Shown here: piece by piece, positions 1 through 64,000 of the stretch | How positions within the stretch are numbered: position 1 is the stretch's first letter | How the letters are laid out: every line of letters starts with the position of its first letter | NCBI GenBank assembly: GCA_965649765.1 | Contig: OZ287758.1 | Location: 45,198,001-45,262,000, forward strand | Reading direction: 5' to 3' | Length of the DNA stretch: 64,000 nucleotides | From: Bispira polyomma | Taxonomy: Eukaryota | The notes under the pieces: generated by a model | Told to the model about the DNA's origin: nothing | The model's database searches: none | The model's input: only the letters and a program-made list of their open reading frames with translations | Translations under genes and position numbers: made by a program

Positions 1-1
1 T

Positions 2-406
2 GTGTAACATCTCTTCTGCAAGAGTTTCCAGCAGCGGGGAATGAATTGATTGCACGAGGTAATGCAAAACGGTCTTCTTAAAACTGTCTTGTGTGGTAAC
101 ATCAACCCAATTTGTCTTCAGTAAAATCATAGCAATGATAAAGTATTTTTGAACTGTTTCATCAATAACTCCCTCTTTGTAGTCATGACTACATACAAGA
201 CACAGACAGCATGCGTGTAAAGTCATTGTTGGCTGTTGACCATTTGATAACTCTTGAATAAAATCATTATACACAGCATTATCATTTGAAGAAAGAACCA
301 ATTTGAGTTTTTTAACCGTAAACTTTTCAGAAAACATCTGGACATATAACACCTGCTTCTCTTGATATTTTCCGGCATTCCTTGGTCTTGTAATAATTTG
401 CCCCAT
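2..406 (-). CDS. N-terminus of a probable ankyrin-repeat protein, running off the left edge
   Basis: 135 open codons, MGQIITRPRN...DVTTQDSFKKTVLHYLVQSIHSPLLETLAEEMLH. Ankyrin-like D-x4-TVLH motif, aaagtcATGG context, acceptor-like caacag 11 nt upstream. Absent from the ORF track because there is no stop codon in the window. Confidence 0.55.
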   Translation of the reverse strand, partial: MGQIITRPRNAGKYQEKQVLYVQMFSEKFTVKKLKLVLSSNDNAVYNDFIQELSNGQQPTMTLHACCLCLVCSHDYKEGVIDETVQKYFIIAMILLKTNWVDVTTQDSFKKTVLHYLVQSIHSPLLETLAEEMLH

Positions 407-2406
407 GACTTTTGCCTCTGTTGTAAAGGAATTCCTTGGTTATATATTACACTGCTAAAGATATAATTTCAACCACAGGATTTTGAATAATTGGTAATGA
501 CCCTGATTTGACTATATTCACTTCCTAGCAGTGTACACCAAGTATTGTTTACAGAAACAATGTATGTCAATCCTCAGTCGGTGACACCCTGATATGATGA
601 TTGTTTTATTGTCCCTCGGTACTGTATACTAGTTGATCTGCTATTAAAGAACAATAAAATACGGTAGGCCTTCATGAGATGGAAGAGAAGATAAGGAAAC
701 ACTAAGGAAATATATTCACAAGCACCATAAGGTGTGTTTTCACATCCTGTTGTACACATCCACACAATTTACAACCAATGTGGAGTATTGTTATAACATC
801 ATTTTTAAAACATAAAATGTTCACACATTTTACTATTCAAACATATTTAACTTTTTTTATAGGCAACAGATTATCCTATGAAATGTATATTCATTAGAAC
901 TATATCATTTTGTTCCACAATTCCAAACGGTATCTGTGAGGATGTCTCCTTCTCAACATATTTTAGGTCACGAACCTTCTGTGTGTGTATAAAACTAGAT
1001 AGTACATATATATACCTATATAAATGCAAAACATAGGTAGATATATTTATTTTACACTCGCACATTCAAACTTCCTTATATGCAACAATAATGTACATGA
1101 GACAGAAGTATTGAAAATTTAAATCAACTATGTTCTTAGAGATAGAGATTTCCATGACATTATTTAAGAGAGTACTGATTCTGTTATTTTCATATTGTGT
1201 CTTCCCTGTTATGTATATCTTTGTAGTAATGGTAAAGGTAAGCAGGGAACATTAAATTGCTCCAAATACAGTCTATAGTTCGATTACTAGCTATACTAGA
1301 AGTGTGAGTATTAGATGACCAAGTATTTTATGAAGATTTTATTCCACAGGAGAAATACATAGACCAAAGGCAAACTATCATGTGCGCCCATGGAGGGCTC
1401 TCAAAGATGGAAGTTGGAAAAAGGGAGATGCAATCCAAATACATATAAGATAATAAAATATAGTTTGGGCAATTTATTTTATACTTTAAACATATTTAAA
1501 CATATAACATAAATTGTTAAATTCTAACAACAAATGTTGATTCTAATATATAGCAACATATAACAAAGTTAGAAACACTAACATATAAAGCCATCTAATT
1601 ATGATTAGAGTCCAGATCAAAATTGTAGTAGAGAATAAAAGGGGCTGACCCCAAAAGTATACATCACACTTAATTAAAATCGTTCAAAATAATTCAGGTT
1701 TGGGTGGGTGGGAATTATTTTTACATCAGCATTGGTACTTATTTTAAACTGTTTTGATACCACAAATATGTGGGTTTATTTCGAGACCACCGTCTGGCCC
1801 CCCAAAACCTTGAGTTAAAAAGTTGAACTTTACTCTGAACTATGTGTGCTAAAATTCCTAACCAAAACTTGCCCACACAACCTGATCACTTCCAACAGAA
1901 TTAGTAGAAATACATCAGACGGCCATGTGCCAAACATGTGCCAACACACCAGCCAGTTAATGATTTATATACAGTGAACTGAGATGAGAGTTACTAAAGA
2001 TCACACCACACCATCATGTTATTATGTGTATACATAGAAATGTGTATACATTAGTGGACTATTATCCACTAACACATAATATAAGAACAGGCCATGCCTA
2101 CATATCAACAGAGCTATACTAAAATACACACATGAAATTTTACTGTAACCTGGAGGCTCCCTATCTCACCCGACTGAACCTGATTGTAAACACTCATGCC
2201 AAAGGGGGCATATTTTAAAACTTTGTTAATTTTTCATTGTATCACAAGATCTTGTTCTTAAAAGGGTATATATGTGTGAGATAAGGCTACAAAAATATAT
2301 GTCCTGTAGATCTGAACGCCATAACTTTGAGACATTTGGCCACTGACAAGTCCTAAAGTTCTCTACATTACTCTTTTGAAGTGGGGAGGTCTACCATAAC
2401 TGTCAT

Positions 2407-4212
2407 TTAACAACAGCTCAGATAATGGTTTTGGAACATTAAGGTGGCCCTGGAAAGGGCCGATTGGTTTTGATGTGTACACTCCACTGGTCTGTCAGGT
2501 TCGGCAGGGGTGGTGTTGAGGTTGAAGAGCTTGTTGTAATAGCTAAGGAGGCTGTGTTGGCTGAGTAGGAGGATGTTCATAATGTAAAGGTTTGTCATGC
2601 TCTGGTGGCTTATATCCCCTGGGCCTATGTCTATATTTCTGACCATTGATGAGACTATGGAATTGTTTAAAATGTCTGAGTCGACTTACCCAGGGTTGTC
2701 TATTGCTAGAATTGTTCCAGTGATACCAGATATACTAGCTACACTTCCACTTAATTGGTGAAGAGGCTATGACATCTGTGGTCTGGATTGTGGTTTGTTG
2801 ATGTAGTGCATATACTGTTGTTGCTGCTGTTGCTGCTGTTGGACAAAAGCAGGTGGGTCCATGCCATAGAATGTACTTGGCTGTTATTGAAATTGTAAAT
2901 AATGTTCTGGTTGTTGCTGGAAATGCATGAATCCAGCCCATGTTGTGCCCATTACTGTAAGTTGCTAACCATGTTGAAGGCCTCTTTTCAAAAAGTTTAT
3001 CAGTCTATAAGGACAGCCAGTTAATGAAGGCGGCTCTTGGTCCCTCAGGCTTCAACTGTAAGGACTCCTCCATCCAGCACGGTCTTTATCTGCCTCTTCC
3101 TCTGCTTCCTTGAAAGGACCGCCAACTCGGCGTCACCAGTTGAATCATATCCCTCTTTATCTTGGGTGTCTGCTGTGTCTTGCAGGGTAATAAACTGAGA
3201 TAACTGGGTCTCCTGTACATGGTCACAGTCTCCCCAGGTCTGTTAACATTAAACTATTCTCCTCTTGATCATAAGTCGCCATCTTCTTCTTCCTTCCCCT
3301 CTTCTTGGGTGGCATATTAAATGAACAAAATGTACTATGTAAAACTTTTAACATTCAACTCACAACAGAAAAAGCAAAGACCTAAACTAATAATATATAT
3401 TCGATGAAAATTTCCAGTTGCTGATGTGTACTGATGTGCGCTGCTAAAAACTAAATGTGGTAAATAGTACTGTCACGGCATCTTTTTGTATGTTTCTGGT
3501 CCCCTGATTTGACATGTCAGCCAATAAAAATACGCTCCCGAGTTATCGTTGTTAGCCCCAAGTTGTCTTCTGTGTTTCCCGAGTTATTCTTACACTCGGC
3601 CGTGGCTTTCGATTTGTCGAAAGTCTCACCTGAGTTATCCTTACAATGGGAATTTGTTTCCGAGCTGTCGGAAGCCATGCTCGAGTTCTTTTTAAACTCA
3701 AAAAGGTTATCCTTAGCACATGATAGGATAAGTCGGGGCCAATAGCCGATAAGTCGGTGGCTTCCTGATCTATCTTTAGAGATGGGGCAATAACTCGTAA
3801 TGGTTTTCTTTAAAATTGCTCTCAATTTGGGTCCTGCTTTGCATTACCTTGTGCATTCAATTCATTCTCTGGTGCTGCAAACTCTTGTACACAGGAATAT
3901 TGATATTAACACCAGGGACTGTGGCGGAGCAAAAACATTACACACAAGTAACGTCCATAAAATGAGACCTCTACATGGAACAAATTTTGGGACACAATTC
4001 TGATCAAGAATGGTGCACATGTCAATTTTAGACAGACACAAACAAGCTACCCATTGAGAAAATCAAAACAGTGAGTTATTTTGAAGACCGTTATCAGCTA
4101 CTACTGATCTACTTAAAGGGGGCCTAAATCTAGCTTGTCTCGCCGGATAGTCAAAGCTATCAAAGCCATAATCTAAAACTGGTTATAGCTTTAGCTGAAG
4201 GTTGTGGCAACC
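2407..4212 (-). mobile_element. Degenerate DNA-transposon-like relic (possibly Harbinger accessory gene plus subterminal region)
   Basis: Broken minus-strand frame starting MPPKKRGRKKK (~3316) with a Gln-rich tail, followed by a region rich in repeated GTTATC/GATAA motifs; no paired TIR found. Confidence 0.3.
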
Positions 4213-6853
4213 TTAAAATCAAAGAAAACCAAATACATGTGATGGATCACAGAAAAATAGATAGAAGACTGGACGTTTCTGAGCTGAGTGGTAAGGGACA
4301 GTGAAAAGACTTCCAGCCAGTGTAATCAGAGCATTACTGTTTCCTAATGCTGTGTTGGGTGAGGAATACGTTCTAGGAATCCCTCGAATTTCGAAAGACT
4401 ACATTTCAATGACAGGTACTGTACATATCTTGGTTTGCATCTGCTATAAATTAGTAAGAAAATTTAAAGTTTCATCACATAATACAAAATTTGTTAGTAA
4501 ATATCACTACATTCATCTGATTTTCTTACAATCAAGCCAAAATACGTTCAATATAAATTGATATGATTGGGAATAAGGATTTCAACATTTGAAATATTGA
4601 TTTGTTGAATTCTAGTCCGTGATAAGTCGACTTTGCAATGTCCATGGACTTAATGATTGGACCAATGATTCTGCTGTTGCGATTTAGATGATGCTAGCAT
4701 CAATAAAGCGCGTTAAAAATTTATAATAATAATAATAGTCCGTGGTCCATACAGGTGACCTCGATAAAGTGTCATGTTGTTGTCATTGCACTTAATTTCG
4801 TTTCAGTTGCATTAATTAACTTAAGAGAAAAATTAAGTATATTGTAATGGTTTATGTGTGCATTTGACATTATAATAAAAAATCTGCGGATAAAAGATAT
4901 TTTGATTTACTAATACCATGTTTAACATCCTATAGTGTTACATTTTTCTATTATTATGGATATATATTATCCTTTGTATGAAGCGATATTTTACCCTGAC
5001 AAAGGAAAAAACTTGAAGACCACATACAGGAATTGATATTATATTGTTTTTTTTTTGTATTTTAGCATGCCTTATTAATGCGAGACATCTTCTTAAGTGC
5101 AACAACAGAAACAGTTAACCAATCAAGAAGTCCGAGAAACACCGTCAAAGTTTAACAAAAGTAGGCAATCTGGAAAATTGAGACTTAGTTGGTGACTCCT
5201 AACTCAATCAAATGTTATTCGAATTAGTAAACTACACTTTATGCAACAAAAGTTGTAGGTAAAAAAATTAGAATACCTAAATATAAATATAGTGAATACT
5301 TATATAAAATTTGCAACAGAAGCTGTAAAATCGAAAAGATGTTAACATTTCGGACACGGCGAATATTGACACTGATCAAACTAATATATTCTAATTTATT
5401 CAATTCTGTAATGGCGCCTAATCTATGTACTAGGCGATCTTAAGGCACAACAACCAAAATCAATGGTCATAAATTGTTTTGTGGTAGACAGTGTTGTTGC
5501 CAGAGAGGAAGTCGGAGATATTAAGACCATGTCATGTGGGATAAGCTTTTTGATAGACATAAGTCATAAGCTTGCTTCTGAAGGTTGCAAGAAAAGGTGA
5601 GCACCCAGTATCTTGTGGGAGGTCATTACATAACTTGGATGCAGCATATGAGGAACTATGATTGAAACATTTGATTTGTTTAGGCGGGGATCAAAGGTAA
5701 GGAGTGAGATATGAGCTGAGGTATTTTGTGCGGCTTGTATGAAAACACTTTTGGACCAATGTAGCAGTTTTAACCATGCATTAAAGCGAGACATGTCCTT
5801 GGCAGACAATATGCTTAGCAATAGTTACAGTAGTCAATGCGACTGCTAACACGTACATTTGTCAATAGCACAGCTGTGTCCTGTGACAAAAAGTGTTTCA
5901 CTTGTTTTGGATCTAATATACCTGATAATAAATTTCTATAAAAGTTCAGTGAAGATATAATACATTAAACTTCTATTATCTGATTTATTTACACTACAAT
6001 AACTCTTCTATTTCATAAGGTCTCTATTATGCACACCGATTGGCAATCTCCGAATGGCTGTACTTTAAAAGGTTTTCCTTTTTATTTATTGGGATGAATG
6101 TAAAACATAGGTGTCATTGATATTGTTTTGTTTTCCACAATGAGTCCATATTAATATCATATAAACTATTCATATGTGAAACTTTTTGGGAAAACCCGAA
6201 GGCTCTGATGTACCTATATGGGAATAAAAGTCTCAAAGAATATGTGCATTATTCTGAAAAGAAAAAATAATAAATTACTTATTTTATTCAATATTCACAA
6301 CAATATTTCCCGAATCACAAATACTAACTACCCATATTCCAATATTTTCACCACATGCATCAATTCAGTATTAACATATGCCAGCAGGTAAGACAAGGGT
6401 AACCCAAAATTATAGAAGACTCCATAATAAATGTAAGGAAAAAAATATATGGCTAACATACAAATCACCAAAAAATAGCTACACAAACGCAATGTGAAAT
6501 ACTGTGGATAATATGAAAGAGACAACATGTAACCACCTTATGCATAGCTGTAGCAAATGTGAACGCCTCTGAGAAACACCTACATAAAGTTAGTCTTGAC
6601 AATATTTGAAGATCAACATCACCCCATATCCCAAATGTCATATTGATGTCTTGCCATTGTACTTTGTACCCATACTCCATCCAATAAATTATAAACTGAT
6701 ACAGTTGTTATGTGAATTGATGTAGTAAAAGAAAATGCCTTTGCTGTTCAATGCAGACTATTATTTCATAAAAAAAGGTTTATCAATACCAAATTATGTG
6801 TAACAGTATGCCACAAATTCGCCAACAGAAACACAAAGTTATATGCACAACAA

Positions 6854-6943
6854 GCAATTGTAACCCAGTTCAACCTGTGTATTGGTTACAAAAAGTACAG
6901 GCAATTGTAACGGAGCTCAACCTGTGTATTGGTTATAAAAAGT
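6854..6943. repeat. 47-bp direct tandem duplication in the inverted-repeat spacer
   Basis: gcaattgtaac..tcaacctgtgtattggtta.aaaaagt present twice. Confidence 0.85.
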
Positions 6944-7789
6944 GTAAAAAAAAAAAGACATCAATATGACATTTGGGATATGGGGTGATGTTGATCTTCA
7001 AATATTGTCAAGACTAACTTTAAGTAGGTGTTTCTCAGAGGCGTTCACATTTGCTACAGCTATGCATAAGGTGGTTACCTTTTGTCTCTTTCATATTATC
7101 CACAGTATTTCACATTGCGTTTGTGTAGCTATTTTTTTGGTGAATTGTATGTTAGCCATATATTTTTTTTCCTTACATTTATTATCTAGTCTTCTATAAT
7201 TTTGGGTTACCCTTGTCTGGCATATGTTAATACTGAATTGATGCATGTGGTGAAAATATTGGAATATGGGTAGTTAGTATTTGTGATTCTGGAAATATTG
7301 TTGTGAATATTGAATAAAATAAGTAATTTATTATTTTTTCTTTTCAGAATAATGCACATTTTCTTTGAGACTTTTATGCGCATATAGGTACATCAGAGCT
7401 TTCGGGTTTTCCAAAAAGTTTCACATATGAATAGTTTATATGATATTAATATGGACTCATTGTGGAAAACAAAACAATATCAATGACACCTATCTTTTAC
7501 ATTCATCCCAATAAATAAAAAGGAAAATCTTTTAAAGTACAGTCATTTGGAGATTGCCAATCGGTGTGCATAATAGAGACCTTATGGAATAGAAGAGTTA
7601 TTGTAGTGTAAATAAATCAGATAATAGAAGTTTAATGTATTATATCTTCACTGAACTTTTATAGAAATTTATTATCAGGTTTATTAGATCCAAAACAAGT
7701 GAAACACTTTTTGTCACAGGACACAGCTGTGCTATTGACAAATGTACGTGTTAGCAGTCGCATTGACTATTGTAACTATTGCTAAGCAT

Positions 7790-8151
7790 ATTGTCTGCCA
7801 AGGACATGTCTCGCCTTCAAGCAATACAGAATTATACAGTATTCCCAAATGCCTCCTGTTCTCAAGATTTACTCTGCCTTCCTGGTAAATTTTAATGTAT
7901 GGTTAAAACTGCTACATTGGTCCAAAAGTGTTTCCATACAAGCCTCACAAAATACCTCAGCCCATATCTCACTCCTTACCTTTGATCGCCGCCTACACGA
8001 ATCAAATGTCAAATGTTTCAATCATAGTTCCTCATATGCTGCATCCAAGTTATGTAATGACCTCCCACAAGATACTAGGTGTTCACCTTTTCTTTCAACC
8101 TTCAGAAGCAAGCTCATGACTAATCTCTATCAAAAAGCTTATCCCACATGA
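7790..8151 (+). mobile_element. L2/CR1-type LINE ORF2 C-terminal relic (inverted copy at ~5530-5820)
   Basis: MSRLQAIQN and SYAASKLCNDLPQDTRCSPFLSTFRSKLMTNLYQKAY resemble the LQ.VQN and FS.AAP.LWN.LP..IR....L..FK..LKT.LF motifs of L2/CR1 ORF2. Confidence 0.65.
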
Positions 8152-10405
8152 CATGGTCTTACCATCTCCGACTTCCTCTCTGGCTCTGGTTGTCCTGGCT
8201 TATTTACCTTACAAGGGGGACTGGTGTAATAGCCAATGAGTAAATGCAAAGTTTTACCGAGGCTTTCAGCCATTCAGCATCGCTGACACAGCAGTGCCAT
8301 GTTTGAACGGTTGTTTTATGTGATATATGGTGTAAAATTACATCACTCACATACATGAAGAAATATTGAAAAGACCAAGGCTTGAACTGCAAAGCTTTAT
8401 TTGTACAGCGGTAATAATTATCACAGTACCACAGAGACGAAAGACACACAGTACACCATTATAACTAATGTACTACAGTATACTATCTAATGAATAAATA
8501 ACGCTAGCAGCAGAAGTTACACAGACTAACAAAGTGACCTAATTGTAACCATCTTACTGGCTTCATAATTAAAACAAATATGCCATGATTTACCTCTACA
8601 GAAGTGCACAGAAAAGTAAATATTTAAAAAAAAAAAATTAAGCACATATTCTTTTCCATTTTCAAAGTACAGTAAAATGTGCCCAAAATCTATTAGTATA
8701 ATTTTAAATATCTACAAAAATATGGTAAGAGACTTCAGAAATGAAACTGATGCCTAAATTACACAGTGCAACTTAATGGAGGTAAAACAAGACTATATAC
8801 AGAAACTCTGTACCATCCACAGGTTTAATCCTGGAAAAGTACTTCATGGTATGATATAGTACTACACACGTCTGTTTTCATAAGAAGACAGTACTAATAT
8901 GTATAAAGTGTCATTTCTCAACTCTGGTTTGCTTGTGTATTATATTGATGGCAATAATTCTTGTATTTTTACACAGGGATGGAAAAAACTGGTATTTGTC
9001 AAAACTGATAAATTGAAGCAATTACAAAATTGTATTAAAAACGAGGGTCATTTAAGCATGCAATAAATGATTTTATACCACGGTTTACACATCAAGAACC
9101 CTAGAATTCTGTCATCCACCCATTACAAGCTATCATAAAGGGAGTACACTGATGGTATAAAATATTTACTTCCATACAATGACACCTGAATGTTTTTAAA
9201 TGCTTATACAGATTATTACTTATTATCAGAGTGCAATCTCCAGCAGATATGTATGTTTAATTTATACCTCACTGACCCAACAGGCATGTGTACCATGTAA
9301 TTTATCTGCATTATTTCTCTGCCAAGACAACAAACTGCCAGAATTGAAAGTCCTTTAGTCCTTACTAAGTGCTCCTAATTTGCTCCAAGTCACTAAACCG
9401 TGATGCAGAAATACATGGCACTTAAATTAGTAACAAGCATTATAGGCCTCATAAGTGGTTGCTTTAGGCCCCTGTGCTACAGTAAATTACACACCATTTC
9501 CAATAAAGGGCTTCAAAGATAAAGCACATGTCACATCCAGCTGAGTAAGGTTCATTATTCATACTTGTGCAACCATAATTATGAGAAAATCGAAACTGCT
9601 GGCATGATACTTTTAATAGACCGTGTTAACATACTATTTGAAAAAATTGGTTTTTTTAAAACTCAAAATTGGTATATCTGTCTACTCAGAGAGCAGATTT
9701 AAACTGCCTTTCGGTTCAATTATTTGTTTATTAATGTTAGTGTTTTTTGTCTCTGGGATAATTAAAAAAGGCCGATATATGATTTAAAAAAGGTATTATC
9801 ATTAATAGTATGTCAAGATAGTACATGTCAACAGTCAAGTACAGCACAAAAGTATGAACTAGCCCACAATGCAACTGAAGTGCATATTTACGTCATAGCA
9901 TGGTGGTGTTGACATGTGCGAAAAACAATGCAAACCTACGAAACCGACTCGCTCTTATTCAGCGGTCAAATGGCTAACATGTTTTTTAAGGCCCACTAAG
10001 TCGTAGAAAGTTAACATACTCGTGTCTGGCATTGTAATTTAGCAAAAGAGTTAAATTTGGTACAAAAACAAAAACAACAGCATGCTGTAGCTTTACTGGT
10101 GATCTTTCAGACACAATTTCACTTTCAATTTATAAATCTAAAAAAAAATATTTTGACTAAATTTTAGATCAGAAACATAACTGTAAGTATCAACTTTTGT
10201 GCCAAAATTAAGACACCCTGTGTCAAATTACAACGCTATGCACTAAGCTTAAAGGTTCTGACTCTAACTAAACAATGAATATGTATAATGATCCCAAAAT
10301 ATACCAGAAACTTAAACTTATGCAACCTCTAACATATATAATTTTTATATATATCCTGGATCAGACAAAGTAGGTTTATGTCGATTGGTAGTATTACTAT
10401 AAATG

Positions 10406-10534
10406 CAGTGGAATACTCTATTATCCAAACTTCTGTTATCGACATATTCAATTTCATGAACTGGTGTTTTTGAACCTTCTTTATCCAAACAAACTGTAAC
10501 TATCCCTTTTGTTCGAATGATAAAGATTCTACTC
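10406..10534. mobile_element. Degenerate Tc1/mariner-pogo-type MITE
   Basis: Imperfect TIRs CAGTGGAATACTCTATTATCCAAAC / GTTCGAATGATAAAGATTCTACTC. Confidence 0.35.
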
Positions 10535-11210
10535 TAGTACATCCACAGTACCTTCTACTGGGTCTGGAATTATAGCTGGGGCTGCAAACTTCAACATACT
10601 GGCATCATATTTGAGGCTTCATAGTCAAACAAATAATACCTTCACCGAAACAATGAATTATCATTTCCCTAAATACCAACATGCACAAATATACTAATAC
10701 AACACATGGAGGTCTTCCATTAATGGTATTTATAGTCATTTACCAAAAATAAGAACTTGGAACATGCAATGCGAGGAATTTGAGGCCCTTATTTTCCATA
10801 CATTTTTTGACGTTTTTATTGTTTTTATTAAAATTGACAAAGGCGTGTTATTATTTTCAGTAGATGACTGTAATCAGACATTTTTATTTATTGCATTTTT
10901 GTCAGTTCTGTTTTGATTTATTGAAAATTTGATTTGCATACATTAAGAGTGAAAGGCACAGAAAGAGTCAACAGTAATCATACTGTCAACTAATTTTAAA
11001 GCAGCCACCAAAGAGTATCAATTTTAAAGGTAAATCTTTAAAGTTTTTGTTGAGCAAAAGTGATTATTTAACAAATAACAAACAAAACACATTTACGTCA
11101 TACAAATCAGACATTTAACTGAACATTTACAGCATCATAAACAATCCAGCAGCTTAAGGATCATAAGTATACTTTAATGTGTGGGGTCATGATATTCACA
11201 GGATTGGCTT

Positions 11211-11216
11211 TTTATT
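11211..11216 (-). promoter_or_regulatory. Candidate polyadenylation signal AATAAA of the mucin-like gene
   Basis: AATAAA ~600 nt downstream of the stop codon; the hexamer is common in AT-rich DNA. Confidence 0.25.
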
Positions 11217-11805
11217 TGTTATTCTTATTGACTGTTATACCTTCACTTATACCCAAAATAAATTAATTGTAGTTAAAACTTCAAATTGGTTGTAATTATA
11301 CACAAATTTAACATAAATTGGTCCTACTAACAGAAGTCTGATGTACTCTAGTGTATAATTAAAAAACTTAACTCAGACTTAAATATTGGGTCTCCCTGTC
11401 TATGTATTATAGACATATAATAATATTTAAATTCTGACATCCTTATTAAAATGAATAGTTACAAACAAAGGAAATTTCCATATAACAGGAGGGACACGTA
11501 TGAGCTTCACTTGAGTGTGAGATTGAAATTGAATGTCTTTTGTGAATATGCGCCCTGTACAAGAGACCACTTGTAAGTTATAAGTCGACTTTCTAGATAG
11601 GTTTGGCTGTTGAAAAACTATTTTGGAGTAGTTGTTCATCTGTGTTTTTGCAATGAGCTAGTTCATTCGATTGTCTCTTTATCAATTCACTACAGCTGTT
11701 TGTGGCTTGTTTATGGCACGTGAAGACAGAGTCCATTCCATATCGAGGTCAAGTTCCATATGTATCCTACATTTAATTTGTTTACTTATTCCCACTAAGG
11801 GGTCA

Positions 11806-11952
11806 CTACGGCACACAGACAAAGGCGTAGACATCGCCCAACTCTACCATTCCGCTGGTGACAGTCACAGTGATTTCACTTACACCCGCTTCACCCCCTG
11901 TAGGAATGGTGAGCTGCTTAGGCTGGACTGTAGTTGTGTCAGTAGTGGAAAA
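11806..11952 (-). CDS. Last coding exon: D part 3 (FSTTD...GVSEITV...YAFVCVP*)
   Basis: atttcag|TTT TCC ... CCG TAG TGA; paralogous to the second-half exons (VSEL/VSEI, terminal Cys-Val). Confidence 0.78.
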   Translation of the reverse strand, partial: FSTTDTTTVQPKQLTIPTGGEAGVSEITVTVTSGMVELGDVYAFVCVP

Positions 11953-14900
11953 CTGAAATCAGAGGTCAATACACAAATACATGAATGATGAATATACCTT
12001 TAAAAATGTTGCTTTTAAGTGAGTGTAAACTGATCGATTGAAGGTCTTCTTTCATTTATCACAGCCACTGTGACCTAGTGGTTAGCAATGTTAGCTTCGC
12101 AAGTACAGGACTAGCACCAGTGTGGGTTCAAGTTGGTTAAATTGATCCCTGTCTTTTTTAGTATCAATTCAGTCATGTCAAGATAGGCAAGAAAATTAGC
12201 ACAGTGGTGATGTGATAGTAACATTTCTAATTTTCTGTGGAGGATAGAGTTAACTGAGTGTTATAGATTTTTAGGGAAGTTTGGCAATAACAGCATTAAC
12301 ATGATTTGTGACCCTTCTATATTGCCTCCTGTCAAACCCAGATTATGTTCGACACCAGCGTAATCTGTCAGACTTTTGTTAAGTGAAGGCCTGATGAAAA
12401 AAAGGTGACATTAGTCATTATAAAAAACTGAAATAGATGTAGTTGTACCTATAATTTAAGGCAGTGTAAATGGTATATAAATACTATATATCACATATGT
12501 TGTTGTTCCTATAATCTTACAGGTAGTGTTGTGTAAATACTATATAAAAATAGTAAAAATATTTTTTTAGATATATGTACTGGTTCCTATAATTTACAGG
12601 TAGTGTAGTATAAACATTATAATATAACACATATGTAATGGTTCTTATAAGTTCCAAGCAGTGTAGTATAGATACTATTGAACAATGACAATCCAACATA
12701 CACTTTGTTGTACACTCCCAGCTGTCACTGTTACGTCTCCACTGCCTTGGATTCCAAAGGTGAAGGCCTTCACTGTATAAGGCTCTCCAAGGGTAGTGGA
12801 ACCTGTAGGAATTTATTGCATTTCTTATAATCAAATCTAGTATTTTTAAGGCACTAAATCCTCTCTACAAGATAACTCAAAGCACCATAACATCCTAATC
12901 AAATTCATAATAAAAAGGAAATAGCCAAAGTCGTCAAGAAAAAGATTAGAATTCAGCTAAGGAAAATAGAGGGATATGATGCAAAGATTTGGTTGAAAAG
13001 ATGAGACTAAAGGTAGTTCCCAAAAGATATAATGCTCTTTGCTATCATTATGGGTAGTGGACGATTATTCCAACAAGAATGAGTCAGATATGAGGCTGAT
13101 TTGTCGATATGACTAATGAGTGAATAACTGGACTTTTGTTTTATGTTTTGGAACCTTGAGAAAATGATAATATTTAGAGTCACTCGTGATGAACTGTATG
13201 GATGTATAAAATATTTTAGATAAACTGGCTAAAAGTTTTGTTTTGTAGATGAGGAGGTGCATTTTCAAAATGATTCCGTACAAAACAAGGAGTCTTGGTG
13301 AGTATTCGGCAAAAGTAGTTCTAAACAAACATGGGGGAAAAACTGGAAAAACATTGGGCAGGGAGTTGCAGTAGTATTATCAATCATACTCAGAGTACAT
13401 TTCAGTAATTAGTTACATCAGAGAAAAGAGAAACAAACTACTCATAGAGAGTAATTCAAAAGAAAAAAACAAAACAAAACATCAATACAAAATATATCAT
13501 CTGTTAACGATTATGATGTACCTCTTACAAATTTTTAATTGTTTTATATTATTTTATTATTGTACTGTTCATCTCCTACTGTGATATATATATATAAAAT
13601 TTATTATACTAAGAAATGTACACCAAAATTTGTTTCTGTGTGATTGACATGTTGGTATTAAAAGTGAATCAGTATGAAATCAATTCTTAATGATGTACAT
13701 GTTTGAAGCTTGCACCTTTGCACACATCATAATGTTTTTTGTTATATTTTAAAGTGACTAATGGATATGACAAGCAATATTATTTGTAACATAAAAAAGT
13801 ATATACTACTAAAAATCTTTATGTTTGATATACGCTAACTAAATAATTATACTATTGTATTAAGACCCTTGCTCCGGAACACAGACCAGTCTAGTGTAGC
13901 ATGTAATGCTACATACATAGTGTCTCGGATGACCACTTAAGACTTTTGACAAAGTGAAAATGTGCTTGTAAATTCTAATGCCGTGGTGACACTGGGCTTA
14001 GGTTTTGATTACACAAAAAATGGCTAACATAAGGTAAAACGTAATGAAATGTGAGCAGAATGTAGTGCATGTAAGTGAACATAAACATGCGTTACTAAGA
14101 TGGTCCCTTACTATCCCGTTATTTTTGGCTGTTTTCTAAAAACTTTCCTGAAATGGTTGGTGCGTTTGCGGGAAATGTACAACACATATTCAATGCGTAT
14201 TTAACTTAAAGGACACCAGACAAACTATACATCCAAATAATTTTTAAAACGAGCATAACGAGAACAAAATAGGTTCAGAAAGGTGGCTAACATATTATAA
14301 AACGTGGCCAACGATACAAACATAATTGAAACAGGAAAATTACTGAATGTGTTCAAAACAGCCCGTACATTGGGTTTTTTTTACGTTTCCCTGAATTTTC
14401 ACTTAGCTTGTCCCCCTTTTTTTACGTTTACGGAAATCAAAACGTACCAGACATAGCTCATTGTGACCAAGGCATGAGACTTGCTTATATTGCTATTAAA
14501 AGGTATTGTATACCAAGAATTACTGTGTCTAGAATTTATTTGGTATGTATACAGGTGCAGGTAAAACAGTTTGCTTTTTTAACTACTAACAATATACTTG
14601 CAATTATGCCACTATATTTGCATTTGCTGCAGTTATTGTCACTGATTTTGACAATGACATTTCAAAACTTAGAAAACTAACTTTGAAAATGTAGGACTTT
14701 GAAATGGCGCTGAGATGATTGAAGATAGATAAAGTGACATCCAACTTTGCTTTATCAATAAATTGATCATGAGGGGCCTAAAAACATTAACAGGGACAAA
14801 AACCGTGAAAAAGCTTCTCTGTGAGTACCTAATTCAAAGGTAAAATTTACTGTTGCATCTGGATCAAGCTTGAATATATTCGTAGCCCCTTCTTTTTGAA

Positions 14901-17900
14901 AGTAATGTTACTCACTATTGGCTATATAACATGAAAGAGCATCTGTATGTCATGAGGACAAAAATACAAAGGTGTTTGGTGGATTGGTATGAGGCAATTT
15001 ATTTTTCTTCATTTCAAGCATGACAAAGGCAATCACTAATTTCGAAAACATTCCACAAAACAAAAACACTTAGTAGTTTGCAAACCTTTGCCCTCAACCA
15101 ACAAGTTGAATAGGTTTATTAGCAACAGACGGAGACCTCTCAAAGCCGGCCATCTGAATGCATATCGATATGTAGATAAATAAGTTATTTGAACCCAAAA
15201 CCTACTTCCTAGTAGTACATGGTAAATACCTGTACACATTAAGTGCACCTTTGGTGCTCAGTATGCATTTAGCTGATATGCAGCACAATTTACTGGTTTC
15301 TTCCTTGGCACACAGTGCAACCCAAAAGTAACAGACAACAAATATACAAACAGATGGGTGAAAATATCTTTTATGTTTTTTTCATTTGCAGTTGTTATGC
15401 TCTGGTCTTTTATCCTGGACTGGCTAGCCGATAGAGTATCTGTACGTGGTAGATGGTCCCCAAAACAAATTCAAAATTAACAAATTTGGCAGAAGTCCAA
15501 TGAATTTGTCATGACAGACTCGTCACCACTGATACATAGTTAAAATGCAGTAAATTTTTTTTTTGGGTAAATTTCAATTATAAATATTTTTTGTATTTGG
15601 TGCTTTCAACTCTACTTTTTTAGCTCATCTAAACGATTTCCAATATATGTCCCTTTCGAATGACTGAACAAAAAAAAAAAGGTTCCTGTAGTTACACCTA
15701 TCAAAATGAACTGCTTTGTGATTAAGTTTGCTTGATGCCGATTTTGTTGACAAGTGATCACAACACTGTTAGACTAGTATCGTCTTGGACAGTATCGAGT
15801 GGTGAGATGATGTTTTCTGGCTTTTAGTATACACTTTGACCATAATGAATGAATACAGAGAGAGAGAGAGAGAGAGACCTACCCAATGTGTATGTGTCGC
15901 CTGCATCAAGTGAGATGGTTTGGTCAGAGTTGAGTAGAGCAAGTACTGGATCCACAAAGCTTAGAGGTTCAATGCTTAGAGTGAAGCCGTTACTGGAGAA
16001 GAAAGATTCCTGTGATGTGGAGGTGTCATCACATGCTGAAACCAAGGAGAACAGCTATAGTAGTACAATAATATGATTTTGAAGAATAGTAAAGGTTTTT
16101 AGCAGCCCAAGGGCTAATCTTGTTTGGTGGAGACCCTGACAAAATCAGGGTATTATTATAATCAGTTAACCTACAATAACCTACAATAAAATAAAACACT
16201 CATATACAATAAATTTAGTGAAAGTCCTGTTATTTAAATGTAATATTTTTAAAATTCCTTTATTGTTTTTATTGCATGAACAGAAGAACACATTAATACC
16301 ATATTAACCCTATACATAAGTAAAACAGAAACACATAAGTTTAAAAATAAACCTTAGTACAATACACAGCATAATGTAGTTTGGTGGTGATCTCACTTTT
16401 TTCAGAGAGATATTTCAGATTTCTAGACGTTTCTTCGTACCATTTTTTTCATAACAGAAGAATGGCTGTATGCAATTTAAAAATGCAAGTAGTTTCGAAT
16501 AGGTAGACAGAACAAATCCATTTGCTTACAAAGATTATGAAAGATGTGCATTTAAGTTTGAACTATTATAATTAGATAAAATATAAAATACAAATGATTT
16601 TATATTTAAAAAAGGTAGGCTATGCAACGCCCGCAAATACATCTTTTGCTCAATATAAAAAACACTGAAGAAAAAATGTGTGGCTGTTCTATCTTTGTGC
16701 AGTAGGCCCTGGAAGTAAAAAACATACCAGGTCACTGATTCTTTGGGGGCTGGCACAATAAGAATTTTAGCTCACTGGTAATATGGGTAAAACTATTCAT
16801 ATGTAAAAAGTTAATGTTGTCCCCTGTGGGTCATGGTACCACTTGACACATATTTCATTATTTAAAAACATGTATTCTTTTATTATAAAGACAAATGTCC
16901 TGCACATTAATTTATAGTCTTGAACTAGCCTCCACCAGTGATCCTACTTATTCCCATTGTTTAGTTCTTACAATGTGACAGTTACCATGAAGACCATTTT
17001 AAGGGTCATTTCAAGTGTCACTGGGTGCGTGTGATGCAACATTTGTAAAGGTCGTCCCATTGTTTAGCTTACAATGTTCTGTTTTGATTGCAATTAATTT
17101 AACTGGTCTAGTGATTAGGGTGCTGGTCTAGTTTTATTTGGTGGGATAAAATCTTTGGACAAGATATAAACATAAGTTTGCCTAGTGGCTGCAAATACCA
17201 GTTAAAATGATGGTCATATATTTTACTAATTTTACTAAGTAATATCTCCAGTGGCAGATTAAAGATCTTTGGGGACATTGATAAATGGTCATTCTTATGA
17301 AACCCTCGGCGCCCATAGTGGCTGCCCATGAGGATACCCTGTATTGTATAAGTGCACTATAACAAATATCCTAGTTCATTTTATTTTTCATTTTATTTTT
17401 CAATTGTACATCTCTTCGACATCTAGTATTTTAGTCTACATGGCTCTACACCCCAACTTGAGATAAGGTGACCATGAAGAATTTTGAAATAAAGGTGATA
17501 TAACTTGACATAAAGTCACCCAAACTTAAAGAAAAGGTAGTGAACTTTAAAGAGTGAGGGTGTTTTTAATTTTGTTTACGGTCACCCTTAGAAACAATTT
17601 ACTGAAGATATGGTTAAGTTTAAATAATATACAGTTGCCACATTCCACAAAATACTAAATCATGAACCATTACCATTACAAATGAGTACTAACAAGGCCA
17701 TAAATAGCCAAGCACACTTGCTGTAGGCCTGATTTGTTTTGTCCCTAAAAGCAGTTTTTAATCTAGTATTGGCTGTTTTGCTTAGGTATGTTTCTGAGTA
17801 CCTAAATTGACAAATTACAAGTCAACATTCAAGCAGTAGTGACTATTATTTTTGAAACCGGGAAAAAACATATGTGATAGGTAATTAGCGTAGACATTCT

Positions 17901-20900
17901 TAACTCCTGCTATGTGAATGAGTGCAAATTTAATGTTACGTCGAGCTGTTTCCAAACAAATGGATCTTGTCATTGTTGTTAGGCTCTGATCCCTCAAGCG
18001 ACTGAAGGTAAGAGAGTCTACCACTGCTGCGTTGTCACATCATACTTTGACAGTGGCATTTTTAAGTGATTGCCCCACATATGTGATAACACCACCAAAA
18101 CGATCCACATTTCAAAATGCACAATACCATAGTCATGAGGTTTTGAGAGGGGGGGGGGATGACAGCATATACACTGCTGTCTCACATACACATAGCCCTA
18201 ATGACCTGCGACGAGGTGTCAACATGTACTTAATGAACATCACCACTTGTTAAGTAACAATAATGACTGCACTGTACTCACCAAGGCTTGTCACTGGGTT
18301 GTCTAAAATAAAACAAAGTGAGACACATTTAAATTTTGTCAGACAATTAAGTTATAACTAGAAAGACACTAAGTAGAGCACCAGCCCCAGCAAACCCCCC
18401 CCCCCTCCCCACCCCCCAAAAAATAAAATAAAAAATAAAATAAAAAATAATTAAACAAAGAAAAAAAGTTATTTTTTTTCTAGGAACCACCCTTCTGCCA
18501 GCCTCAATAGACCACCATATTACAACACCAAATTTCATATACATTTGCTCAGTAGGTTTTTGTGTGTAATCTTGATGACAAACAGACAAACCAACAGAGA
18601 GAGACGCTACATAACGTCCTTGGTAGAGGTAGCAGAAAATGATGACCTTGACAAATGACCATGTCCACAATATAGTACCAATAATCAAATTGCTTTAGAG
18701 GAATGGCTAAAAGTGAACTTCCTAAAGCTATTATTAAATAAAATGATTAGCAATGGTTTTATGATGTTAGAGGTGTTGAATATTTATTTATTTAAATTGT
18801 ACTAAAATTGTAAAGTGCTATATAAAGGTATATAAGTGCTTTATAAATGTAATGTTATGCCAATAAAATACTCATCCTAATACATATACTGTTGAAATAA
18901 TAGATAATGAAAAAAAAATAGATAATTTGAAAACACAATTCTGAAGTACTGGTGCTGATTGGCTGTACTTTGGCAGTTGGAAAAAAGCTAATGACCGTGA
19001 CTGAAAACGATAAAGGTACATTAATATGTAAAGTATAGCAAACAAAAGAGGTAATTCTTTAAAGTTGATCCATTTTAGAGTGAACCTTCAACATACCAAA
19101 CATTTCCATTAAAACATATAAACTGGCTCCCAATTAACTATTGTATGTACATTTTAATTTACCTGTTGTGACATTAAAAAAACGACATATATATTTGCAA
19201 TATTGTTTGACTACAGGTTTAACTACTATCTGTATTAAAGTTTGCAATTTCAGTTACTGTGAGCATCGAAGAAAGCCATGGGATGTCCATTAATGAACAT
19301 CTCCAAGGTTCTTGAAGCCTGCCACCAGAGTTAGGGCCCAATGAAAGAGGACCATATGTAGTGGTCACTTGAGCCACAATGTGTCTGTTTGTACTTGAAC
19401 CAAACTAATATTTAACTAACAGGAGCGAACAAACATGCAAATGTCTGACATTTTAAGAGATCAAATCGACTCACCTACACAACCTGTTACCAGTATATTG
19501 GACAAAATTGCACTCTCGCCTTTTGGCCTAAACTGCTTGAGACGTACTATGGTAACATTGTATATCTTCCCTCCCAGGTCAAACTCGATATCATGCTCCT
19601 CAGATTCATCTAATTGGCTCTAAATAATAGACACTGTAAGATTTACTTTGTAACCAGGCTTACAATTTTCAAAAAATCAAAACAGTTGCTATAGACGCAA
19701 TAGAAGTAAATCATGTAAATATATATCAACATATATATGTGTGTCGTTTTCAAGGTAAGCGTATTGAGTTCCAGGACAGATATTCACACATTTTTTTCAG
19801 GAAACAACATATTTCACTCTTTGGTCAAAATGTACGAGAAAATTTGAACATTGCTAAAGAATGAGAGTCTTAAAACTTATGACATTATGGGGACAAATCT
19901 AAAAAAAAATGCTCGAGTTATGCTAAGAATTAACAGTGTATAGACCTGGTTTTAGTTCATAAGTATGTGTAGTGGATGTAGTAGTTACTGTTAATGTAGG
20001 ATTGGAAACAGGTTGAGATGGAATAGCATATTTTGTAACCCAAATAGCTGAAATTGTGTTCAGCAACCCTGATACTGGTTTCTATTACTTGTAAAATTTT
20101 AAGATGCTACATCTTGAACTGCCAAAAAGACAAAACTGATCTTAAATATAGTAAATGTGAGAAAAATGAATAATTGAATAGTACGTGACCAAATAAATCT
20201 ATTCTCATCTATTCAATACAATAAAAAAAATAAATTTTCTACCAATACCGAGCAAATTGTTATAGCTCTTTTTGATTAATGATTAATTTGACGTTTTTCA
20301 TGGTGGTAAATATCTTTACACTCACAAACTGTTGAGTGGGCTTGGATGTGTTAGCTATCAACACCATTTTGACACTGGTTACACGCTGAACTGTTGCAGA
20401 AAAACTAAGCAGGTCGAATGGCTCCCTGTTAGACCGTTGTATCCAGATATTGTCACCCGCTGGCTTAATGTAAGTTCTTCCTGATCCAGCAGCAGCAGCA
20501 TTGGGTTCTGGATCTTCTACATCCTTTGTACGAATAATTTCCAAGTCTAACTGATTGAAGGTGGATGTAATAAAGCGTTTTCCCTCTGGACAGTCATCTA
20601 TTGGACGAGCTGCAGTAAAACATTTGAGTGAATTATGATTATTCTGTCTGATGTCTATGTTGATTAATTTACTTGGGTTTTAACATTGCTGTCAACAGGC
20701 TTTTGTCAGATTCTAACCATCAGTTCACTGGTGGGGGAAATCAGAACAGGGTAATTGCTCAAGGTTCCCTGCTATGTGAACCTAGTCTACTGACATCTTT
20801 ACCATACAAAGACCAAGGCCTAAATTCGAACCCATGATGGTACAGGTGAGGGAAGTGTCGTAATATTACACCAAATAGGGCAAGTACCTGACACACATTC

Positions 20901-23900
20901 CTATGAGATTGATTAATTACTTGATTGGAGTTTTAACCTCACTTTAAACACATTGTAGAGGGCAGTTTTACTGGTGGAGGAAAGCAGTGAATACTAGTTA
21001 GTCAAGATGTTACACTGTAAACAACCAGACATCGGCAAGTAGCTGCCTACTGTCCCACATGAAGCAGTTCCTGAGATTTGAGTTTCTGACCTTAGTGGTG
21101 ATAGATAATGGCTTTGTTATGTCACTGGAGTCCCTCGTCAAGTCGTCCACAGAGTAGTATATATACTGGTAATAGCCCATTTTCTTCAAATTCACAATCA
21201 TGAATTCAACACCATATAGTGAGAAATTAATCTTACCAACACAGGCAATAATGGTCACTTCCGACAACAGCAAGTTTTCACCATTGAAATTGTTTATCTT
21301 TAATTCGGACACATTGTCTATTCCACCTTTTACTGGAAAGCAATTCAGTTCTGCTGGCTTGGTAATTAGTACCTTTAGAAAAAAAAAACCACAATTAATA
21401 ATGTACCTGTTTGCGCATATGCATTATCTTAATTTCTTCATTTCTAACTACTTGCATACAAAGAAAAGTGTTGTTCAATCATTGTATTTTGAGATAGTCT
21501 TAGGGAAATAGTGTTATACCCTGTGTAGAGTCTTTTCTAGAAAACCGGGGCTGCCTTGGCCAAGTGGCTAGCAAGCATTGTGCTTTACAATCACTGGTCT
21601 CTCAACTCTGGGCGGCGTGATCTCGAATCCCCTCAATGCCTATGTGGGAAAGGTGGTAGTTCCTTACTGTGGTTTCAGTGCAGAACCTTGATCAACTGTA
21701 TGCAGTGTTTCCTCCAGCGTTTCCAGCTACCCGTCCCAATATAACCTAAACAGGTACTAGAGTGGACGTTAAATATCCAAATTCAAATCAACTTCCTAGA
21801 AAACCGAGATGTATGAACCAGTTCTGTCACCTATAGAAAGGGAATGCCTCACAGTTGTTGCTGTGTGGAACAACAATTTGGAGCAATATTTCCTTTTATC
21901 GAACTTGGGGACTTTGAGAAAAGTTAGTTTTGTTTTACATGAAAGGCTAAATGTGAACTAAGTATATTTTGTATAACAGAGCTTATTCTGCATATTGTTT
22001 TGATGCAGGAGTTGTACTTTCTTTGAGTTTTGATCATTTGACTCTTTGACACTTACTGTCTCTGTGGTTGAACTGCTCCCCTGTACCACTATAAGATCAG
22101 CTTCACTAACTTCTGATAACGTAAAACAAAATCGTTTGAGGGTGAACATGCTTGTTGTGAATAGTGTGGGACTCAGTGTGTAGCTGAACTCATCCTGATC
22201 AGTCACTGTGATTCCATTATCTGACCCAGTAAAGGCTATAGTTGGATTGGTTAGGCTGAAAGCTAAACTTTTTGCAACAAAATGATTACTGTCGAAAGTT
22301 GCTGTGGCGATGCCTTCATTTTCAGAGCACACTATTGGAGGTGTGGTTGTGATTGGAGTAGTGGTGGTTGGTGTGGTGGTTGGTATTTTGCTAGTTGTTG
22401 TGGTGGTTGGAGTTGTTGTACTTGGTATAGTGGTGGTTGTGGTGGTTGGTGCGGTTGGTGTTGTGGTTGGTTTTGTGGTAGTTTGTGTAGTTGTTGTCAT
22501 GGTTGATGTGGTCGTTGGCTTGGTTGTGGTAGTTGTGGGCTTAGTGGTGGTCTTCTCTGTTACAAAATATATGTACAATTATAGTACAACAATTATGGTT
22601 TTTGGTTACATCAACATAAGACTGATAGGTGAATTAAAGAGTTAAACATTTACCAAGTCATCGTAAAATATTTAAAAAATACTCAAATGTTTTAGTAAAC
22701 CAATGACCTTGGACCATGTCCACAATCTAGTGACAATGGTCAAATTGTTTTTAGAGGAATGGCAAAGAATAAAGTTTCTTGAACTACTACTGATTAAAAT
22801 GATCAGCAGTGATTTGGTGGTTTTCGGGATTTTGCCAATAAAATACATGCTCTAATACATGTACTGGTAAAAAAATAGATTATTTGAAAACAATTCTAAA
22901 TCAGGGAATGGCCGTTACTTGTGGTGATTGGCTGTACTTTAACAAACACAAAAACGTTAATTATCATGGCTGAATACCAGATAAAGGTACATCAATATGT
23001 CAAGTATAAATATTAACAGAAATAAGATACCATTCTTGAACCATTTTAGCGTGATCCTTCAACATACTAACCATTTTTGTTAAAACATATCAACTGGCTC
23101 CCAATTGACTACTGTATATTTTATTTAACTGTCGTCACATTTAAAATAAAACATATATATTTGCAAAATTGTTTAACTACAAGTTTAACTAACATCTGTA
23201 TCTGTATGAAAGTGATAAGTTTTTTTAAATTTCAGTTACTGTGACTTTTATTACAGTGAGCTTCAGAGAAAGGCTCAGGATGACAATTAATGGGCATCTC
23301 CAACGTTGCAATGACAGAGGGCCATTTTAAGTGGTCACCTAAGCCGCAATGTTGCTGTCTGTACTTGAACCAAAGACATATTTAACTAGCATGAGCAAAC
23401 AAACATCTGAATGTTTGACATGTTAAGAGATCAAATCCACTCACCTACACAACCTGTTACCAGTATATTGGACAAAATTGCACTCTCGCCTTTCGGCCTA
23501 AACTGCCTGAGACGTACCATGGTAACATTGTATGTCTTCCCTCCCAGGTCAAACTCGATATTATGCTCCTCAGATTCATCTAATTGGCTCTAAATAATAG
23601 ACACAGTAAGATTTAGTGTGTAACCAGGCTTACAATTTTCAAAAAAACCAAAACAATTGCTATAGACACAATAGAAGCAAAGCCTGTATATATGTGTGTC
23701 GTTTTCAAGGTAAGTGTATTGAGTTCCAGGACAGATATTCACACATTTTCTCAGGAAACAACATATTTCACTCTTGGGTCAAAATGTACGAGAAAATTTG
23801 AACATTGTCAAAGAATGAGAGTCTTGAAACTTATGACATTATGTGGCCAAATCTCAAAAGAAATGCTAGAGTTATGCTAGGAATTAACAGTGTATAGACC

Positions 23901-26900
23901 TAGTTTTAGTTCACGAGTATGTGTAGTGGATGTAGTAGTAACTGTTAATTTAGTATGGGAAACAGATTGAGATGGAAAAGCATATTTTGTAATCCAAATA
24001 GCTAAAATTGTGTTCAGCAATTGGTAGATTACTCTAATACTGGTTTCTATTTCTTGTAAAATTTTAAAATGCTACATCTTGAACTGCAAAAAAGACAAAA
24101 CTGATCTTAAATATAGTAAATGTGGGGAAAATGATTAATTAAATAGTACTTGACCAAATACATCTATTCTCATTCAGACAAGATAAAAAATTTTCTACCA
24201 ATACAGGGCAAAATGTTATAGCTCTTTTTGATTAATGATTAATTTGACGTTTTTCATGGTGGTAAATATCTTTACACTCACAAACTGTTGAGTGGGCTTG
24301 GATGTGTTAGCTATCAACACCATTCTGACACTAGTTACAAGCTGAACTGTGGCAGAAAAACTAAGCAGGTCAAATGGCTCCCTGTTAGACCGTTGTATCC
24401 AGATATTGTCACCCGCTGGCTTAATGTAAGTTCTTCCTGATCCAGCAGCAGCAGCATTGGGTTCTGGGTCTTCTACATCCTTTGTACGAATAATTTCCAA
24501 GTCTAACTGATTGAAGGTGGATGAAATAAAGCGTTTTCCCTCTGGGCAGTCATATATTGGACGAGCTGCAGTAAAACATTTGAGTGAATTATGATTATTC
24601 TGTCTGATGTCTATGTTGATTAATTTACTTGGGTTTTAACATTGCTGTCAACAGGCTTTTGTCAGATTCTAACCATCAGTTCACTGGTGGGGGAAATCAG
24701 AACAGGGTAGTTGCTCAAGGTTCCCTGCTATGTGAACCAAGTCTACTGACATCTTTACCATACAAAGACCAAGGCCTAAATTCGAACCCATGGTGGTACA
24801 GGTGAGGGGAGTGTGGTAATATTACACCAAATAGGGCAAGTACCTGACACACATTCCTATGAGATTGATTAATTACTTGATTGGAGTTTTAACCTCACTT
24901 TAAACACATTGTAGAGGGCAGTTTTACTGGTGGAGGAAAGCAGTGAATACTAGTTAGTCAAGATTTTACACTGTAAACAACCAGACATCGGCAAGTAGCT
25001 GCCTACTGTCCCACATGAAGCAGTTCCTGAGATTTGAACTAAGAACCTTAGAGGTGATAGATAACTGCTCTGTTATGTCACTGGAGTCCCTCGTCAAGTC
25101 AACCACAAAGTAGTATATATACTGGTAATAGCCCATTTTCTTCAAATTCACAGTCATGAATTAAACACCATATAGTGAGAAATTAATCTTACCAACACAG
25201 GCAATAATGGTCACTTCTGACAACAGCAAGTTTTCACCATTGAAATTGTTTATCTTTAATTCGGACACATTGTCTATTCCACCTTTTACTGGAAAGCAAT
25301 TCAGTTCTGCTGGCTTGGTAATTAGTACCTTTTAAAAAAAAACACAATTAATAATGTACCTGTTTGCACATATGAATCTTAATTTCTTCATTTCTAACTA
25401 CCTGCATATAAGAAAATGGGTTGTTGAATCATTTTATGTTGAGATAGCCTTGGGAAAATAGTGTTATACCCTGTGTAGAGTCTTTTTTAGAAAACCGAGA
25501 TGGATGAACCAGTTCTGTCACCTATAAAAAGGGGATCCCTCACAGTTGATGCTGTGTGGAACAACAATTTGGAGCAATATTTTGTTTTATCGAACTTGGA
25601 GACTTTGAGAAAAGTTAGTTTTGTTTTACATGAAAGGCTAAATGGGAACTAAATATGTTTTGTATAACAGAGCTTATTCTGCATATTGTTTTGATGCAGT
25701 TGTATTTTCTTTGAGTTTTGATCATTTGACTCTTTGACACTTACTGTCTCCGTGGTTGAACTGCTCCCCTGTACCACTATAAGATCAGCTTCACTAACTT
25801 CTGATAACGTAAAACAAAATCGTTTGAGGGTGAACATGCTTGTTGTGAATAGTGTGGGACTCAGTGTGTAGCTGAACTCATCCTGATCAGTCACTGTGAT
25901 TCCATTATCTGACCCAGTAAAGGCTATAGTTGGATTGGTTAGGCTGAAAGCTAAACTTTTTGCAACAAAATGATTACTGTCAAAAGTTGCTGTGGCGATG
26001 CTTTCATTTTCAGAGCACACTATTGGAGGTGTGGTTGTGATTGGAGTAGTGGTGGATGGTGTGGGGGTTGTGGTTGGTATTTTGCTAGTTGTTGTGGTGG
26101 TTGGAGTTGTTGTGCTTGGTATAGTGGTGGTTGTTGTGGTGGTTGGTGCGGTTGGTGTTGTGGTTGGTTTTGTGGTAGTTTGTGTAGTTGTTGTCATGGT
26201 TGATGTGGTCGTTGGCTTGGTGGTGGTAGTTGTGGGCTTAGTGGTGGTCTTCTCTGTTACAAAATATATGTAGAATTATAGTACAATAATTATGGTTTCT
26301 GGTTACATCAACATAAGACTGATAGGTGAATTAAAGAGTTAAACATTTACCAAGTCATCATAAAATATTTAAAAAATACTCAAATGTTTTAGTAAACCAA
26401 TGACCTTGGACCATGTCCACAATCTAGTGACAATGGTCAAAATGTTTTTAGAGGAATGGCAAAGAGTAAAGTTCCTTGAACTACTACTGATTAAAATGAT
26501 CAGCAGTGATTTGGTGGTTTTAGGGATGTTGCCAATAAAATACATGCTCTAATATATGTACTGGTAAAAAAATAGATAATTTGAAAACAATTCTGAATCA
26601 GGGAATGGCCGTTACTGGTGCTGGTTGTCTGTACTTAAACAAACACAAAAACGTTAATTATCATGGCTGAATACCTGATAAAGGTACATCAATATGTCAA
26701 GTATAAATATTAACAGAAATAAGATACCATTCTTGAACCATTTTAGCGTGATCCTTCAACATACTAACCATTTTTGTTAAAACATATCAACTGGCTCCCA
26801 ATTGACTACTGTATATTTTATTTAACTGTCGTCACATTTAAAATACAACATATATATTTGCAAAATTGTTTAACTACAAGTTTAACTAACATCTGTATCT

Positions 26901-29900
26901 GTATGAAAGTGATAAGTTTTTTTTAAATTTCAGTTACTGTGACTTTTATTACAGTGAGCTTCAGAGAAAGGCTCAGGATGACAATTAATGGGCATCTCCA
27001 ACGTTGCAATGACAGAGGGCCATTTTAAGTGGTCACCTAAGCCGCAATGTTGCTGTCTGTACTTGAACCAAAGACATATTTAACTAGCATGAGCAGACAA
27101 ACATCTGAATGTTTGACATGTTAAGAGATCAAATCCACTCACCTACACAACCTGTTACCAGTATATTGGACAAAATTGCACTCTCGCCTTTTGGCCTAAA
27201 CTGCCTGAGACGTACCATGGTAACATTGTATGTCTTCCCTCCCAGGTCAAACTCGATATTATGCTCCTCAGATTCATCTAATTGGCTCTAAATAATAGAC
27301 ACAGTAAGATTTAGTTTGTAACCAGGCTTACAATTTTCAAAGAAACCAAAACAATTGCTATAGACACAATAGAAGCAAAGCCTGTATATATGTGTGTCGT
27401 TTTCAAGGTAAGTGTATTGAGTTCCAGGACAGATATTCACACATTTTCTCAGGAAACAACATATTTCACTCTTTGGTCAAAATGTACGAGAAAATTTGAA
27501 CATTGTCAAAGAATGAGAGTCTTGAAACTTATGACATTATGTGGCCAAATCTCAAAAGAAATGCTAGAGTTATGCTAGGAATTAACAGTGTATAGACCTG
27601 GTTTTAGTTCACAAGTATGTGTAATGGATGTAGTAGTAACTGTTAATTTAGTATGGGAAACAGATTGAGATGGAAAAGCATATTTTGTGATCCAAATAGC
27701 TGAAATTGTGTTCAGCAATTGGTAGATTACTCTAATACTGGTTTCTATTTCTTGTAAAATTTTAAAATGCTACATCTTGAACTGCAAAAAAGACAAAACT
27801 GATCTTAAATATAGTAAATGTGAGGAAAATGATTAATTAAATAGTACTTGACAAAATACATCTATTCTCATTCAGACAAGATGAAAAATTTTCTACCAAT
27901 ACAGGGCAAAATGTTATAGCTCTTTTTGATTAATGATTAATTTGACGTTTTTCATGGTGGTAAATATCTTTACACTCACAAACTGTTGAGTGGGCTTGGA
28001 TGTGTTAGCTATCAACACCATTCTGACACTGGTTACAAGCTGAACTGTGGCAGAAAAACTAAGCAGGTCAAATGGCTCCCTGTTAGACCGTTGTATCCAG
28101 ATATTGTCACCCGCTGGCTTAATGTAAGTTCTTCCTGATCCAGCAGCAGCAGCATTGGGTTCTGGGTCTTCTACATCCTTTGTACGAATAATTTCCAAGT
28201 CTAACTGATTGAAGGTGGATGTAATAAAGCGTTTTCCCTCTGGACAGTCATCTATTGGACGAGCTGCAGAAAAACATTTGAGCGAATTATGATTATTCTG
28301 TCTGATGTCTATGTTGATTAATTTACTTGGGTTTTAACATTGCTGTCAACAGGCTTTTGTCAGATTCTAACCATCAGTTCACTGGTGGGGGAAATCAGAA
28401 CAGGGTAGTTGCTCAAGGTTCCCTGCTATGTGAACCAAGTCTACTGACATCTTTACCATACAAAGACCAAGGCCTAAATTCGAACCCATGATGGTACAGG
28501 TGAGGGGAGTGTGGTAATATTACACCAAATAGGGCAAGTACCTGACACACATTCCTATGAGATTGATTAATTACTTGATTGGAGTTTTAACCTCACTTTA
28601 AACACATTGTAGAGGGCAGTTTTACTGGTGGAGGAAAGCAGTCAATACTAGTTAGTCAAGATGTTACACTGTAAACAACCAGACATCGGCAAGTAGCTGC
28701 CTACTGTCCCACATGAAGCAGTTCCTGAGATTTGAACTAAGAACCTTAGAGGTGATAGATAACTGCTCTGTTATGTCACTGGAGTCCCTCGTCAAGTCAA
28801 CCACAAAGTAGTATATATACTGGTAATAGCCCATTTTCTTCAAATTCACAGTCATGAATTAAACACCATATAGTGAGAAATTAATCTTACCAACACAGGC
28901 AATAATGGTCACTTCCGACAACAGCAAGTTTTCACCATTGAAATTGTTTATCTTTAATTCGGACACATTGTCTATTCCACCTTTTACTGGAAAGCAATTC
29001 AGTTCTGCTGGCTTGGTAATTAGTACCTTTAGAAAAAAAAACACAATTAATAATGTACCTGTTTACACATATGAATCTTAATTTCTTCATTTCTAACTAC
29101 CTGCATATAAGAAAATGGGTTGTTCAATCATTGTATTTTGAGATAGCCTTGGGAAAATAGTGTTATACCCTGTGTAGAGTCTTTTCTAGAAAACCAAGAT
29201 GCATGAACCAGTTCTGTCACCTATAAAAAGGGAATGCCTCACAGTTGATGCTGTGTGGAACAACAATTTGGAGCAATATTTTGTTTTATCGAACTTTGAG
29301 AAAAGTTAGTTTTGTTTTACATGAAAGGCTAAATGGGAACTAAATATGTTTTGTATAACAGAGCTTATTCTGCATATTGTTTTGATGCAGTTGTACTTTC
29401 TTTGAGTTTTGATCATTTGACTCTTTGACACTTACTGTCTCTTTGGTTGAACTGCTCCCCTGTACCACTATAAGATCAGCTTCACTAACTTCTGATAACG
29501 TAAAACAAAATCGTTTGAGGGTGAACATGCTTGTTGTGAATAGTGTGGGACTCAGTGTGTAGCTGAACTCATCCTGATCAGTCACTGTGATTCCATTATC
29601 TGACCCAGTAAAGGCTATAGTTGGATTGGTTAGGCTGAAAGCTAAACTTTTTGCAACAAAATGATTACTGTCAAAAGTTGCTGTGGCGCTGCCTTTATTT
29701 TCTGAGCACACTATTGGAGGTGTGGTTGTGATTGGAGTAGTAGTGATTGGTGTGGTGGTTGTGGTTGGTATTTTGCTAGTTGTTGTGGTGGTTGGAGTTG
29801 TTGTGCTTGGTATAGTGGTGGTTGTTGTGGTGGTTGGTGCGGTTAGTGTTGTGGTTGGTTTTGTGGTAGTTTGTGTAGTTGTTGTCATGGTTGATGTGGT

Positions 29901-32900
29901 CGTTGGCTTGGTGGTGGTAGTTGTGGGCTTAGTGGTGGTCTTCTCTGTTACAAAATATATGTACAATTATAGTACAACAATTATGGTTTCTGGTTACATC
30001 AATATAAGACTGATAGGTAAATTAAAGAGTTAAACATTTACCAAGTCATCGTAAAATATTTAAAAAATACTCAAATGTTTTAGTAAACAAATGACCTTGG
30101 ACCATGTCCACAATCTAGTGACAATGGTCAAATTGTTTTTAGAGGAATGGCAAAGAGTAAAGTTCCTTGAACTACTACTGATTAAAATGATCAGCAGTGA
30201 TTTGGTGGTTTTAGGGATTTTGCCAATAAAATACATGCTCTAATACATGTACTGGTAAAATAATAGATAATTTGAAAATAATTCTGAATCAGGGAATGGC
30301 CGTTACTGGTGGTGGTTGTCTGTACTTTGGCAATCACAAAAACGTTAAATATCATGGCTGAATACCAGATAAAGCTACATCAATATGTCTATTTTCTTCA
30401 AATTCACAGTCATGAATTAAACACCGTACAGTGAGAAAGTAACCTTACCATTACAGGCAATAATGGTCACTTCCGACAACAGCAAGTTTTCACCATTGAA
30501 ATTGTTTATCTTTAATTCGGACACATTGTCTATTCCACCTTTTACTGGAAAGCATTTCAATTCTGCTGGCTTGGTAATTAGTACCTTTAGAAAAAAACCA
30601 CAATTCAAATGTACTTGTTTGCGCATATGCGTTATCTTAATTTCTTCATTTCTAACTACCTGCATCTAAAAAAATGGGTTGTTCAATCATTGTATTTTGA
30701 GATAGCCTTGGGGAAATAGTGTTATACCCTGTGTAGGGTCTTTCTAGAAAACTGAGGTGTATGAACCAGTTCTGTCACCTATAAAAAGGGAACGCCTCAC
30801 AGTTGTTACTGTGTGGAACAACAATTTGGAGCAATATTTCGTTTTATCGAACTTGGGGACTTTTAGAAAAGTTAGTTTTGTTTTACATGAAAGGCTAAAT
30901 GTGAACTAAATATATTTTGTATATCAGAGCTTATTCTGCATATTGTTTTGATGCAGGAGTTGTACTTTCTTTGAGTTTTAATCATTTGACTCTTTGACAC
31001 TTACTGTCTCTGTGGTTGAATTGCTCCCCTGTACCACTATAAGATCAGCTTCACTAACTTCTGATAACGTAAAACAAAATCTTTTGAGGGTGAACATGCT
31101 TGTTGTGAATAGTGTGGGACTCAGTGTGTAGCTGAACTCATCCTGATCAGTCACTGTGATTCCATTATCTGACCCAGTAAAGGCTATAGTTGGATTGGTT
31201 AGGCTGAAAGCTAAACTTTTTGCAACAAAATGATTACTGTCAAAAGTTGCTGTGGCGATGCCTTCATTTTCTGAGCACACTATTGGAGGTGTGGTTGTGA
31301 TTGGAGTAGTGGTGGTTAGTGTGGGGGTTGTGGTTGGTATTTTACTAGTTGTTGTGGTGGTTTGAGTTGTTGTACTTGGTATAGTGGTGGTTGTTGTGGT
31401 GGTTGGTGCGGTTGGTGTTGTGGTTGGTTTTGTTGTAGTTTGTGTAGTTGTTGTCATGGTTGATGTGGTCATTGGCTTGGTGGTGGTAGTTGTGGGCTTA
31501 GTTGTGGTCTTCTCTGTTACAAAAATTATGTACAATTATAGTACAACAATTATGGTTTCTGGTTACATCAACACAAGACTGATAGGTGAATTAAAGAGTT
31601 AAACATTTACCAAGTCATCGTAAAATATTTAAAAAATACTCAAATGTTTTAGTAAACCAATGACCTTGGACCATGTCCACAATCTAGTGACAATGGTCAA
31701 ATTGTTTTTAGAGGAATGGCTAAGAGTAAAGTTCCTTGAAGTACTACTGATTAAAATGATTAGCAGTGATTTGGTGGTTTTAGGGATGTTGCCAATAAAA
31801 TACATGCTCAAAAACAGGTACTGGTAAAAAAATAGATAATTTGAAAACAATTCTGAATCAGGGAATGGCCGTTACTGGTGCTGGTTGTCTGTACTTAAAC
31901 AAACACAAAAACGTTAATTATCATGGCTGAATACCAGATAAAGGTACATCATTATGTCAAGTACAAATATTAACAGAAATTAGATACCATTCTTGCACCA
32001 TTTTAGAGTGATCCTTCAACATACTATGCATTTTTGTTAAAACATATCAACTGGCTCCCAATTGACTACTATATGTATATTTTATTTAACTGTCATCACA
32101 TTTAAAATAAAACATAGATTTGCAATATTGTTTAACTACAAATTTAACTAACATCTGTATTAAATTTCAGTTACTGTAACTTTTAGTATAGTGAGCTTCA
32201 GAGAAAGGCTCAGGATGACCATTCATGAGCACCTCCAACGTTGCAATGACAGAGGACCATTTTATGTGGTCACCCAAGCAACAATGTGTCTGTCTGTACT
32301 TGAACCAAAGACATATTTAACTAGCATGAGCAGACAAACATCTGAATGTTTGACATTTTAAGAGATCAAATTTACTCACCTACACAACCTGTTACCAGTA
32401 TATTGGATAAAATTGCACTCTCGCCTTTTGGCCTAAACTGCCTGAGACGTACCATGGTAACATTGTATGTCTTCCCTCCCAGGTCAAACTCGATATTATG
32501 CTCCTCAGATTCATCTAATTGGCTCTAAATAATAGACACAGTAAGATTTAGTTTGTAACCAGGCTTACAATTTTCAAAGAAACCAAAACAATTGCTATAG
32601 ACACAATAGAAGCAAAGCCTGTATATATGTGTGTCGTTTTCAAGGTAAGTGTATTGAGTTCCAGGACAGATATTCACACATTTTCTCAGGAAACAACATA
32701 TTTCACTCTTTGGTCAAAATGTACGAGAAAATTTGAACATTGTCAAAGAATGAGAGTCTTGAAACTTATGACATTATGTGGCCAAATCTCAAAAGAAATG
32801 CTAGAGTTATGCTAGGAATTAACAGTGTATAGACCTGGTTTTAGTTCACAAGTATGTGTAATGGATGTAGTAGTAACTGTTAATTTAGTATGGGAAACAG

Positions 32901-35900
32901 ATTGAGATGGAAAAGCATATTTTGTGATCCAAATAGCTGAAATTGTGTTCAGCAATTGGTAGATTACTCTAATACTGGTTTCTATTTCTTGTAAAATTTT
33001 AAAATGCTACATCTTGAACTGCAAAAAAGACAAAACTGATCTTAAATATAGTAAATGTGAGGAAAATGATTAATTAAATAGTACTTGACAAAATACATCT
33101 ATTCTCATTCAGACAAGATGAAAAATTTTCTACCAATACAGGGCAAAATGTTATAGCTCTTTTTGATTAATGATTAATTTGACGTTTTTCATGGTGGTAA
33201 ATATCTTTACACTCACAAACTGTTGAGTGGGCTTGGATGTGTTAGCTATCAACACCATTCTGACACTGGTTACAAGCTGAACTGTGGCAGAAAAACTAAG
33301 CAGGTCAAATGGCTCCCTGTTAGACCGTTGTATCCAGATATTGTCACCCGCTGGCTTAATGTAAGTTCTTCCTGATCCAGCAGCAGCAGCATTGGGTTCT
33401 GGGTCTTCTACATCCTTTGTACGAATAATTTCCAAGTCTAACTGATTGAAGGTGGATGTAATAAAGCGTTTTCCCTCTGGACAGTCATCTATTGGACGAG
33501 CTGCAGAAAAACATTTGAGCGAATTATGATTATTCTGTCTGATGTCTATGTTGATTAATTTACTTGGGTTTTAACATTGCTGTCAACAGGCTTTTGTCAG
33601 ATTCTAACCATCAGTTCACTGGTGGGGGAAATCAGAACAGGGTAGTTGCTCAAGGTTCCCTGCTATGTGAACCAAGTCTACTGACATCTTTACCATACAA
33701 AGACCAAGGCCTAAATTCGAACCCATGATGGTACAGGTGAGGGGAGTGTGGTAATATTACACCAAATAGGGCAAGTACCTGACACACATTCCTATGAGAT
33801 TGATTAATTACTTGATTGGAGTTTTAACCTCACTTTAAACACATTGTAGAGGGCAGTTTTACTGGTGGAGGAAAGCAGTCAATACTAGTTAGTCAAGATG
33901 TTACACTGTAAACAACCAGACATCGGCAAGTAGCTGCCTACTGTCCCACATGAAGCAGTTCCTGAGATTTGAACTAAGAACCTTAGAGGTGATAGATAAC
34001 TGCTCTGTTATGTCACTGGAGTCCCTCGTCAAGTCAACCACAAAGTAGTATATATACTGGTAATAGCCCATTTTCTTCAAATTCACAGTCATGAATTAAA
34101 CACCATATAGTGAGAAATTAATCTTACCAACACAGGCAATAATGGTCACTTCCGACAACAGCAAGTTTTCACCATTGAAATTGTTTATCTTTAATTCGGA
34201 CACATTGTCTATTCCACCTTTTACTGGAAAGCAATTCAGTTCTGCTGGCTTGGTAATTAGTACCTTTAGAAAAAAAAACACAATTAATAATGTACCTGTT
34301 TACACATATGAATCTTAATTTCTTCATTTCTAACTACCTGCATATAAGAAAATGGGTTGTTCAATCATTGTATTTTGAGATAGCCTTGGGAAAATAGTGT
34401 TATACCCTGTGTAGAGTCTTTTCTAGAAAACCAAGATGCATGAACCAGTTCTGTCACCTATAAAAAGGGAATGCCTCACAGTTGATGCTGTGTGGAACAA
34501 CAATTTGGAGCAATATTTTGTTTTATCGAACTTTGAGAAAAGTTAGTTTTGTTTTACATGAAAGGCTAAATGGGAACTAAATATGTTTTGTATAACAGAG
34601 CTTATTCTGCATATTGTTTTGATGCAGTTGTACTTTCTTTGAGTTTTGATCATTTGACTCTTTGACACTTACTGTCTCTTTGGTTGAACTGCTCCCCTGT
34701 ACCACTATAAGATCAGCTTCACTAACTTCTGATAACGTAAAACAAAATCGTTTGAGGGTGAACATGCTTGTTGTGAATAGTGTGGGACTCAGTGTGTAGC
34801 TGAACTCATCCTGATCAGTCACTGTGATTCCATTATCTGACCCAGTAAAGGCTATAGTTGGATTGGTTAGGCTGAAAGCTAAACTTTTTGCAACAAAATG
34901 ATTACTGTCAAAAGTTGCTGTGGCGCTGCCTTTATTTTCTGAGCACACTATTGGAGGTGTGGTTGTGATTGGAGTAGTAGTGATTGGTGTGGTGGTTGTG
35001 GTTGGTATTTTGCTAGTTGTTGTGGTGGTTGGAGTTGTTGTGCTTGGTATAGTGGTGGTTGTTGTGGTGGTTGGTGCGGTTAGTGTTGTGGTTGGTTTTG
35101 TGGTAGTTTGTGTAGTTGTTGTCATGGTTGATGTGGTCGTTGGCTTGGTGGTGGTAGTTGTGGGCTTAGTTGTGGTCTTCTCTGTTACAAAATATATGTA
35201 CAATTATAGTACAACAATTATGGTTTCTGGTTACATCAATATAAGACTGATAGGTAAATTAAAGAGTTAAACATTTACCAAGTCATCGTAAAATATTTAA
35301 AAAATACTCAAATGTTTTAGTAAACAAATGACCTTGGACCATGTCCACAATCTAGTGACAATGGTCAAATTGTTTTTAGAGGAATGGCAAAGAGTAAAGT
35401 TCCTTGAACTACTACTGATTAAAATGATCAGCAGTGATTTGGTGGTTTTAGGGATTTTGCCAATAAAATACATGCTCTAATACATGTACTGGTAAAATAA
35501 TAGATAATTTGAAAATAATTCTGAATCAGGGAATGGCCGTTACTGGTGGTGGTTGTCTGTACTTTGGCAATCACAAAAACGTTAAATATCATGGCTGAAT
35601 ACCAGATAAAGCTACATCAATATGTCTATTTTCTTCAAATTCACAGTCATGAATTAAACACCGTACAGTGAGAAAGTAACCTTACCATTACAGGCAATAA
35701 TGGTCACTTCCGACAACAGCAAGTTTTCACCATTGAAATTGTTTATCTTTAATTCGGACACATTGTCTATTCCACCTTTTACTGGAAAGCATTTCAATTC
35801 TGCTGGCTTGGTAATTAGTACCTTTAGAAAAAAACCACAATTCAAATGTACTTGTTTGCGCATATGCGTTATCTTAATTTCTTCATTTCTAACTACCTGC

Positions 35901-38900
35901 ATCTAAAAAAATGGGTTGTTCAATCATTGTATTTTGAGATAGCCTTGGGGAAATAGTGTTATACCCTGTGTAGGGTCTTTCTAGAAAACTGAGGTGTATG
36001 AACCAGTTCTGTCACCTATAAAAAGGGAACGCCTCACAGTTGTTACTGTGTGGAACAACAATTTGGAGCAATATTTCGTTTTATCGAACTTGGGGACTTT
36101 TAGAAAAGTTAGTTTTGTTTTACATGAAAGGCTAAATGTGAACTAAATATATTTTGTATATCAGAGCTTATTCTGCATATTGTTTTGATGCAGGAGTTGT
36201 ACTTTCTTTGAGTTTTAATCATTTGACTCTTTGACACTTACTGTCTCTGTGGTTGAATTGCTCCCCTGTACCACTATAAGATCAGCTTCACTAACTTCTG
36301 ATAACGTAAAACAAAATCTTTTGAGGGTGAACATGCTTGTTGTGAATAGTGTGGGACTCAGTGTGTAGCTGAACTCATCCTGATCAGTCACTGTGATTCC
36401 ATTATCTGACCCAGTAAAGGCTATAGTTGGATTGGTTAGGCTGAAAGCTAAACTTTTTGCAACAAAATGATTACTGTCAAAAGTTGCTGTGGCGATGCCT
36501 TCATTTTCTGAGCACACTATTGGAGGTGTGGTTGTGATTGGAGTAGTGGTGGTTAGTGTGGGGGTTGTGGTTGGTATTTTACTAGTTGTTGTGGTGGTTT
36601 GAGTTGTTGTACTTGGTATAGTGGTGGTTGTTGTGGTGGTTGGTGCGGTTGGTGTTGTGGTTGGTTTTGTTGTAGTTTGTGTAGTTGTTGTCATGGTTGA
36701 TGTGGTCATTGGCTTGGTGGTGGTAGTTGTGGGCTTAGTTGTGGTCTTCTCTGTTACAAAAATTATGTACAATTATAGTACAACAATTATGGTTTCTGGT
36801 TACATCAACACAAGACTGATAGGTGAATTAAAGAGTTAAACATTTACCAAGTCATCGTAAAATATTTAAAAAATACTCAAATGTTTTAGTAAACCAATGA
36901 CCTTGGACCATGTCCACAATCTAGTGACAATGGTCAAATTGTTTTTAGAGGAATGGCTAAGAGTAAAGTTCCTTGAAGTACTACTGATTAAAATGATTAG
37001 CAGTGATTTGGTGGTTTTAGGGATGTTGCCAATAAAATACATGCTCAAAAACAGGTACTGGTAAAAAAATAGATAATTTGAAAACAATTCTGAATCAGGG
37101 AATGGCCGTTACTGGTGCTGGTTGTCTGTACTTAAACAAACACAAAAACGTTAATTATCATGGCTGAATACCAGATAAAGGTACATCATTATGTCAAGTA
37201 CAAATATTAACAGAAATTAGATACCATTCTTGCACCATTTTAGAGTGATCCTTCAACATACTATGCATTTTTGTTAAAACATATCAACTGGCTCCCAATT
37301 GACTACTATATGTATATTTTATTTAACTGTCATCACATTTAAAATAAAACATATAGATTTGCAATATTGTTTAACTACAAATTTAACTAACATCTGTATT
37401 AAATTTCAGTTACTGTAACTTTTAGTATAGTGAGCTTCAGAGAAAGGCTCAGGATGACCATTCATGAGCACCTCCAACGTTGCAATGACAGAGGACCATT
37501 TTATGTGGTCACCCAAGCAACAATGTGTCTGTCTGTACTTGAACCAAAGACATATTTAACTAGCATGAGGAAACAAACATCTGAATGTTTGACATTTTAA
37601 GAGATCAAATTTACTCACCTACACAACCTGTTACCAGTATATTGGATAAAATTGCAGTCTCGCCTTTTGGTCTAAATTGCTTGAGACGTACCATGGTAAC
37701 ATTGTATGTCTTCCCTCCCAGGTCAAACTCGATATTATGCTTCTCAGATGCATCTAATCGGCTCTAAATAATACACACAGTAAGATTTAGTTTGTAACCA
37801 GGCTTACAATTTTCAAAAAAAACCAAAACAGTTGCTATAGACACAATAGAAGCAAAGCCTGTATATATGTGTGTCGTTTTCAAGGTAAGTGTATTGAGTT
37901 CCAGGACAGATATTCACACATTTTCTCAGGAAACAACATATTTCACTCTTGGGTCAAAATGTACGAGAAAATTTGAACATTGTCAAAGAATGAGAATCTT
38001 GAAACTTATGACATTATGTGGCCAAATCTCAAAAGAAATGCTAGAGTTATGCTAGGAATTAACAGTCTATAGACCTGGTTTTAGTTCACAAGTGTGTGTA
38101 ATGGATATAGTAGTAACTGTTAATTTAGTATGGGAAACAGATTGAGATGGAAAAGCATATTTTGTAATCCAAATAGCTGAAATTGTGTTCAGCAATTGGT
38201 AGATTACTCTAATACTGGTTTCTATTTCTTGTAAAATTTTAAAATGCTACATCTTGAACTGCAAAAAAGACAAAACTGATCTTAAATATAGTAAATGTGA
38301 GGAAAATGATTAATTAAATAGTACTTGACCAAATACATCTATTCTCATTTAGCCAAGATGAAAAATTTTCTACCAATACCGGGCAAATTGTTATAGCTCT
38401 TTTTGGTTAATGATTAATTTGACGTTTTTCATGGTGGTAAATTTCTTTACACTCACAAACTGTTGAGTGGGCTTGGATGTGTCAGCTATCAACACCATTT
38501 TGACACTGGTTACAAGCTGAACTGTGGCAGAAAAACTAAGCAGGTCAAATGGCTCCCTGTTAGACCGGTGTATCAAGATATTGTCGGTCGCTGGCTTAAT
38601 GTAAGTTCTTCCTGATCCAGCAGCAGCAGCATTGGGTTCTGGGTCTTCTACATCCTTTGTACGAATAATCTCCATGTCCAACTGATTGAAGGTGGATGTA
38701 ATAAAGCGTTTGCCCTCTGGACAGTCATCTATTGGACGAGCTGGAGTGAAACATTTGAGTGGATTACTGTGTGTATTTTTGTATCAGTTATATCTTTAGG
38801 AAATTTTTCATATCACCCTTACTGGTTAATTCATTATAGCATTTGGTGAATTAATAATACAGTTATCACGTATCGGCCACTGTGATCTAGTGAGTATCAC

Positions 38901-41900
38901 ACTCCATTAAGAACACAATGGACCTGGGTTCTATCTCAGCCTTGGACAACCGGGTACAGACAAATACTTATGTTATTGGATCTCCTTCCTAGTGACAGGT
39001 TAAATAACCTAAAGACTATTGATAGATGCTGTCATCCCCAAGCCTTTGTGTTCAGATAGTTACTGGTGCTTCATCAACCAATGGTTACAGGCTTATATTA
39101 ACAAACTCTTTATCTGAACAATATTCATCAAAATTTACTGGCATGTCAGAAAATTGTCATTATTTTCCCCAACCTGAAATATATTCCAGACAGTATTCAG
39201 CCATTATGGTTATTTTGTGTGATGTCTATGTTGATTAATTTACTTGGGTTTTAACATTGCTGTCAACAGGCTTTATTCAGATTCTGACCATTAGTTCACT
39301 GGTGGGGGAAATCAGAACAGGGTAGTTGCTCAAGGCTCCCTGCTCTGTGAACCTAGTCTACTGACATGGTTCTTTACCATACAGAGACCAAGGCCTAAAT
39401 TCGAACCCATGGTGGTACAGGTGAGGTGAGTGTGGTAATATTACACCAAAGAGGGCAAGTACTTGATACACATTTCTATGAGATTGATTAATTACTTGAT
39501 TGGAGTTTTAATCTCACTTTAAACACATTGTAGAGGGCAGTTTTACTGGTGGAGGAAAGCAGTGAATACTAGTTAGTCAAGATGTTACACTGTAAACAAC
39601 CAGACATCAACAAGTAGCTGCCTACTGTCCCACATGAAGCAGTTCCTGAGATTCGAACTAAGAACCTTAGAGGTGATAGATAACTGCTCTGTTATGTCAC
39701 TGGAGTCCCTCGTCAAGTCATCCACAAAGTAGTATATATACTGGTAATAGCCCATTTTCTTCAAATTCACAGTCATGAATTAAACACCATATAGTGAGAA
39801 ATTAATCTTACCAACACAGGCAATAATGGTCACTTCCGACAACAGCAAGTTTTCACCATTGAAATTGTTTATCTTTAATTCAGACACATTGTCTATTCCA
39901 TCTTTTACTGGAAAGCAATTCAATTCTGCTGGCTTGGTAATCAGTACCTTTAAAAAAAAAACACAATTAATAATGTACCTGTTTGCACATATGAATCTTA
40001 ATTTCTTCATTTCTAACTACCTGCATATAAAAAATGGGTTGTTCAATCATTTTATGTTGAGATGGCCTTGGGAAAATAGTGTTATACCCTGTGTAGAGTC
40101 TTTTCTAGAAAACCAAGATGCATGAACCAGTTCTGTCACCTATAAAAAGGGAATGCCTCACAGTTGATGCTGTGTGGAACAACAATTTGGAGCAATATTT
40201 CGTTTTATCGAACTTGGGAACTTTGAGAAAAGTTAATTTTGTTTTACATGAAAGGCTAAATGGGAACTAAATATGTTTTGTATAACAGAGCTTATTCTGC
40301 ATATTGTTTTGATGCAGGACTTGTACTTTCTTTGAGTTTTGATCGTTTGACTCTTTGACACTTACTGTCTCTGTGGTTGAACTGCTCCCCTGTACCACTA
40401 TAAGATCAGCTTCACTAACTTCTGATAACGTAAAACAAAATCGTTTGAGGGTGAACATCCTTGTTGTGAATAGTGTTGGACTCAGTGTGTAGCTGAACTC
40501 ATCCTGATCAGTCACTGTGATTCCATTATCTGACCCAGTAAAGGCTATAGTTGGATTGGTTAGGCTGAAAGCTAAACTTTTTGCAACAAAATGATTACTG
40601 TCGAAAGTTGCTGTGGCGATGCCTTCATTTTCAGAGCACACTATTGGAGGTGTGGTTGTGATTGGAGTAGTGGTGGTTGGTATGGTGGTGGTTGGAGTAG
40701 TGGTGGTTGGTGTTATGGTTGTTGTTGTGCTGGTTGGAATAGTGGTGCTTGGTGTGGTGGTGGTTGTTGTGGTTGTTGGTGTGGTGGTTGTTGTTGTTGT
40801 AGTGGTTGGTGTGATGGTGGTGGATGGTGTTGTGGTAGTTGGTGTAGTTGTTGGAGTAGTGGTTGTGGTGGCTGGTTTGGTTGTGGTTGTAGTATCTACA
40901 ATACCATTGCTTAAATATGAACATTTAATTGTTTGATTGCAAGAATTCAGATTACTCAATAAGGGATACTGGGTGTATCCACTGAACAGCAAAAATACAT
41001 TAAATGGTATAGCTATTTTATTATTAAATTTCGTAAAATTGTTGTCTAAATTTTTTATTGAAATATAATTTAATTACTTTGCGTTCTGAAAAAAAACAAC
41101 CTTAACTATAATACTATCAGCTGCAGATATAATAAGAATTCCGTGAAGTGAATACAGGAAAGCAAAATTGATCCTAGTCAACTCTCAGTAAACCTACTGA
41201 AATGTTGTTATTCCATCTTTGCGAACATGATATTTTGTTAACCAGCCTGCCATTCTGATCATACAAAACAATTTTTCACTTTAAACAGTTCTTAGTTTGT
41301 TATTGCCTCAACTATCTGGAATTAAGAAATTTATTTGATCTTCTCCGCCACTTTTACTAAAAATTAATTGTAGTTTACAAAAAGAGGCCATGGTCGAATT
41401 ATTTCAAATGTAATCTTACCAGTGCAGCCTATTATAGTTACTTCTGACAACAACAAATTTTCACCAACAAAAGTATTCAGCTGCAATTCTGTCACTCCCT
41501 CCAGGTTGTCCAATAAGGCAATGCATCTTAATTCTCCTGGCTTGGTAATCACTACCTGAAACATAATTGGTTATAAGTTTTCAAACCTGGTCTTGATGTA
41601 ACAGAATACCTGTCACAGAATTTTTACAGACTATTATGGTAAGATTAATTGGTTACAGACTAACAACTGGATGTTGGTATGGTTTTGCATTTGATTTACG
41701 TTGTTGTAAAAGAAAGGTCAATAATATGAATAATTTGTTCATACAATTCTTTTCACCTCTCTTGAGTCATCACAGTAAGCATTACACCTATTATCATGAT
41801 CGTAAGACTAATCTTGGGTCCATTAGGATAAATTGCTTGTCTTTCGTTCCATATCAAGGAAATTCTGTTTCATGAGACTTAATTCCTGTATCATGCTTTT

Positions 41901-44900
41901 TGATTTGTGGAACATATCCTGGCAAGCAGTTCTCTGATAATTTTTTTTAAGGATCTTCAGCCTTCCCTCTCGCATTAATCTCTCTTGTATTGGTTCAAGT
42001 CAAGTATTGTTAGCAGCCATAGCCTCATTCAAACATTCAAACTCTATCTCTTCTGATTTCCAGCACTCTGCATTATTTCTGAACTGATCTTTTTCATTTA
42101 ATTGCAGTGTCCTATTATATTGACACATGTCATTTCACTTTGATAGCTTCAGATCATATCATTAGCTATAATCAATTGGGAGAGACCGTAGCTCATCCTG
42201 CTCTCGCAGAATCAGAGCAATTCGAAAATTTGGCCATGAATATGGATCACGCCCTTAAGGCTTTGTGACGTAAACACAAAAAACAATCGCCACTAAACCA
42301 TGTTATCAATGAAAAAAACTGTCTAGAAACATACACTACTTTGTTAGACAAGCCTCAAAGTTAATTTTTAAAAACCATACCTTCGAAAATGATAAAGATG
42401 GGATTAAATAACAATTCAAGCTCAATTTGATAAATTTTAACATCCATTTTACCAATTTACCAGTATTATATAAATAAGTGTATATTTATAAGAAAAATAT
42501 GAATATTTGACTCAGTACACCCTTCCCAAATATGACACAAAGCACATACATATACGGGTTCAATATTACCATAAATCACACCATCAGATAAACAAATATA
42601 TCAGTATTATTTTTTATGATTGATTTAATTTTCATTAAATTTTAATAAAAATGCAATAAACTCACAAAAAAAAAAAAAAAAAAAAAAAATCATACAAAAT
42701 ATGAGTGTGTAGCGTATGTAATATCTTATATATGCTAGATCAATACATCTATTGTGTCACAATAGAAAGGCTTCTAACTGAGAATTGTGTACAAATATGA
42801 CGTCATAATAGGAGAATCGTTGTATGGGAGGTTATAAAGTTTTATAGCAAAGTATTATTGTTTTAAATTGTCTAGGTATATGAAAATAGTTGAACATCTT
42901 GGTAAAGTGTTGTTTCACTATCAAGTTCAATCGGCAAAAAGGCCCGACTTTGAGATCGGGGCAAAAAAATCAAGAAAATTTATTTTTGGTGGGGAAAATG
43001 AAACTGTGGGATGACCTTCTAGATCGAACTGATTGTGCCCCGATATGACGGGACACTGACCCTGATCAAACTTAAAGATCATCTGCCTTGGAACTGCAAG
43101 TTGGCAAGACCTTCCACAATGTGGTAGGATCGAACCTATTGGCGATAGGATCTGATATATTTCCCTTTGATCAAACGTATTGGCAACACGATCTAACGGA
43201 TTCATAACCCAAACCATTAAGATTGAACATTATAAAACTGAAGTCGGGACTGCTGTGCGAAGGCTGTCTGACCCTAAAAATATCCCTTTTGAGCCCTAAA
43301 ACTCATGGATTATTGAGTAACTAATTGAATACAATGGCAGCAATCGACAAAAGAGAATGTATGAGGAGACTACGGACTGTTTTAGCTTTCTTGAGTTACA
43401 AATATGCTTCCTCATGGTGATACTGCAACAGAAGAGAGACAACACTTAGGCTCAGGCTCAAGAGGAATTGAACCCAAGACCACCGGCCCCTTAGGCTCCC
43501 CCGGAGAAGGTCTGGCTTCCACGAATGTCAACCCTACACTGGGTCAAACCCTGGATCGGGCGAAGAGAGGCCCTGAGATATTACACTAACCTAATGCCAG
43601 AGCTAGAAGAAGGGAATGGACGTGGATACAGAAACTTTTTAGGTTGCCTCCGGATCTATTCGAGGAAATCAAAGAGAGGATCACACCCCATGTCAAGAGA
43701 GCCGCAACCTGGTACTGAAAGCTCCTGGATGTAAGACTGAAACTGACAGTCACCTTGACGCACTAAGCCACTGGGGAGAGTTACAGTTTCTTGTCATACC
43801 AATTCAGGGTGGGGAGATCGACCATCACCAAGTTTATTCCAGAAATCTGTAAGGCCATTATCCTAGAATACGAGATCAAAAACCTGGCCTGCCTAACCAC
43901 CCCGCAGACTGGATAGAACTGGAAGAAATCTACAGAAACCAATGGAACATCTCTCACACTGTGGGCTCTATTGACGGAAAGAGTAGCCATCAAGAAACCT
44001 CCCAAGGCTGGCAGTGAATTTTTTAACTATGAAGGGTTCCATTCGATTGTGCTGTTAGCCCTGGTTGATGCTGACTACAGATCTATTTGGGTGAACATTG
44101 GCTGCAGTGGTTTCTGACACTCAAATTTTCAACGACTCATGACCTAAAGGAAAAGTTGGAAGACGAATCCATCGGGCTGCCAAGACCTGCACCACTTTTT
44201 GAAGGATCTAAAAGTGATGTTAACTACTTCCTACTTGGGGATGATGCCTTTACTCTGAAGTCCTGCTTTATGAAACCAAATTTAAGGAAGGCACTGACCA
44301 ACAAATAAAGGATATGCAACTATAGAATATCCAGGGGAAGGAGGGTCACATTTGTAATATTTTTCAGCAGGTTCTGGCTTCTATTGACAACCATGCAACA
44401 ACATCCTTTAGCGGCCTTAAACCAGACTTTTACATGTTTTATATCACACAATATCCTAAGAAGCCGCTGAGGAAACCCAGCACTGGAGCACAAAAATCCT
44501 CAAGATGTTCCTCCTGAGCCTAAGGAGCAGCTTGTGGGAGATCAAAAGGTCAACGATAGAAATCCATCTAGAGGGGGAAAAGAGCAAAGAGTCACTTTGC
44601 AAAATGATAGAATATAAAGATTGAGTTAGAGCCTAACCATCTGAGCCCATTGAGGAGCCACTCCGAACCTGAGATGTTGCAGTAGCTGCAAAGAAAAAGT
44701 TCCTTTTGAGGATTACCCAAATATTTTAAGAACAATTACTAAGCTGTTTATTACAACCCTCACTCTCTTACACATCTCACAAAACACACTTCATACGGTT
44801 TAAACCCAGCACCCATACACGTAATATTTTTGGCCCCACCATAGAAACATAGTAGATTCAATGTAACAGATCATTTTTCTAATTTTGTCATTTGTATGAC

Positions 44901-47900
44901 AACGTGTTTGGGAACAAAACTGGGTTCAAACCTAAAAGTGGTGTGATCACTTGTTTGGAAGAGAAATTTATTATTTTGGCCATGAGCAACTCTTTGTATT
45001 CCACAACTGTCAAAATATAGGGTTACAAAGAGTTTTCCCTTTTTTATTCTAAATTATTTTTAAATCATTTCTTTTCTCTCATTATTTAAAAAAAATTGCC
45101 ATGGAAAGAGAGACTTTTTCTCTCAATTTGGTGATTATTTGGGCTTTCTTTATTTCTGTTACTTGGAGATTTACTGTTATTTAATTATAACTCTTGGCCA
45201 TTGGTTTTTAAGTTCTGTATATTTGCAATTGTTTGAGTAAGGACAGTGTAATCTGTTTGTTTGAAATTTTATTTAGGGTTTGAACTCTGGGCCACTGATT
45301 TCTGTGTGTATGTGTGTGAATTTTTTTTGAGGGGACTGTGTAATCTGTTTTTCTTTGGGTTATATTTTGGGTTTTGAACTTTGGGCCAATGATATTTTTA
45401 TTTTTGTCTGTATGTGTGAATTGTTTTTGAGGTGACGGTGTAATCTGTTTGTTTAGGGTTTTCAGCATACAAGCTCAGATATTTTTCTTCAAAGATTTAG
45501 GTCGCACTGAAAAGGGCCAGAGGTTCTGACTGGCGGCCTTCAAAATAAAATCAGCTAACAGGAGATTGTTGACTGGCTACTATGGTGGTGGTGTTGACTG
45601 TGGAGGTGGAGTTGGCTGCGACTGTGAAGCGGGTGGGGGCTATTGCTGTTGCAGGGTGAGCGATCCAAGCTGAGTTGCTGAACATTCACTGTGATAAGCT
45701 CTGATGATTCAACTTCTCTAAGCTGCTTATCTGACACTGGTGTTGAAAGAGGTACTGGCTTGTTGGAGCTACGGATCTGTTCATACATAAAGTCTTCCTG
45801 GTTATACCGTAATTCCTGGTTATACCGTATCAGAAATGTTGGAATTGATGAAGTGTTATGAGCCAATTCTTTAAACATAGTGGAGGCATTCAACGGCGGG
45901 CTAGAGAACTGTTTACTGGGTGAGAGCTAGCCATCTCACCTTTGTGGTACCCCCTGTGATGCCATCTGAGAAATAGTATGCTAACAGAGTCTGACTCTGC
46001 AATACCTTCTGCAGAGCAGCCTGAGAAGAGGTATCTGTATCCAGCACGAGAACTGAATGCCGTGGAGGCTGCTGAGGCTGCTGCAGAGGTAACTGCTGAG
46101 ATATCTGCTGTGAAATGCAGCTTAAAACTGGTGCTCGAGACCGCTTGAAACTGGGAATTGTTCTCACAAAGGTGTTTCATGAGGTGGCTGCTGATATCTG
46201 AGCCCTAACAGGGTGGACAATTTCTCTGGATACTCATCATACTTGTCTCTGTGGAACTGTTTCCGCCAATACTGCAACACCTTGACAAGTCATGTACCTC
46301 TGTCTGATGCTGTGGGGATGCTCCCTGTGGGGATGCTCCCCTGTGTGCACATGACAGCTGGCTCTAAAGCAGAAGACTTGATGTGATGCACTATGTGCGA
46401 CCCAAGAAATGAAAAGTGGGGCCTGTTCTTCCTCTCTGTGAAATCTAGTGCTCCTTGTCCTGACTTCTTGGCCATCAGCTTGCCAAAGTGGGTATGCTGG
46501 GATTCAAACCAGGTCTTGACTTTGGTTATCTTGAGGGCGCGACTGTTGGCAAACTCCTCCCAGAGCCTGTCTGTCAGAGATTTGTCTTTGAACTGTTTAT
46601 ATTGCTGGTTGTATAATACCTCGTTATTCCGGACAAAATCCACTGTGGCCTCCTCATCTGCGTTGGTCAGTATCATGTTGACCCTCGACTCCAACGATCC
46701 CTCTCTGTCACTCTTGTCACTGTGTGCCGGAATTGCCCTCTGATCATTCTTTTTCTGTCTGTCAATCTCATCTGATGAAACTTTAAACATTAAAGTCCCT
46801 CCCTGTCTCCCTCTTCTTTTATGTCTTCATCTTCCTCTTCATCCTCTTTCCACTCGGCATATTTATTTATGTTGTGTATATTTTAAAAAACCTAAGCTTT
46901 AACACTTTCCCTAAACTCAAAGACATACAATAATTGAAAACAAAAAAAAAATCCTCTCAGCTAAAAACACAACTGGTATACCAGCCAGCAATCTCCAAAT
47001 ACAACAATTCTAGCACTGTGAGGATGTTTTTGTACCCAAACACCCTGGCAAGCCCAATTTTGATCCTATTGGTCAGAAGTGAATACATCAGATCCTACTT
47101 GCAGTAATTTTGATCGTATCCCTCCCACGTTCGATCCTTTAGCCCACCTGGCAGATGTGATAGTCAATACGTTCTGTCCTACTCTGGCTACTTTGATCAG
47201 GTTAAAAAACGTATCAACTCCAAGTTCTGATCAAATGACAGTAAGTTTGATTGGGGCACAATACATCAGATTGGAATATGAGTAAGTTTGATCTCAATAC
47301 TAGCCTGTTCTGTCCTGCAAAAAAATGGAGCAAATCTGAGTAGGATCAAACAGCCCAGTAATAGGACAGGCCTGGAGTGCGGTAAGACCTATCCGACACA
47401 ATGTATTGACAATACGATTGAATGTATTCATCAATATGATTTAGAGGTGTGGGTAAGTCAGATACTTTTAGAAAATATCAAACATATTTGATATCCTTCC
47501 CCACCTTCACGACCACCCCATTTTTGCCCCCAGACCTATACGATCATGCCCCGGACCTCAAAATCGGAAAGGTCGGCCACCAAATTGGCATAGTGAAATC
47601 ACCATTAAAGGAATAATTTTAAGGCTGTGCATATTCAAGCGAAAATGAGTAGGATTTATTAGTATTTGATGTATTTGTGTGTTTACGTTACTAACCCCTT
47701 TAGACAGAATAATCTGTCCCTATTTAGCCGGATTCCTTGCTGATATTCTGACAGCTAAATCACGATAAGGGACAGAATAGATACCATGAATCGACATAGA
47801 TAGAGATAGAATCTCGTTAAAATAAAAATATACCCTCATTACCTATATATGATATAGTAGCCAATTTTCTGTTATTTCATGCCTACATAAAATGAAAACT

Positions 47901-50900
47901 AAACCACAAACATTGGCACAATTCTGTCGGCCATATTACATCAGGCTAAATTTCCAATGTTTTGCTTATGGTAGCCGCTCCATCGCCAATCGGCTATACA
48001 TCAGTTTAAAAAGCTATCATTGGTCTACTCGCCCATTGGTTTATAATTCACCTTCAGTGGTCAGACAACACTTAATATGCGTATGGCCATAGTAGGACCT
48101 TGGCTAGTTTAAGCTTTATCAGCATGATAATCTGAGTGTGACTTTACATACAGGTAATTACACAACCGGCAGTTGAGGGCTGTGGTCTAATAGGAGGAAT
48201 TTGGCATTTATTCTGAAGTATTAAATCAAATAAATATGAAACTTTAGTTTTCAGTGATATCTAATATATGATTTACCTTTATACATACGGTGTGACAGCA
48301 TTCATTAATATTTTACTATATTCCTTGGTTTTTGTTCTAATTTTTCATCTAATAAGCCGTACTCTTTCATAAATATCATTTTTGCAATCTCACTACAATC
48401 ATGTGGTGGTATTTAGCTACATACTTAGTTTTTGACTTTTGATCTGGTGACTATAAACAGTTTCACACCACTTACTGTTTCGGTCGTTGTGCTGCTACCT
48501 TGTACCACAATGACATCAGCTTCACCAAAGTCTGATAACGTGAAACAAAATCTCCTGAGGGTGAATGTGCTTGTTGTAAATAGTGTAGGATTCAGTGTGT
48601 AGACGAAATCATCCTCCTCAGTGACTGCGATTCTATTATCCGACCCAGTAAAGGCTAAGGCTGCAATGGTTGGTTTAAATTCTAAATTATTGGCCAAAAA
48701 TGTACCACTTCCAAATGTTGACTTGACAAACACTTCATTTACTGAGCATACAATTGCAGGTGTGGTGGTCGTTGGTGTGGTATTGGTAATTGATGTTGGT
48801 GAGGCCATTTTAGGAATACCTTTAATAGAAATACATATACAAAACAGTATAAAATGTTGCTTCTCAGTAAATATATCACAAATTATATATTCAATAAGAC
48901 AATTAAGATATGTATTAGCGAGGCAACTTAAACATTTTCTCACACGAAAATATCCAACAATAACATTTAAGTCCCTAGGATACTTGCACTTGTAGATACT
49001 GATTAGTGTTATTTATATTATCCACTTACTAATTGCTATCGTGGAAGCCTCCATGATTTCAGAATACAGGATACATATTCTCCAAGAAAACTCAAGGACA
49101 ACTTAAAGGAATGCTATGTGGAAGTACTTGTACACATGGAATAAACCTGTACTTGTGACCACACATTTTAATAGAGCTTCAGTGTTATATGTATTTGTGC
49201 ATTAACCAGAGTATATATGCAACAATCACTACAGCCTGATAATTGTGCGTAAGCTACTCGTAAATTCACCCCTTGCCTCATTGGTTAGGAGCACCAATGT
49301 TGATTTGAATGCTGTTCTTTCCTTCATGTGGGAAACATTGTCAGGTAGTTGCTGCAGGTTAGTGCTTTACAGTGTGCTTCAGCATAAGTCTCTTTGACAA
49401 TTGAATCTGGCCATGTTGAGATATGTCACCTAGCGTTGTGAATGAACTAAATTCAAATTCTATAGCTCTTTTAGTAGGATGAAACTGTGTTTTGACTGGC
49501 TGAGTGTCAACCCGGTAAGCCAGTGATGAATAGAATTAGTTATTTTATCAGAGGGAAGAAATCAAATTTAAGTTGACTTCTAAATGCACCAGTATGTTGT
49601 CTTATACTATATATCTAATAAAATATTTACATCGTAAGGCTTTGAGCTCAGATATTCTAATGAGAAACTGCTTTTATATTATAAATATTAATATGTGCAA
49701 TAGTTTGTGGTAGATTTTAAAAGCACTGGAAACTCCTTTTATCAAAATTGTGGAACACAATGTGATTTACATCAAGTAGTATGACCATATTGTTAACAAA
49801 TAAAATATCAACAATACTTACATCCAAGGACTTTGAGCTGAGATATCCTGACAACAGGCTTGTTGGTCAATGCTGGTACCAAGCTATTGATTTTGACACG
49901 TTCAACTGTTTGAGGCAAGTCTTTTTCAAAACACTGCAACTTGTTTTCATTAAAGGCCTGAAATATATGCCATATATATTTATGAAAACAGAATGTGATG
50001 TAGCTCTTTAGCGTGTGCTGTAATATTTGTGGGCATATATGATGCACAAACAATTCAAGCTGGGCTATTTGTATTTTTACTAGTCATTGGCAGTGACATT
50101 TTTGCATGTTTATAAAGTAAATATTTAGGGTATTGTAAAACAGGGAGTAGATATTGTCCAAATTCTTCTTTGGATTCATCAATAAGTCTGTTTAGATTAC
50201 CTCATTTCTGCGTGCGGTTTTGCCAATTTTTTGGTATCGGTGAAACATAATATCTTAGCTGGTGATCTGCAAAATCTTCTTAAGGGTTTAGTAACGTAAA
50301 CACAAAAACACAACGGCGATAAAGTATGATTCTCTACGAACACCCATTTCTACTCTGTATACCAACTATGATGGCTTTAAAAATATACTTTAGTGAGGTT
50401 TTTAACTATTTTTATATGTCCAGACAAATTGAAAGGTTAACACTTTGCTATAAAGCTACAAAAAACCCTATATAATGATTCTTGTATTGTGACGTCACAC
50501 AATTTAAAAATCTATGTAGAACGTCATATTTGTAAACAAATCTCAGAGAGAGTCCTTTCTATTGTGACATAATACGAGTATTGATCCAGCATATATCAGT
50601 ACAATATAGAGGCTACAAAACTTTATAAAACATGTATATTATTTCTAGTGATTTACATTTTCCAGTATGTTTCCTTATTTTATAAAAAAACAAAGAATAT
50701 AAAACATCTTTCTGTTTAGAATAGTGTAACTTTAATGTTTTTCTAAAATAAGCCCAGTTTTTGTGCTTTTATTAAAAAACGAATTCATTCAAAATAATGC
50801 TGATGTTTTCCTTTTTCTAGTCATGCAGAATACTTTAGTATTGATTCTTTCTTGGTATGTGAATTGTGTCACGTTTGTGAAGCATATACTTTGAAAATAT

Positions 50901-53900
50901 TACCCATTTTAGTTATAATTTTACACACTGCTATAAGTATTGTGTGTCTCAAGATGCCTTATAAAATGATACGTAAAATATATGAAGTAGTATATAATTA
51001 AAATATATGTCATTATTTATAATTCTACTTATGAAAACGTAAATATGTTATCTATAAATCGAGTTTAAGGCCACACAGAAAAAGTTGTGCTGTTTCTGAG
51101 AAGCTCAAACACACATAACGTGGTTTTCGGCAATCAGTTTATGTGTTTACGTTACTAAACCCTTAAGTTTGTGACCAAATTTCATGCTGATGGTTAAAAC
51201 CAAATCTACAATGCTTCCTACGATGTGTGTTGGGAAATTTACCAATTGATCCAAGGCATTTTTGATAGATAATAAGCACCTGATTGGAAGGTTTACTCTA
51301 TTGGTCAGATTAAAATCCAACACTTGTGCAATACATTTTGAGGGTGCACAGGACAGGCGTACACATATATCTATACTAGTGTTGAAATCAGATAGATTAA
51401 TACAGTTTTGTATGTGTACTTAAAACAAATAGAAAGTCGCCACATAGCAATGCAACAAACCTTTTTGTCTTTTACTTTTTGATGTGCAAGTCCAAAATCC
51501 AACACCAAATTGCCAGATACAGCATTTTCAATATGAACACAAAATATTAAAACTCGAAAGCTTTGCAAATTTGACATTTGTATCAATATGTTATTTTTAG
51601 GAATGCTTGTGTCTAATTCATACGATGTTGTTAAATCAAATGCAGCTTTCTGTACTTCAATATTAGAAAGATTAAGTTTAAGGAGAATTTGAAGGTCTCC
51701 ACTACCATTGCGACTGGAAACAAAGGTTTCATTTTGAAAACAGCTGTCTGAGGGCTTAGTGGTGGTTGGTATAGTGGTGGTAGGTGTAGTGGTGGTTGGT
51801 ATAGTAGTGGTTGATGTAGTAGTGGTTGGTGTAGTGGTGGTTGGTGTAGTGGTGGTTGATGTAGTGGTGGTTGGTGTAGTGGTAATACGTGTAGTGGTGG
51901 TTGGTGTAGTGGTGGTTGATGTAGTGGTGGTAGGTGTAGTGGTGGTTGGTGTGGTGGTAATACGTGTAGTAGTGGTTGGTGATGTGGTGGTTGTTATAGT
52001 AGTGGTTGGTGTAGTAGTGGTTGGTGTAGTGGTGGTAGGTGTAGTGGTTATTTGTGTAGTTGTGGTTGGTGTAGTGGTGGTTGATGTAGTTGTGGCAGGT
52101 GTAGTTGTGGTTGGTGTAGTGGTGGTTGATGTAATTGTGGTAGGTGTAATTGTGGTTGGTGTAGTGGTGGTTGGTGTAGTGGTGTTAGGTGTAGTGATGC
52201 TAGGTGTAGTGGTGGTTGATGAAGATGTGAGAAGTGGAATACCTGTAACAGTCAAATATATATAATATATACCTAATACATTAAATGAACAATCGAGATT
52301 ATGGTATTTAATACAAATTATGTTGAATTAAATAGGCTTTTTATACAAATAAATATCAACAATACTTACATCCAAGGACTTTGAGCTGAGATATCCTAAC
52401 AGCAGGCTTGTTGGTCAATGCTGGTACCAAGCTATTGATTTTGACACGTTCAACTGTTTGAGGCAAGTCTTTTTTAAAACACTGCAAATTGCTTTCATCA
52501 AAGGCCTGAAATATATGTCATATATGTTTATAAAAACAGAGTGTGATGTAGCTCTTTAGCGTGTGTTGTAATATTTGTGGGCATATATGATGCACAAACA
52601 ATTTAATCTGGGCTATTTGTATTTTTATTAGTCATTGACAGTGACATTTTTGCATGTTTATAAAGTAAATATTTTAGGGTATTGTAAAACAGGGAGTAGA
52701 TATTGTCTAAATTCTTCTTTGAATTCATCAATAAGTCTGTTTGAAGTACCTCATTTCTGTGTGCCGTCTTGCCAATTTTATGGTATCGGTAAAACATAAT
52801 ATCCTAGCTAGTGATCAGCAAAATCTTCTTAAGTTTGTGACCAGATTTCATGCTGATGGTTAAAACCAAATCTACAATGCTTCCTACGATGTGTGTTGGG
52901 AAATTTACCAATTGATCCAAGGCATTTTTGATAGATAATAAGCACCTGATTGGAAGGTTTACTTTATTGGTCAGATTAAAATCCAACACTTGTGCAATAC
53001 ATTTTGAGGGTGCACAGGACAGGCGTACACATATATCTATACTAGTGTTGAAATCAGATAGATTAATACAGTTTTGTATGTTTACTTAAAAAAAATTAGA
53101 AAGTCGCCACATAGCAATGCAACAAACCTTTTTGTCTTTTACATTTTGATGTGCAAGTCCAAAATCCAACACCAAATTGCCAGATACAGCATTTTCAATA
53201 TGAACACAAAACATTAAAACTCGAAAGTTTTGCGAATTTGACATTTGTATCAATATGTTATTTTTAGGAATGCTTGTGTCTAATTCATACGATGTTGTTA
53301 AATCAAATGCAGCTTTCTGTACTTCAATATTAGAAAGATTAAGTTTAAGGAGAATTTGAAGGTCTCCACTACCATTGCGACTGGAAACAAAGGTTTCATT
53401 TTGAAAACAGCTGACTAAGGGCATTAAGATGGTTGGTGTAGTAGTGGTTGGTGTAGTGGTGGTTGGTGTAGTTGTGGTTGGTGTAGTGGTGGTTGGCGTA
53501 GTGGTGGTTGGTATAGTGGTGGTAGGTGTAGTGGTGGTAGGTGTAGTTGTGGTTGCTGTAGTGGTGGTAGGTGTAGTTGTGGTAGGTGTTGTGGTGGTAG
53601 GTGTAGTTGTGGTTGCTGTAGTGGTGGTAGATGTAGTTGTGGTAGGTGTTGTGGTGGTTGGTGTTGTGGTGGTAGGTGCTGTGGTGGTAGGTGTAGTAGT
53701 GGTTGGTGTTGTGGTGGTTGGTGTAGTGGTGGTTGGTGTTGTGGTGGTAGGTGTAGTGGTGGTAGGTGTAGTGGTGGTAGGTGTTGTGGTGGTAGGTGTG
53801 GTGGTGGTAGGTGTAGTAGTGGTTGGTGTTGTGGTGGTAGGTGTTGTGGTGGTAGGTGTAGTGGTGGTTGGTGTAGTGGTGGTTGGTGTTGTGGTAATAT

Positions 53901-56900
53901 GTGTAGTGGTGGTTGGTGTAGTGGTGGTTGGTGTAGTAGTGGTTGGTGTAGTTGTGGTAGGTGTAGTGGTGGTAGGTGTAGTGGTGGTTGGTGTAGTGGT
54001 GGTTGGTGTTGTGGTGGTAGGTGTAGTGGTGGTTGATGAAGATGTGAGAAGTGGAATACCTGTAACAGTCAAATATATATAATATATACCTAATACATTA
54101 AATGAACAATCGAGATTATGGTATTTAATACAAATTATGTTGAATTAAATAGGCTTTTTATACAAATAAATATCAACAATACTTACATCCAAGGACTTTG
54201 AGCTGAGATACCCTAACAGCAGGCTTGTTGGTCAATGCTGGTACCAAGCTATTGATTTTGACACGTTCAACTGTTTGAGGCAAGTCTTTTTTAAAACACT
54301 GCAAATTGCTTTCATCAAAGGCCTGAAATATATGTCATATATATTTATAAAAACAGAGTGTGATGTAGCTCTTTAGCGTATGTTGTAATATTTGTGGGCA
54401 TATATGATGCACAAACAATTTAATCTGGGCTATTTGTATTTTTATTAGTCATTGACAGTGACATTTTTGCATGTTTATAAAGTGAATATTTTAGGGTATC
54501 GTAAAACAGGGAGTAGATATTGTCTAAATTCTTCTTTGAATTCATCAATAAGTCTGTTTGAAGTACCTCATTTCTGTGTGCCGTCTTGCCAATTTTATGG
54601 TATCGGTAAAACATAATATCCTAGCTAGTGATCAGCAAAATCTTCTTAAGTTTGTGACCAGATTTCATGCTGATGGTTAAAACCAAATCTACAATGCTTC
54701 CTATGATGTGTGCTTGGAAATTTACCAATTGATCCAAGTCATTTTTGATAGATAATAAGCACCTGATTGGAAGGTTTACTCTATTGGTCAGATTAAAATC
54801 CAACACTTGTGCAATACATTTTGAGGGTGCACAGGACAGGCGTACACATATATCTATACTAGTGTTGAAATCAGATAGATTAATACAGTTTTGTATGTAT
54901 ACTTAAAATAAATTAGAAAGTCTCCACAAAGCAATGCAACAAACCTTTTTGTCTTTTACATTTTGATGTGCAAGTCCAAAATCCAACACCAAATTGCCAG
55001 ATACAGCATTTTCAATATGAACACAAAACATTAAAACTCGAAAGCTTTGCAAATTTGACATTTGTATCAATATGTTATTTTTAGGAATGCTTGTGTCTAA
55101 TTCATACGATGTTGTTAAATCAAATGCAGCTTTCTGTACTTCAATATTAGAAAGATTAAGTTTAAGGAGAATTTGAAGGTCTCCACTACCATTGCGACTG
55201 GAAACAAAGGTTTCATTTTGAAAACAGCTGACTAAGGGCATTAAGATGGTTGGTGTAGTAGTGGTTGGTGTAGTGGTTGTTGGTGTAGTTGTGGTTGGTG
55301 TAGTGGTGGTTGGCGTAGTGGTGGTTGGTGTTGTGGTGGTAGGTGTAGTGGTGGTAGGTGTAGTGGTGGTAGGTGTTGTGGTGGTAGGTGTGGTGGTGGT
55401 AGGTGTAGTAGTGGTTGGTGTTGTGGTGGTAGGTGTTGTGGTGGTAGGTGTAGTGGTGGTTGGTGTTGTGGTGGTAGGTGTAGTGGTGGTAAGTGTAGTG
55501 GTGGTAGATGTAGTGGTAGTTGGTGTAGTAGTGGTAGGTGTTGTGGTGGTAGGTGTAGTGCTGGTAGGTGTAGTGGTGGTTGGTGTAGTGGTGGTTGGTG
55601 TTGTGGTAATATGTGTAGTGGTGGTTGGTGTAGTAGTGGTTGGTGTAGTGGTGGTAGGTGTAGTGGTGGTAGGTGTAGTAATGGTAGGTGTAGTGGTGGT
55701 AGGTGTAGTGGTGGTTGGTGTAGTGGTGGTAGGTGTAGTAATGGTAGGTGTAGTGGTGGTAGGTGTAGTGGTGGTAGGTGTAGTGGTGGTTGGTGTAGTG
55801 GTGGTTGGTGTTGTGGTGGTAGGTGTAGTGGTGGTTGATGAAGATGTGAGAAGTGGAATACCTGTAACAGTCAAATATATATAATATATACCTAATACAT
55901 TAAATGAACAATCGAGATTATGGTATTTAATACAAATTATGTTGAATTAAATAGGCTTTTTATACAAATAAATATCAACAATACTTACATCCAAGGACTT
56001 TGAGCTGAGATACCCTAACAGCAGGCTTGTTGGTCAATGCTGGTACCAAGCTATTGATTTTGACACGTTCAACTGTTTGAGGCAAGTCTTTTTTAAAACA
56101 CTGCAAATTGCTTTCATCAAAGGCCTGAAATATATGTCATATATATTTATAGAAACAGAGTGTGATGTAGCTCTTTAGCGTATGTTGTAATATTTGTGGG
56201 CATATATGATGCACAAACAATTTAATCTGGGCTATTTGTATTTTTATTAGTCATTGACAGTGACATTTTTGCATGTTTATAAAGTAAATATTTTAGGGTA
56301 TCGTAAAACAGGGAGTAGATATTGTCTAAATTCTTCTTTGAATTCATCAATAAGTCTGTTTGAAGTACCTCATTTCTGTGTGCCGTCTTGCCAATTTTAT
56401 GGTATCGGTAAAACATAATATCCTAGCTAGTGATCAGCAAAATCTTCTTAAGTTTGTGACCAGATTTCATGCTGATGGTTAAAACCAAATCTACAATGCT
56501 TCCTATGATGTGTGCTTGGAAATTTACCAATTGATCCAAGTCATTTTTGATAGATAATAAGCACCTGATTGGAAGGTTTACTCTATTGGTCAGATTAAAA
56601 TCCAACACTTGTGCAATACATTTTGAGGGTGCACAGGACAGGCGTACACATACATCTATACTAGTGTTGAAATCAGATAGATTAATACAGTTTTGTATGT
56701 TTACTTAAAAAAATTAGAAAGTCGCCACATAGCAATGCAACAAACCTTTTTGTCTTTTACATTTTGATGTGCAAGTCCAAAATCCAACACCAAATTGCCA
56801 GATACAGCATTTTCAATATGAACACAAAACATTAAAACTCGAAAGCTTTGCGAATTTGACATTTGTATCAATATGTTATTTTTAGGAATGCTTGTGTCTA

Positions 56901-59900
56901 ATTCATACGATGTTGTTAAATCAAATGCAGCTTTCTGTACTTCAATATTAGAAAGATTAAGTTTAAGGAGAATTTGAAGGTCTCCACTACCATTGCGACT
57001 GGAAACAAAGGTTTCATTTTGAAAACAGCTGACTAAGGGCATTAAGATGGTTGGTGTAGTAGTGGTTGGTGTAGTGGTTGTTGGTGTAGTTGTGGTTGGT
57101 GTAGTGGTGGTTGGCGTAGTGGTGGTTGGTGTTGTGGTGGTAGGTGTAGTGGTGGTAGGTGTAGTGGTGGTAGGTGTTGTGGTGGTAGGTGTGGTGGTGG
57201 TAGGTGTAGTAGTGGTTGGTGTTGTGGTGGTAGGTGTTGTGGTGGTAGGTGTAGTGGTGGTTGGTGTTGTGGTGGTAGGTGTAGTGGTGGTAAGTGTAGT
57301 GGTGGTAGATGTAGTGGTAGTTGGTGTAGTAGTGGTAGGTGTTGTGGTGGTAGGTGTAGTGCTGGTAGGTGTAGTGGTGGTTGGTGTAGTGGTGGTTGGT
57401 GTTGTGGTAATATGTGTAGTGGTGGTTGGTGTAGTAGTGGTTGGTGTAGTGGTGGTAGGTGTAGTGGTGGTAGGTGTAGTAATGGTAGGTGTAGTGGTGG
57501 TAGGTGTAGTGGTGGTTGGTGTAGTGGTGGTAGGTGTAGTAATGGTAGGTGTAGTGGTGGTAGGTGTAGTGGTGGTAGGTGTAGTGGTGGTTGGTGTAGT
57601 GGTGGTTGGTGTTGTGGTGGTAGGTGTAGTGGTGGTTGATGAAGATGTGAGAAGTGGAATACCTGTAACAGTCAAATATATATAATATATACCTAATACA
57701 TTAAATGAACAATCGAGATTATGGTATTTAATACAAATTATGTTGAATTAAATAGGCTTTTTATACAAATAAATATCAACAATACTTACATCCAAGGACT
57801 TTGAGCTGAGATACCCTAACAGCAGGCTTGTTGGTCAATGCTGGTACCAAGCTATTGATTTTGACACGTTCAACTGTTTGAGGCAAGTCTTTTTTAAAAC
57901 ACTGCAAATTGCTTTCATCAAAGGCCTGAAATATATGTCATATATATTTATAGAAACAGAGTGTGATGTAGCTCTTTAGCGTATGTTGTAATATTTGTGG
58001 GCATATATGATGCACAAACAATTTAATCTGGGCTATTTGTATTTTTATTAGTCATTGACAGTGACATTTTTGCATGTTTATAAAGTAAATATTTTAGGGT
58101 ATCGTAAAACAGGGAGTAGATATTGTCTAAATTCTTCTTTGAATTCATCAATAAGTCTGTTTGAAGTACCTCATTTCTGTGTGCCGTCTTGCCAATTTTA
58201 TGGTATCGGTAAAACATAATATCCTAGCTAGTGATCAGCAAAATCTTCTTAAGTTTGTGACCAGATTTCATGCTGATGGTTAAAACCAAATCTACAATGC
58301 TTCCTATGATGTGTGCTTGGAAATTTACCAATTGATCCAAGTCATTTTTGATAGATAATAAGCACCTGATTGGAAGGTTTACTCTATTGGTCAGATTAAA
58401 ATCCAACACTTGTGCAATACATTTTGAGGGTGCACAGGACAGGCGTACACATACATCTATACTAGTGTTGAAATCAGATAGATTAATACAGTTTTGTATG
58501 TTTACTTAAAAAAATTAGAAAGTCGCCACATAGCAATGCAACAAACCTTTTTGTCTTTTACATTTTGATGTGCAAGTCCAAAATCCAACACCAAATTGCC
58601 AGATACAGCATTTTCAATATGAACACAAAACATTAAAACTCGAAAGCTTTGCGAATTTGACATTTGTATCAATATGTTATTTTTAGGAATGCTTGTGTCT
58701 AATTCATACGATGTTGTTAAATCAAATGCAGCTTTCTGTACTTCAATATTAGAAAGATTAAGTTTAAGGAGAATTTGAAGGTCTCCACTACCATTGCGAC
58801 TGGAAACAAAGGTTTCATTTTGAAAACAGCTGACTAAGGGCATTAAGATGGTTGGTGTAGTAGTGGTTGGTGTAGTGGTTGTTGGTGTAGTTGTGGTTGG
58901 TGTAATGGTGGTAGGTGTAGTGGTGGTAGGTGTAGTGGTGGTAGGTGTTGTGGTGGTAGGTGTAGTGGTGGTAGGTGTAGTGGTGGTTGGTGTTGTGGTG
59001 GTAGGTGTAGTGGTGGTAGGTGTAGTGGTGGTAGGTGTTGTGGTGGTAGGTGTGGTGGTGGTAGGTGTAGTAGTGGTTGGTGTTGTGGTGGTAGGTGTTG
59101 TGGTGTTAGGTGTAGTGGTGGTTGGTGTTGTGGTGGTAGGTGTAGTGGTGGTAAGTGTAGTGGTGGTAGATGTAGTGGTAGTTGGTGTAGTAGTGGTAGG
59201 TGTTGTGGTGGTAGGTGTAGTGCTGGTAGGTGTAGTGGTGGTTGGTGTAGTGGTGGTTGGTGCTGTGGTAATATGTGTAGTGGTGGTTGGTGTAGTGGTG
59301 GTTGGTGTAGTAGTGGTTGGTGTAGTGGTGGTAGGTGTAGTGGTGGTAGGTGTAGTGGTGGTAGGTGTAGTGGTGGTTGGTGTAGTGGTGGTTGGTGTTG
59401 TGGTGGTAGGTGTAGTAATGGTAGGTGTAGTGGTGGTTGATGAAGATGTGAGAAGTGGAATACCTGTAACAGTCAAATATATATAATATATACCTAATAC
59501 ATTAAATGAACAATCGAGATTATGGTATTTAATACAAATTATGTTGAATTAAATAGGCTTTTTATACAAATAAATATCAACAATACTTACATCCAAGGAC
59601 TTTGAGCTGAGATACCCTAACAGCAGGCTTGTTGGTCAATGCTGGTACCAAGCTATTGATTTTGACACGTTCAACTGTTTGAGGCAAGTCTTTTTTAAAA
59701 CACTGCAAATTGCTTTCATCAAAGGCCTGAAATATATGTCATATATATTTATAAAAACAGAGTGTGATGTAGCTCTTTAGCATGTGTTGTAATATTTGTG
59801 GGCATATATGATGCACAAACAATTCAGTCTGGGCTATTTGTATTTTTATTAGTCATTGACAGTGACATTTTTGCATGTTTATAAAGTAAATATTTCAGGG

Positions 59901-62900
59901 TATTGTAAAACAGGGAGTAGATATTGTCTAAATTCTTCTTTGAATTCATCAATAAGTCTGTTTGAAGTACCTCATTTCTGTGTGCCGTCTTGCCAATTTT
60001 ATGGTATTGGTGATACATAATATCCTAGCTAGTGATCTGCAAAACCTTCTTAAGTTTGTGACCAAATTTCATGCTGATGGTTAAAACCAAATCTACAATG
60101 CTTCCTATGATGTGTGTTTGGAAATTTACCAATTGATCCAAGGCATTTTTGATAGATAATAAGCACCTGATTGGAAGGTTTACTCTATTGGTCAGATTAA
60201 AATCCAACACTTGTGCAATACATTTTGAGGGTGCACAGGACAGGCGTACACATATATCTATACTAGTGTTGAAATCAGATAGATTAATACAGTTTTGTAT
60301 GTTTACTTAAAAAAAATTAGAAAGTCGCCACATAGCAATGCAACAAACCTTTTTGTCTTTTACATTTTGATGTGCAAGTCCAAAATCCAACACCAAATTG
60401 CCAGATACAGCATTTTCAATATGAACACAAAACATTAAAACTCGAAAGTTTTGCGAATTTGACATTTGTATCAATATGTTATTTTTAGGAATGCTTGTGT
60501 CTAATTCATACGATGTTGTTAAATCAAATGCAGCTTTCTGTACTTCAATATTAGAAAGATTAAGTTTAAGGAGAATTTGAAGGTCTCCACTACCATTGCG
60601 ACTGGAAACAAAGGTTTCATTTTGAAAACAGCTGACTAAGGGCATTAAGATGGTTGGTGTAGTAGTGGTTGGTGTAGTGGTGGTTGGTGTAGTGGTGATT
60701 GGTGTAGTGGTGGTTGGCGTAGTGGTGGTCGGTATAGTGGTGGTAGGTGTAGTGGTGGTAGGTGTAGTTGTGGTTGCTGTAGTGGTGGTAGGTGTAGTTG
60801 TGGTAGGTGTTGTGGTGGTAGGTGTAGTTGTGGTAGGTGTTGTGGTGGTAGGTGTAGTGGTGGTAGGTGTAGTGGTGGTTGGTGTTGTGGTGGTTGGTAT
60901 TGTGGTGGTAGGTGCTGTGGTGGTAGGTGTAGTAGTGGTTGGTGTTGTGGTGGTTGGTGTAGTTGTGGTTGGTGTAGTGGTGGTTGGTGTAGTGGTGGTT
61001 GGTATAGTAGTGGTAGGCGTAGTGGTGGTAGGTGTAGTTGTGGTAGGTGTTGTGGTGGTTGGTGTAGTGGTGGTTGGTGTTGTGGTGGTAGGTGTAGTGG
61101 TGGTAGGTCTAGTGGTGGTAGGTGTAGTGGTGGTAAGTATAGTGGTGGTAGATGTAGTGGTAGTTGGTGTAGTAGTGGTAGGTGTTGTGGTGGTAGGTGT
61201 AGTGCTGGTAGGTGTAGTGGTGGTTGGTGTAGTGGTGGTTGGTGTTGTGGTAATATGTGTAGTGGTGGTTGGTGTAGTGGTGGTTGGTGTAGTAGTGGTT
61301 GGTGTAGTGGTGGTAGGTGTAGTGGTGGTAGGTGTAGTAATGGTAGGTGTAGTGGTGGTAGGTGTAGTGGTGGTTGGTGTAGTGGTGGTTGGTGTTGTGG
61401 TGGTAGGTGTAGTAATGGTAGGTGTAGTGGTGGTTGATGAAGATTTGAGAAGTGGAATACCTGTAACAGTCAAATATATATAATATATACCTAATACATT
61501 AAATGAACAATCGAGATTATGGTATTTAATACAAAATATGTTGAATTAAATAAGCTTTTTATACAAATAAATATCAACAATACTTACATCCAAGGACTTT
61601 GAGCTGAGATACCCTAACAGCAGGCTTGTTGGTCAATGCTGGTACCAAGCTATTGATTTTGACACGTTCAACTGTTTGAGGCAAGTCTTTTTTAAAACAC
61701 TGCAAATTGCTTTCATCAAAGGCCTGAAATATATGTCACATATATTTATAAAAACAGAGTGTGATGTAGCTCTTTAGCGTATGTTGTAATATTTGTGGGC
61801 ATATATGATGCACAAACAATTTAATCTGGGCTATTTGTATTTTTATTAGTCATTGACAGTGACATTTTTGCATGTTTATAAAGTAAATATTTTAGGGTAT
61901 CGTAAAACAGGGAGTAGATATTGTCTAAATTCTTCTTTGAATTCATCAATAAGTCTGTTTGAAGTACCTCATTTCTGTGTGCCGTCTTGCCAATTTTATG
62001 GTATCGGTAAAACATAATATCCTAGCTAGTGATCAGCAAAATCTTCTTAAGTTTGTGACCAGATTTCATGCTGATGGTTAAAACCAAATCTACAATGCTT
62101 CCTATGATGTGTGCTTGGAAATTTACCAATTGATCCAAGTCATTTTTGATAGATAATAAGCACCTGATTGGAAGGTTTACTCTATTGGTCAGATTAAAAT
62201 CCAACACTTGTGCAATACATTTTGAGGGTGCACAGGACAGGCGTACACATACATCTATACTAGTGTTGAAATCAGATAGATTAATACAGTTTTGTATGTT
62301 TACTTAAAAAAATTAGAAAGTCGCCACATAGCAATGCAACAAACCTTTTTGTCTTTTACATTTTGATGTGCAAGTCCAAAATCCAACACCAAATTGCCAG
62401 ATACAGCATTTTCAATATGAACACAAAACATTAAAACTCGAAAGCTTTGCGAATTTGACATTTGTATCAATATGTTATTTTTAGGAATGCTTGTGTCTAA
62501 TTCATACGATGTTGTTAAATCAAATGCAGCTTTCTGTACTTCAATATTAGAAAGATTAAGTTTAAGGAGAATTTGAAGGTCTCCACTACCATTGCGACTG
62601 GAAACAAAGGTTTCATTTTGAAAACAGCTGACTAAGGGCATTAAGATGGTTGGTGTAGTAGTGGTTGGTGTAGTGGTGGTTGGTGTAGTTGTGGTTGGTG
62701 TAGTGGTGGTTGGCGCAGTGGTGGTTGGTATAGTGGTGGTAGGTGTAGTGGTGGTAGGTGTAGTTGTGGTTGCTGTAGTTGTGGTTGGTGTAGTTGTGGT
62801 AGGTGTTGTGGTGGTTGGTGTTTTGGTGGTAGGTGTAGTGGTGGTAGGTGTAGTGGTGGTAGGTGTTGTGGTGGTAGGTGTAGTGGTGGTTGGTGTTGTG

Positions 62901-63509
62901 GTGGTAGGTGTAGTGGTGGTAAGTGTAGTGGTGGTAGATGTAGTGGTAGTTGGTGTAGTAGTGGTAGGTGTTGTGGTGGTAGGTGTAGTGCTGGTAGGTG
63001 TAGTGGTCGTTGGTGTAGTGGTGGTTGGTGTTGTGGTAATATGTGTAGTGGTGGTTGGTGTAGTGGTGGTTGGTGTAGTAGTGGTTGGTGTAGTGGTGGT
63101 AGGTGTAGTGGTGGTAGGTGTAGTAATGGTAGGTGTAGTGGTGGTAGGTGTAGTGGTGGTTGGTGTAGTGGTGGTTGGTGTTGTGGTGGTATGTGTAGTA
63201 ATGGTAGGTGTAGTGGTGGTTGATGAAGATGTGAGAAGTGGAATACCTGTAACAGTCAAATATATATAATATATACCTAATACATTAAATGAACAATCGA
63301 GATTATGGTATTTAATACAAATTATGTTGAATTAAATAGGCTTTTTATACAAATAAATATCAACAATACTTACATCCAAGGACTTTGAGCTGAGATACCC
63401 TAACAGCAGGCTTGTTGGTCAATGCTGGTACCAAGCTATTGATTTTGACACGTTCAACTGTTTGAGGCAAGTCTTTTTTAAAACACTGCAAATTGCTTTC
63501 ATCAAAGGC
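11806..63509 (-). CDS. Giant mucin-like protein (5'-truncated by window): PTS tracts alternating with 21 copies of a Cys-bracketed ~140-aa domain; 45 exons, >=5,046 aa
   Basis: All exons listed below have AG/GT boundaries with compatible phases. Summed length is 15,141 nt, a multiple of 3, ending in TAG at 11806-11808. Order N->C: (PTS-B)x7, A', A, C, A, A, C, A, A, C, A, C, A, C, microexon, D. Confidence 0.85.
12063..12140 (+). mobile_element. tRNA-derived SINE head (degenerate)
   Basis: A-box-like TGACCTAGTGG and B-box-like GGTTCAAGT; a similar head occurs at ~38875-38945. Confidence 0.4.
12440..12675. repeat. Intronic minisatellite, ~4 x ~70 bp
   Basis: Recurrent gttcctataat..acaggtagtgt core. 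Confidence 0.65.
12702..12802 (-). CDS. Exon: D part 2 (GSTTLGEPYTVKAFTFGIQG...VQQS)
   Basis: cctacag|GT TCC ... AGT|gtatgt, 101 nt, phase 1-0; matches the FTLKRFCF / EPFDLLSF strand. Confidence 0.75.
13979..14474. mobile_element. Non-autonomous Harbinger-type MITE
   Basis: TIRs TGCCGTGGTGACACTGGGCT / AGCTCATTGTGACCAAGGCA, flanked by TAA and TGA (degenerate TWA target duplication). Confidence 0.5.
15857..15877. repeat. (AG)n microsatellite
   Basis: About 10 AG units adjoining the donor of exon 15883-16035. Confidence 0.9.
15883..16035 (-). CDS. Exon: terminal D domain part 1 (ACDDTSTSQESFFSSNGF...DTYTL)
   Basis: ttggtttcag|CA TGT ... TTG G|gtaggt, 153 nt; aligns by eye to the A domain (F-x-SN-x-F, P-x-x-A, SD-x-x-I, YTL). 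Confidence 0.75.
17660..18230 (-). mobile_element. DIRS-like (tyrosine-recombinase) retrotransposon relic: RNase H plus start of YR ORF
   Basis: HVDTSS, V*CDNAAVV and HIAGVKNVYANYLS match the RNase H motifs DAS / DN..VV / H.AG..N..AD.LS; followed by AFRDKTNQAYSK, resembling the YR N-terminus; stops and frameshifts present. Confidence 0.6.
18282..18302 (-). CDS. 21-nt microexon (linker DNPVTSL)
   Basis: ctttgttttattttag|AC AAC CCA GTG ACA AGC CTT G|gtgagt; phase 1-1, strong sites. Confidence 0.6.
18357..18631 (+). mobile_element. Helentron/HINE-like non-autonomous element
   Basis: ACTAG start, ccaaatttca core, acagac-type short repeats, ccttggtagaggta end. Confidence 0.4.
19475..19619 (-). 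CDS. Exon: C second half
   Basis: 145 nt, phase 0-1. Confidence 0.85.
20326..20609 (-). CDS. Exon: C first half
   Basis: 284 nt, phase 1-0. Confidence 0.85.
20665..21150 (-). mobile_element. Two adjacent old SINEs in the intron between A and C, co-amplified (also ~24620, 28320, 33555, 39235)
   Basis: Minus-strand B-box GGGTTCGAAT, tgtgggacag..tttcctccaccagtaaaactg body and gttaaaac tails, similar to the SINE at 21548. Confidence 0.55.
21237..21372 (-). CDS. Exon: A second half
   Basis: 136 nt, phase 0-1. Confidence 0.85.
21548..21791 (+). mobile_element. tRNA-derived SINE with target-site duplication
   Basis: A box TGGCCAAGTGG, B-box-like CTCGAATCC; ctagaaaaccg duplicated on both sides; the six paralogous introns lack the insert. 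Confidence 0.85.
22057..22556 (-). CDS. Exon: PTS + A first half
   Basis: 500 nt, phase 1-0. Confidence 0.85.
23445..23589 (-). CDS. Exon: C second half
   Basis: 145 nt, phase 0-1. Confidence 0.85.
24282..24565 (-). CDS. Exon: C first half
   Basis: 284 nt, phase 1-0. Confidence 0.85.
25193..25328 (-). CDS. Exon: A second half
   Basis: 136 nt, phase 0-1. Confidence 0.85.
25745..26253 (-). CDS. Exon: PTS + A first half
   Basis: 509 nt, phase 1-0. Confidence 0.85.
27143..27287 (-). CDS. Exon: C second half
   Basis: 145 nt, phase 0-1. Confidence 0.85.
27980..28263 (-). CDS. Exon: C first half
   Basis: 284 nt, phase 1-0. Confidence 0.85.
28891..29026 (-). CDS. Exon: A second half
   Basis: 136 nt, phase 0-1. 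Confidence 0.85.
29436..29944 (-). CDS. Exon: PTS + A first half
   Basis: 509 nt, phase 1-0. Confidence 0.85.
30449..30584 (-). CDS. Exon: A second half (variant ...IIACN)
   Basis: 136 nt, phase 0-1. Confidence 0.85.
31005..31513 (-). CDS. Exon: PTS + A first half
   Basis: 509 nt, phase 1-0. Confidence 0.85.
32380..32524 (-). CDS. Exon: C second half
   Basis: 145 nt, phase 0-1. Confidence 0.85.
33217..33500 (-). CDS. Exon: C first half
   Basis: 284 nt, phase 1-0. Confidence 0.85.
34128..34263 (-). CDS. Exon: A second half
   Basis: 136 nt, phase 0-1. Confidence 0.85.
34673..35181 (-). CDS. Exon: PTS + A first half
   Basis: 509 nt, phase 1-0. Confidence 0.85.
35686..35821 (-). CDS. Exon: A second half (variant ...IIACN)
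   Basis: 136 nt, G|gtaagg donor. Confidence 0.85.
36242..36750 (-). CDS. Exon: PTS + A first half
   Basis: taacag|AG AAG ACC ... ACA|gtaagt, 509 nt. Confidence 0.85.
37619..37763 (-). CDS. Exon: C second half (SRLDASEKH...LVTGCV)
   Basis: atttag|AGC ... GTA G|gtgagt, 145 nt, phase 0-1; not in the ORF track. Confidence 0.85.
38457..38740 (-). CDS. Exon: C first half (ARPIDDCPEGKRF...PTQQF)
   Basis: ctccag|CT CGT ... TTT|gtgagt, 284 nt, phase 1-0. Confidence 0.85.
39812..39947 (-). CDS. Exon: A second half (VLITKPAELNCF...IIACV)
   Basis: taaag|GTA ... GTT G|gtaaga, 136 nt. Confidence 0.85.
40366..40895 (-). CDS. Exon: PTS + A first half
   Basis: ttgtag|AT ACT ... ACA|gtaagt, 530 nt; acceptor chosen by phase compatibility. 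Confidence 0.8.
41420..41555 (-). CDS. Exon: A' second half (VVITKPGELRCI...IIGCT)
   Basis: tttcag|GTA ... ACT G|gtaaga, 136 nt. Confidence 0.85.
43334..44607 (+). pseudogene. Harbinger DDE transposase (HARBI1/DDE_Tnp_4-like) pseudogene
   Basis: WVKPWI, ATGESY..LSYQFRVGRSTI, GSIDGKRVAI, FFNYEGFHSIVLLALVDADY, LLGDDAF and NYRISRGRRV motifs, broken by stops and frameshifts. Confidence 0.9.
45197..45467. repeat. ~3 x ~95 bp minisatellite inside the Harbinger element
   Basis: Recurrent gtgtaatctgttt and ttgaact.tgggcca. Confidence 0.65.
45555..46860 (-). pseudogene. Harbinger Myb/SANT-like (MADF) DNA-binding protein pseudogene
   Basis: VDFVRNNEVLYN..FKDK....LWEEFA...VKTWFESQHTHFGKL..KKSGQG; acidic N-terminus, frameshifted S/Q-rich C-terminus. 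Confidence 0.85.
48476..48819 (-). CDS. Exon: short PTS + A' first half (IVCSVNEVF...QGSSTTTET)
   Basis: ttaaag|GT ATT CCT ... ACA|gtaagt, 344 nt, phase 1-0; clear paralogue of the A exons. Confidence 0.85.
49822..49957 (-). CDS. Exon: B second half (AFNENKLQCF...VLGC)
   Basis: tttcag|GCC ... T|gtaagt, 136 nt. Confidence 0.85.
50284..51162. mobile_element. 879-bp non-autonomous TIR element with TTAA duplication (Kolobok-like MITE)
   Basis: Perfect 21-bp TIR GGGTTTAGTAACGTAAACACA, TTAA on both sides; seven paralogous introns show the empty site cttcTTAAgtttg. Confidence 0.9.
51461..52242 (-). CDS. Exon: (PTTTT)n + B first half (divergent edge copy)
   Basis: 782 nt, phase 1-0. Confidence 0.87.
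52370..52505 (-). CDS. Exon: B second half
   Basis: 136 nt, phase 0-1. Confidence 0.85.
52603..52989 (-). mobile_element. L2/CR1 LINE endonuclease relic, repeated in every B-unit intron
   Basis: LDFNL (GDFN), LDQLVNFPTHIVGSIVDLVLT (Q.V..PTH..G..LDLVLT) and LKYLLYKHA (LLDKHAP) motifs; copies at 54420, 56222, 58023, 59824, 61821, 63607, and split by the MITE at ~50050-51320. Confidence 0.7.
53128..54059 (-). CDS. Exon: (PTTTT)n + B first half
   Basis: 932 nt, phase 1-0. Confidence 0.87.
54187..54322 (-). CDS. Exon: B second half
   Basis: 136 nt, phase 0-1. Confidence 0.85.
54945..55861 (-). CDS. Exon: (PTTTT)n + B first half
   Basis: 917 nt, phase 1-0. Confidence 0.87.
55989..56124 (-). CDS. 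Exon: B second half
   Basis: 136 nt, phase 0-1. Confidence 0.85.
56746..57662 (-). CDS. Exon: (PTTTT)n + B first half
   Basis: 917 nt, phase 1-0. Confidence 0.87.
57790..57925 (-). CDS. Exon: B second half
   Basis: 136 nt, phase 0-1. Confidence 0.85.
58547..59463 (-). CDS. Exon: (PTTTT)n + B first half
   Basis: 917 nt, phase 1-0. Confidence 0.87.
59591..59726 (-). CDS. Exon: B second half
   Basis: 136 nt, phase 0-1. Confidence 0.85.
60349..61460 (-). CDS. Exon: (PTTTT)n + B first half
   Basis: 1112 nt, phase 1-0. Confidence 0.87.
61588..61723 (-). CDS. Exon: B second half
   Basis: 136 nt, phase 0-1, same splice sites as the other copies. Confidence 0.85.
62345..63246 (-). CDS. Exon: (PTTTT)n + B-domain first half
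   Basis: ttacag|GT ATT CCA ... AAA AAG|gtttgt, 902 nt, phase 1-0. Confidence 0.87.
63374..63509 (-). CDS. Exon: B-domain second half (AFDESNLQCF...SQLKVLGC)
   Basis: tttcag|GCC ... GGA T|gtaagt, 136 nt, phase 0-1. Confidence 0.85.
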
Positions 63510-64000
63510 CTGAAATATATGTCACATATATTTATAAAAACAGAGTGTGATGTAGCTCTTTAGCGTATGTTGTAATATTTGTGGGCATATATGATGCACA
63601 AACAATTTAATCTGGGCTATTTGTATTTTTATTAGTCATTGACAGTGACATTTTTGCATGTTTATAAAGTAAATATTTTAGGGTATCGTAAAACAGGGAG
63701 TAGATATTGTCTAAATTCTTCTTTGAATTCATCAATAAGTCTGTTTGAAGTACCTCATTTCTGTGTGCCGTCTTGCCAATTTTATGGTATCGGTAAAACA
63801 TAATATCCTAGCTAGTGATCAGCAAAATCTTCTTAAGTTTGTGACCAGATTTCATGCTGATGGTTAAAACCAAATCTACAATGCTTCCTATGATGTGTGC
63901 TTGGAAATTTACCAATTGATCCAAGTCATTTTTGATAGATAATAAGCACCTGATTGGAAGGTTTACTCTATTGGTCAGATTAAAATCCAACACTTGTGCA

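Follow-up and report, generated by a model that had tools for sequence, protein, structure and literature searches.

The window analysed here, i.e. the whole 64,000-nucleotide stretch of Bispira polyomma DNA, probably covers the 3' fifth (the final ~5,000 residues) of a single giant gene that lies on the minus strand and encodes a secreted mucin, bearing an array of repeated globular modules much as was originally proposed for this locus. The full model comprises 47 exons, with no exons outside these, and encodes ~25,330 aa in a frame of 75,990-76,011 nt with one stop; PTS sequence makes up 22,065 of the ~25,330 residues (87%). The preliminary description had correctly anticipated that the gene goes on 5' of the window; its figure of >5,000 aa proved to be a five-fold underestimate, since the gene extends into a single 60.8-kb (Thr-Pro)n exon, itself preceded by a signal-peptide exon. 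To our knowledge, a chain of ~25,000 residues is among the longest of animal proteins, and the 60.8-kb coding exon is longer than any exon so far described.

Minus-strand exons were rebuilt independently, from boundary homology and by eye and without recourse to the previously listed junctions, giving 44-45 exons between 63509, the first acceptor in the window, and 11806 (Table 1), i.e. eight B C-terminal exons, seven PTS + B exons, two A', 14 A, ten C and three or four D exons. All are bounded by AG acceptors and GT donors, with phases 1/0/1, and when joined yield one open frame in which the sole stop is the TAG that follows ..YAFVCVP, reproducing the earlier claim that the scattered open reading frames splice, with GT-AG sites and matching phases, into a single frame with this ending. 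The length of 15,141 nt originally given for that frame was not recovered; we obtain 15,150-15,171 nt, a range set by the choice among three GT donors of exon D3, and the difference of 9-30 nt implies that at least one junction is placed differently. The module order, (PTS-B)7-A'-A-C-A-A-C-A-A-C-A-C-A-C-D, and the count of 21 A, B and C modules are as first described, to which D is added to make 22 domain copies; the N part of B module 1 forms the end of the giant exon and lies outside the window. Exons were concatenated in scripts for frame, length, composition and Cys counts, and searches and folding were carried out exon by exon.

The seven (TTTTP)n arrays in the window show 0% indels, and identity from cassette to cassette is 92-98%, introns included. 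Exon D2 is doubtful, since it sits within a 2.1-kb insertion that is missing from the upstream paralogue described below and D1 joins D3 in frame without it. The 6.9-kb intron inside A' carries an open reading frame for a MADF domain. An open segment at 24071-23880 and its copies ('..TVTTTSTTHT..') were considered as an exon and rejected for want of phase-compatible canonical sites and of cross-species similarity, and plus-strand open reading frames over the PTS tracts (VVVVG.., GGWCS..) were dismissed as reverse-frame artefacts of the repeat. A search of the whole window against Rfam returned no matches.

Table 1. Modelled exons within the window, in order of transcription.
Exon	Coordinates	Strand	Remarks
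B C-terminal exon, 136 nt, phase 0 to 1	63374..63509	-	AG/GT; completes B module 1
(TTTTP)n PTS + N part of B module 2	62345..63246	-	
B C-terminal exon	61588..61723	-	
PTS + N part of B module 3	60349..61460	-	
B C-terminal exon	59591..59726	-	
PTS + N part of B module 4	58547..59463	-	
B C-terminal exon	57790..57925	-	
PTS + N part of B module 5	56746..57662	-	
B C-terminal exon	55989..56124	-	
PTS + N part of B module 6	54945..55861	-	
B C-terminal exon	54187..54322	-	
PTS + N part of B module 7	53128..54059	-	
B C-terminal exon	52370..52505	-	
PTS + N part of B module 8	51461..52242	-	
B C-terminal exon, last	49822..49957	-	
A' N exon, short PTS + N part	48476..48819	-	
A' C-terminal exon	41420..41555	-	beyond 6.9-kb intron
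A N exon	40366..40895	-	
A C-terminal exon	39812..39947	-	
C N exon	38457..38740	-	without PTS
C C-terminal exon	37619..37763	-	
A N exon	36242..36750	-	
A C-terminal exon	35686..35821	-	
A N exon	34673..35181	-	
A C-terminal exon	34128..34263	-	
C N exon	33217..33500	-	
C C-terminal exon	32380..32524	-	
A N exon	31005..31513	-	
A C-terminal exon	30449..30584	-	
A N exon	29436..29944	-	
A C-terminal exon	28891..29026	-	
C N exon	27980..28263	-	
C C-terminal exon	27143..27287	-	
A N exon	25745..26253	-	also cross-species DNA similarity
A C-terminal exon	25193..25328	-	
C N exon	24282..24565	-	also cross-species similarity and dN/dS
C C-terminal exon	23445..23589	-	also dN/dS
A N exon	22057..22556	-	also cross-species similarity
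A C-terminal exon	21237..21372	-	
C N exon	20326..20609	-	also cross-species similarity
C C-terminal exon	19475..19619	-	also cross-species similarity
D exon 1, phase 1 to 1	15883..16035	-	conserved in paralogue U
D exon 2, 63 nt, phase 1 to 1	14829..14891	-	doubtful; inside insertion
D exon 3	12714..12802	-	donor ambiguous: GT after 12735, 12729 or 12714, all phase 0
D exon 4, last	11806..11952	-	..YAFVCVP, then TAG at 11808-11806

Beyond the 5' edge of the window, the giant exon (extended coordinates 124921-64131) is open over 20,311 codons and encodes ~20,200 residues of (Thr-Pro)n, with a composition of 48% T and 44% P. That this 60.8-kb frame is open is weaker evidence than it appears, since point changes in Thr/Pro codons make no stops and 6-nt slippage is frame-neutral; the codon-position pattern, in which position 2 is 95% C and position 3 is free to vary, is the better argument that the tract is coding. 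The higher-order repeat periods are all multiples of 3, the 3' end of the exon passes in frame into a B module, and the extended region of the tract contains no N. Upstream lies an ATG exon, read by eye as MAPVFILMLLLVPGST followed by G and the donor GTAAGT, that would encode a signal peptide of 16 residues; its donor phase (1) is that of the giant-exon acceptor, and the paralogue retains both this exon and a TATA-like box. Extension in the 5' direction had been recommended in order to look for a signal peptide or VWD domains, of which a candidate for the former was found, whilst the latter were not seen, the signal peptide being followed, as read by eye, directly by PTS sequence.

The paralogue, U, lies in tandem upstream and has the same layout built around a different PTS exon of 13,389 aa (~40 kb). 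As U possesses its own D exons and stop, together with a 3' flank homologous to that of the present gene, the two are separate genes, and the possibility that the upstream array forms part of the gene described here was rejected on this basis. In a second species, represented by one ENA assembly, the same two-exon modules occur in the orders C-A-C and E-B-C. DNA similarity between the species is confined to modelled exons, and this, with dN/dS values of 0.11-0.31, places the exon model beyond chance, the cross-species support being for the A, B and C exons only and not for D, the signal-peptide exon or the giant exon. As judged by these ratios the module family is under purifying selection, and its distribution appears limited to this locus and, on present data, two species.

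All modules, lettered A, B, C and D in the original architecture, align as one family and are better regarded as subtypes of a single two-exon module (phases 1/0/1) than as different domains; five subtypes are maintained. The module is of ~140 aa, with Cys at its start and end; wherever a sequence extends as far as the column of the first Cys, that residue is there, and the alignment also contains an invariant Phe and a C-terminal G/A-C. Cys residues number four or two per module, always an even count, and three N-glycosylation sequons are found in each B module. The initial view that the module is unassigned by sequence is upheld by Pfam, PDB-profile and database searches. Pfam made no assignment for ten representative exon ORFs or for 42 module-exon sequences (20 N-exon, 22 C-exon), on which scattered matches above E = 0.02 (DUF4788, DUF4369 and others) were not consistent with one another; for PF00754 (F5/8 type C), the same 20 N-exon and 22 C-exon sequences gave no match to E = 10, a limit within which the HMMER filters nevertheless drop most matches above E ~0.1. 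Alignment of the module family by hhalign with one F5/8-C domain from the same genome returned a probability of 0.3%, and nothing was found by a PDB sequence-profile search with the module, by Foldseek against the PDB with the first model, or by a scan of JGI metagenomes with the C-type profile. The top score in an ESM Atlas feature search, 0.84, was under the level treated as meaningful, and the database relatives of the module amount to five exon-sized fragments from one assembly.

Structural models offer a weak indication of fold. Two N-exon models, i.e. partial modules with pLDDT values of 66 and 75, matched almost exclusively CBM32, F5/8-C, F-lectin, DOC and IFT25 structures, with alignments that cover the opening 85-95 residues of domains 126-160 aa long; most of the PDB matches are carbohydrate-binding modules, and the top rows of an atlas search were of F5/8 type C. 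These partial models faintly suggest a likeness to galactose-binding-domain-like folds. When the two halves of a module (N-exon and C-exon) were submitted to predict_complex, the score was 0.37, compared with 0.36 for the control. In the F5/8 type C family (~130-160 aa) the end Cys residues form a disulfide; the module shares with such discoidin-like domains a length of ~140 aa and Cys near both ends, seen here as residues rather than as a bond. No lectin-family sequence motif was detected on the scanned exons, either by Pfam or by hhalign against F5/8-C.

As far as sequence allows, we regard the gene as a real, lineage-restricted secreted mucin. Long Thr/Ser/Pro repeats occupy big exons, and there is a signal peptide, recognised by eye rather than by a predictor. 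The VWD-C8-TIL and cystine-knot domains of gel-forming mucins were not found on the scanned exons, among them the last exon of the D module, or in D1-D3, exon 1 and the giant exon as judged by composition or by eye. SEA gave no Pfam match on the ten representative exon ORFs, and the window part of the protein, which ends ..GDVYAFVCVP, contains no TM-like hydrophobic run. The preliminary description of one secreted mucin-type gene is thus sustained at the level of a model with its upstream signal-peptide exon, as is the statement that VWD, CysD, cystine-knot and SEA domains are missing, none of these having matched the ten exon ORFs and 42 module-exon sequences. Since Cys counts are even and no domain with a known polymerising role was recognised, polymerisation through disulfides would not be expected.

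Comparison with known systems places the protein close to several and within none. Like the gel-forming MUC2, MUC5AC and MUC5B it would be secreted, with a very large central PTS exon and with PTS sequence broken by a small, repeated, Cys-containing globular domain; unlike them it has no VWD-C8-TIL, VWC or cystine-knot match on the scanned exons, and its module, with two or four Cys, differs from CysD (Mucin2_WxxW) in being without any Pfam match. Peritrophins and invertebrate intestinal mucins are secreted proteins in which CBM14 domains alternate with PTS linkers and provide multivalent, non-covalent cross-linking of a glycan matrix. The present protein resembles these as a secreted beads-on-a-string chain, but CBM14, a small 6-Cys knot, gave no Pfam match on the ten representative exon ORFs, and the protein exceeds them in size by one to two orders of magnitude. 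Possession of a large VNTR exon is stated to be common to all mucins (PMC13345508), whose PTS regions may hold CysD domains within them, and F5_F8 domains are reported as typical of lophotrochozoan mucin-like proteins (PMC4948705). With the hemolectin-like mucin relatives of lophotrochozoans and arthropods the module shares F5/8-C/CBM32-like partial models and Cys capping both ends; those proteins, however, are built on VWD and contain F5/8-C domains that match Pfam, whereas here neither VWD nor PF00754 was matched on the scanned exons and hhalign against one domain gave no signal. Mucins are a functional rather than an evolutionary class, in which gain of exonic PTS repeats and change in their copy number makes new members (PMC9417175). 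In contrast to such 'orphan' mucins, the amplified unit here is an exon-intron cassette (92-98% identical between copies) that includes a folded domain; among the tracts, the largest is a (TP)n dipeptide repeat of ~20,000 residues.

The product we envisage would comprise the 16-residue signal peptide, ~20,160 residues of (Thr-Pro)n from one exon, eight B modules with about 160-260 residues of (TTTTP)n between them, 8-9 A-type and five C-type modules joined by PTS linkers no longer than 70 residues, and D as the last module, the array having grown through recent tandem duplication of entire exon-intron cassettes. The PTS parts are predicted to be densely O-glycosylated and extended, and the modules may be galactose-binding-domain-like beta-sandwiches, 22 of which per chain could bind glycans and thereby link chains, particles or tube material without covalent bonds, an interaction that would replace VWD/cystine-knot disulfide polymerisation. 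In its most specific form, in which the chain is a mucin that gels without disulfide polymerisation, each of 22 lectin-like (GBD-fold) modules binding to O-glycans on adjacent chains, we consider this proposal rather doubtful.

The same gene and protein might instead carry its modules as inert beads, i.e. spacers, protease-resistant knots or N-glycan carriers within a brush that lubricates or hydrates and does not cross-link, which we regard as possible but, on balance, unlikely. SEA-like or CysD-like inserts are often assumed to have just these roles, and the reading accords with the three sequons per B module, with the lack of a lectin-family motif on the scanned exons and with the use of GBD-like folds in non-lectin roles, DOC, IFT25 and neuropilin b1 being among the matches; against this, dN/dS of 0.11-0.31 at the module surface and the retention of five subtypes suggest more than a spacer, and carbohydrate-binding modules predominate in the PDB matches. 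Somewhat less probable is that the protein belongs not to mucus but to the matrix of a tube lining or cement, a cuticle, or an egg or jelly coat, a mucin-like composition there serving as a solid or adhesive. A signal peptide with no anchor would suit such a destination equally, whereas a protein that is 87% Thr/Pro has no DOPA/Gly/Lys-rich or phosphoserine composition of cement type.

Other alternatives concern the model itself. It is quite unlikely that it joins too much, with a mature mRNA lacking the (TP)n tract or some of the array (through use of another promoter, skipping of a cassette or a minisatellite that is in fact intronic), or with the 60.8-kb tract inflated by misassembly, such that the product falls far below 25,000 aa. 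Every cassette is phase-symmetric, so that any could be skipped in frame, exon D2 already looks spurious, and stops and frameshifts are intrinsically rare in Thr/Pro codon arrays; set against these points are the 95% C at position 2 with position 3 free, repeat periods divisible by 3, a tract that leads at its 3' end into a B module in frame and whose acceptor phase fits the signal-peptide exon, a region without N, and the same layout in U with a different 40-kb PTS exon. That we are dealing with a tandem array in decay or without expression, i.e. a pseudogene, is very improbable: the repeats are very young, as such a history would allow, but a frame of ~76 kb with a single stop, 47 exons with canonical splice sites, purifying selection relative to a second species and conservation of the promoter-proximal signal-peptide exon all argue against it.

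The biology of mucus rests almost wholly on the VWD/cystine-knot and SEA/TM mucins of vertebrates, and our literature search found no paper on the identity of an annelid mucus or tube-matrix protein. The locus therefore supplies a concrete candidate, in the form of a gene model with a start, a signal peptide and a stop, together with a new domain family under purifying selection. It is a clear case of an array enlarged by the duplication of phase-symmetric exon-intron cassettes, and shows how far expansion of a coding dipeptide repeat can reach (~20,000 residues in one exon); genes of this kind evidently escape both gene predictors and protein databases. The locus further suggests, in a form open to testing, how a network might arise without disulfide polymerisation: if glycan binding by the modules proved true, the molecule would be both ligand and multivalent receptor, and animals would have a second and independent means of building a network of mucus or tube material.

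The gene runs on the minus strand of the window (C11:45198001-45262000), a eukaryotic sequence of ~35% GC containing no N, and its exon boundaries were read base by base in one unit and then transferred to all copies by homology, the divergent exon copies being read by eye. In every case the repeated module is encoded by two exons, of which the N exon (the first part) is entered in phase 1, carries a Thr/Pro/Ser-rich mucin tract (PTS) as linker if one is present, continues with ~95 domain residues and ends in phase 0, and the C exon (136 or 145 nt, ~45-48 residues) ends in phase 1. AG and GT sites are present in all 44-45 window exons with consistent phases, and the model rebuilt in this way agrees with the preliminary description on canonical splicing, on the start of the first window exon and on the order of module subtypes, (PTS-B)7-A'-A-C-A-A-C-A-A-C-A-C-A-C-D. 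Joined in silico, the window exons give 15,150-15,171 nt with a sole stop following ..YAFVCVP; the single spliced frame with this ending is retained, its length differing from the 15,141 nt stated previously.

Seven near-identical 1.8-kb units each contain one (TTTTP)n array (15-nt period, 31-52 copies, 0% indels), from every one of which ~95 non-repetitive residues continue in frame, and longer units of 3.7 and 5.2 kb are repeated with 92-98% DNA identity, introns included. Since all cassettes are phase-symmetric in the predicted exon structure, they can be gained, lost or skipped without breaking the frame. Within the terminal D module (exons D1-D4), D2 is doubtful on these sequences because it lies inside a 2.1-kb insertion missing from gene U, the upstream tandem paralogue, and D1 joins D3 in frame without it; which of three GT sites serves as the D3 donor is ambiguous. 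An exon-like, open Thr-rich segment ('..TVTTTSTTHT..') lies between the two C-module exons, with copies in each C-module intron, and was rejected as an exon for want of compatible splice phases and of conservation in a second species.

That second species, the source of ENA assembly ERZ22147071, provides the main evidence for the A, B and C exons. A search of 1.84 billion representative proteins with the N-exon profile returned only five exon-sized fragments, all singleton clusters, and the two that were traced to contigs both fell in this assembly, where the same two-exon modules occur in the orders C-A-C and E-B-C. DNA similarity to a 7-kb window stretch is found inside predicted exons only, and dN/dS is 0.11-0.31, with dS near saturation; on these grounds we take the A, B and C exons to be real and functional, the D, signal-peptide and giant exons lying outside this support. 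Donor positions are identical in the second species and in gene U.

Examination of 280 kb upstream identified, directly 5' of the window, a single uninterrupted open stretch 20,311 codons long (48% Thr, 44% Pro), whose 3' end encodes the N-exon portion of a B module. The openness of this giant (Thr-Pro)n exon is by itself weak evidence, as Thr and Pro codons cannot become stops in one step; a coding reading is supported by its higher-order repeat periods, which are multiples of 3 without exception. Codon position 2 is 95% C, and position 3 is free (Thr ACA/ACT; Pro CCA/CCC/CCT/CCG). The acceptor of the exon is in phase 1, as is an ATG exon encoding a signal peptide, MAPVFILMLLLVPGST+G|GTAAGT, ~5.9 kb upstream, with a TATA-like box ~175 nt 5' of the ATG; gene U has a homologous ATG exon, MAPFVVIMLVLVHPST+G|GTAGGT. 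The expected continuation of the gene 5' of the window is accordingly borne out in the model, and of the signal peptide and VWD domains envisaged there the former was found and the latter were not. The full model comprises 47 exons and 75,990-76,011 nt with one stop, encoding ~25,330 aa, of which 22,065 residues are PTS (87%) and 3,272 globular, the latter including 22 Cys-capped modules with an even Cys count in each. A SINE-like element of ~255 bp recurs within or upstream of intron 1 and also 5' of the gene U giant exon (84-93% identity).

Coordinates of the gene, its paralogue and other elements (window positions unless stated)
Feature	Position	Strand	Remarks
Window exons	63509-11806	-	
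Giant exon	124921-64131 (extended)	-	60.8 kb; acceptor at 124921
SINE-like elements	127,860-128,120; 137,290-137,550; 139,585-139,840; 142,354-142,600 (extended)		
1.8-kb units	~51.4-63.3 kb		
MADF DNA-binding domain ORF	46293-46826	-	Pfam E = 9e-7; inside 6.9-kb A' intron; probably part of a transposable element
Neighbouring ORFs of MADF ORF	45555-46180	-	
3.7- and 5.2-kb units	19.4-41 kb		
Thr-rich segment	24071-23880		Rejected as exon
D2 exon	14891-14829	-	Doubtful
Stop codon	11808-11806	-	
Inverted repeat	5786-6652 / 6955-7814		Arms ~865 bp, 96.7% identity, ~300 bp spacer; downstream of stop; may be a foldback-type element
Dispersed repeat	1268-2204		>50 copies, 80-89% identity, many chromosomes
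Gene U	C11 ~45,364,800-45,535,300	-	Upstream of the gene
Comparison sequence	L034:712-2757, C2	+	Single-exon 681-aa ORF; one F5/8 type C domain, weak PAN-domain matches

Gene U has its own signal-peptide exon, a PTS exon of 13,389 codons with TTTEAPTTTVAP-type repeats, and 12 E-type modules in 3.2-3.4-kb cassettes followed by B, A and C modules. Because the D exons of gene U are likewise its own, with ..YTFVCVP preceding the stop, and its 3' flank is homologous to that of the studied gene, the two are separate genes.

All module copies found in the 1.04-Gb genome lie at this single locus. Among subtypes A, A', B and C, the parts encoded by the N exon can be aligned to one another at 17-27% identity, and the E-type part found upstream aligns with them; the first Cys is never missing from a sequence that extends to its column, and a single Phe is conserved without exception. 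The C-exon parts can also be aligned and share the ending ..LS.(I/V).(V/I).G-C, the last Cys codon being split by the intron in B modules. A and B modules contain four Cys, C and D modules two, and the D module, with Cys at its start and the ending ..FVCVP, looks from its sequence like a longer, divergent family member.

Pfam assigned the module exons to no family, and searches of PDB sequences and atlas features with the module gave no match, in keeping with its earlier description as unassigned. Structure models, which cover the N-exon parts alone, reached pLDDT 66 for the C type and 75 for the B type (5/5 models in agreement). Their structural matches were strikingly uniform, namely CBM32, bacterial and human F5/8 type C and discoidin I, with further matches to neuropilin b1, the DDR2 DS domain, F-type lectins and the DOC and IFT25 domains. 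Every match covers the N-terminal 85-95 residues of domains 126-160 aa long, as expected if the C exon adds the remaining strands. In the atlas shape search, F5/8 type C clusters likewise ranked at the top; Foldseek with the first N-exon model returned nothing, and a profile comparison of the module family with one F5/8-C domain from the same genome was negative. On these models, a highly divergent sandwich of the galactose-binding-domain-like type is fairly probable for the module; we treat this as a lead rather than an assignment.

Mucins are a functional class that has arisen repeatedly through repeat gain (PMC9417175), a large VNTR exon is universal in them (PMC13345508), and lophotrochozoan mucin-like proteins are reported to carry F5/8-C domains as a characteristic feature (PMC4948705). 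Whilst PTS broken up by a small repeated domain is a general design shared with CysD-bearing gel-forming mucins, the module family, the missing polymerising domain, the growth by cassettes and the scale set this gene apart. With a signal peptide, no anchor, 87% PTS and 22 modules, the model has the features of a secreted mucin; VWD, cystine knot and SEA are absent from it, and the reported lack of gel-forming and membrane-mucin hallmarks now extends to the 5' end of the model. The PTS would form an extended, heavily O-glycosylated thread, microns long if extended, and the C-terminal fifth a multivalent array whose beads may be lectin-like and which could link glycan-bearing chains or particles non-covalently.

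What the first reader, a model, noticed from the sequence alone, without database searches (positions are those of the whole stretch)
11806..52505. One ~140-aa beta-rich domain family in several divergent types, with co-varying cysteines that predict its disulfides
Seen: B (CFQNETF...FRVLMFCV...LQCF...VERVKI...SQLKVLGC), A (CSENE...FTLKRFCF...LNCF...VSELKI...LSEVTIIAC), C (CPEGKRF...FDLLSFSA...VTMVRL...LSNILVTGC) and D (CDDT...YTVKAFTF...VSEITV...LGDVYAFVC) share length, hydrophobic strand pattern and the phase-0 intron position. A, A' and B have four Cys. C and D lack both inner Cys together and keep the terminal pair. Inference: disulfides C1-C4 and C2-C3, leaving no free thiol for polymerisation. 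Established: an N-to-C disulfide closing a ~150-aa beta-sandwich that ends in a hydrophobic strand plus GC is typical of discoidin/F5/8 type C (galactose-binding-like) domains, but their conserved Trp motifs are missing here. This may be a very divergent lectin-like domain or an unnamed one.
Basis: partly seen in the sequence, partly recalled or inferred. Interest (0 to 1): 0.78.

Follow-up and report, generated by a model that had tools for sequence, protein, structure and literature searches.

The report
Mucin beads with hidden discoidin-like fold
A giant invertebrate mucus-type gene alternates sugar-carrying Thr/Pro threads with about 130-aa cysteine-stapled domains that no sequence library recognises; partial models point to the common galactose-binding (discoidin/CBM32) fold, so this is an unnamed family of a known kind, not a new fold.

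Summary
On the minus strand lies one very large mucin-like gene made of two-exon units. Each unit holds a Thr/Pro-rich thread plus the first 89-91 residues of a domain, a phase-0 intron, then 44-47 residues ending in Cys. I mapped 8 B, 1 A', 7 A, 5 C and 1 D unit. D ends the protein (VCVP-stop).

Exon-wise profile comparisons show A, B and C, plus new types E and F outside the window, are one family. D fits more weakly.

The Cys pattern holds and extends. About 14 types in this genome and a second species carry both inner Cys or neither, never one. That reflects only 2-3 independent changes.

Pfam, PDB sequences, a 1.84-billion-protein HMMER scan and the ESM Atlas give no named relative.

The spliced whole domain could not be handed to the fold tools, so the C2-C3 contact and the full fold remain untested. 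No RNA data exist. Earlier notes of this scan report similar "hidden discoidin beads" elsewhere in this genome.

The parts
63372..63509 (-). Type B, exon 2 only (its exon 1 lies beyond the window end)
61586..62626 (-). Type B domain unit (exon 1 part 62626-62360, intron, exon 2 61723-61586)
59589..60630 (-). Type B domain unit
57788..58828 (-). Type B domain unit
55987..57027 (-). Type B domain unit
54185..55226 (-). Type B domain unit
52368..53409 (-). Type B domain unit
49820..51742 (-). Type B domain unit (exon 1 part 51742-51476, exon 2 49957-49820). The last Cys codon is split by a GC-AG intron.
51743..52255 (-). Example of a Thr/Pro-rich (PTS) stretch in the same exon as the B domain start. 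These stretches are 176-286 aa, about 70% Thr, with no Cys.
41424..48748 (-). Type A' domain unit (exon 1 part 48748-48476, exon 2 41555-41424). Its 7-kb intron holds inserted DNA.
39816..40638 (-). Type A domain unit (40638-40366 / 39947-39816)
37623..38723 (-). Type C domain unit (38723-38457 / 37763-37623). It follows A after 7 residues, without a PTS stretch.
35690..36514 (-). Type A domain unit
34132..34945 (-). Type A domain unit
32384..33483 (-). Type C domain unit
30453..31277 (-). Type A domain unit
28895..29708 (-). Type A domain unit
27147..28246 (-). Type C domain unit
25197..26017 (-). Type A domain unit
23449..24548 (-). Type C domain unit
21241..22329 (-). Type A domain unit
19479..20592 (-). 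Type C domain unit
11806..16035 (-). Type D, the C-terminal domain, in three exons (16035-15883, 12802-12702, 11952-11815), then Val-Pro-stop. The paralogue ends the same way.

Best explanation
The region is the 3' two-thirds of a gene for a giant secreted mucin-like glycoprotein, about 5,000 residues within the window. Dense Thr/Pro threads, presumably O-glycosylated, alternate with compact beta-sandwich 'beads' of about 130-136 aa.

The beads belong to a lineage-restricted, unnamed sequence family. Its fold is most likely the galactose-binding-domain-like jelly roll shared by discoidin/F5-8 type C, CBM32, F-type lectin and DOC domains.

The first and last residues are Cys. As in F5/8 type C domains, they most likely form a disulfide that pins the two chain ends together, so the threads enter and leave at one pole and the loops of the other pole stay free. 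A second, dispensable disulfide (C2-C3) is present in types A, A', B, E and F and absent in C and D.

The array grew by tandem duplication of a symmetric phase 1-1 two-exon unit and is still being homogenised.

Inferred, not shown: the beads act as non-covalent binding or cross-linking nodes, possibly for glycans. This would suit a mucus-type protein that lacks the VWD and cystine-knot ends used by classical gel-forming mucins.
For: Gene model:
- Canonical splice sites and consistent phases in all units, zero Cys in the threads, and a conserved VCVP-stop end.
- Coding constraint, dN/dS 0.1-0.57.

One family:
- Exon-wise hhalign with reversed-sequence controls.

Fold:
- AlphaFold models of exon 1 of type C (pLDDT 69) and type A (pLDDT 66).
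- A search of 48,161 PDB chains returned CBM32, IFT25, PITH, DOC/APC10, neuropilin b1, factor V/VIII C, DDR2 DS, discoidin I, F-type lectins and SUN2 in about 45 of 50 rows (type C) and all 50 rows (type A).
- The matches always cover the first 85-110 residues of 126-160-residue domains. That leaves room for the 44-47 residues of exon 2.
- Both types hit the same chains over the same ranges.

Cys:
- Both inner Cys or neither in every type found.

No VWD:
- No VWD match on this chromosome.
Against: - Foldseek found nothing.
- There is no sequence link to any known family: Pfam on exon pieces, PDB profiles, and hhalign against this genome's own canonical F5/8 C exons at 0.1%.
- No conserved sugar-binding motif is visible.
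- No RNA evidence of expression or splicing exists.
- The two models share much of their alignment, so they are not fully independent.
Confidence: 0.68

Rival explanations
1. The beads are a beta-rich fold of their own. The resemblance of the partial models to galactose-binding-like domains is only a common strand arrangement.
Against: Nearly every one of 100 listed rows from 48,161 chains is one superfamily. The matches are colinear from the domain start, for two divergent types.
Confidence: 0.15
2. The units are ZP-N / VERL-like immunoglobulin-type egg-coat repeats. These also have C1-C4 and C2-C3 disulfides and O-glycosylated linkers.
For: They share the nested Cys pattern and occur as tandem, homogenised repeats with glycosylated linkers, as in abalone VERL (PMC5480393).
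Against: No ZP-N or Ig-like chain appears among the structural matches. No PDB sequence hit to VERL repeats was found. The protein ends with domain D and a stop, with no ZP module or membrane anchor. The Cys spacing also differs.
Confidence: 0.04
3. The array is not an expressed gene but a decaying or non-coding tandem repeat.
For: No RNA run exists for the organism. No annotated protein exists in 1.84 billion representatives, only four single-exon ORF calls. One 5.2-kb block is a perfect duplicate.
Against: Every one of about 45 exons is open, with intact splice sites and consistent phases. dN/dS is below 0.6. The same types and order are kept in a paralogue and in a second species.
Confidence: 0.05

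Closest known systems
F5/8 type C (discoidin) domains, Pfam PF00754, e.g. factor V/VIII C domains, neuropilin b1/b2, DDR DS domain
   Same: The size is similar (about 130-160 aa) and Cys sits at both ends. From my own knowledge, F5/8 C domains carry an N-to-C disulfide. The last strand ends in a hydrophobic pattern plus Gly/Ala-Cys. The partial models align to the first 110 residues or so of these domains.
   Different: No Pfam match on the exon pieces. hhalign to this genome's own F5/8 C exons gives 0.1%. The Trp-rich core motif is missing. The second disulfide sits elsewhere than in DDR domains.
Bacterial CBM32 carbohydrate-binding modules (e.g. 4a42, 2v72)
   Different: Sequence identity is 8-10%. 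No ligand residues can be mapped, and CBM32 modules have no terminal disulfide staple. The setting also differs, an animal mucin rather than a glycosidase.
Gel-forming mucins (VWD-C8-TIL heads, PTS, cystine-knot tail)
   Same: Very long Thr/Pro-rich stretches are interrupted by small Cys-containing domains, much as CysD domains interrupt the PTS of MUC2/MUC5.
   Different: There is no VWD on this chromosome and the C-terminus is domain D, not a cystine knot. The interrupting domain is unrelated to CysD. All Cys seem paired, so covalent polymerisation is unlikely.
Abalone VERL ZP-N repeat array
   Same: Both are homogenised tandem repeats of a small domain with two nested disulfides, joined by O-glycosylated linkers (PMC5480393).
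   Different: The fold matches are not Ig-like, and there is no ZP module or anchor.

Membership tests
F5/8 type C (discoidin), PF00754 | Match to the Pfam profile above its cut-off | tested here: not met
   hmmscan at E up to 10 on nine exon pieces gave no hit. The same profile finds 29 canonical exons elsewhere in this genome and none at this locus. The joined domain was not tested.
F5/8 type C (discoidin), PF00754 | Profile-profile similarity to canonical members | tested here: not met
   hhalign of the family's exon-1 alignments against 19 canonical F5/8 C exons of the same genome gave probability 0.1-0.3%.
F5/8 type C (discoidin), PF00754 | Cys at both domain ends forming an N-to-C disulfide | tested here: inconclusive
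   Cys is the first and last residue in every type. The bond itself was not measured, because no whole-domain model could be made.
Galactose-binding-domain-like fold superfamily | Jelly-roll beta sandwich that superposes on known members | tested here: inconclusive
Lectins of this fold (CBM32, F-type lectin) | Conserved sugar-binding residues, or binding shown | not testable with these tools
   Only C1 and one Phe are nearly invariant across types. No binding motif can be mapped without a full model.
ZP-N domain | Ig-like fold with C1-C4 and C2-C3, usually with a ZP-C module in the protein | tested here: not met
   No Ig-like or ZP-N structural matches. No PDB sequence hits. The protein ends after domain D.
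Gel-forming mucins | VWD assemblies and a C-terminal cystine knot flanking the PTS regions | tested here: not met
   There is no VWD match on contig C11 and the C-terminus is domain D followed by a stop. The N-terminus of the window's own gene was not seen. The paralogue seems to start with a signal peptide and an F-type bead (inference).

The most novel reading that the evidence does not exclude
The beads are glycan-binding modules that recognise the O-glycans on the threads of neighbouring molecules. This animal would then build mucus gels by reversible lectin-glycan cross-links instead of disulfide-linked VWD and cystine-knot ends. That would be a different way to polymerise a mucin, carried by a domain family no database names.
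Probability: 0.2. Interest if true: 0.7.

Novelty: new variant of a known kind. Interest (0 to 1): 0.4.

Why it matters
The result gives a name and a likely fold to a domain that sequence libraries miss. Such domains make up much of several giant mucus-type genes in this animal. It shows that a mucin can be built without the usual polymerising ends. It also offers a simple natural test of disulfide pairing, since types exist with and without the inner Cys pair. The practical gain is better annotation of invertebrate mucins and a candidate lectin-like module to test. It is not a new fold or a new principle as far as the evidence goes.

Tried and rejected
- Pfam on nine exon pieces found nothing.
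- Word-index protein search with A exon 1 found nothing, though that tool is limited by length.
- ESM Atlas, tried twice, gave no usable hit.
- HMMER profile of exon 1 against 1.84 billion representatives found only four true relatives. All are single-exon ORF calls from two ENA metagenome assemblies. The other eight hits are repeat noise.
- PDB sequence profiles A1, A2 and A6 found nothing.
- Foldseek on the type C model found nothing.
- The JGI metagenome scan found no relative.
- No RNA run exists for the organism.
- The VERL/ZP-N idea was rejected on fold matches and on the gene's end.
- Literature searches for a described mucin with discoidin-type beads found none. I therefore could not verify the earlier notes' remark that the design is already known from worms and molluscs.
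- I tried to find the earlier finding said to lie 2.7 Mb upstream by fetching 70 kb there. It held no Thr/Pro-rich frames, so I probably misread its position.

All comparisons, in scripts too, were done exon by exon. The stretch just beyond the window's right end appears to read N (a 20,311-codon open frame). I did not read, fill or look it up.
Full report
WHAT IS THERE

The window is G000:C11:45198001-45262000 of a 1.04-Gb animal genome. From about 11.8 kb to the right end, the minus strand carries one continuous gene built from a repeated two-exon unit.
- Exon 1 starts in phase 1. In most units it encodes a Thr/Pro-rich stretch, then the first 89-91 residues of a domain that begins with Cys. 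It ends at a phase-0 donor (GTAAGT, GTGAGT or GTAAAA).
- Exon 2 encodes 44-47 more residues, ends with Cys and leaves in phase 1.
- In the B units the only in-frame model uses a GC-AG intron (T|GCAAGT) that splits the last Cys codon. The next exon supplies GT, so the Cys is kept.
- The order, 5' to 3', is: at least 8 B, A', A, C, A, A, C, A, A, C, A, C, A, C, D.
- C follows A after only 7 residues. D follows C after 2 residues.
- D has one extra intron and is followed by Val-Pro-stop. A paralogue 160 kb away ends in the same way, so D is the C-terminal domain.
- The Thr/Pro stretches are 176-286 aa before B (about 70% Thr) and about 83-86 aa before A. They hold no Cys.
- About 5,000 residues are encoded in the window.

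IS IT ONE FAMILY?

Yes. All comparisons were made exon by exon.
- B-C 98%, B-E 97%, C-E 96%, and C-F 83% (exon 1) and 96% (exon 2) hhalign probability.
- A against a profile of B+C+E+F: 94%, P 1e-7 over 85 colinear columns for exon 1, and 91% for exon 2. Reversed-sequence controls for the A and D comparisons gave P above 0.1.
- D is the weakest. Two colinear pieces reach P 3e-5 and 2e-4 against the family profile, and its last exon is not significant on its own. Its place, length, terminal Cys and intron position agree.
- E and F are further types, found in the paralogous gene (L001, L004) and in a second species.
- Between paralogues and species dN/dS is 0.1-0.57, so the exons are coding and evolve fast.

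THE CYSTEINES

A, A', B, E and F have four Cys at aligned positions. So do an F-like array at C11:45.44-45.47 Mb and a chromosome-13 relative.

C and D lack both inner ones. This covers C in three variants of the second species and in the paralogue, D in both paralogues, and four distant relatives on chromosome 3. No sequence has just one inner Cys.

On a tree of exon 1 the state changes at least twice, with D as a possible third change. The pattern fits a C2-C3 bond well, but two or three events are not a statistical proof.

C1-C4 follows from their position at the two chain ends and from the fold. Neither bond was measured.

WHAT FOLD?

Sequence methods are blind here:
- Pfam found nothing.
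- The word-index search found nothing.
- The ESM Atlas found nothing.
- PDB sequence profiles found nothing.
- A full HMMER scan of 1.84 billion representatives found only four single-exon fragments, from ENA assemblies ERZ22147071 and ERZ27264458.

- Type C with a 22-row alignment gave pLDDT 69 and pTM 0.54.
- Type A with 24 rows gave pLDDT 66 and pTM 0.47.
- Foldseek found nothing.

- These made up about 45 of 50 rows for type C and all 50 rows for type A.
- Both types hit the same chains over the same ranges. Examples are 4a42_B 1496-1580 (rmsd 2.5-2.7 A over 76-77 residues) and 2yc2_A 1-89.
- The matches always cover the first 85-110 residues of 126-160-residue domains. That is what a domain lacking its last 44-47 residues should do.

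I therefore read the beads as galactose-binding-domain-like jelly rolls, at about 70-80% confidence. They are not canonical F5/8 type C members. The Pfam profile finds 29 ordinary F5/8 C exons in this genome but none here, and profile-profile comparison with those exons gives 0.1%.

HOW WIDE IS THE FAMILY?

Single-sequence searches find copies only at C11:45.2-45.43 Mb. The family profile reaches further:
- an F-like array of 11 copies at C11:45.44-45.47 Mb;
- one gene on chromosome 13;
- arrays at C3:40.37-40.61 Mb, a region that also holds VWD matches;
- C3:55.0 Mb, plus weaker hits on C2 and C5.

Those I read have the same Cys-first, Cys-last layout, and where I found exon 2 the domain is split at a similar point.

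Earlier notes of this scan describe "hidden discoidin beads" in other mucin genes of this genome. I treat them as leads. My own profile hits show such relatives exist, but I did not check those particular loci.

HOW IT LIKELY WORKS

Shown: the exon structure, the family, the Cys pattern, the Thr/Pro threads, the stop after D, and the absence of VWD on this chromosome.

Inferred:
- The protein is secreted. The paralogue seems to begin with a short signal peptide followed by an F bead.
- The threads are O-glycosylated.
- The terminal disulfide pins both chain ends at one pole of each bead. From established knowledge of discoidin-type domains, the variable loops at the opposite pole are then free to bind.
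- With all Cys paired, the molecule cannot polymerise through thiols. Any network must be non-covalent, perhaps by bead-glycan binding.
- No binding motif is conserved across types, so a purely structural spacer role is about as likely.

NOVELTY AND SCORE

This is an unnamed, narrowly distributed sequence family of a very common fold, set in an unusual mucin layout without VWD. That makes it a new variant of a known kind, of moderate interest.

No RNA data exist for the organism, so expression and splicing remain to be shown.

Noticed in passing
window 27200-32436 and 32437-37673: Two adjacent 5,237-bp blocks (A-A-C units with their introns) were 100% identical in three sampled 400-base stretches. 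This is either a very recent duplication or conversion, or an assembly artefact. B units repeat every 1.8 kb or so at 98-100% identity, introns included.
   Followed up: partly
window 49820-49822 and the same place in every B unit: The only in-frame splice model for B exon 2 uses a GC-AG intron (T|GCAAGT) that splits the terminal Cys codon. B-like copies in the paralogue and the second species also seem to keep a GCAAGT or GCAGGT site there, judged from their translations.
   Followed up: partly
window 41600-48400, ORF 46293-46790 (-): The 7-kb intron of the A' unit holds inserted DNA with a 166-aa ORF that matches the MADF DNA-binding domain (E 8e-7). It is probably part of a transposon.
   Followed up: partly
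G000:C11:45356001-45436000 (L001-L008): A tandem paralogous gene has the same design: F, B-like, A'-like, A-like, C-like, E, D-like, then a stop. It adds the bead types E and F, both with four Cys.
   Followed up: yes
G000:C11:45440780-45474143 (L051): An array of 11 F-like beads repeats every 3.2-3.4 kb, just upstream of the paralogue. Whether it is the same gene or a third one is open.
   Followed up: partly
G000:C3:40.37-40.61 Mb (L050, L052), C3:55.01 Mb (L053), C13:16.84 Mb (L049): These are distant relatives of the bead in other Thr/Pro-rich genes. The chromosome-3 arrays lie near VWD matches (C3:40.54 and 40.70-40.71 Mb), so some beads may sit in classical VWD mucins.
   Followed up: partly
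L009, L011, L012 (ENA ERZ22147071, contigs ctg28976l and ctg26857l): A 155-kb contig in a metagenome assembly carries the orthologous gene of a related animal, with bead types F, F, B, C and further A- and C-like units. It is host DNA inside a metagenome.
   Followed up: partly
window 33483, 28246, 24548, 20592 versus 38723 (type C exon 1): Four of the five C copies, and all C-like copies of the second species, have a Trp in the motif DNIWI. This is about where discoidin-type domains have their core Trp. The copy at 38723 has Leu there.
   Followed up: no
window 5564-5821 (-) and 7849-8151 (+): Two similar ORFs lie in inverted orientation downstream of the gene. They are probably the arms of a repeat element.
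   Followed up: no
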